Position numbers and translations under genes: made by a program
Part shown: positions 1 through 64,000 of the stretch, in pieces
How positions within the stretch are numbered: position 1 is the stretch's first letter
Layout of the letters: each line of letters starts with the position of its first letter
Source of the DNA: Pocillopora damicornis
Lineage: Eukaryota
Reading direction: 5' to 3'
Length of the DNA stretch: 64,000 nt
NCBI RefSeq assembly: GCF_003704095.1
Contig: NW_020846071.1
Span: 1 to 64,000, forward strand
The notes under the pieces: model-generated
What the model was told of the DNA's origin: nothing
Databases searched by the model: none
Seen by the model: the letters and a program-made list of their open reading frames with translations, nothing else

Positions 1-14200: not shown

Positions 14201-16041
14201 AAGTGGAATTACTTCAGACGCCAACAGTGTTAGGTTAAAGCTAGACCCGACTTCATGGAGTGTTGGAAAATACATCTCTCTCTGCCCTATTGGTACAGTA
14301 CTCTATGGAAACAATTTCATTTGCGGTGAGTAACCTTTAATTGTTTTTAGTATATAGGACTCTATCGGAGAACGCGACATCCTTTATGCTGGTAACCATT
14401 TGCAATGAATACACCATAATGAATACATTTTAACAGTTCCTATGCATCAACGTGACCAGCAGACGCGCTGAGATCCGAATAAATAGGTTCAAGATAGGGC
14501 CTGAGATATTATGGCGTGGGTCTGTTATCAAATGCGTGACAGTCGTGTGCTGAAGTGATCTTCTAAAAGTTGAAATCTTAATTTAAGATTTCAGATTTTG
14601 ACACGATTTCTTACTATTTTCACTTGTATTCCATTTAGTCAACTGTCCACCTGGAGCATATGGGGACATAAACGGGACGTTACCCGCTTGTTTCCCGTGT
14701 CCCGTGGGAACATATCAGCCCGATGAAGGACAAACGTCATGCGTGCCTTGTCCCCCTGGTTTTACTTCCGGTAGTATAGGATTGGAGGATATTTCTTCGT
14801 GCCAAGGTGAGAGGCTGCATTCTTAAATTAAGGGATCCATCGGGTATTGGCTTAGGATAATGACATCTAGACTTGATTTCTTCGGGGTATACATAAAGAA
14901 ACATCTAGTTTTTCTATTGAATTAATCACAGTAAGCAAAGACAAAGGAAGGTAGAACACGAATTAGCACTATAAATGTGAAAGCTACTTCTAAAACGATT
15001 ATTATGAGAAACGACATAGGAACTTTTAAAGTGGTTTTAAGTAATTCTCGCTCTTAGAGCCCCTCACTTCTCTCAGTTTTCAAGACTTTCGTGCTAACAT
15101 CCTGCTGGTAAAAGAAGAAGAGGTTCCCACAAAAAGAGGACGAAAATGAGGGAGAATGCTCTGTCGCTTTGACTTGCTCACTTTTTTCATTCGCCACCAC
15201 TAATTCAGATCCTAGAACAGCCTTAGGAAAACAAATCCTAATTTCGTTCGTATTCGTGTGTTTATTTGCTGTTACTGCTGTTAAGAAGCGACGACTTCTC
15301 TGTTAAACAGATCTGACACTAGACACAACCACACCAGGAGCTAGGACATCCCAGTTGTCAAATGTCTCCACAACTTTATCAAGACCATCTCCCACTGCCT
15401 CTTTGACGACCCATGAAGATGAAATTAGTAGTGAGGAGCCCAAGACACTGAATGTTAGGAGTTACCACGATGTTTCCTTCAAATGGAAAATAGCCTTTGG
15501 AGTTTGTTTGGCTGTAACCATCATATTACTGGCAGGTAAGCTGAGTAACTTTCATTACTTCTAAAGGAACGGCTTTGAGCATCTCGGAAATGGCCTTTTA
15601 AGACTAAATCACTTAACCTGTAAAAAGTAACATTCTAGAATCTTTCTTCGCTTGTTTGATTCCAAAGGAATGCTGCTCTATGGCGTGAACTACCGCGTCA
15701 AGAAAATCAGAAGATTCGGATTATCAAACAATGATTCCACTAAGAAATCAAAGAGTGGACACACATTTCAGAATCCCGTCTACGACGATACTGAAGTACA
15801 TGGACAAGCATACACCCAGAGTAACGTCACTTACGAGCTGACTGAGCCTCCGGCTAAGAAGAAAATGGTAGCAATAGCTGAAAATGACAAGCATACGCCC
15901 CAGAATCCTTTGTGCAGTGTACCAGAAGCTGATAATCAAGATCCACTGGAATGTGGCCATGTCAACCCAGCCTACCAGATGACCGGCGATACCGACAGGG
16001 AAATGGAAACTTGCAAGAACTCACTTGAAATATTACAATGA
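2136..16041 (+). CDS. Multi-exon type I transmembrane receptor-like protein, about 2,604 aa (SP-EMI-EGF-6x cbEGF-2x sushi-EGF-large novel region-2x Ig-SEA-like-Ephrin_rec_like-stalk-TM-NPxY tail)
   Basis: Hand-spliced exons, all GT-AG and phase-compatible: 2136-2218, 3003-3131, 3504-3613, 4155-4250, 4527-4643, 5194-5313, 5547-5663, 6087-6209, 6324-6446, 6700-6819, 7254-7427, 7971-8147, 8404-9728, 9824-9962, 10231-14325, 14639-14806, 15311-15535, 15668-16041. Total 7,815 nt, a multiple of 3. The acceptor at 10231 is the least certain. Confidence 0.85.
2567..2770. mobile_element. Palindromic interspersed repeat, probable Penelope-like retroelement remnant
   Basis: Inverted arms of about 60 bp (2567-2694) plus a tail. 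A homologous copy lies at 36371-36535. Contains a degenerate hammerhead-like motif ctgtcga-ggggctgaaactc-gaaacgtc. Confidence 0.6.
3003..3613 (+). CDS. Gene 1 exons 2-3 (3003-3131, 3504-3613): EMI-like domain
   Basis: [80 protein letters not shown] matches the EMI pattern of the MEGF10/EGFL7 type (NVx...C..C.R.Y+T.....CxxGW....C..PIC). Not represented in the ORF track. Confidence 0.65.
3344..3364. repeat. (CT)n microsatellite
   Basis: Directly visible. Confidence 0.85.
3776..3987. mobile_element. Related 210-bp MITE (family 2); second copy at 46848-47056
   Basis: Shared core cattatccagca.aca.gt.atgagaatactcaaac.tatca.gtag...gatctaacaccaaattct...cagatctt; right end aaagggtta. Confidence 0.65.
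4155..6819 (+). CDS. Gene 1 exons 4-10: one EGF plus six calcium-binding EGF domains
   Basis: One domain per phase-1 exon, e.g. [92 protein letters not shown]. Confidence 0.92.
7254..8147 (+). CDS. Gene 1 exons 11-12: two sushi/CCP domains
   Basis: [16 protein letters not shown]...[32 protein letters not shown] and [16 protein letters not shown]...[32 protein letters not shown]. Confidence 0.9.
8404..9962 (+). CDS. Gene 1 exons 13-14: EGF domain followed by an unannotated beta-rich region
   Basis: 456-aa ORF beginning [12 protein letters not shown]...[13 protein letters not shown]. The phase-0 donor at 9728 joins exon 9824-9962 ([15 protein letters not shown]...VEFK). Confidence 0.85.
10231..14325 (+). 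CDS. Gene 1 giant 4.1-kb exon: beta-rich region, coiled-coil/Cys/hydrophobic segment, RRRR site, helical region, two Ig domains, SEA-like region
   Basis: 1351-aa ORF. Ig motifs [19 protein letters not shown]...DDGNYTCEA and MKCTATS...YQW...EGFYKCNA (about 13278-13815). GTGAGT donor after 14325. Confidence 0.88.
14639..14806 (+). CDS. Gene 1 exon: Ephrin_rec_like (GCC2/GCC3) Cys-rich repeat
   Basis: [56 protein letters not shown]; phase-1 exon of 168 nt. Confidence 0.85.
15311..16041 (+). CDS. Gene 1 last two exons: Ser/Thr stalk, TM helix, cytoplasmic tail with NPxY motifs
   Basis: [24 protein letters not shown] spans the 15535/15668 junction and is followed by basic RVKKIRR. Tail contains FQNPVY and VNPAY. 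Stop TGA at 16039-16041. Confidence 0.87.
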
Positions 16042-16702
16042 CTGCTACTGCCAGATATTAAGATAACCTTTGTTACTTTTATCCCGGTTTTTTTTCTTTA
16101 AAAGGACTATTAAATATCAAGTATCAATTAAGTCTGTAATATAGCTGTTAACATTTTTCGATTATTTTAACTTTTAAAATACATTAATAAGGAGCAAATC
16201 TAAGAAAAAAAATAACTTTCAATTGACAGAGATCAATTCAAACGAAGCCGAGCTGTCTATGAGAGGTCTTCGAAAGAACGTTATACCCATAGAGAATGTG
16301 ATTTGCATTAGCCTCTTCGCCTCGGAACTTTGCAAAGATGTCGTTTTTCCTTGTCTGCGAAGAGATAATTCTTTTTATGTATTTCTGGCAAACGATGATA
16401 AATTTAAGGTGATAAATACGTTTTATACTTTGTTAATGCTGTCTCGTCGTATAGTGGTTTCATGCATTGCTAAGGAAGTAGAAAAATTATGTGCCCAAAA
16501 TGCACATGAAGGCTAATACTCTTTACAATGGAAAGCTTACAGTCATAAACCAAGAATTAAAGCGCATTGATGCAATTTCATTGCAACTTTTCTTGTGGCA
16601 TCAACCGCCAACCGCCCCCCCCCCTCCAAGGAAAAACAATTTTGAATTCTCCCCTTGAAATGAAAAGGCACACGGGTTGTTGACATTGAAAATCAATGAA
16701 AC

Positions 16703-16708
16703 TTTATT
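16703..16708 (-). promoter_or_regulatory. Candidate polyadenylation signal of gene 2
   Basis: AATAAA on the - strand about 300 nt downstream of the stop at 17011. Confidence 0.4.
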
Positions 16709-17010
16709 CCATTTGCTAAACTAAAAACGTAGGCGTTGATTTAAACAGGAGACCTTCATTAAAGGAATATCTGAATCAATTTTCAGAGAGAAAACAAGGT
16801 AAACGATCTTGAATTAAGACACCTTTGCCTCATATAAACTGACAGGCAACACTCAGTCAGTTATGCAATGTTGCGTTACGCAAAGCTTTATGTAACGCAA
16901 CGATTGCTACCAAAAACACCTCAGTGATTGTGCAGTTGCAACTTAAATAAGGAAGGTTTTTGATATTTTTATAGAGTGCCATCGTATCTACCTCGTTTAG
17001 ATTGGTTTAT

Positions 17011-17247
17011 CTACAAGGTTTTTAAAAATTCCGTTCCGTTTCGTTGTCCACTGTTGTCTTCAATCCTGGTCCCATTTATGTATTGTTCTCTGTTGTTTTC
17101 CATCCAGGTCCCATTTACGTAAGGTTCTTCGTTGCCTTCCATCCCGTTTCCATTAATGTATCGTTCTCCTTCTACATCAGTGCTGTTTCGGCCAGCTTCA
17201 TAGTTGAGCCGCTTCTGTAGATCTTGGTATCGTTCGCGTCCAGGACG
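17011..17247 (-). CDS. Gene 2 terminal exon: acidic tail with 14-aa repeats
   Basis: Phase-0 exon of 237 nt matching the phase-0 vWA donor: [78 protein letters not shown]. Not in the ORF track because it has no start codon. Confidence 0.72.
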   Translation of the reverse strand, partial: RPGRERYQDLQKRLNYEAGRNSTDVEGERYINGNGMEGNEEPYVNGTWMENNREQYINGTRIEDNSGQRNGTEFLKTL

Positions 17248-20200
17248 CTATTAGTAGAAAACAGATTGCAACGATATTTACTTTTAGGACAAAGAAAACA
17301 GAGAAAAGGACACTATTCTGGGTTGTCTTTCTTGGGATGACCCGATTTGGATAATTTTGGCTCATTAAGATTACATGTTATTATGAAAGCGTGACCTTTC
17401 TACGATGTGTAAGGTTAAATTGAAGAACACGTGAAAGAAGTGAGGTACTCATGTATGGACAGCACGCTCGAGCTACGATACTGTTCAGGAATCTATCTCT
17501 GACTCCATGCTGTCGTACAAATTTTCCCTAGTTTACGGGTGTAATCCCCCTCCCCCAGTCATGAAAATAAACAGATAATGGTGAGACTGCCTCAGGAAAA
17601 AGGTTGCGTTGAAAGATGAGGAGGAAGAGGAGGGAAGATTACTCAGACTGGCCCCTTTTCCCATTTACCCAACAAAGTATTCGATAATCGTTGCAGCTAC
17701 TTTTTAATTAGTTTGGGGCGACAAGAACATTGTTGAAAGGTGAATTTGAAATTGAACCAAAATAATACTCTTCTTCCAGTTCTTTCAAGCACAGCACAGG
17801 TTATTAGACAACGACTATGAACCAATGAGATAAGAACTTGTAGACTTTTACATTTAAGCCTTCAATGTCTTCAACATCTACCTTCTCCATACAGTATCAC
17901 CCATGCATCAAACACTGAGCTCACGCGGATAAAATAAATAATTGCTTACTAAAACAGCTTTTAATTGTCAAACAAGTTTTCCTTGTCAGTAACATAGGAA
18001 AAATTCAGAGACAGAGTTTGGAGAAGATGCATAATGATTTTAAGATACAAAGGGAATAGCATACCATTTCCAGGTGTATAGCCTTAGCGATGGTACCCGC
18101 TCTAGCGACCAGGCTGCTGTACGAGCGAACCCTATACACGTGCCTGTTCCTGTAGGTAAAGGGTCGCAGGTATCGCTGATCAACATAACCAACTCCAATG
18201 ATAAACACCTTGACGCCATAACGCCTGAACTGCGACGGAAGCCTACTGATGAGGTAGGAGGATCTTGCAGTCTGCTTGCCGCTGACTACCACCACCAAGA
18301 CCTTTCGGATGAAAGAGAACATCTGCCTCCTTGCGAAGAAATATCGGAGACAAGCTTGTAATCCGAGATCGACTCGCCGACCGACTTGGTTTGGAAAGCG
18401 GATGTAGTTCAAGGCTCTGAGTACCAGACCTAACGAGTTGTACTGGTTCAAACGCATGCGCAGATGTGGCCGGCTTCCGTAAGTTGCCACACCAACGTGT
18501 GATTGGTACTTACTGATTGTGAAACGACGGGCGATCGACTTGATGAAGGCCTTCTCAAAGTGGAAATTTCTGCGACCGACATAGCGGGAGCCATCGATCA
18601 AGAAAGCAATATCAGCAGTAACACCGACGTGAGACACACCTGTTATACATGAAACATGAAATAAGCATCGCTTCATATTGACTCCTTGCTTTATCTCATT
18701 GCTTTCAAACATTTCACATCAAAGGAGAAGACTGAAAAAATACACGAGTGAATACTCACTTCCACCGGGTAATTTTGGCCGCACTGGTTTCGGACGCACT
18801 GGCCTGATTCGCCCTGAAAGCGAAAAAACACCAAACGATTGTAAAGAACCTACCTTAAAAGATACTCGAGAATGATGGATAAAGTGTAAGTTCACTGTTT
18901 TAGTGATGTATCAGCTCTTTTTCTCTTTCTCTATTCTTGTGTTCCCAAAAGTTACTCGGGTTGGTACAAAACAGAACGCACTTACGCCAGTGTCGCCCTT
19001 TCGTCCGGAATATTGTGTACGAGTCATAATAATATAAGAATTTCGGTGTAAATCCATTAACGTCCTTTAGAAAATTTTGCAATCTTATTGGCTGCACTAC
19101 TGGCTATCTATTCTGTATTGGATAGTAAGCATAGTGAGTAGCCTAAAAGTGTGCGATTGTAGAAAAACCAAAATAAGAACGTGATACTGTATCGTTGTTA
19201 CGTTTTGACCGACTATAAGATTAAACCGATACATTATTCACTCTTAATTTATGCCTGATAGTTGATCATCATTATCAGTGAATTACCATTCATACAATTG
19301 ATACATCTGCCTACTTAAAACTAACAGTTTTGCTATTATCGTAACGAAAGTCTTCCTTCGAATTTTCAACCTCTAGTTTCTGATCAATTCAAAATAACAA
19401 GTATGACAAGCATACTGGTTCAAATCAGCACACAGCTTTAGTTACTTACTGACGCAGTTGCCCCATTTCCTATCCCGATCATAGTTGGGTGTGATAGCGC
19501 ACCATCTACGGCTGTGGCGAGTTCTTGTGCAGCTGTTGTAACGACGGCCTTTGTAAATGAACGGAAACACACAGCAATGTCGGCTTGTGGTTCGTCTCTT
19601 GCAATATCCTGTTTTAAAGAAAGAGAATAACACCAGCTGTATGTCAGTTCTGAATAATATTAAACCTTTTCGCTCTAACATCAGTGTTCATATTCTCCAT
19701 ACTGTTTTCATTCATTTCCGAAGGTGTTGACAAGGAGAATGTGTTGAAAAAATCCATAGCTTCTCTAGTCAGTGATCATTTCCTCCATTCTTGTTACGTC
19801 AATGTTTGATTCAGAGGTGATACAGTGAGGCGAAACTACATTCTAATCACTTAGGGATTAAAGGGTTAAAGGGAAAAAAGCAGTTATGATAACCACTTAA
19901 TTGTAATGGGAAGCCCGAAGAAGGATAGACTAGAGCAAATAAACACACAAACAAACAAAAGAATAACAACAGCAAATTCCTCGTTAAAGCTGTATCACAT
20001 CATTTGCGACCGTGCTTGAAGCAGCTTCTACACGATATTGTGCAGAGTAGTTAACTTTCATATCAGACAGTAAGGGAGAAATGAATATCAACAAGAGACA
20101 AAGAAGGCAAATTTGAACAAGGACTGGTGGTACACACTCCAACAACATTGGCAAAAAAAAAATTCAGATGGACAGACCCTTACGTTATTTTTTTTCCAAA

Positions 20201-23200
20201 TCTACCATTTTCTTATCTTTACCGCATTGGATCGGTGTGCGAGAGATCGTAGGATGAACTCTTGTTAAGGCCGCACCAAAACCTTTTACACCCTAACATC
20301 AGTATGCATATTCTCCATACTGTTCTCTATACATTTCCTAAGGTGCTAACAAGGAGAATTTGTTTAACAATCAAGAGCTTCTTTAGTTGGTGATCATTTC
20401 TTTTATTCTCATGACCTTCATGTGTGATTCTGGGGTGATATTGTGGGGAGAAATTTCATGTTAGTCACTCTTAGGGTTCAAAGGGTTAATTGTAATTTAC
20501 TGTCTGTGAACAAGTTTTCAACACGTTAAAACTTACCTCTTACGGAGTAAACATCATTAGCCCAAGGTCCTCCCTTTCCATTCCTACACCTGTTGGATCG
20601 TCCATACCTCCTGTATGTCAACTGAGCTCTTCGACTTGTGGCGCACCATCCCTGATGTTGTACAGCGAACACACTGTATCCCCTTCTCATGGCCACCAAA
20701 GCGCATTTCGTAATGGCGTCTGCTCTTCTGCGGTAATAACCGTCGAGAATGGAATCTCGACCTTCCGCTGGTGGAACGGCACGTCGACTAGTATCACGGA
20801 AACATCCAATTGACTTGGCTGAAGAAGAGAGCATATATATTTAAAATAAATTTTCTTACACAGAGATGGAAGCAGAAGAGCGAACTGTCCCACAAAGAAA
20901 CTCGCTTACCGCTGACTCCGGTAGTGATTCGTATGGGTGGAGCTGTTGACGACAAAACAAAATGCAAGATCTTTAAGTTTGTGACGCCTACTTAACAATT
21001 TACGAAAGGCTTAAGCGCCAACAAGAAAGAAAGACCTTGGATACACTTAGACTGTACATTTAAAAAGTGAAGCATAGCTGAGTTTTGAATAACTTGCGTC
21101 TTTCACCAAGAGCCTCTGCAGGCCGTCAAAGACATATAAAGCGTAAGCGTGACTGAGATAAATACGAAAGGTTAGAGATAACTTTTGGGTCGGAGAGTTT
21201 GGATCTAAGGCTATACTCGAAAAGAGCTGGTGTCAAAAGAAATTAAATGAAGGCAAACGATGACCGCTTTAGAGAACTTATATAACGTGTTGTCTGAAAA
21301 TTAATAATTCTCAAACACGAGAAAGAGACAACACTGGACCTCCCAGGACAAAATTACTTGAAGTGCGATAATGAGCATTAAAAACGTCATTTTGTGTGGC
21401 AAACAGAGGAGGGAAAGACTCATAATTTATGTTTAAGCCCCTGAAGGGCGATGTGTTAATAAAATTCAAACCAGTAAATGAGCAAGTGAATTTTCTCACA
21501 TCTTTTTCCTCTGCAATATCCCCAGGCTGTTCCCCTTCGATATCCTCCAAAGGTGATTGGGCACCAGGGCCTTGTCTTTCCACGTCTGGTACACGAATAG
21601 TGTCTGCGCCCGCGGTATACAAACGGAAAAACGCAGCAGTGACCTCGAGTAGTTCTGTGACGACATGTTCCTAGAATAAAGAAGTATAGAAAATACAGAA
21701 AACCATAGCGAGATTCCAGGCTTTTTCAAATGGTTTGAACTTCAAGTTTCTAAGTTGTTATAGGATTATAAAAAAGCGTATCAGACTACTAAAGTGGTGT
21801 AACCCTTTCTAGCATGTCTTGTGAATTTACAAACCAACCTAATTCAACAAACTATCTAAGGAATAAAACACAATAAACGTAAAATTAAGGCGTGTATCTG
21901 TTGGTTGTTCTAGATTTTCAAGTGCAGTAAAACAAAATGGTGCATCACGTTTCATGCTTAACCAGTCAACGTTTATTGCCTGAGGGAGACTGGTACTACG
22001 CGGTCAAAACAGCAAGTGACACATTGAAGGACATTTGTTTAATTTTTGTTGCATTTGAACTGCGCTTTATGTACTTCAAAGACAAAACAAACCTGTGAAT
22101 ATAATGACCACTTGTGCAAATCAATTACCTGATACTCTGTAAACATCATTGGCCCAAGGCCCCCCCTTGCCATTCCTACACCTGTTGGATTTTCCATATC
22201 GAGCGAAAGTTCTATGAGCCTGCGGTCCTGACGCACACCATCCACCGTCCTGAACACCAAACACAGCGTACCGCTGACTAGCAGCAGTCAAGGCGCATAA
22301 TTTGATGGCATTTCTTCGTAGTTTATAGTTTCCTCTTAAGAGGCGACTTCTTCCGTCCATTTGTGGTATGGCCCGCCGAGCTGTGTCTCTATAGCAACCA
22401 ATTCTTTGAACTGAAAAGAAAAAAAAACAAAAGAAAAAAAACACGAGGTTTACCCTTAAATAATTAAAAAAACAAGGAGATGGTCATTTTTTTGTCCGTT
22501 GATTCAAGTGAAGAAAGATGTTATTCAGTGAATGGCAAAAGCATCACGCATGAAAAGAGAACAAAAAGGTTTCTCTGTCATTCACTGAATAATATCTTCC
22601 TTACAAAAATAAATCTCTACCAAAAAATTAAAATACTAGAATGAGCCTTTACCTAGAAATACGAACATTTTGTCGTGAGTTTATNNNNNNNNNNNNNNNN
22701 NNNNNNNNNNNNNNNNNNNNNNNNNNNNNNNNNNNNNNNNNNNNNNNNNNNNNNNNNNNNNNNNNNNNNNNNNNNNNNNNNNNNNNNNNNNNNNNNNNNN
22801 NNNNNNNNNNNNNNATATTATTATATATTTTACATATTATATTTCATAAAAATACTAGAATAAGCCTTTACCTAGACATACGAACATTTTGTCGTGAGGT
22901 TATGTAAAATTTAAAGGATATAGCTCGTAATCTTCAACAAGTGTTAAATAAAGAAAATAAAGCAACTTACTCCTTATTGAAGGTGTGACCTTTATAGGGC
23001 GTACTGCAATCAAAAAGACAGATCAACGTCAAATATTTGTCGCTTCTGATGCATAGCAAGTACAGACTTCCTATGCAGATAAAGACCAAAAAAATTTTTT
23101 TTTTCTCCGAGATCGACACAAAGACATCCCTAACCTCCTCGTCCTCCGCAAAATCCCCACAGTTTGTCCACGTCATAGTTTGGAGTGAGGGCGCACCATG

Positions 23201-26200
23201 GACGGCCTCTGGAGCGCACCCGGGAGCAGCGGTTGTAACGCCTGCCACGGTAAATGAACGGGAACACGCAGCAGTTCTGGCTGGTCGTTCTTGTTCTGCA
23301 GGAGCCTGAGACGAATTGAACCGCATAGATTCACTAGTGTACGCTAATCATATCCCGCTTTCTCTAAAATACTTCATGGGCTCATTCTTCGAAACATTAA
23401 GGAAATTTATGCCGGCATTTGTCAAGAACAAAACAAAAATGCGTCGAAATGGCCAGCATGTATAAAACTATTGTTACAGATGGGGCGTCTAGATTCTTCA
23501 ACTTCTTTGTTGATGTGCATAAAAGATAAAAAGGTGAACGTTTCGGAGATTGAATGGTACGGACAGAACAATGTCACGAAATAGTTCCTGCTTCCAAATG
23601 GACATTTCTATTTAGGACCATTAGAATTCTCTTAAAAAGCCGTAAATAATGTTTTCTCTGACCTCTCAAGACGTAGACATCATTAGCCCAAGGTCCTCCC
23701 TTTCCATTCCTACATCTGTTAGATCTTCCGTATCTCTTGTATGTTAAGTGTCCTGTCCTGGAAGCAGCACACCATCCCCCATGCTGCACTGCGAACACTC
23801 TGAAGCCTCGTTTTTGTGCAGCCAGAGCACATTTTCTAATGGCGTACTTCCGTCGACGATAACTTCCTTTAAGAAGACGACTTCTCCCTTCCAGTGGAGA
23901 TATGGCTCGTCGGCCTGTGTCTCTGAAGCAACCGATGTTCTTTGCTGTAAAAAAAGAAATGGAAAAATGAAGGATAAGATGAAAAATTAAGTCTTTTATA
24001 CTTTTATACTCCTGCAACTAACTGTCAAAGTGGATCTCAAAGGCGGATACAGAGAATTCATAAAAGGGAGGCCGGAAAATCGCGTCTGGAGAATAGACTC
24101 CCTCCACAACAGTAATTTCATAAACATCCATACAAGGTGCTTACAAAATAATTAAAAGTAGAGTGGCGAGTGCGCCCCCTACTTCCGTCTCTCCTACTAA
24201 ATACACGCTCACAAACCATAGGAAGCACGGACCTCGGTTCCTCAAAATATGGTACTTTCTTTAAATTTCTTTGAACTCGACATGCTCTGTCAGCTTTGCA
24301 TGTAGCAAACATACAGGCGTGCTTCACACTAAACGGAATAATTTCCATTGCGCAAAAGAATAAGTAACCTAATTACAACAAATATTTTCAGAGGGATACA
24401 AACCTCCTAACCCAACGGTGATTCTTACAACTGTTCCTGTAGACACAAATGAAAATAAGACGAATGAATTGCAAGATATTTGCACGAAATAAAGATAGTG
24501 AGGTGCACAGAGATGTTCCAAGTACAATTCTTACCTGGCCTTATTGGTCTAACCGGTTTTACAGGTCTAACCGGGCGACGTCCTGAGAAAAGATAAATCA
24601 AAAGAATTATGTTCTCGTTTCTTAACACAACTGTTATTGTGAGTAATCTTCACATTGATTTTAAGAAAATTGAACAAAAGCTGTAGCAGAAATCACCCCG
24701 ACCAATAATGGAGGAAAAGGTCGTTAAAAGCATTAAACCAAACTCTAAAGATATGTTGTGAAGCAAAAAAAATACTTTAAGTGTGAAATGATAAAAACTT
24801 CTTGGAGAGCTCTAATCTCTCGAGACCAATAATTTATTTCCTTTAAAAGTCAATTTAATATCCGGGAGAAAGGAAGTATAGCAGAATGTCAGCAAAGAAA
24901 TATTTTTTGATTCAAAATCAAATTCTCAGTACTTAAAATATAAGAAACGAATGGCAGATAATAAGGAGAACTTAAGTTCTTAGGGGGTAAAAGGATCTTG
25001 AACTTACCAGCACAGTTACCCCATTTCTTGTCTCTGTCATAGTTGCCGGTCAGCGAGCACCATGGACGATTGTGATTCTTTTTCGTGCAACTGTTATAAC
25101 GGCGGCCTTTATAGATGAACGGGAAGCTGCAGCAGTAGCGAGAGGTCGTTCTCTTTCGGCACCTCCCTACGAAAACAAAGCGAGAGCTGTATGAAACAGA
25201 CCCATAATAGGCGGTATAAGCACTGTTTTGTCTCATCTTACTTTCAATCGAATCGTCCGATCGTCCGGGCGAGAGTAGCCCCGAAAAGGATTGTGAATAT
25301 TACGAAGCGACAGTCTCTTTGGCCTCACCTTGAATGAAATACACGTCATTGGCCCAAGGTCCTCCTTTCCCGTTTCTACACCGATTGGATCGTCCATACC
25401 TCCTGTAAGTCAAGTGAGCTCTTCGACTTGTGGCGCACCATCCCTGATGTTGTACAGCAAAGGCTACATGACCGAGCCTCAAGGCAACCAGAGCGCATTT
25501 GTCAATGGCGTCGGCTCTTCTTCGGTAATAATCCCGGAGAAGAATATCTTTGCCGTCTATACCGGGAATAGCTCGACGAGCAGTGTCGCGCCAGCAGCCT
25601 CTTGACTTGACTGAAAATACATGTCAACATATTTTTAAGGTCAAAACTTCGCCTTTTGTATTTGTTTACTTAAAAATAAAAACCTGATGAATTTTATAAC
25701 GATGTCGCAATTATTAAGAATGAATCAAGATGAGTGAATGAAATGTTTCGTTCTAATTTTGTTAGCCCTAACAAGTCTAAACGTTTAAACTTATTACAAA
25801 TTAACTGACTGATCACTGTCGCCAAACACAATGAAAGCATTACGCGGGAGTATCAGATTTCTCTATTTGTTCTCGGTTTTCACAAAAAGTGGTATTTTAG
25901 GAGATAATCTATGATTAGGTTTAAATTATGCTCCAATAACATTTCGTAATAGGTAAGATTGCTACAAAGATGACTGTGTTGATTATCTCATAACGGAATT
26001 GTTCATGGTCATTACAATATTCCTTTAGAAATAAGTAAAAAAATTACATACCTCTCACTCCAGTTGTCACCTTTATTGGTTTGGCTGAAAAGATCAATCG
26101 TAAGACAATATATTTACCTTTTGTTAAAATTTATACAAATGCAATATAGAGATAAAGGTCAAGATCCAGCTTATGACAATAAGACGCCAAGCTGACAAGG

Positions 26201-29200
26201 CCATATGTACAGAAATCAGGCAGGCAAGGATAGAAGTCAACTATGAAGACAAACTGTGAGTAACTTAGGACGTAGTGTATGTCTTCCTTCCAGAAGGGCA
26301 GACAAACATGAAGCGATTGAAACGAGGACGGATACAGCAAGACACACAGGCAGAGAAATACAAAGCAAAACAACATACAAACTGAAAAAACAGAGAAACA
26401 AAGGAACGAAGAAAGAAGGAACAACTACGAGGCAAATTGATCTGACTTACGTCTTGCTCCACCCCTGCAGTACCCCCACAGTTTGTTCGTCGTAAAGTCA
26501 GGAGTGATCGCGCACCACTTTTGGCCACGACTGTTTGTAGCACAACCTCTGTATCGACGCCGGCGATACGTGAATGGTACACAGCAGTAGCCAGTTGTAG
26601 TGCGAAGACGACATTTTCCTAGTAAGGCAAAATCATATCATAACCGAATTATGAGAAACAAGAAAGGGTTATGAGAGAGTTTATCAGTTATGAAGAAGTC
26701 AACAGAAGGTTTTGATAAGCGAGGAACCATCAGGTCCAAAGGCGTGTTAGAAGAAAACTCTACGTAGAATATACTGTAGGAAAATAAACTGAGCCATAAC
26801 ACTAGACAAGACAAGTAATGTGCACCTCGTTAGAGTTTCACAAACCAAAATTAATGTGACTATAACGACAACTCAGAATAAAGAATCAATTGATGACCTG
26901 TTAATTACTTATTCCTTACAAACTTTCTATTGCTTTGCTTTTACTCGCTTTGCACGAATGGCGCGGAAAAAATTCCGGACCGTGATCCGTATTGTAAAGG
27001 GTGGATTGGTTACGAGCACACGATCAACCAATCACATTCGAGGATTTAAGGTTCCGCTCCGTTGAGATGCTTCATACAAAGACTGTTACGCAGTTTTTAC
27101 GCAGTTTTTACGCGGTTTTTTTGATAGCTATGCCGTTTAGATGATAAACTTACTAAATGGTAAGAGAAACATAACAAACCTGAGATTCTGTAAACATCAT
27201 TCGCCCAAGGGCCTCCCTTTCCATTCCTGCACCTGTTTGATCGGCCGTACTTGGCGTAGGTTCTGAAAGCCCGCGGATCAGATGCACACCAGCCGCCATG
27301 TTGGACTCCAAACACCCTAAAACCAAATCGAGAGGCAGCCAGGGCACACTTAGCAATGGCTTTCTTTCTTCTCTGGTAATTTCCTTTGACAAGCAGAAGT
27401 TTACCGTCCAATGGTTGGATAGCTCGGCGAGATGTATCACGGAAGCAGCCGATTCTTTGGACTGCAAGTGTAAAGATGATATGTCATTAGCCATGACCCA
27501 TCTGACACATTTTGTAAAGTACTCTTGCTTACTCTTATTTAGCTCATCACACTGAGGAAAGAAAACTAGCATTTCAAAACAAGACGTTCAAGAAGGGTCG
27601 GACTTAGTATAGCACCCGTCAATGACATATTTTACAAAAATGTCCGAAAGTCACTCAAACATTTAAGATGAGCAGTAAAAAAACAAAAAAACAAAAAGGT
27701 AAACAAAAAACACCAAACAAGGAATACTTACTGCTAATAAATGGAGCGATCTTTATTGCAGGAACTAAAAGAAATAAAACCGGAAAACAAAGTTCATTTT
27801 GAGTAGTTTTTTTTCTTTCAATTTGAAGAAATTAGTAAAGTAAAAGAAAAGCGTTCTCGGAGAAGGTGGAAAAACTTTGTAATACTAAGGAGAAACGAAA
27901 TTTAAGATAACTTGCGCATCGAGTACTGTGGTGTGCTCAATAACTTTAGAAAAAGCTGTACAGTGGGCCTTTTGGTATTTAAGATAATCTTCACCTCCGT
28001 GTCCACGACAGTATCCCCACAATTTGTCCACGTCATAATTAGGAGTAATGGCGCACCAGGGCCGTTTTGAGTTGACCCTTGAACAGCTGGTGTACCTTCT
28101 ACCTTTGTAGACAAACGGGAACACGCATGCGTTGTTGCGTGTTGTTCGCGCACGAGCAGAGCCTAGAGGAATAATATAATTAAATCAGTCATCCGGTTGG
28201 CTTGGAAGACAGGAGTAAACTAATGAATGTGTTGTTCGGCGGCGGGTTGTTCGAAAGGCGATTGATCAGCGGTTTCAATCATTTTTCGCATGAGCTGCTA
28301 CCGATAATGTAATAGGCAGCTGTGCTGAAACCCAACACGAGAACCAGCTCGCAGTTTAACCCTTTACACCCTAACATCAGTATGCATATTCTCCATACTG
28401 TTCTCTATACATTTCCAAAGGTGCTGACAAGGAGAATTTGTTTAAAAATCAAGAGCTTCTTTAGTTGGTGATCATTTATTTTATTCTCATGACCTGAATG
28501 TTTCATTGAGGGGTGATTTTCTATGGAGAAATTAGATGTGAATCACTCTCAAGGGTTAAAGGGTTAAACAAGACAGCAGTGAGAGGTCTTCTAGGAAGCG
28601 GTAGACCAACGGTAACTGGCTTTTAATGAAACGTCTGGGTTAACACTATACTAAGTTGACTCATATCAAACATTTCTCTACTCCCTTGTAAGTATTTTTA
28701 GCAACGTAAGGAACTTTACAAATAAGTTCATCTCTCTACAACGCCCTACATCAGCGTAGTTGATTTTAGAGCAAAGCTGATTTCCTTGTTAATGCAGTTG
28801 TGTCATGAGTATTACACGCGGTTGTAGCCGTTTTTAGTTACTCTTGAGGGATTCATTTGGAATTAAGATGAAAACATCCCGACGAGGACATGAAACTGGA
28901 AATCAAATACGAACCCCAAAGCTCACGGCAAAGCAGTAGAAAAATTAATCAGAAACTATTTGGTTAACTCAAACTGGCAGAAAAGTTCCTGTTACCTTTC
29001 AGAACGTAAACAGTGTTTGCCCATGGTCCTCCCTTTCCATTCCTACACCTCTTAGATCTTCCGTATCTTCCATACGTTCGATAGGCGAATTTAGATGAAG
29101 CACACCATCCCTGGTGCTGTATTGCAAACACTCTATATCCTCGTCTTTCTGCAGCGACACCGCATTTTTGAATCGAATATCTTCTTCGTCGGTAAGGTCC

Positions 29201-32200
29201 TTTAAGGAGACGGCTCCTCCCTTCCATAGTTGGAATCGCTCGGCGACCAGTGTCCCTGAAGCAACCGATAGGTATGGCTAGAAGTGGATAAGAATATTTT
29301 TTAAGAGTTGGTCGTTCGCAATTCCTTTAATTTTAGTCTCCATCCGTAACTTAACTTTTTTTTTTTGGTTCATACTTGTCCCTTAGGTTTTCGTCTGGCC
29401 CAACAAACCTCTTACTCTCAAATAATATTTATGTAATAAATTATATTTGACTTGAAGAGGATAAGCGAAGAATTGATCCACACAGTTTAAGTAAAATAGA
29501 GGCTAAGACGTCTATCAAACCCACGGGGAGGGGGGGAGGAGGGCAAATTTGTCCCACTCTGGCTATATTTAGTGTTAAATGGAACTTTAAGTCGAGGGAC
29601 TCCTTCAGGACTGTAAAAAGTGTCCGTTAGAGAAAGGTAATAACAAAATGTTATATTAACATATTTTTTTTAGACGGAATCAAAGTGAGTTTCAATTAAA
29701 AAAAGTGTCCCTGAAGAAAAAGTCTGTATTTCTCAGTAAAACTGGTCTTAACTATTCAGAAAACCGAATTACGACATTAAAGAGATACCTTTCAATCCAA
29801 TAGTGATTTGAACGACACGGGCTGCAATGAAAAGAAAACAGGTTGAGGGACGAAACAACGGAAGAAAAAACTAATCACAACGTGTCTCGACTGTTTTAAA
29901 CATCGCGATATGCTACTCTTAAGACTGCGTGAAAACACACAAGTACTCGATCAACTAACCTCTCACGGGCGGAATGATTGGTTTCACTGGTCGAACAGGT
30001 TTACGTGCTACAAAAAGATAAGAAAACATTAAAATAAAATCATAGAAATATTATACAGTCAGAACTACAATTCACTTTTTCCGGAAGTGAAAACAAAATT
30101 CTTACTGGCACAGTTAGCCCATTTCCTGTCGCGGTCATAGTTAGAAGTTAAAGCACACCATGGACGATTATGGTTTTTTCTCGTACAACTGTTATAGCGA
30201 CGACCTTTGTAGATAAACGGCAGCGAGCAACAATAACGTTTAGTTGTCTTTGCTCCACAGGATCCTGAAAGATAAAATTATACAATGGTTAATTCATGTC
30301 CAATGATACATTACAAGGTTGCACAAGGAGATCAGAAAATATCTAAGAGAAGTAACTCTTTTCGATGGAATACCTAAACGTAAATATTACCGCTCAAATA
30401 ATTTTTTTCTTAATTTGAAAATAACAAAACAATTACGAATACCCGTAGACCAAACACACCATCAGATGAATGAAAGAAGACGAGAGAATGTGGAACACAA
30501 AGTATACTAAGCAAAGGACCATTATCCGTTTCTAATAACTTGCGCAAATTACTTTGAAGGGTACACCATTGAGGTCAGAAAAAAGACGACTCAATTTGCA
30601 GTAATTATTGTATCCAACAGTACCCATTACTCACCGTACACTCTGTACACATCATTAGCCCAAGGTCCTCCCTTTCCATTCCTACACCGATTGGATCGTC
30701 CGTACCTCCCATACGTCACATGAGCTCTTCGACCCGTAGCGCACCACCCCTGATGTTGGACGGCAAACACCTTGGCTCGGAGCATCAAAGCAACAAGAGC
30801 GCATTTCTCAATGGCGGCTTTTCGTGATCGGTAGTAGCCTTTCACTAACGAGTAACGACCGTCCACTCCTGGGATAGCTCNNNNNNNNNNNNNNNNNNNN
30901 NNNNNNNNNNNNNNNNNNNNNNNNNNNNNNNNNNNNNNNNNNNNNNNNNNNNNNNNNNNNNNNNNNNNNNNNNNNNNNNNCATTAGCCCAAGCTCCTCCT
31001 TTTCCATTCCTACATCTGTTTGACCGGCCATACTTAGCATATGTTTTATAGGCATAACGCCCGGATGCACACTGCCCGCCATGTTGGACTCCCATGTAGG
31101 AGTAGCCACGTTTTATGGCGACTAACGCACATTTTCGAATGGCGTATTTTCTTCGTTGATAGTTTCCTCTTAAGAACGGGCTTCGGCCTTCAATTATAGG
31201 GATGGCTCTGCGCCAGGTGTCTTTGTAACATCCTATCCTCTGGACTGAAGGACAAACATGCGAAAGAAAAGGTTATTGGACCTTAGTTTCGATAATAAAC
31301 GTAAATTTCAAGCCTACAAGGGTATCGTTTGAGGGTAAAAATTGATGCGAGACAATCCTTTCTCTATATTGTATTAGTTAACATGTCAACAAGGTCAACA
31401 TTTTGACCAAATAGATATAGGTATACTCCTAAAAGATCCATGGATCGTGATGTTAAATTTTTTGTTTCGAAGTGAACTCAGAGATGTGTATTTCTTCGTT
31501 TTGTCGTCACCAAAGAACTTGCTCTGAAAAAAGCGAGCTAACAAAGAACATCAGAAACAGACTGGGCAGCCATGCTATGCACGAAAGTTCATATTCTTTT
31601 CTTAGAAGAAATTTCGATACTGTTTTTAATAACTCTGTCCCAAATTCCATTAAGAATTTGACGCGGCGTCATCAGTAGTCAACTTCAAGACTGCCCTCTT
31701 CAATTCAAAAAGCAAGATTTCCTAAAATAACTTTAATGCGAGCAATTTTTTTTTCAGGAATGCATGAATACAATGTAAATTGACGGTAGGACGGAAGCAG
31801 ATATTACAGTGTGTTATCCTGACCACTAATATTGAGTTATTTTACTTACGTGTTATCGAGGTAGTAATCCTGATTGGACGCACAGCTGTTTTAGGGGAAA
31901 ATTGCGCAAACTTTAGTTAATAGTCTTTTTTTTTACCGTCAAACGAGCACATAAATAAGTGAGAAAGATTCCTACGTAATTTCTTCTACGGAACAACACA
32001 CAGCGTTTAAGGTAAATGTAACAACAGCAAAATTGAGAGGGGANNNNNNNNNNGGGAAAGGGGACTTCTTCGTAAAGGCTAGTAGGAATGTGCCTTCGGA
32101 TGAGGTCCAATTTTCAAAACTGGATTGACTATAACTGGTTGTATTTTCAATTGATGAGCTAGAATGAGGTCGCTCATTTTCTGGATTTTTTGGGGTAAGA

Positions 32201-35200
32201 AAATTCTGTTAACTAAGGGTTTAAAAATTTGGAAGACTTGCGATTAAAAAGTTGTTACCCTATTATCAAAAGTGACCAATATGGGTCTACAATTGGCCAT
32301 AGAATAGACTATAATGAGTTAAGGGGTCCTGGGAGGCTATCGGAATAGCAGTTGAAACTTCGTGGTTTACAATTGATAGTGACTTTGTATCATGAGACAA
32401 ATCGTTCAATGTTCATTTATATCATATCTAAGGTAAAAAAAGATATCCTTTACTAATTCCTTACGTTTTCTTCCTCCGCAGTATCCAAACAGCTTATCGT
32501 GATCGTAATTTGGCGTACTGGCGCACCACGCTCGTTTGGAGTTGACTCTGGTACAGCGGTTGTACCGTCTGCCCTTGTAAACGAATGGGAACACACAGCA
32601 GTTTCCAGTAGATGAGCGTACACGGCATGAACCTATCAGAAGGAAGAAAAAAATTAAATTACAAAGCTATAAGAGCTACAAAAAGGCCATTTCCGAAATG
32701 CCCAAAGCCTTGAGGTTAAGTGTGAAACGATTGAGAGGAATATCATTTACATTTTCAAACTAATAAATAATAAATAAGACAGCCATAAGAAATGGAAAAA
32801 ACCAGAAAAATCTACAGGAGAGACATAAGTAAAACGGATACCTCTGAGTACATAGACATCATTGGCCCAAGGTCCTCCCTTTCCATTCCTACATCTGTTA
32901 GATCTTCCGTATCTCCCATAGGTGAGATGAGCTCTCCTTCCAGACGCACACCATCCTCCATGTTGCACAGCGAATACTCTGTGTCCCTTTGCATAAGCCG
33001 CGAGAGCACATTTCTTGATAGCGTATCGTCTTCTGCGGTAATTTCCTCTAAGAAGGCGACTTCTGCGCTCCAAGGTTGGTATGGCCCGTCGGCCAGTGTC
33101 TCTGTAACAGCCGATACCCTTAGCTAAGTGGGAAAAAGTTGCATCAGGTAGAGAACAACAAAAGCAAACTTTTCAAACTAAACATTTACAAAAAAAATAT
33201 TTTCCTGCCGTCTCATAGAAGAACTAACAACTCCTAACTCAGCAAAAAAAATTTACTTCTAACAAGATTTCTGTAAAAGATTAAGGCGAGAAATACATAA
33301 TTGAATAATTCAAAAACGTTCGAACGTTACTCACCAACTAAGTTAACTGTTACTCTTACAGTTTTTCCTGTAATACAAAGATATTAAAGAAATAAATATT
33401 TAAAAACGATTACAGAATTAATTTATGGAATGAATTTCGAGTTCAGCAACTTATTTTCAAAATAAATAAAGTTCTCACCCGTTGGACGAACTGGGCGAAC
33501 AGGTTTGACCGGTCGGCGACCTAAAAACGAAAAAAATGACATACTTATATTTATTTACTATGAAACCGTCTGACCTTATCTTTTAATACCAAACATTTAC
33601 CTGAAGAAATTTTATTTTCTAAAGTTCCATATGATTGCCCTCTTACGTGGGAGCCAATAAAAATATCGCAAATTTTAAACCAGCTTAAAAACCACAGAGA
33701 GAAGGATGTTTGAACAGAGCTAAAGTGGTTTTATTGCGCAAGATTCAGTTCAAGAGTAAATAGTATTCCGTTCTTAGTAACAATTAAACTCACCAGCACA
33801 GTTGCCCCATTTCCTATCCCGATCGTAATGGCCTGTAATAGCACACCATGGTCGATTGTGGTTCTTTCTTGTACATCTGTGGTAACGACGGCCTTTGTAG
33901 ATGAACGGGAACACACAACAGTAGCGAGATGTCGTTCGCTTCCGGCAATGGCCTGCGATTTAAAAAAATGCAGAATCACTAGACTCAGTAAATTGTTGGC
34001 TGAAAAAACAATCATCATTACAAACATGAGATTCTTTTCCCCTTCCAATATTTTTATTCACGATGAGCGTTTGTATTTAGGGAGCGAAATACTGCCCACT
34101 TGACTTTTATAAAGACTTCCGCTTTGAGATACAGGTAAATTTCATCGATAAGAGTTGGTTGTCTTTTTTCAGGACTGCCCTTACACGAGCGAGCAACTTA
34201 CACCAACAACTTACCGAACACCCGATACACGTCATTAGCCCAAGGTCCTCCCTTGCCATTCCTACATCGATTGGATCGTCCATACTTTCCGTAAGTCACA
34301 TGAGCTCTTGGACCTGTAGCGCACCATCCCTGATGTTGAACAGCAAAAGCTCTGTAACCAAACCTCATAGCAACTGCAGCACATTTCTTCAAGGCGTCCG
34401 CTCTTCTACGGTAATATCCCCTCACTATTGGGTAACGACCGTCTACTCCTGGGATAGCTCGCCGACCTGTGTCCTTGAAGCATCCAAGTGACTTGACTAT
34501 AAAGAAAAGCAACCATTAAACTCGCATAAATCTTAACCTTTTACACCTTAACCTCATTACGCGTATTTTCCATACTGTTCTCCGTACTTTTCCTAGTAAG
34601 TTCAAAGGAGAATTTGTTTGAGAATCAAGAGATTCTTTGGTTGGTGATCATTTCCTTTATTCTCATGACATTAATGTGTGATTGCAGGGTGATGTTGTAA
34701 GGAGAAATTAGATGCTAGTCACTTTTAGTGGTCAAAGGATTAAAGACGTCTAGATGTACTCTTAAAATTTCGTCTTCTTTACAAATTCCACGAGAATTAA
34801 CAGACCAACACATAATCACTAAAACTATCCCCAGATGTACAAGACATAAATTTAATAACTTAAAAATTAACAACAAGTAGGTAATAGATTCAAACTTACC
34901 AAAAACTCCAGGAGTGATTCTGATGGGTGGAGCTGTAGAGGAAAGGACAAATAAGAGACGATCAGTAATATAATCGCATCTTGAGAGTTAAAGTGTTCAA
35001 ATAACAGCAGAAAGTAAGCGCCTTACATTTTCTTCCTCCCCTGCAGTACCCCCATAGTTTGTTTGTTCTGTAGTCTGGAGTGATTGCGCACCATCTCCTG
35101 CCATTTCGAGCCCTGGCAGGACGTTTGTATCGACGCCCTCGATACACGAACGGAAATGAACAGCAGTTTCCTTTTGTAGTGCGATACTTGCAAGTTCCTG

Positions 35201-38200
35201 TGGCGAAAAAAGAAAAACCATAATCTTGATCAGAAAACAAGAAAAATTTAATAACTAGACGTTGTATAAAACTTATGCTTCGGTAGAGGGCCTAGTACCC
35301 GAAAAAAAGAGTCTTACGATATGGTGGAGAAATTAAACAGGGGACGCTTCGATATTCAATGTATGACGCACTTGTTAGTTGCTTTCAAAGTACATCACCC
35401 ACCTGCTATTCTATAGACATCATTAGCCCAAGGTCCACCTTTGCCATTTCTACATCTGTTTGATCGGCCATACTTGGCATACGTCCTCCCAGCATGCGGT
35501 CCTGTAGCACACCAGCCGCCATGCTGGATTCCGAACCATTTGTATCCACGTGCTGCAGCAACAAGCGCGCATTTGCGAATGGCTAATGGACGGCGTTGGT
35601 AGTTGCCTCTTAACAGCACACTTCGGCCATCCATTTGAGGAATTGCTCGGCGCGATGTGTCCCTGAAGCAGCCGACTCTTCGGACTGAAAGAAAAATCCA
35701 AGGGAACATGATTCAAAACTGGTTAACGAATGAGGATGGTATATTTTTGAGACGGCTCGGTGGTCAAATGAAGAGAGATTAATTTGTCACGAGCGTTAAC
35801 AACAAAAACAAAAACGTAATTCCCGCGCGAGGAATCAAACCCGAAACACTCGGATTTCGTGGACCGATGCTTTTAGCTGAGCTTGGATATCTAGGCTGTA
35901 GTATACGTTCTAATATGACCTATGTCTTGCACACTAACTGTAAGTAGTTACCACTAAATTGTTTGCAAACTTATAGAAATCCTGGATAATATGAATTCCT
36001 GACGGGAATTTAAATACTTACTATTAATTGAAGGTGTTACTCTGATGAAAGAGACTGGAAAGAAATAAAACCAAGTTAATAACAAATTCAGATGTAGGAT
36101 AGATACGGAAAACAAGCAAGTGAACCTCACTATGATAAGAAACAATGCAAACCCTGGAGGATGCAATCAAGAACTAAATCCAGGCTCCGGTTGTTGGATA
36201 ACAAGGTTGGATAACACTATCCACCAGATAAACCTCTGTCTGGTGGATAACGCTAAACGTTTAGTTATCACTTATCCGCCGGATAGCAATTTATCTGTTG
36301 GATAGCGCTATCCGCCCTTAATACAACTGGGCCCAGGGTAATAATGATGCCAAACAAGGTAATTTGAGTCGTAAATTGGCCACCGTGGAGAGTTTCAAAG
36401 TTGACAAAGGGCTAACGCTCGAAAAATCAGCTTTGAAACTCTTTACGGTGGCCAATTTACCTTATCAACTCAGTCGATAATACCAAATTACTTTGTTATA
36501 CTCTCCCACCGATGCAGTACCACAGCGTCTTTAGTATCATTATCTTTTTTGATTCAGATCCCCTCTTCGCCCTCAAAGCAATCCTACATCAGTTCTAAGA
36601 TAAACTCATCGAAAATTTTTACTCACCTCCATGTCCTTCACAATAGCCCCACATTTTATCAGCATCATAACTTGAAGTAGTTGCACACCATGGACGAGCA
36701 GCATTGACCCTGGTGCAGCGTGAGTATCGTCTACCTTTGTACACGAACGGGAACACACAGCAGTTTTTGCGGGTTGTTCTTGTGCGACAGGAACCTGAGA
36801 GAAAGCGAGGCAATTAAACAACAGTGTTAATAGTACAATAATGCTTATTTACCATTCTATAGACCTCCGACTTACGGCGTTCAGCTATTCAGCTCTCCCG
36901 CGCGTTTAATTTTAGAAGAATTGTAGTTATTTCGCACTATCGAATGCAATGCTATGCACTCTCAACTCTTGCATATTTCGTGATTTCTGTATTTGGCAAA
37001 GCGCACATTTCATGACCCGCCCTTTTCTGGTCTGAGCACGAGTGTGAAAAATATCCAGCCTCACTCAAAGCAGAGACTTAGTCCCGACAGAACTAGTTCG
37101 GTCAGTTCTAAGAATTGCCCCCGACAAGACGGTCCCACCGGCCGATACAAGATATGGCAAAGAACGTTAGTATAACACTTGCTTACCCCATCCTTGCGCA
37201 TACTTGACAAGCAATCACTTGCTCGAAAAAACATTTTTTTTCCCACCTTCGCTGACATAAGTAAAAGTTTCAATTACTTACCCCTCACAACGTAAACATC
37301 GTTAGCCCAGGGTCCTCCCTTTCCATTCCTGCATCTGTTAGATTTTCCGTATTTACGGTATGTTATGTGAGCCATCCTTGAAGATGCGCACCATCCTTGA
37401 TGCTGTAAGGCGAACACTTTGTAGCCTCGTCTATAAGCTGCCTGGAAACATTTGCGAATAGCGTCTCGTCTTCTGCGGTAATTTCCTTTTAGGAAGCGGC
37501 TTCGACCTTCCAAGGGGCGTATGGCTCGTCGGCGGGTGTCTTTGTAGCAACCGATGCTGTATGCTAAATTTAAAAACACGATTGGCTAATATTGTCTATT
37601 AAAGCTCTATTTAAGGTGCTCTTGTCTAGACTACTAAATTCGAACACACTGGGCCAGTTTTTTAAACAAAGGTTAGGCGATCATCAACAAAACTGCGTTC
37701 TAAGCCATCTTCAATTTAGCCGGACCTTTTATATAAAATAATTTTTTTTGTGAACAGTGTCAAGAGGCAAAAACGTTATAGTGGAGGGATATTTATTTAA
37801 TAAAATTAACCCTCTAATAGAGAATCACTGAGGCCCACCGTTTGTATAAAGCGCGGTTTGGGTTACACCTGATAAAAATCTAATAAAGAAAGATTACTTG
37901 GGAAAAAAATCTTACCAGTGATTCCTGGTGTAAGTTTTATTACTCGGGCTGCAAAAGGAAACAACAATATAAAAGATCTATCGAACAAAAATGTAACATA
38001 TAAAATTATCCACCTAAGTTATAAAAGACAGAATAAAAGCAAAAAGACGTAGGTAACCACCTCTCCCAAGAAACTGGTACTCCTAAACAACCATTTTTTC
38101 CATGCTGACAGTTTCTACTCAAATTATGAACTTAAAGAGGCGACATGAAATTTATTCACGAAGATTCACCAAAGTCAGCGAACCAGTTTCACTGCTGGAG

Positions 38201-41200
38201 GAGCCCATGAAAATGGAGTTCTTTTTCAAGCGAAACACTTCCAAGAGAGAGCGTAAGAACAGATCTCATCCCTCTTCTAACGAGGTAATGGTGTACAACC
38301 GTGGGAGAGTCCCACGCATATTCTCGGATGGTGAGAAGACACAAGAAATTAACACCTTAAAGATCACGAAAGAATACTGTGAAAACGTTATTGCAATGAA
38401 ACTACACAACTGACCTCTAGGAGGACGGACAATAGGTTTGACAGGTTTAACAGGTTTACGGCGACCTGCAAGAAGACAAATCATCAGGTTTAATACACTG
38501 GTTTAGCAGAAGAATAAAAATGTCAAAATCTCACGATTATTCCCTAATCTCTTACCACCGCAATTGCCCCACTGTCTGTCTCGATCATAATTGGGTGTCG
38601 TAGCGCACCATGGTCGATTGTGGTTTCTTCTTATACAACTGTTATAACGACGTCCTTTGTAGATAAACGGGAAGGCACAGCAGTAGCGTGAGGTAGTTCT
38701 TCTTCGACATGAACCTGATAAGAAAAGAATCTGTGTCAATTTAATCAAAAAATATCCTCCATCGTGGCACTGTCTTAACACCCTAACATCAATATGCATA
38801 TTCTCCATACTGTTCTCCATACATTTTCTAAGATGCTAACAAGGAGAATTTGTTTAACAGTCAACAGCTATTTAAGTTACTGATCATTTCCTTTATTCTC
38901 GTAACCTTAATTTTTGATTCAGAGTTGATATTGTAAGGAGAAATTAGATTCTGGTCACTCTAGGGGGTCAAAGGGTGAACATATATCCACAGTGGAGAAA
39001 GACAACGCACAGGCAGGATGTTTACGATCGAAACTGCAGTTACGTTATTTGTACCGTTAATTTGTATCGGCTTTCCTTACTTGTCTCGCTTACGAACTAT
39101 GTTCAAGTATATGCACACAAAGAGATGATGTGGTAACCCAGAACTCACCGTATACTCTGTACACGTCATTAGCCCAAGGTCCTCCCTTGCCATTCCTACA
39201 CCGATTGGATCGTCCATACTTTCCGTAAGTCACATGAGCTCTTGGACCTGTAGCGCACCATCCCTGATGTTGAACAGCAAAAGCTCTGTAACCAAACCTC
39301 AGAGCAACAAGGGCACAACGCTTAATGGCTTCCTTTCTCTTTCGATAATATCCTTTCACTATTGGGTAACGACCGTCCACTCCTGGGATAGCACGGCGAC
39401 CAGTGTCTTTGAAGCATCCGATTGGCTTGACTGTTAAAATAAGGTTTGAATCAGCATATTATCAAGCAAACTGGACTTTTAAAAAACTCTTGATACCATT
39501 GCAATCCTCGGGAGAGAACTTTGTTCATTTAATGAAAATTTGTTACGTCAATGGGTGAAGCTTCTGCCTATTGTTCTACGATGAATATCTTATGGTGCAT
39601 ATAATGAAATGATCCTTACATGTGACCGAGGCTTTCAGAAACTATTTAGACGCTACTGCCCACTGAGCTACGAAGCCACATGTTGGAAGCGAAACTCGAG
39701 CTTTTTTTTTCCACGTAAAGGCATCTGACATTAAATGCATTTCAAAGTGTCGTTCCATTTTAAAATTTAGTATTCTTGAAGTAAAATTAAGTGGAAACCG
39801 TACCTCGCACCCCTACAGTCACTCGTATTGGCTGACCTGAGAAAGAGAAGTGGACCGTCATTCGACAGAAAACAAACGTAAGAAGACGCACCTTAAAAAA
39901 GCGAAAGGGAAAAAAGAAAATGGAAAAAAAAAAGAAAACGGGATAAAGAGAAAGAGGGAAAGAGGAAGAGAGGTAGGCTACTTCGGTAGACAACTGATAC
40001 TTACGTTTTCCACCGCGGCAGTAGCCCCATGGTTGGTTTCGTTTGTATACACTAGATGCCGTTGGACACCAAGGCCTTCCACGTTTTGACCTGGCGCAGT
40101 TGGTGTAGCGGCGTCCACGATAAACGAAAGGAAGTACACAGCATTTTCCTGACGTGGTGCGACGTTGACATCTACCTAAACTCAGGAAGAAGATAAGCTA
40201 TGTTAAAAAATTACAGATATGGGGTTATTTGCGTCGAATACACTGCACTAAACCCACAAGATAAAATCATTTTATTTTTCCTTATATCTCACAGCTACCT
40301 CATTCGTAGTAAAATAATTTGATTTTTCCTTATGTATCACAGTTACCTCATTCCTAGTTTGTTTAACCACCACACAGGAAAACATTACTTTTTCCTTAAT
40401 ACAACATTATGTAGCTTATCTCAGGATCATTATCTACGTGATTATGGTATGTTGTTCACGCTTGTCGGACTCAACTTTAAGTAACATTGCCTTTGGCTAG
40501 CGCATCTTTTCCTTGAAAGTTTAGCATCGACAGTAAACCATAACTGCATTAAATTTGATTAACTGCGCTTACTGACTGTTCCTGAGAATTCGTATCACTC
40601 ACTAAAGCAGTCAGATGGAGAGCTGAACCCACATTGGCTTCTTGCGTTGTGTACCTAAGTTCTAATTGGCCTAAGTGATTACTTTGGATTTAGGTTGATG
40701 ACACTCAAAAGCGCTTTGTGTTAGGTTGTGTTTTATTGGAAAAAAATTAAATCGAAAATAAAGTTGTGTAGTGAGCAGCTTCTCATGTAATCCTAACTAG
40801 AGAAGCAACACTACATTTGGTTGAGGTTATTTGGGGTTCATACCCTCTTTCTGAAACAAATTTCAAGGACTTTAGCAGAATTTTTCCAGGATTTCAAATT
40901 TCACTTTAAATTTTCATCCCTAAAATTAATTCTCTTTACGGTCTAATACATTTCTTATGATGTAAATTTTGAAATCTTTCTAGGACCAGTAGTCTTTTTT
41001 CAAGACTTCCCAATCCTGGAAAATTGCAAAATAAAATTCCAGGACTTTCCAGGTTTTCCTGGACCCATTCGAACCCTGTTTTAACAGAAGAACAGACAAA
41101 AACGAACAATAAATGAACAAAGTGGGCTCAGCACCTGTCAGCCTGTAGACATCATTGGCCCAAGGTCCTCCTTTTCCACCCCTACATCTGTTCGATCGCC

Positions 41201-44200
41201 CATACTTAGCAAAAGTGTACTGAGCCCGCGGTCCTGAGAAACACTGACCACCGTCTTGCACAGAGAAAGTGTTGTAACCGCGATTTACGGCGACCATGGC
41301 GCATTTACGAATGGCAATCTTCCTTCGTTTGTAGTTGCCTTGTAGAAGTTTACTTTTGCCTTCTAGTATTGGAATGGCTCTGCGAGGGGAATCTTTGAAG
41401 CAGCCTATTCTTTGGACTGAGAAGTAACAGGAAAAAGAAGTTGATCTATAGACAACGGTAGACCAAACTAAATCACTCCCAAATGGACGCCAACTCATGA
41501 TTCTTTACTTGTAACGAGGCAAGGGCTTACAGGCTTACAGGCTTACAGGCTTACGCGTACATAAAAGGGTGAAACCAAAACTTAAAGACTGAATTTTTAA
41601 ACGACTCTGTACAACGAAACAATAGCATAAACAATAACTTGTAATGCCTTTGTTTTTTAACTCCACCCGACCAGTTAATGAACTTGATCAATATTCTCCC
41701 TTGAAGAGAAGGCGAAAAATTTTATTTTGCCCAATAAAACCAACCGGTGCATTCATCACAGCTAATACTACAGATCTATTACAGTAAAGGCGTTCTGCTT
41801 GATGGAAGGCGAAACTAAAACTCCATGTCTGAATCTTCAAATGACTCCGCGTTTAGAAAATTTAGACAAATGAATTATACTCTTTAGGCCTAGAAGTATC
41901 ATTTGCATCAAGGTAGGAAAAAAATAGTTAGCATGGTATACAAAAGGGAAAAATGAAACAATACAAAACGTCCACGGAATTTCTCTTTACGAATTTAAGT
42001 TGACTAATTTAATATTTTTTCGTGGGTCTTTTTTTCTTTTATTATTTTCAGCCGCCATACTCACTTGATATCGATGATGTTATCTTGACAGGACGTGCTG
42101 GCGAAAAATTAAAGAAACATCCAATCAATCACGGGACATGGCATGTAAAATTAGTTCAGTTTACTCTTTCAGCTTACTTTGGCAAACTTTACACACAAAG
42201 GTGAAAAAAATGTATACAAAAGATAACCATCCATGAAAAATGTATAAAATTAACTTTCTTCCTCGTTTCCAGTCTCACCTCCTCGGGTGGGACACCATCC
42301 ATATTGCTTATCCTTGTCGTAGTTTCCAGTGAGGGAGCACCAAGGTCGCCTGGAGTTCGTTCTTGTACATCCAGTGTATCGTCTGCCTCGATACACGAAC
42401 GGGAACGAGCAGCAGTATCCATTTGTTGATTTTACACGACATGAACCTAGCAATGAAAAAAGAATACAACTTGAGTTTAAAGTATACAAAGGCACATAAA
42501 TTTAAATTGCAAAGTTTCTTCATTTTATTACCAAGTCAAAAAATTCAACATCTCTCTTATGGCGCAGAATCCAAAGATCTGAGGCTTAATTCCACATGGA
42601 TACAGGAAAACTTATTGCTTTTAAAGTAGTCCTTTCCTTTTTTTAACAAAATGCCGTCTTACATGATAAACTTAAGGCAGACCGTATGAACGCATTAAAC
42701 TTTATGTTAAATTAAAACTAGAATGTTCAATCTTGATCGAGCCCCAACGTAGTAGCTTCGGATGATAATACACTTGAACATTCTGGCTTCACCTTCAGTA
42801 CGAAACGACGAACATGATAATGGCCCCTATTAGACATACAAACAGCTTTTTTCCTCACCTCTAAGGACATAAACGTCATTCGCCCAAGGTCCTCCCTTGC
42901 CATTTCTGCATCGATTAGATTTTCCATATTTCCTGTACGTTCGATAGGCGTATCTTGCAGACGCACACCACCCTCCATGTTGAATAGCAAAAACTTTATA
43001 ACCTCTTCGAGCCGCAGCCAAAGCGCAATTTCTTATAGCGCCTGCTCTTCTCCGGTAATTACCCTTCAGTAGTCGACTTCGGCGTTCCAAGGTTGGTATG
43101 GCTCGTCGGCTTGTGTCTCTATAGCAACCGATGCCATAGGCTGCAAGGGGAAAATGTATTACATGCAGGACATTTATAGTTGGCCGAAGATTGACAAATA
43201 AATTAACAACTTAAAATTCCTTTGCGGGGGTGCGCGTCAGAAGCATGATGGTTAGCAACTTTCGCTTGAAACAGCCCGATTTGATTTGTCTTTTGACCAG
43301 TTCAATGCCTGACACCTATTGCCCAGGCTCTTGCAGCACGCTACCATAAGTTAGCATTCCCGTAGCGTGGTAATAGGTACACAGTGAAGATTTCTTACTA
43401 ATTATGCCATTGTTAACATTGTTAGCCACTTTCGAACGATAAAATAATGAGTGAACTTTACTTTAAACGCTTCAAACATGGTTTTTTCGAAGGTTGCGGA
43501 GTGATAACAGAGGGTTCATAACTTGTAAATAATTATCTTAACGCGTATTGCTCTTTGTTGAAACCCTTCTAGTTGTATTATTAGATAAGGGGGGACTAGT
43601 TTTATACTGATGTTATATTACGAGTTAGCGATAAACTTCCTTACCCTTCAAACCAACAGTGACTTGGATGACCTTAGCTGCAGAAAGATGAAAAACAATT
43701 TGATACACACAATTTGAGAAAATGAACTTTAAATAAATCTGAGAAAAATGAGCAAAAAATACAAAACAAATTAGCAAGTTAAATCACAAAAAGTAAGCTA
43801 CGAAAAAACCTTCTCAGCTCAAAAAAAGGCTGTCAAGGTAAGAAAGTAGAACAGTTGTATCTCCCTAGTTTGCTCTCACCTTTGGGAGGACGGATAACAG
43901 GTTTTACTGGTTTGACTGGGCGGCGTCCTAATAAAGAATGAAAACAAAAACGAGGTGAAACGATTGACAAAAATAGAAAGCTAACACACACTGGGCAGGT
44001 GGACACTATCGGAAAAAAATCAAAATATCGACAAATTGCCAACCAAATTGTTATTGAGTCACACAAGTTAACAAACCTGCACAGTTGCCCCATTTCTTAT
44101 CACGATCATAGTTGGGTGTTGTAGCACACCATGGTCGTTTATGGTTTCTCCTCGTACATCTGTGGTAGCGACGTCCTTTGTAGATGAAGGGGAATGAGCA

Positions 44201-47200
44201 GCAATAACGAGAAGTTGTGCGTCTTGCGCAGGTACCTTTCAGATCACAACAAACGACAGTCAATATGAGGTAGACTCACGTATCAAAGCATTTCACAACC
44301 GAGTTTCAAATTTATTGTCACAAGNNNNNNNNNNNNNNNNNNNNNNNNNNNNNNNNNNNNNNNNNCCCCCCCCCCCCCCCATGAAGGTTGGGGGGGGGAG
44401 GTTTTAGACGCTCAACTTACAAGCAAGCAAACTAACAAACGAACTAAAAACATAAACATATGAAAATAAAAGATGCAGAATGCAAAATGGCATGTTTTAG
44501 TCAGAAATAGGGTCAGTATAAGAGAATAACGCGTTCAGCGGCTTGTCAAATTTTTCGTTTTTAATTGATATCTAGACAGGGTCTATTGTAAGATTATACA
44601 ATGAAATATAAGCCAAAGAAACTTGAAGCAGCTTTTCGTAGTTTGAACCCGATACGTTTTTGACAATTCTACAAGTACACTTACCTTTTATGGCATACAC
44701 ATCATTAGCCCAGGGACCTCCTTTACCATTCCTACATCGATTAGTTGGTCCATATTTCCGGTAAGTGAGATGAGCTCTGGGACCCGTAGCGCACCATCCC
44801 TGATGCTGAACTGCAAAGACTCTGTAACCGAACCTCAAAGCAACAAGGGCACATCTCTTTATGGCGTCTGCTCTTCTCCTGTAGTAGCCTGTCACTAATG
44901 GGTTACGGCCGTCCATCTGGGGAACAGCGCGACGGCCTGTGTCTTTGTAGCATCCAAGCGAATTGACTGGAAGAACAAATCAGAGCTTTCCTGAATAAAG
45001 TGTGGAAGGCAATTCAAGGTTTGGAAGGAAGAAATACCAGGTGACAAATCGTTACGATAAATTACTTTTTATGTACTGCTACCAAAACAAAGCACTCACA
45101 TCATCTCAAAAATTGAAACTAATTATGTAACACAGAGAGAGATTTACGCAAAAAAATGTCGCCTCGCACGAAGCGGATTGTCACTGTGACATGTTCCATG
45201 AAACGATAATTACTTCTCTGCCATCACTAGTTCAATAATCACTTCGAGTATTGTCACGCTCAGTGCACACACATCTTCTAAAATACTTATCCAATCAGAA
45301 GTAAAGTCAAAACCGTCTGTTATCTGTTTCCATGCGTTTTAATCTCCCGCGCTTGATGAGGTTTACGTGCTTTTTTTGTATTTTATTTATTTATTTATTT
45401 TTTTGTTACTACGATTGCTGTCATTGGTAATTCTAACTGCTTTGGTTTTTGGTCGTGGGACACTCAATTCAAATACGCTATCCTGGAAAGAGCTAGCAGG
45501 TGATGCAACTCCTCGCAAAGAATGTAAGATGGCTTTGGATTTGGTTGTCTTAATTCTTTTTTTTCACGTTAGATGAACGTCAGCAAGGCAATAGAAATTA
45601 CGAAAATATGCTTACTTATAACTCCAGTTGTCACTCTAATTGGTGCAGCTGTAAAACAAAAATGTATATTAAACAATGAGTACTGCAAAACATTCGTAAC
45701 AAAAAATCACATAACTTTGGTAAAATCAACCACAACGTTCCACATTTCTTATTAAAATTTCCATCATATGCGGCCAAAGAAGAGTAGGAGATATTCTTCG
45801 CAACAATCGACAAAAGGAAATTAAATGTGTATGTATTAAAGTAAAAAGTTGTGGTCTTACGTTTCTTTCCGCCTCTGCAGTACCCCCACAGTTTGTTCCG
45901 GTTATAATCAGGCGTGATTGCGCACCAGGTTCTGCCGTTTTTAGCGCGAGCACAGCCACGGTATCGTCGCCTGCGGTACGTAAATGGCACACAACAGAAA
46001 CCGGTATTGGTTTTGTATCTACAGCGTCCTGAGGAGAGAAAACGAATCTGTTTGATGAGTGGAAACTTATGCTCATCGCTTCTTAAAGTTCCCCTGTTAA
46101 TTAAATGATCCCCCCATAAGGCTGTGTAATATTTCTACGACCCACCCTTCTCCCCTCCCCTATTGGCAGTTAATTAGCGTTCAATCTTACATAATTCCCC
46201 CTTTGTATCTTTGTTGGCGACGAATGATCCTCCTCCGTTCCCTCCTGAAAACTATGTAATTCCCCCAAAATCTTCCACCCCCCTCTATATTACCCCTTTA
46301 TACTCTGTTGGCAACGAATGATCACCCTTCCGTTCCCCCATAAAAAACCACGTGATTCCCGAAAATCCTTCCACCCCTCCCCTCCCAAGTGACAAATAAT
46401 GACTGGTTACCCAATAATTCGAAAATAAGAGTAACGCAAAAATTTTGACAAATACCTGACACTCTGTAGACATTGTTTGCCCAGCCACCTCCCTTTCCAT
46501 TCCTACACCTATTTGATCGTCCATATTTGGCGTAAGTGTACCTAGCCCGAGGTCCTGAAAAACACTGCCCGCCATGTTGAACTCCAATGTAATTGTAGCC
46601 ACGCTTTGCCGCCTCCAAAGCACATTTCTTAATGGCAAATTTCCGAGCACGGTAGCTCCCTCGTAAGAGGAGACTTTTGCCTTCCAAAATTGGGATGGCT
46701 CTTCTCGAAGTGTCCTTGAAACATCCGACACCTTGCACTAAAAAAAATTTGTATGTAAAAATTAATTCATCTAAACCCGTTCAAACCTTTTCATTCCCAA
46801 CAAGTACTTCCTCTGTACAATATCAAACAGTGCCAAGAAGATAGGTTTCAACCCTTTAACTCTCAAAGATGCTTTACATGTACCTTCTTCTTATACTATC
46901 CTCATATTATCCAGCAAACAAGTAATGAGAATACTCAAACCTATCAGGTAGAAGTTGTTATTTTGATCTAACACCAAATTCTTGCAACTGATTTGCAAAA
47001 GAAATGTGAAAGAAGAGGGGAGAATTAAGATTCAGATCTTAGGAGTTAAACGGTTCAGAATAACCAAGAATATCACATAAAGGATGTTCTTCAATGTAAC
47101 AAAGAAAAGCCCCCATCCCTTTAAAAAAAAAGTAAAAAAAAAGTCATGGCACACGGCATTGATGGCAAGATCTTTCTCATTAATTCTAATCCAATGTATT

Positions 47201-50200
47201 TTCAACTCTTATCTAATATTCTCTGTCTGTCATCTAATCTAAAAATTCTGTAATTCATCAACAACGGTTCTACGATAGTTACGAGCGAGTGCTTACGTGT
47301 TATCGATGGTGTAACTCTGATTGGAAGAGCTGTTGAGATAAATATAAAAGTTTGGAATTAGTCTTATCTTTAATAGCGGGTCAAACAATTTAACGTTCTG
47401 TTTCTTATGTGAAATCAAATGAATCGTCATGCACACAAATCCTAACTCGTACCAAAATAAATCATTTTAGTAGAAAAAATTTCTGATAAAAGTTTCCGCT
47501 CAATTTTCTTTTAGCAAAAACAAATTTTAAGCAGTTCGCGATGATTTCCTTCGAACAATGTAGGGTGCCTTTCAAAATAACTGTTCAGCTTCACTCTTCC
47601 TTTATTTATACCAGCGACCTGCTTCATCAATAATTATAGCTATATCTATGTAAAATATTTTTTCAATTCTTGGCTTCACATTTACGATTACCGTAATAAT
47701 GACATGTTATTCGTTGTGTTGATGTCCATCAAACCAATTATAATAATTATGATAATAAATGCAGGTAATAATTATCATCAATACTCACCCTTCCCGCCTC
47801 TGCACCAACCGTATATTTTATCCACATCGTAGTTAGGAGTAAGAGAACACCAGGGTCGTCTGGAGTTAACTCTAGTACAGCTGGAGTATCGTCTGCCACG
47901 GTAAGTAAATGGGAACACACAAATGTTGTTGCGCGTTGTTCGCACACGAGGAGAGCCTGGGAGTGAAAAACAGAAGAGTCAGATAATTGTACGTGCTTAC
48001 CATTAATAAAGACTTGTCAGCCGGTTGGATTATTAGTTAAGACAATTCTGTTACATTATTTTAACTTTTCCCGGCAGATCCGTCAAATCAGTCCTAAGCT
48101 ATTCTCCAGTATTAGGAAGGAATTTAATAAAATCACAAAACTCTTAAAAAGGTCTGTTTATTTCTTAATTGACTGATCTGGTTGGAATTGGATTTCTGAG
48201 TAATGTGCTATGTGCCGATACTGACGTGATAATTAACATTTCCAACAACCTTTAACAGCAATTTCCTTTCGTTTTTGAGGAAGAAGCTTTCCTCTCGTTT
48301 AAACATCCTGACCTAAAACATTTTAATATTTTATATAATCTTTTAACCCTTAAGAGTGATAAGCATCTAATTTCTCTCAACAGCATCACTACTAAATAAA
48401 ACATTAGGTTCATGATAATAAAGGCAACTATCACAAGGTCGAAAGACTCGGTTGTAAGACAAATTAAATACTCCTTGTAAGTACCATTAGAAATGTATAG
48501 AGAACTTGCATTCTGATGTTAGGTTGTAAAGGGTTAGAAACTAATCGAAGATCGAAAACGTTGTTAAAAATTTTATACACAAAAACACATCTCGGTCAAA
48601 AAGCCAAAATTTTAACATATGTACTCTTCAAATGAAGCTAACCTCGCAAAACGTAGACGTCATTTGCCCAAGGTCCTCCCTTTCCATTCCTACATCTTTT
48701 ACTTCTTCCGTATCTTCCATACGTTCGATAGGCGTACTTTGTTGACGCACACCATCCGCCATGTTGGATCGCAAACACTCTGTAGCCTCGCCTCGCCGCG
48801 GCAGCAGCACATTTCTGAATAGCGTATCGTCTTCTGCGGTAATTTCCTTTCAGAAGGCGACTTCTGCCCTCTAATGGCGCTATAGCTCGTCGGCCTGTGT
48901 CTTTGAAACAGCCGATGCCGTATGCTATATTATAAAAAACAAGTAGTGATCAACAGGTAACGTCCCCCTAACATAAAAATTAGGGAGTTTGAGAAACAAC
49001 GGCGGCGACGCTGTTGACAACGACTGTTAAAAAAATGAATTTAAAATTTACCAACGAATCTCGCAATACTCTAAGGTCATTTAGTTTGTTTCTCACTTTC
49101 AAAACTATCTCGAAACTGAATATTGAACACAGCCTTCGTCGTTCACCTTCGCCAGGCAACGCAAAGTTTGTTCATTTCACGTTGTTGTTTGGCAGAGGAC
49201 GCAAGAAATTTACAAAGATTTATAACGCACGTGAACAGGCATTGTTCTGCTCATTAAACTATTTGTTTAGTGACGTTCCCGTTCCCGTTGCCGTCGGGGT
49301 TTTCTGAAGCTCCGGAATATTAAGAAAGAAGGGAGGAGAATAAGTAAAATAACTAATTGGGATGCTTGATGTAATACAGGAAAGAACAAATGAAATGATG
49401 ACACAAGAGATACAAGGCTTACTCCTCTGTCTCTAAATCATTCGATGCTGTGTGCTTAATCGTGGATAATCATTCTCCACAACTTCTTACAAAGTCAACA
49501 TATACAACGCGAATGCAATTTAATCAAAATATAGGAAAATTTCGTCTGACAGAGACACAACTGTCTGGTGATACACAAAATTATCTTTACTTGCGGTAGA
49601 GAATTGTTTAGCTTCCATAAGGAGACATGAGAGTTTGATCGGATTCAAACTTACCAATCAGTCCAGTTGTGATTCTTATTCTTCGACCTATACATTAAGC
49701 GAGAAAAATCTAATTTAATTTAAGAGCAATCACAAGGACCGTGAAATACATAGAGAAAATTTAACGAATTCTACATACTCTCATAGTATCATATTAATCT
49801 CTCACACTTTATCAAGAAGAATTGAGAGCGATAACAATTCATTACTTAATGGTATAACATTAAAAAGATACCTTTAGGAACAATAGGACGAACAGGTCTG
49901 ATGGGTCTTCTTCCTGATGAAAAAAAAAAAATTGAGAACTGATCATTGTCTGAGATCAAATTTCTTACGCATAATGGTAACATCATGGTGACTTAAATCT
50001 GTTATGTAATGTCACGACATATCAAGCTACGTCATGTCACGACATATCAAGTCACGTCAAAGTCACGTCGTGTCATGCTATGCAGTTGTGTTCATGCTAC
50101 TCAAGTCGATTTACTGCGCCATATCACGATATACAGAGTCACTTCCAACGCGATTAGAGAAAGAGGGAGGGTGAAGACTACAGAAATATTTTATTTTATT

Positions 50201-53200
50201 CTTCAACAGCCAAGTCTCTCTTTATTCCTGTTAGGTGTAAAGCTGATCTCTGTTATAAGAACATACTTGCGCAGTTGCCCCATTTCTTGTCTCGATCATA
50301 GTTGGGTGTCAAAGCGCACCATGGTCGATTGTGCCTTCTTCTTGTACAACTGTTATAACGACGTCCTCTGTAGATAAACGGGAATGCACAGCAGTAGCGT
50401 GAAGTTGTGCGCCTTCGGCATGAACCTGTATGTGCGAGGTGAGATAATTAATTTAGATTTGTGTAAAGTTAAGGATCGATTAAAATCAAAATTTATAATT
50501 GGCTTCATAACTCTAGACATTTTTATATTACTTATACCGTGACAGGACAATACCCCTGACAGTGAAAAAGATATCGATAATCTTTGGAAATATTTGCGCG
50601 CAACCTTGAAGGCTCGTTTACTGATACTCCGCTGTTCACCGATACTCCACTGTTAACAAATTCAACCGGGAGGGGGGAGGAGGAAAAGGTTAAATTAAAG
50701 TAGAAAAATTAAGGAGGTGGATGGATTACTGGATTATTATAGAAACAGCTTGGGTCACCAGCTGATATATCCGTAATATTTTGACTTCAGTTTATATTCG
50801 GGAACGACACGTTGAAGTCGTCTGAGGTAAAAAATTTAAAACTCTCCCCATTTTTGTGATAAACAGCCTGCAGAACTGGCGTTTGTTTCAACTTTATTCA
50901 AACAGAATCAAGTGCATATGGCGGGAAACACGCGCTGGGGGGGGAACTGTTCACGCTATCCATACTTTTGCCTCGCGCATGCCTCTCGGCGCCTGGAAAA
51001 CAAAAAAAAATACGTCTGTTTAAGAAAAGAGAAAACCTCGACGTTAACATTATCACCTACCCGTGATGGAGTAAACATCATTAGCCCAAGGTCCTCCCTT
51101 TCCATTCCTACATCGATTGGATCGTCCATACCTCCTGTATGTCACGTGAGCCCTCGGGCCCGTAGCGCACCATCCCTGATGTTGAACCGCAAAGTATCTA
51201 TAAGAACGCTTCATGGCCTCTAGGGCGCATTTAAAGATGGCGTCCGATCGTTTTCGGTAGTAACCCCGTACCAGGATACCTCGGCCATCCATTTGCGGGA
51301 TGGCTCGACGACCGGTATCTTTGAAACAGCCAATGGATCGGACTGAAAATGAAATGTAAAATGAAGAGAAATGTATGTCAAACAAATTTGAATATTTCAA
51401 AAGTCTTAAAGATATGTATCAAACAGAAAAATTAGCAAAAATTCCAACTCAAAGCTATTTGTCCCTTTGGAAACAAAAAGAGTTTACGGAAAATTCGTCT
51501 GGCACAAACCTAATGCTTACACTCTTTATAATAAGAATTTCAATATTTTTACGAAATTAAAACAAGGTTTTACTATACTTGGAGAGAAATGTCCACTGTA
51601 TAAACTTACCTATAACTCCAGAAATTCTTATTGGAGCAGCTGGAAAATAAACATAAAAAAAACATAACTTGATGATACAGTACACACGTTAAGAGGGGCT
51701 CTTATTTCTTGTTTGATTATTTCCGATTAAAAGAAAGGAGAATCTAACATCATGACGAATTTGCATCTGATCACAGAAACATGTCAAAATGTAGCACTGA
51801 GCGAAGAAAAAGACCGTTTGAGCCAATTGTTAAACTACACGAGCTTCATACGCACAAGTTTGAAGTTTTTAGTGATGGTTGTTGGGGGGTATGGGGAGGT
51901 ACGTATTGGGATGAGAAATAACGCTTTAAACGTTGTAAGACCGATGTTCCAATCACAAAGACTTAATTAAGGTCGAAAATCTGGTGTCAGTATTGTAACC
52001 TATTGAATCGAAAGCAGCATGAAATGAAAAAAGGAAAACAGAAACATTTTAGAGCAGTTTTCAATTCAGTGTTGATTCTAATCCTGGATTACGCTGGCTT
52101 TCCTTCAACCGACACGCTCTATTATTGGTCTACAGAGCATGCCAATCAGTAGCTAAAACAAAACCAATACCGGCAAGGGCACTCGCGTTTTCCCGCGCTT
52201 CATGCTGATTGCTGTTTGTATCTTGTTACTCTAAGTTCTCATTGGTTCCTTAGGATATTTACATATACTCTGATTGGCTGTTGTGGTTGCCATGCCCTCC
52301 AAGAGACATCTTAAATTTTCACTTACGTTTGCTTCCTCCTCTGCAATATCCCCACAGCTTGTTCCTGGAATAATCAGGCGTAAGTGCACACCACCGCTGA
52401 CCACGACGATTTTTAGCGCAGCTGTTGTAATAACGCCCGCGATACTTGAACGGGAACACGCAGCAGTTTCCTTGCGTCGTACGCTTTCTGCATCTCCCTA
52501 AAGAATAATCAAATCGAGTCTGCATAATACGTAGTAAGAAGTAGTCAAATAATGCGCATTGAAGCATGAGTGATGGTTATAACAGGTCTATATTTCTTAG
52601 AAAAAAGGATTAAAAGTGAGCCACTAACTTAGCAATCAAGGACAGCTCTTCTGTCCTTTATAGACCTGGTCACCATAGATAATTAACAAGATATTTTGTG
52701 GGTCCTCCCACGGTAAAAACACCCTTTCTTTCACCATGTTATTTCAGTCACCTTCCAACAGTATACCAACTGAATTGTGGACCTTGAACAGGACAATCAC
52801 AAAGAACACTCGCATACCATAAATCCTGTAGACATCGTTGGCCCACGGCCCTCCTTTTCCATTCCTACATCGGTTTGATCGTCCATATTTAGCATAGGTA
52901 TACTGAGCCCTGGGTCCTGAAAAACACTGCCCGCCATGTTGGACTCCAAATACTTTGTAACCCCTCTTGATTGCCTCCAAAAGACACTTCTTAATGGCAT
53001 AGCGTCTCCTTTGGTAGTTGCCTCTGAGAAACCGGCTTTTACCTTCCAGTATAGGTATTGCCCTTCTTCCCGTATCTTTGAAGCAGCCAATTCTCTGAGC
53101 TGTAATTTAGTAAAAGTCCGCGTATAAGAACCTAACTCTGAAGGATCTGTTAGGCTAAATTTTCCAGTTAAGCACCCATCTCATAAAAACCATTCTAAGC

Positions 53201-56200
53201 CAAAATCTCATAACAGTTTCTTATTTGTAGAATGTTAGAGTTTCAAATTTGATACGGTACATCGCATGCGATACCAAAAGGTAACAAAACTAGCCAGAAT
53301 GCTGGCAGTGTTATAAGACCACAGTATTCTACTGTCAAAACATCCATAGCTATGCAACATATCCGACTGTGTGTACAAGTTTATCATGTAAAGCAAGGCA
53401 CTACGAGGCTGGTATACAGCACAGTATCATACGCACACCCACCTAAGACTAAGAACATGATTAAGAACCAAGGTAACCTAATTTCACAGTAAACACCATT
53501 TATATAAGATCCTATGGAGGCTAGCTCGAAAAAAACCTAGGTTCTTAAACGCGGGTTTTTACTGTATAAGTGTCAAATTCAGCATTAAAACAATCATGCT
53601 TTGGACTGTTAAAAACTAAGGTATGTGCTGAAAAAGGCAACAATAAATTCATTCTTACCTCTTAATGTTCTAGAGATGATTATAGGCCGTCCTGCAAGGG
53701 AAAAAAGAAAAACAATAGACACAGGTTGGAGTAACGTAGCCTTGAGGCCGCGTGCAATATTAGACTGAATATTTTTTACTTTCTCTCACCCACCAAAGGC
53801 GACAAAAGAGCGATAATAAGGATAATAATGCTAATAAAAATAATAACATCAGTGATAACACAAAACAATGATGAAAGGAAAACAAAGGGATTACTCATAA
53901 CCTTAGGGGATGCTTAAATCTTCAGATACAATACTCATAAACTTAACATGGGTTTTGCAGTTTTTTTGTTTTTTTGTTTTTTTTTTTACAATCTATCAGT
54001 GAAGAAATGATGGTGAGTTTCAAGTCATTAGGCTTCAGTAGGTTTCAACGAAATCGCAATATGACTGACCCTCTACGCAATGACGACCCTGGAGAAACGA
54101 ACGATATTTTTCAGCTCAATTATAGTCAAATGCGTGGAAAAGAGATCAATAAAATGAAAAACAAATCTAGTCCCTTAGTAATACAGCTATATCTTTTAAT
54201 ATAAATCATTCGCCTACCTCGTCCTCTACACCAGCCATACAGTTTATCTACATCGTAATTAGGTGTTAGTGCACACCAGGGCCGCCTTGAGTTGACTCGG
54301 GTACAGCGGTTGTATCGCCTTCCACGGTAGATGAACGGGAACACACAAATATTGCCTTTGGTTGTTCGTACACGAGGAGAGCCTGAAAAATAGGAGGTCA
54401 ACAGTTTCTCGGTGAAATCGCGTCATGAACAAAGTTAGAAGTGCAAAGTGAAGTGGTTAAGCAATGACTTTTTTAAAAATAGAAAATCTTTCAATTCCAA
54501 AAATAAAATGGTTTACAAAAGCACCTCTGAGGACATAAACATCATTGGCCCAAGGTCCTCCCTTTCCATTTCTACATTTGTTAGATCTTCCGTATTTGCC
54601 ATATGTTCGGTAGGCGTATTTCGTTGACGCACACCACCCCTGGTGCTGCACACCAAACACTCTGAAGCCTCGCTTCGCTGCCGCCAGGGCGCATTTCTGA
54701 ATGGCGTATCGCCTTCGACGATAATTTCCCTTAAGAAGACGGCTTCTGCCTTCCAATGGTGCTATAGCTCGTCGGCCTGTGTCCCTGAAGCAGCCAAGTC
54801 CCTTCACTGAAAGAAAACGTTAAAGACCAGTAACTATCGAACTGCTACTAAAAGGCCTTTATACGCTGTAAGGAAAAACTAAACCTGGAAAATCACCATT
54901 GGACAACTGTGAACTGTTTGGACCGTTGCTCACCGAACTTCGCTTCCAATTTACTATTGTCTTCGCAATTAGTGATAGCACCTTGACAGATAAGTAAGCA
55001 ATACAACTACAGTCTGGATATAATACCTCAGTTTTCAGAAGGACTCGTGTGTACTTAATCTACTTTCGCTTCAATTAAGTAGACTGACACTCTTTGAGTG
55101 TTACAACGAAATTTTACCGAAAGTGGAAGTCACACCTTGCTAATACACAGAGTTACACGTAAGAAGGAAACTGCACCAACCTTTCAATCCAACGGTGATT
55201 CTGATCACTCTCCCTGTAAGGAATAAAAGTATTTTGAGTCACCGCGAGGGAACCGTCAGTTCTACCCCTGCCTTCAATTTCACCATGGAAAGTGAAGAAC
55301 ACAAGACAGAAGTCAAGCATCCAAGAAGTTCACTTAATTGGTGCACTTTGAGCCTTTTTTCTTCATTTTTTGAAAAGAGCCTGGCACAAGAGGAGACTGA
55401 AACATGACAGGGAAAACACAGGGTGTGTCACGTATCTCAATCCAGTCCCTTCCCGTCCAGACCAAAGTTCTGCTTTCACTTTCCCTCCATGCTCGTTAAC
55501 AAAAAAACAAAAACAAAAGAAGGAGAGGAAAATACCGATTACTAGAAGTCTAATTTACTGCTATTAATAAAAGCTGGAATAGCTGCTAGAGCTCACCTTT
55601 GTATGAAGGAACAACTGGACGAACAGGTCTGACAGGCCGGCGTCCTGTGTAGCGTTTAAAACAAATATTTCATCAGTATTAAGTCATGTCTAACAGATAG
55701 ATGTTAATGTAGAGGAACGCAAGCATTGGATATATAAATTAGCACTGAATAATCAGGTAAATTAAAACACAAAAAAGAAAAACAACTAAAAGAGTGAATT
55801 TGGATTGGAACGAGGAAATGATATTTCTTCTTGTAAAAGGTCTAGTTTTCATCTTAACATATTTATCCAAACAAACTAGCGGAGGATACTAAATGAAGGG
55901 TAAGGATAATGTAAATTTGTGAACAAATCAACAACATTAGTTCTCTCGTTCGTCACAATGAATCCCTTCTTTAATAATTTTCATAACTTTATTCAATATC
56001 TGGTTGTTAGAACAACGTTTCTAATTCAGTGCTCCCTGTTCACAGCCTAAAACTTACTTGCACAATTTCCCCATTTCTTGTCTCGATCGTAGTTGGGCGT
56101 CAGAGCACACCAAGGTCGTTTGTGGTTCTTCGATGTGCAGCGATTGTAACGACGTCCTTTGTAGATAAATGGGAATGCACAGCAGTAGCGCGAGGTAGTT

Positions 56201-59200
56201 CGTTTCCTGCATGATCCTACAGGTGAGAGTTCAAAAGTAACGGCACGAATGATATCTCAAGTCGAATAAAGTCACGCTCCATAAAAAGTTACTCATATTA
56301 ACATTTAGTAGAGTAATATCAACCATATTAAGTCATGTCAAAGTACACGTAGGGTCGGGAAACGAAGTTAATTTCATATCAGGTAAAGTTGTGTTAATCT
56401 GTCACACCATGTCACAACATGTCCAGTCATATCAAGGTCACGTTCTGTTACGTAACGCATTTTCACCGATAGAGTCGTGTTAATCTATGACGTCATGTCA
56501 CTGTTGAGGTCACGTTGTGTCATGTTACGCATATCTGGTAAGTTAATTTAAATCTGTTAAGTCAATTCATGACATGTAAAATTATGTAGCGCAGTTTCAC
56601 TCAAATCAGGTTAAGTCATGTCCATTCATGTCAAGTCGAGTACTGACAAGTCATGCGCCACAATTCCTGTGCTCTCACCTCGAATAAAATACACGTCATT
56701 AGCCCACGGGCCACCTTTGCCGTTCCTACATCGATTGGATCGTCCATACTTCCTGTAGGTCAAGTGAGCTCTTGGACCTGTAGCGCACCATCCCTGATGC
56801 TGAACGGAAAAAGCCCTGTAGCCACGTCTCGCTGCAGCTGCGAAGCACTTGAAAATGGCGTCGCTTCTTCTTCGGTAATAGCCGCGGACAAGAAAATCTT
56901 TGCCATCCATTTGTGGAATGGCTCGACGGCCAGTGTCTCGCCAACATCCAGCAGGTTTAACTGAAAAGAGAACAGGAACCACTCCATGTAAAAGTTAATG
57001 ATTAGTCCTTAGTGATTTAACCCTTCCACTCCAAAGAGTGACCAAAGAGAATTTACTTCTAACAATATTCTTTTATTTTCCAGCAGAAAGGTTATGACAA
57101 GAAATTTTACCTGGATTTAAAATCAAATTCTCGGAGCTAAAATGATTACAGATATATGGAGGAATCTGCAGAGAATTTGTATTTAGATCTTGGCAGGGAA
57201 AAGGTCAAGGGTCAAAAGAGGTGAGATCAGAGTTCATTTTTGTACAGTGTGTCTTACGAGTCTATAGTTTCTCGACTAAAAATCCAAAATTTATCCGAGA
57301 ATTTCTTTTTAACATAAATATAAAAAAAGAAAGAGAAAGGTGGCCATACTTACGCAAGACATTAGGTGTTACCCGGATTGGTCGAGCTGTAAAAAACAAA
57401 CGCAAATAAAACGTAACTAACTTTCACAAACAATACACGTATCTTTTCAAATTTTTAAAATGGCTGTCGTAAAGCGCGCAACTGATCCATCTTGTCCGTT
57501 GTGTGGGGCGCCTTTTTACTTTGTTAGTTATTATACCTATGGCTATAAGGTTTTTTAATTGTTTTCATCAATTTGTTGTCGTTCAATTGTAATAAATAGA
57601 TGAAAATAGACACAAATAGATATGAATGTACGAACTTACGGCGTGCTCCACCCCTACAGTATCCCCAAAGTCTCCGTCTCTTATAGTCCGGAGTTATATA
57701 ACACCAACTTTGTCCCCGTTTATTCTTGGCGCAACTGTTGTATCGGCGCCCGCGGTACACGAAAGGAAACGAACAGCAGTAACCTGTGGTAGTGCGATAT
57801 CTGCACTTTCCTAAAATTGAAACACATCACTGACAATAAGAATCTTTCACTAGAAAACTCTTATTATTCAACACTATCATTTAGTTCACTTTTATCTCTT
57901 ATTTTTACTTTGCCCTATGCGTTTTTTAGTTTTTCGATTTTTCTTCACAGAACTTTTAGTTTAATCATGAGTGATTCCTAGATTAACTACATCTAGTTTC
58001 AAATCACCAGCGACCCTTACAATCGGATTGGCTATCAGTTGAGCAAATTTTTTTTAATTACGAATCGCTCTATTTTTTTTGCTCCAAATCGTCTCCATTT
58101 CTCAAGCCAATGAAATAACAACAATGAGGAGCTGAAGACAAAACAACCAATCACATTCCAAGGTTTGCTAATGGTAACCAATCAAATTGCAAGAAAACGA
58201 AAGACAATGAAGCCATTGTGTGGCAACTTTGCAACTTTTGTCCCCAAATCACGAGTATGATTTCCGACCAAACTGCATTCCACTCAGTTCAGTTACCATT
58301 GCGAAGAACCAGAGAAAACGAGAAGGAATGATGAAATAATAGAAAAAAAAAACTCAAGTAGATATTCTGTAAAAAATCACTTCACCTGAGATCCTGTAGA
58401 CATCATTTGCCCAGCCACCTCCCTTTCCATTCCTACAACTGTTTGAACGGCCATACCTGGCATAAGTGAACTGGGCACGGGGTCCTGAAAAACACTGACC
58501 ACCATGTTGGACCCCGATGTACTTGTAGCCAAACCTGGCAGCATCTAAGGCGCATTTCTTTATGGCAAAGCGACGTTTTTGGTAGTTTCCCTTCAGAAGG
58601 ATACTTCTGCCTTCACGGTAAGGGATGGCTCTGCGAGATGTGTCTTTAAAGCAGCCGACTCTTTGGACTATAGACGAAACGAGACACAAGGGAACACTTG
58701 CATTGGTTCTGATTTACCATGTTATAGTTTGTCGAGAGAACTCGCTAAAGCTTTCATCCAGTTAACTTTTTAACTAAAACAAGTTCCGCCTGAGTAGAAT
58801 ACTTTTTTTTGGGTTGCGTTCCTATAATTCCTCTCAATACCTATACGCTGCTTGTGACATTGAACTTTGATAAGGTTACCTATTGTGGTTACCAAGCTTC
58901 CGGAGTTGTTTTAACCCCCCTGTCAAAAAGTGCTCTGATAGGCTCCAAATGAAAAAAAATATGTAGTGGCTAATACGACTGACAAGTGTAACACTAACAC
59001 AACCACTCTGGCAAAACACTAAACGAAAGAAGGACTAGCAAGATATTAATAGCGTTACTTACGTGTTACTAGCGGTGTGACCTTGATGATAGGAGCTGAA
59101 ATTGAAAAAAGAAAACGCAGATTAAAACTAGTAATATTTCTCTCACAGAGTTTTAAGAACTAATTTACAATTCTCTCACATGCAAACAAACAAACCAATT

Positions 59201-60367
59201 GAGATACCTTAGTTGTTTGTTCGTACGATGTATCCTATTCTTTACCACTTAAATAAAACGAAACCGGATACATTAAAGATAACAATCTATTTCTCACCTC
59301 CTCGTCCTCGGCAGTAACCCCACAATTTGTCCACGTCATAATTTGGAGTTGAGGCACACCATGGACGACGGTTTCTAGAATTGACCGTGGTACAGCTAGT
59401 ATACTTTCGGCCCTTGTAAACGAACGGGAACACGCAGCATTCACCACGGGTTGATCGAACTCTGCAAGACCCTGACGTCAAAGGCAAAAAAACTCAATAT
59501 AGTGAGAGTGTGTCGCACTACGGCAATTGAGTGTCGGGATCACATTGACATTGTTTTTACGGCCCCGTCATTGGTTAACTTCTCAGCCAATCGGCTTCAA
59601 AAATTCAACCAAAAGCACAAGAATCTAAATTTGGTTCACTTAATTTTTGCAAGAAACTGTTGATATGAACTATGCTTAAATAAAAATAGACAAAAGAAGT
59701 AAACAAATTTTTTCCAAATATGTTTTTACAAAAATTTCCACATGATATGCATATGCTATAAATCAACTTGAGGTTGACAGGTTTCTAGCAATAAAACATG
59801 AGGGTTACAAAAACCAAAGCCATCTTTACCTCTTAAGACGTACACGTCATTAGCCCAGGGTCCACCCTTTCCATTCCTACATCTGTTAGATTTCCCATAT
59901 TTGGCATATGTACGATAAGCGTGTCTAGCAGAGGCACACCATCCGCCATGTTGGATTGCGAATACTGTGTAACCTCTCCTCTTTGCCGCCAGAGCGCATT
60001 TCTGAATGGAGTACTGCCTTCTGCGGTAATTTCCTTTAAGGAGACGACTTTTGCCTTCCAACGTTGATATGGCTCGTCTTCCTGTGTCCCTGAAGCAGCC
60101 AAGTCCTTTAGCTGATTAACAAAAACGACGAAAAAAAATCAGTATTTTACGAAACAAAAAATCACGTATATATGTCAAGGGAAATTACAAAAAAGCCTTT
60201 AAGGAAAGAGAAGTACATGTTTAACGTGGTTTTGGACCCAACGGTACAAGGTAAACCAACTACATAGACATGTTGTGCAAGTTCATGCAAGAGAATTTTA
60301 ATAATTTTAGTTTGACTCACCCACTAAAACCACTGTGATGCGGATTACTCGTCCTGGAAAAAAAATA

Positions 60368-60399
<32 letters not shown>

Positions 60400-63300
60400 A
60401 TAAAGTTTAAGCTGAGAGATTTAAATCCACTATATGTATAAACTATTACAACAATTCACTTATTCATAAAGCTGCTACAATGATTGGAGCAAGAGCCTAA
60501 ACACAATATTGTAAGCTATCACAAACTTATCATAAGCTATAACTGATTATTAGTGACAATATCAAAAAAAAAATTATGTGTACCATGCAAAAAGTACCTA
60601 ACAACTGTACTCTTTACAGCTAATTTAGTCCATTCAGCCAGCACACATGATCCAAAAAAAAGAAAAAAGAAAAAAAAAAAGAAAAAAAAAAGAACAATGG
60701 GCAAAGTTGTAAACAGCTCATATTCTAGAAATGGAATGTACGAAAGACTTCAATTCAGATAGAAGTTTACTTTTTTATCAAATATGAAAAGGTACTGCGA
60801 CACTTACCTCTAACTCGTGGTACAACAGGTCGGACTGGTTTGCGACGTCGGCCTAATGTAATGGAAAAGGATTCAAAGTCTCATGAAGGATTTGATGGTT
60901 TAAAGGGGACTCACTGCTAATATTAAGCTATACAGTACGTTTATTATTTAGTGTTTCTCACTAGAGGCTCAGGTAAAATTAATTTCTGAAGAAAAGTGAA
61001 ATAGCCTGTATTCATCAATATTTTCTGGGTCTCCTCTGATGTTAATCACTCAACTCTGATAATGACTTCGACTAAGGTTGTCAGAACATCAGTCACTTAA
61101 CTATCCACGATAGTCCTTCTCAGGACAACTGTCAGCCAGACAATCAGACTGCACAACTGCACAATTAATTTAAAGTATTTCAACACATACACCATAAGTA
61201 GCTGGTTTATGATAAAACTTACATTTACAATTTCCCCATTTCTTGTCGCGATCATAGTTGGGTGTCAGAGCACACCATGGTCGATTGTGGTTTCTTCTTG
61301 TACAACTGTTATAACGACGTCCTTTGTAGATGAACGGGAATGCACAGCAGTAGTGATTTGTGACCCTTCTTCGACATTTACCTATAAAAACAAATTTTTA
61401 TGTTATCCTATGAAGATAATTATCCCATATATAAAAACGGTTTAATACAATGGTATTCATTTTTTTTAAACCTACCAGAAACAAAGTAAACATCGTTTGC
61501 CCATGGACCACCTTTGCCATTCCTACATTGATTGGATCGTCCATACTTCCTGTACGTCAGGTGAGCTCTAGGGCCTGTAGCACACCATCCCTGATGTTGA
61601 ACAGCAAAAGCTCTGTAGCGTCGCTTGGCAGCCTCCAGAGCACATTTTGCTATGGCATCACTTCTTCGTCTATAGAAACCACGCACAAGAAGGCCTTTTC
61701 CATCCATTTGTGGAATGGCTCGGCGACCTGTATCTCTGTAACAGCCTCGGGATCGAACTGAAATACAAGAAGTATCAAAATCAATTCACATTTGGAGAAA
61801 GAAACAAGAAAACAGACAGATCTTAGTGATGTTAATTAGCAGAATAGTAATAATCATTTAAATCAAGTACCACTTATTTCATTTGGCATCACTCGGAAAA
61901 TAATTACAGTACAGTAAATACTAAAAATGTGCAAGCATGATGTGACACAAAAGCAAATAACAAAACTATCAAGTTACTTACTCACAACTCCACTGGTTAC
62001 TTTAGTTGGGGGAGCTGGTGGGGCAAAAGAATTTGACAAGCATTAGCAACACTGCAGAAAAAGTAACTAACAATTACCTCACTTTGATCAAGTCTAATGT
62101 TTATAGTATATCTTCATTAATACCTCTGTAACCACGGCAATATCCCCATTGTTTGCTCCGAGGATAATCTGGTGTAGTTGGACACCATGGCCGCCCACTC
62201 CTTGTTTTTGCACATCTATTGTAACGGCGTCTACCATAGGTGAATGGGAACACACAGCAGTAACCAGATGTAGTTCGTTTTCTGCATTTTCCTAGCAGAA
62301 AAGAAACACAAAACATTTCCTTTGGCTAACTGATCAAATCAGGGAAAAAGGGAAAAAATAAATTATACTACTGTCATTCCACATTCAAATACTGCAAAAA
62401 AAGCAACAAACAATGACAGCATTGGAAAACAAAGAAATACGTAGGAAAATTGATGATTATCATTAAAAGCAACCATTGTCTTCAATGTTGGTTATGTAAA
62501 TACATATTTTTTAAGATGATATATTTTTTAAAGAGCAATGAAAAGTAAATGAATTGGTCAACTTCTCAACACTTGTAACTACTTGCTACTTGAAAAGATT
62601 TCATCAAAATTTCTTGTAAACTAATAAATGAATATATTATACTTTCCAACATTCAACCCTTTAACTCCTATGAGTGATCAAGAAAGAATTTCTCCTTACA
62701 ATAGCAATACAAGATAGGTGATGAGAATCAAAAAAAAATATAATTTAGGGGATTCTAACATGATCCAATATAAAATTTTCCAACTAACATCATAAGAGTT
62801 GTAGACTGTAAGGAGAATTACTAATGAGATGTGAAAGTGAAAAGCCTAGGTAATATTATGTACATTTGATATTTCAATCGAACTGGAATTTATATAGGCA
62901 AGTTTGCCAATTTGGAAACTGGAAATTTCACCAAACACAGTCTCACCTATAATCCTGTAAACATCATTAGCCCAAGGTCCACCTTTGCCATTCCTACATC
63001 TGTTTGATCGGCCATACTTAGCAAAGGTTTTGTGAGCCCTCGGTCCAGATGCACACCATCCGCCATCTTGGATTCCAATGAACCGATAGCCACGCCTTAC
63101 AGCTTCATAAGCACATTTTTCAATAGCTTTTCTTCGGCGCTTATAGTTTCCTCTTAACATAGGACTTTTACCATCTAGTTGTGGGATGGCCCTACGCCAT
63201 GTATCCTTAAAACAACCAATTCTCTGGACTGAAAAAAGAGGACAAAAGAAATGTGTTTTGTTATGTTATATTATAATATTAGACCAAAAAATTAAACAAA

Positions 63301-63540
63301 ATTTGACATGGACAGACTGCAAGGAAGCTTTTGGTTTGACCTAGATTCAGTTTTTGATCACTTACTAGCATATTATCAGTCTGTCATGAAAACTTTTTTC
63401 ACTCTTCTAATAGTACCCTTGACAAAAGTCTGAACTGCATTCTTATTACACAAAGTATTATCAGCCACCACTATCATCAGTTTAGAATTTGGTTTATAGA
63501 CACTTACGTCTCAGGGGTGGTGTGAGTCTTACTGGACGTC
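17011..63540 (-). CDS. Giant cationic modular extracellular protein (5'-partial): tandem [micro-exon linker - WSC-like - FN2] repeats, vWA domain, acidic tail
   Basis: 87 visible exons in one consistent frame. All repeat exons are phase 1-1 with GT/AG ends. 26 WSC-like exons (24 complete at exactly 282 nt, 2 cut by a gap), 25 FN2 exons (159-174 nt), 25 micro-exons of 30-36 nt, 9 Pro/Arg-rich micro-exons, a vWA exon and a terminal exon. No start codon or signal peptide in the window, so the gene continues beyond 64000. Confidence 0.88.
18065..18639 (-). CDS. Gene 2 von Willebrand factor A domain exon
   Basis: [48 protein letters not shown]...KVLVVVVSG...[10 protein letters not shown] is a typical vWA pattern. 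575-nt exon, phase 1 to phase 0. Confidence 0.9.
18760..22410 (-). CDS. Gene 2 higher-order repeat 9 (partial, A and B only)
   Basis: WSC-A 22129-22410; FN2a 21500-21670; micro 20910-20942; WSC-B 20537-20818; FN2b 19450-19608; Pro-rich 18760-18813. Confidence 0.85.
19660..19869. mobile_element. MITE family 1 copy
   Basis: Shares ctaacatcagt..catattctccatactg..acaaggagaat..aagggttaa with 28356-28567. Confidence 0.7.
20279..20489. mobile_element. MITE family 1 copy
   Basis: Near-identical to 28356-28567; ends aagggttaa. Confidence 0.72.
22971..27461 (-). CDS. Gene 2 higher-order repeat 8
   Basis: WSC-A 27180-27461; FN2a 26451-26618; micro 26052-26084; WSC-B 25329-25610; FN2b 25008-25166; Pro-rich 24535-24582; micro 24404-24436; WSC-C 23663-23944; FN2c 23135-23305; micro 22971-23003. 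Confidence 0.85.
27732..31244 (-). CDS. Gene 2 higher-order repeat 7 (interrupted by an assembly gap)
   Basis: WSC-A 30981-31244 (truncated); gap; WSC-B 30635-30880 (truncated); FN2b 30106-30264; Pro-rich 29960-30007; micro 29789-29821; WSC-C 28996-29277; FN2c 27995-28162; micro 27732-27764. Confidence 0.82.
28356..28567. mobile_element. About 210-bp MITE with TTAA-CCCTT...AAGGG-TTAA ends (piggyBac-like non-autonomous), family 1
   Basis: Terminal inverted repeat ttaaccctttacacc...ggttaaagggttaa. Close copies at 19660-19869, 20279-20489, 34533-34743 and 38775-38979. Confidence 0.75.
30881..30980. other. Assembly gap (100 N); other gaps at 350-503, 22685-22814, 32044-32053, 44325-44365
   Basis: N runs. 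Confidence 0.99.
31850..35684 (-). CDS. Gene 2 higher-order repeat 6
   Basis: WSC-A 35403-35684; FN2a 35027-35197; micro 34900-34932; WSC-B 34215-34496; FN2b 33794-33952; Pro-rich 33479-33520; micro 33335-33367; WSC-C 32842-33123; FN2c 32465-32632; micro 31850-31885. Confidence 0.85.
34533..34743. mobile_element. MITE family 1 copy
   Basis: ttaacctttacacc...aaggattaa, with a homologous internal sequence. Confidence 0.68.
35818..35890 (-). mobile_element. Degenerate tRNA-derived SINE head
   Basis: The reverse strand reads agctcagctaaaagcatcggtccacgaaatccgagtgtttcgggtttgattcctcg, with A-box and B-box-like motifs at tRNA spacing but no intact cloverleaf. A related fragment lies near 42560-42600. 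Confidence 0.4.
36022..41416 (-). CDS. Gene 2 higher-order repeat 5
   Basis: WSC-A 41135-41416; FN2a 40005-40175; micro 39804-39836; WSC-B 39149-39430; FN2b 38556-38714; Pro-rich 38415-38465; micro 37916-37948; WSC-C 37282-37563; FN2c 36627-36794; micro 36022-36054. Confidence 0.85.
36180..36336. mobile_element. Short MITE with nested internal palindromes
   Basis: Ends ggctccggttgt...acaactgggcc. Internal ggataac/tatcc and ccagata/tctgg hairpin units. Confidence 0.55.
36371..36535. mobile_element. Second copy of the palindromic Penelope-like remnant
   Basis: gtaaattggccaccgt...acggtggccaatttac inverted repeat, and the same tail (tcaactc..gataa.accaaatta...caccacag/taccacag) as 2567-2770. 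Confidence 0.6.
38775..38979. mobile_element. MITE family 1 copy
   Basis: caccctaacatcaatatgcatattctccatactg...aaagggtgaa. Confidence 0.68.
40833..41078. mobile_element. About 245-bp MITE-like element (possibly hAT-derived)
   Basis: Ends ggggttcatac...ttcgaaccctg. Repeated internal ttcaaggacttt/ttccaggacttt units. Confidence 0.45.
41523..41554. repeat. 8-bp tandem repeat (AGGCTTAC) x about 4
   Basis: gggcttacaggcttacaggcttacaggcttac. Confidence 0.8.
42065..46737 (-). CDS. Gene 2 higher-order repeat 4
   Basis: WSC-A 46456-46737; FN2a 45861-46028; micro 45616-45648; WSC-B 44685-44966; FN2b 44077-44235; Pro-rich 43880-43927; micro 43645-43677; WSC-C 42859-43140; FN2c 42279-42446; micro 42065-42097. 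Confidence 0.85.
46195..46385. repeat. Local direct duplication of about 95 bp
   Basis: ccccctttgtatctttgttggcgacgaatgatcctcctccgttccc...aaaatcttccacccc is repeated as cccctttatactctgttggcaacgaatgatcacccttccgttccc...aaaatccttccacccc. Confidence 0.6.
46848..47056. mobile_element. MITE family 2 copy
   Basis: Homologous to 3776-3987; ends tcaaccctttaact...agttaaacggttca. Confidence 0.65.
47297..53099 (-). CDS. Gene 2 higher-order repeat 3
   Basis: WSC-A 52818-53099; FN2a 52327-52497; micro 51610-51639; WSC-B 51061-51342; FN2b 50267-50425; Pro-rich 49872-49913; micro 49655-49687; WSC-C 48643-48924; FN2c 47789-47956; micro 47297-47329. Confidence 0.85.
48343..48537. mobile_element. Related TTAACCCTT-type MITE (diverged); similar elements at 57017-57208 and 62653-62847
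   Basis: About 200 bp with ttaacccttaagagtga...aaagggtta ends and the same layout as families 1 and 2. Confidence 0.55.
48982..49313. mobile_element. About 330-bp MITE with imperfect TIRs
   Basis: Left end ggagtttgagaaacaacggcggcgacg versus reverse complement of the right end ggagcttcagaaaaccccgacggcaacg. Confidence 0.6.
52050..52292. repeat. CCAATCA-rich interspersed repeat; related pieces at 45290-45482 and 40640-40716
   Basis: Shared ccaatcag...aaaacc...cccgcgctt and attgg...actttgg...acactcaa blocks. Confidence 0.4.
53108..53566. mobile_element. About 460-bp element with 27-bp terminal inverted repeats (Tc1/mariner-pogo-like MITE)
   Basis: Left end tagtaaaagtccgcgtataagaaccta; right end taggttcttaaacgcgggtttttactgta (reverse complement tacagtaaaaacccgcgtttaagaaccta). 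A CAGT terminus with flanking TA is typical of this superfamily. Confidence 0.65.
53659..58667 (-). CDS. Gene 2 higher-order repeat 2
   Basis: WSC-A 58386-58667; FN2a 57640-57810; micro 57354-57386; WSC-B 56679-56960; FN2b 56058-56216; Pro-rich 55597-55644; micro 55181-55213; WSC-C 54525-54806; FN2c 54218-54382; micro 53659-53691. Confidence 0.85.
58000..58300. repeat. Interspersed repeat also present at 63585-63990
   Basis: Shared blocks ac(c/t)ag(c/t)gacccttRYaat..gattggc and aagacaaaacaa.caat. Confidence 0.45.
59063..63540 (-). CDS. Gene 2 higher-order repeat 1 (plus the last micro-exon of the preceding unit)
   Basis: micro 63508-63540; WSC-A 62947-63228; FN2a 62124-62291; micro 61982-62014; WSC-B 61476-61757; FN2b 61223-61381; Pro-rich 60808-60852; micro 60321-60353; WSC-C 59830-60111; FN2c 59298-59471; micro 59063-59095. 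Confidence 0.85.
60370..60400. repeat. (CAAAA)n microsatellite
   Basis: Directly visible. Confidence 0.8.
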
Positions 63541-64000
63541 CTGAAAGTAGAAATAAAATACTCATACTTTATCACATCTATTTGAAAATAACTAGTGACC
63601 CTTGTAATTTGATTGGCCCTTAATCAGAAAGATGTAATTTATTCAAAAATCACACTTTTTTCTATGAAGAGCACCTTCTCCCCCAATCAGTAAGGATGGA
63701 AGAGTAAGACAAAACAAGCAATTGGATTGCAGATTTCAGCAATGTTATTTATTCACCAATTATACTCTTTTCCTAATTTTCATATTCATTTTCTTTTACC
63801 ACAGGATTAGTACAACAATTGTGACTACCAATATCCAATAACTTGGACCATCAAATGATGTGATTTCAAAACGGAAGTACTGGTAATAAGGCTTTGTGTC
63901 TAGAACTATGGGACTGAAATCATAATTTTGATTTCACTTCAAAAAAATGCTGTGCTTGGTCCATTTGTCTTTCTCGTAATAGCTTTTTTACACTGATTAC

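Follow-up and report, generated by a model that had tools for sequence, protein, structure and literature searches.

The minus strand of the Pocillopora damicornis window (the whole 64,000-nt stretch analysed here, which opens contig NW_020846071.1) carries most of a single giant gene whose product is probably a secreted polycationic scaffold, predicted to bind polyanions and collagen and so to cross-link matrix, a reading that we rate somewhat above even. The gene spans at least 52 kb and ~95 exons, and the predicted product has ~4,800 residues. Literature searches by domain combination, accession numbers and locus names turned up no work on this protein, and no characterised protein with its architecture was found. 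A preliminary description of the sequence had put it forward as a candidate undescribed protein, which holds as far as characterised proteins go, but GenBank and RefSeq do contain fragmentary or ‘uncharacterized’ models for Pocillopora, Orbicella, Stylophora and Nematostella.

Exon architecture of the array

Hidden Markov models built from the exons located 27 WSC-like and 26 FN2 modules between contig positions 19450 and 65344, in the strict alternation that had been proposed; all are on the minus strand, with none on the plus strand. A 27th FN2 exon is hidden in an assembly gap. The units fall into nine super-repeats of three unit types (A, B and C), with a clear period-3 pattern and unit-to-unit differences of 12–45% at the protein level. 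The WSC-like exons are 282 nt each (n = 27). Each FN2 exon has a linker exon of 30–36 nt after it, and every third one has a Pro/Arg exon as well. At the 3′ end a Pro/Arg linker leads into a vWA exon, after which the protein ends in an acidic tail that contains N-glycosylation sequons. The 5′ end lies beyond the window and comprises one more unit, a gap-cut Kunitz exon and a candidate signal-peptide exon. The features are as follows (W, WSC-like; F, FN2; L, linker; P, Pro/Arg; contig coordinates past the window).

60321–63540, minus strand: super-repeat 1, in-window part (HMM matches, splice sites, phases)
Unit 1, minus strand: L 63508–63540; past the window, W 65063–65344, F 64225–64389
Unit 2, type A, minus strand: W 62947–63228, F 62124–62291, L 61982–62014
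Unit 3, type B, minus strand: W 61476–61757, F 61223–61381, P 60808–60852, L 60321–60353
55181–60111, minus strand: super-repeat 2
Type C, minus strand: W 59830–60111, F 59298–59471, L 59063–59095
Type A, minus strand: W 58386–58667, F 57640–57810, L 57354–57386
Type B, minus strand: W 56679–56960, F 56058–56216, P 55597–55644, L 55181–55213
49655–54806, minus strand: super-repeat 3 (Pfam scans of 54460–54819 and 54129–54422; borders of W 54525–54806 read directly)
Type C, minus strand: W 54525–54806, F 54218–54382, L 53659–53691
Type A, minus strand: W 52818–53099, F 52327–52497, L 51610–51639
Type B, minus strand: W 51061–51342, F 50267–50425, P 49872–49913, L 49655–49687
43645–48924, minus strand: super-repeat 4
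Type C, minus strand: W 48643–48924, F 47789–47956, L 47297–47329
Type A, minus strand: W 46456–46737, F 45861–46028, L 45616–45648
Type B, minus strand: W 44685–44966, F 44077–44235, P 43880–43927, L 43645–43677
37916–43140, minus strand: super-repeat 5
Type C, minus strand: W 42859–43140, F 42279–42446, L 42065–42097
Type A, minus strand: W 41135–41416, F 40005–40175, L 39804–39836
Type B, minus strand: W 39149–39430, F 38556–38714, P 38415–38465, L 37916–37948
33335–37563, minus strand: super-repeat 6
Type C, minus strand: W 37282–37563, F 36627–36794, L 36022–36054
Type A, minus strand: W 35403–35684, F 35027–35197, L 34900–34932
Type B, minus strand: W 34215–34496, F 33794–33952, P 33479–33520, L 33335–33367
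29789–33123, minus strand: super-repeat 7, gap-broken
Type C, minus strand: W 32842–33123, F 32465–32632, L 31850–31885
Type A, minus strand: partial W 30981–31244; FN2 and linker hidden by N-run 30881–30980
Type B, minus strand: partial W 30635–30880, F 30106–30264, P 29960–30007, L 29789–29821
24404–29277, minus strand: super-repeat 8 (same exon chain, with its linkers, in GenBank RMX41951.1)
Type C, minus strand: W 28996–29277, F 27995–28162, L 27732–27764
Type A, minus strand: W 27180–27461, F 26451–26618, L 26052–26084
Type B, minus strand: W 25329–25610, F 25008–25166, P 24535–24582, L 24404–24436
18760–23944, minus strand: super-repeat 9
Type C, minus strand: W 23663–23944, F 23135–23305, L 22971–23003
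Type A, minus strand: W 22129–22410, F 21500–21670, L 20910–20942
Type B, minus strand: W 20537–20818, F 19450–19608, P 18760–18813 leading into vWA
18065–18639, minus strand: vWA exon (acceptor phase 1, donor phase 0; Pfam VWA 1.6e-26)
17011–17247, minus strand: last coding exon (phase-0 acceptor; 78 codons and stop 17011–17013)
Contig 66647–66809, past the window: Kunitz exon
Contig 69051, past the window: ATG of candidate first exon
22685–22814: N-run, intronic (super-repeat 9)
32044–32053: N-run, intronic (super-repeat 7)
44325–44365: N-run, intronic, between W 44685 and F 44235 (super-repeat 4)
30881–30980: N-run, coding disrupted, sequence across the gap not continuous (super-repeat 7)

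The proposed array proved real, but most of the short linker exons had been missed. Direct F-to-W splicing is phase-compatible, but was ruled out by the linkers present in Orbicella and GenBank proteins, and after that comparison a linker exon was located in every F-to-W intron. All 85 complete repeat exons have lengths divisible by three, 1-1 phase and AG/GT borders, and all are free of stops, as are the junction codons, which were checked one at a time; none has a start or stop of its own. Such symmetric exons would permit many isoforms.

The coding N-run (30881–30980) takes 18 nt off the end of one WSC exon and 36 nt off the start of the following one. The reading frame differs between the two flanking halves, and the period-3 register carries on unbroken across them; the run must represent ~0.9–1.6 kb with one FN2 and one linker exon.

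Repeat modules and charge

Searched singly, the FN2 exons score 43.5–70.7 bits against fn2 (PF00040; Pfam cutoff 22.2). Across a 22-exon alignment, and in alignments with MMP-9 and MMP-2, whose gelatin-binding repeats are the closest solved relatives, they keep the four cysteines and the aromatic core F-P-F, Y, W-C, Y-D and W-G-x-C. Individual copies depart from this pattern: F 35027–35197 lacks one canonical Cys, and F 45861–46028 is a divergent ‘CVPF’ variant (fn2 6.5e-12). The FN2 exons also have an extra N-terminal Cys pair, jointly lost in three of 26 copies.

Fold comparison, and not sequence search of the PDB, identified the other module. Single exons reach only 16.6–21.8 bits against WSC (PF01822), under the Pfam cutoff of 27.8, while whole multi-copy proteins reach 86–89 bits. 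FN2, vWA and Kunitz exceed their Pfam cutoffs; WSC, per exon, does not. The module has four invariant cysteines (C5, C38, C58 and C77), as opposed to eight in the canonical WSC domain, and a search of the PDB with the exon profile gave no meaningful match. An AlphaFold model of the exon (pLDDT 83.4) shows the WSC (PAN/apple-like) fold: its best Foldseek matches are the WSC domains of Kremen and a glyoxal oxidase, together with yeast Wsc1 (TM 0.56–0.66, probability 0.77–1.0, but E-values of only 0.04–0.2).

The chain is ~23% Arg+Lys, with abundant Tyr, Trp and Gly. Among 4,386 counted residues there are 284 K, 743 R, 127 D and 37 E (K+R 1,027 vs. D+E 164), and summing per exon gives a net charge of ~+860 at pH 8.1, in line with the several hundred positive charges first estimated. 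The hand counts of K/R against D/E behind that estimate were exact, at 23 vs. 3 for W 54525–54806 and 14 vs. 2 for F 61223–61381; K+R makes up 25% of the FN2 exons.

The two ends of the protein

The gene continues beyond the window, with a further W exon to contig 65344, the Kunitz exon and, probably, the initiating ATG at contig 69051. The Kunitz exon scores 77.9 bits (PF00014; cutoff 21) with Arg at P1; the first of the six Kunitz Cys would fall in the N-run at contig 66810–66909, where the exon is cut. RNA contigs extend into this gap at contig 66810. The gap separates the Kunitz exon from the candidate first exon, which has a hydrophobic core, good Kozak context and canonical splice sites, and whose three canonical joints all come from a single RNA contig with 20–21-nt sides. 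A clear signal peptide is present in the Nematostella orthologue XP_032243311.2, and every domain type in the protein is extracellular. To judge from these sequence features, the coral product is probably secreted, with its candidate signal peptide at contig 69051.

At the other end, the proposed vWA cap is borne out by the exon at 18065–18639, which scores 94 bits (PF00092; cutoff 23.8). Its closest solved relatives are the vWA domains of collagen VI (alpha-3 N-domains). The MIDAS motif, D-x-S-x-S, is incomplete: corals have D-G-S-R-Y, without the second Ser, and Nematostella has D-S-S-A-K, which makes metal-dependent binding of ligands unlikely. We rejected the vWA exon as the last exon, in a model that ran on until a stop close to 18006 and had an ATTAAA signal, because RNA-derived ORFs join it to the exon at 17014–17247. 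The RNA-derived ORF P0209 (98% identity) and Stylophora XP_022782082.1 both carry this joint, and the order F-linker-vWA is found in relatives P0215 and P0329 too. The acidic tail is rich in Asn and contains four N-x-S/T sequons as well as repeats of the YING type.

A single expressed gene under purifying selection

The gene is expressed and spliced at both ends. Poly-A RNA from three studies contains the joints from Kunitz to a 32-nt exon, to a WSC exon and to an FN2 exon; the W-to-F joint of unit 1 is seen in RNA contigs as the loose end at L009 1062. Poly-A runs contain 0.17–0.21 of the words of 54001–64000, where the exon share is ~0.27. The array is under purifying selection (pN 0.17 vs. 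pS 0.67; dN/dS ~0.13, with silent sites saturated).

These data bear on whether the locus is instead several short genes that are independent of one another, a repeat array in decay or an artefact of assembly. GenBank annotates only the 3′ third, as one 1,501-aa model, and the region holds four N-runs, as might be expected if it were not one gene. Against this stand the repeat exons, all phase 1-1 with canonical sites and without starts or stops of their own, the RNA joints that connect neighbouring exons at both ends, the low dN/dS with its saturated silent sites, and the Orbicella and Nematostella models, which span many units. Nor are the units collapsed or duplicated reads, since they differ by 12–45% at the protein level. 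We find this alternative barely credible and read the locus as one giant, expressed gene.

Orthologues in corals and sea anemones

Orthologues occur in corals and sea anemones under the name ‘uncharacterized’. The sole GenBank model of the P. damicornis locus, RMX41951.1 (pdam_00020940), is a 1,501-aa fragment that covers units 20–27 only, contains spurious stretches and fuses two half W exons across a gap. A word-indexed search for full-length coral models with a W-F fragment gave mostly single-exon ORFs from genomic contigs.

In Orbicella faveolata, XP_020631660.1 (2,711 aa, N-terminally incomplete) shares the W-F-linker units, vWA and tail, but has four Kunitz domains among its last units. 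From Pocillopora unit 13 onward, the units of the two species are matched one-to-one as orthologues at a constant offset, with Pocillopora unit 14 pairing with Orbicella unit 2 (100/97 support) and units 16 and 17 with units 4 and 5. Unit types B and C form supported clades that include Nematostella units, and all three types are present in Nematostella.

The Nematostella vectensis orthologue, XP_032243311.2 (LOC5517416, 7,958 aa), is 60% identical over the C-terminal vWA and tail. Like the coral protein it contains the three polycationic WSC-like unit types, FN2 and Kunitz domains, with K+R of 20.6% vs. D+E of 4.0% and a net charge of +1,324. It differs by an additional vWA at the N terminus, ~16 discoidin domains and about 30 divergent copies of the WSC-like module; its FN2 domains number only 12, and the alternation is not strict. 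We found no neighbour common to the coral locus and the Nematostella gene; in the Nematostella v1 assembly an Atg4-type peptidase lies upstream, and nothing recognisable was found within 10 kb downstream. A skeleton-specific protein is unlikely, as non-calcifying sea anemones carry the orthologue.

Comparison with known proteins

The modules are known from matrix proteins, but not known in this arrangement. The WSC-like module has its best structural matches in Kremen1/2 (Kringle-WSC-CUB) and yeast Wsc1, which share 15–18% sequence identity with it and are membrane receptors or sensors with a single 8-Cys domain, no arrays and no positive charge bias. The Kremen WSC domain adjoins a kringle, a fold related to FN2. 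The gelatin-binding FN2 domains of MMP-2, MMP-9, fibronectin and PDC-109, the closest solved sequence relatives, have their canonical Cys and aromatic positions kept here, but occur in two or three copies as opposed to 27. Tandem 4-Cys WSC-like arrays exist in uncharacterised proteins of amphioxus (XP_078580859.1; 5,602 aa, 38 copies) and Styela clava (XP_077968393.1; 5,975 aa, 57 copies), yet these have no interleaved FN2 and net charges of only +126 and +422. Matrix proteins of the collagen VI, matrilin and cochlin type share the vWA domain, whereas the coral protein has no collagen helix, a single C-terminal vWA and an incomplete MIDAS. Database names of the fragments include ‘collagen alpha-1(XIV)-like’ and ‘cochlin-like’.

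Proposed function and alternatives

As we envisage it, the product would be a long beads-on-a-string extracellular scaffold, ordered as candidate signal peptide, unread gap stretch, Kunitz domain (Arg P1), 27 units of WSC-like domain, FN2 domain and short beta/Pro linker, then Pro/Arg linker, vWA and a short, acidic, N-glycosylated tail. Polyanions such as acidic glycans and poly-gamma-glutamate may be bound multivalently through charge and lectin-like WSC modules, and collagen-type partners through the gelatinase-type FN2 modules and collagen-VI-type vWA; such dual binding would cross-link matrix. We infer this polyanion- and collagen-binding function from the domains and charge; simple electrostatic attraction, however, is strongly screened in seawater.

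The most likely site is, putatively, matrix secreted by cnidocytes, or the mesoglea. Two Nematostella genes, NvvWFA-WSC (NV2.21576) and NvFnt-1 (NV2.24355), appear in a table of cnidocyte-expressed ECM genes in the Nematostella matrisome (PMC12549020), and either could be the Nematostella orthologue and so a candidate cnidocyte lead. NV2.21576 has no Swiss-Prot match; it is one of three vWFA paralogues in a row, which disfavours it as the orthologue. A more specific version, tentative and with a modest chance of being right, is a hexacoral-specific, position-coded polycationic scaffold of stinging or adhesive capsules (nematocysts or spirocysts), whose 27 individually conserved units would lay down or neutralise capsule polyanions (poly-gamma-glutamate, chondroitin) along minicollagen structures; if true, it would be the first protein partner for capsule polyanion chemistry.

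The extreme abundance of Arg/Lys, the plentiful Tyr, Trp and Gly and the Arg at the Kunitz P1 would also suit a defence polymer of surface mucus or gland cells, or a wet adhesive, in which the polycation agglutinates or permeabilises microbes or glues to substrates while the Kunitz domain blocks foreign proteases. WSC-domain proteins are reported from milked sea-anemone venom or mucus, with no function attributed (PMC6627431), but FN2 and vWA are typically matrix binders rather than antimicrobial parts, and one-to-one long-term conservation of 27 units is unusual for a fast-evolving defence molecule, leaving this role unlikely. The small WSC proteins of anemone venom (PMC6627431) fit a polyprotein precursor too, cut at basic linker sites into many small cationic WSC-FN2 proteins, as do the regular units, the short linkers and the Arg-Arg with which these begin after every third unit. 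Dibasic sites, however, are absent from most linkers, the units are orthologous position by position and not interchangeable, and the vWA cap and tail suggest an assembled whole. Pro follows the basic pairs, moreover, and makes a poor convertase context. We regard such processing as very unlikely.

If the matrix-scaffold reading holds, the protein is among the most highly charged large proteins described (~+860 in the coral, +1,324 in Nematostella), and its 27 units have each been retained separately since before the split of coral families, which points to a length- or position-dependent job and not to bulk charge alone. As the gene is split or truncated in public annotation, expression atlases and proteomes probably under-report it. 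The presence of an orthologue in the genetically tractable Nematostella makes polycation-polyanion assembly in cnidarian matrices and capsules directly testable.

Architecture of the array

The array of alternating WSC-like and FN2 modules with a vWA domain, proposed in the preliminary description, was confirmed: stop-to-stop translation and two exon-built HMMs place 27 WSC-like and 26 FN2 modules in strict alternation on the minus strand (contig 19450–65344). The window covers bases 1–64000 of the 102,970-base contig, and one further unit lies directly past its end. The same translation and HMM scan found no WSC-like or FN2 module on the plus strand or in the remainder of the contig's first 74 kb. 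Every WSC-like exon is exactly 282 nt long and FN2 exons range from 159 to 174 nt, both with a pyrimidine tract and AG upstream, GT downstream and phase 1-1 throughout. Because linkers were visible in Orbicella and GenBank proteins and absent from our first gene model, linker exons were then located, and are of two kinds: 30–36 nt exons of the type x-P-I/V-K/R-I/V-T in each FN2-to-WSC intron, and Pro/Arg exons of 42–54 nt after each third FN2 exon. The 85 repeat exons that are complete all have a length divisible by three, AG/GT borders and no internal stop, nor is there a stop at their junction codons.

Runs of N interrupt the locus as follows:

22685–22814, intronic
32044–32053, intronic
44325–44365, intronic
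30881–30980, cutting two adjacent WSC exons that lie in different frames

Elsewhere in the array, the points corresponding to the two flanks of this last gap lie 0.9–1.6 kb apart, so its 100 N represent a longer stretch with one FN2 exon and one for a linker; the register of three units is maintained across the gap.

Gene ends and transcripts

The 3' end of the gene reads, in order of transcription:

19450–19608, minus strand, last FN2 exon
18760–18813, minus strand, Pro/Arg exon
18065–18639, minus strand, vWA exon
17014–17247, minus strand, final exon, with the stop at 17011–17013

The vWA-to-tail joint is present in an RNA-contig ORF (98% identical), and the order FN2-linker-vWA-tail also occurs in relatives. 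The 5' part continues beyond the window (contig positions):

66647–66809, minus strand, Kunitz exon, entering an N-run
65685–65716, minus strand, 32-nt exon between the Kunitz and WSC sides
65063–65344, minus strand, WSC exon, joined onward to an FN2 exon

The splices from Kunitz through the 32-nt exon and WSC to FN2 are seen in poly-A RNA contigs of four runs, which come from three studies. Farther upstream, three small exons with canonical sites are joined in one RNA contig, the first having an ATG at contig 69051 in a favourable Kozak context and opening with a hydrophobic stretch; it is a candidate signal peptide exon, separated from the Kunitz exon by an assembly gap. The candidate 5' UTR (minus strand, contig 69052–69316; 5052–5316 in L009, the sequence beyond the window) holds a 51-codon upstream ORF ending 10 nt before the proposed ATG. 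In one RNA run (X6), a plus-strand GT..AG joint from L009 4654 to 5011 overlaps this exon, possibly reflecting an antisense transcript. Upstream, a plus-strand 244-codon open frame with ankyrin-like repeats (L009 7874–8605, contig 71874–72605) is probably the next gene and marks an outer bound for the 5' end. On the other side, a convergent plus-strand neighbour (window 4283–16038) has calcium-binding EGF-like and sushi-like exons, a 4.1-kb exon (10212–14330) encoding Ig domains (Pfam Ig_3, 1e-24) and a long coiled-coil-like region, and an apparent transmembrane segment and cytoplasmic tail.

Domains and charge

All FN2 exons score above the Pfam cutoff (43.5–70.7 bits), and the one exon compared with the PDB was nearest to the repeats with which MMP-9 and MMP-2 bind gelatin. 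Two extra N-terminal FN2 Cys are both gone in three copies and singly gone in none, a sequence pattern that suggests a third disulfide. One copy (35027–35197, minus strand) has Pro at the second canonical Cys position, leaving the partner Cys unpaired, while its Orbicella counterpart retains that Cys; this is either a genuine loss or a sequencing error. The WSC-like module has four invariant Cys rather than the canonical eight, and single exons score 16.6–21.8 bits, below the Pfam cutoff of 27.8, which multi-copy proteins exceed. Its AlphaFold model (pLDDT 83) best matches the WSC domains of Kremen and glyoxal oxidase and yeast Wsc1, and 'WSC-like' is therefore the proper term. The vWA domain resembles collagen VI N-domains and has an incomplete MIDAS motif, and the Kunitz P1 residue is Arg.

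The two earlier hand counts of K/R against D/E were exact on recount. Over 4,386 residues we counted 284 K, 743 R, 127 D and 37 E, giving a net charge of about +860 at pH 8.1 that is still positive at pH 12, along with 295 Tyr, 102 Trp and 446 Gly. The sole acidic part is the 78-residue tail, with four N-glycosylation sequons.

Evolution of the units

Identity among WSC units is 72–76% at spacings of 3, 6, 9 and so on, versus ~62% at other spacings; the array thus consists of nine super-repeats of three unit types (A, B and C), each super-repeat comprising ten exons. Between units, silent sites have reached saturation (pS 0.67 versus pN 0.17; dN/dS ~0.13). In a tree that took in Orbicella, Nematostella and Actinostola units beside those of Pocillopora, types B and C formed supported clades with units of all three cnidarian genera having full models, and individual Pocillopora units formed pairs with individual Orbicella units, the numbering always shifted by 12. 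It follows that the array is old and free of concerted evolution, its units having been individually kept. The final three WSC-FN2-Kunitz units of an Orbicella protein model (P0329, residues 1802–2384) are mutually identical; they either arose by very recent triplication or are an artefact of the assembly or of the model.

Orthologues and the module family

The C-terminus of the Pocillopora damicornis GenBank protein RMX41951.1 (pdam_00020940, 1,501 aa) agrees with the window; its model is limited to units 20–27 and joins two half exons over the gap into one. The Nematostella orthologue (XP_032243311.2, 7,958 aa, net charge +1,324) has a signal peptide and a vWA domain at either end, along with 42 WSC-like, 12 FN2, ~16 discoidin and 2 Kunitz domains; that of Orbicella (XP_020631660.1) has 2,711 aa, and that of Stylophora (XP_022782082.1, 'collagen alpha-1(XIV) chain-like') represents the tail only. 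Database names are generic for all orthologues. The Nematostella gene spans ~60 kb (L010/L011, DS469536.1, about 448–508 kb) downstream of an Atg4-type peptidase gene, and in the 2007 annotation it is broken up among numerous short 'predicted proteins' (EDO45366, EDO45370, EDO45378 and discoidin or FN2 fragments).

The 4-Cys module is widespread (2,519 matches at E ≤ 0.001). In the Pocillopora genome, where the family is strongly expanded, a WSC-like exon has at least 105 matches, many of them elsewhere and grouped into separate arrays at 40–59% identity (contigs C4228, C4335, C2867, C3313, C1114 and others). Giant arrays in amphioxus and Styela are purely WSC-like, without FN2 and with far lower charge than the coral protein. 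Two of these, P0001 (amphioxus, 5,602 residues) and P0151 (Styela clava, 5,975 residues), consist nearly entirely of 38 and 57 4-Cys copies, respectively, and some such genes have dozens of RefSeq isoforms. These uncharacterised proteins make up a second class of giant WSC array, as yet unexplored.

A proposed scaffold

Given the domain set, conserved charge and strictly maintained unit number, we propose that the protein would act as an extracellular multivalent scaffold binding polyanions and collagen-type partners. Localisation to cnidocytes is no more than a lead: capsule and venom proteomes contain WSC proteins, and two Nematostella matrisome entries, either of which may be the orthologue, are both listed as cnidocyte-expressed ECM genes. 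Neither entry could be matched to the Nematostella giant gene, and one seems to be a different gene. The earlier interpretation of an adhesive, matrix or defence polymer is partly supported. The giant polycation, which is uncharacterised and strongly conserved, arranges known modules in a new way, and its gene is under-represented in public annotation.
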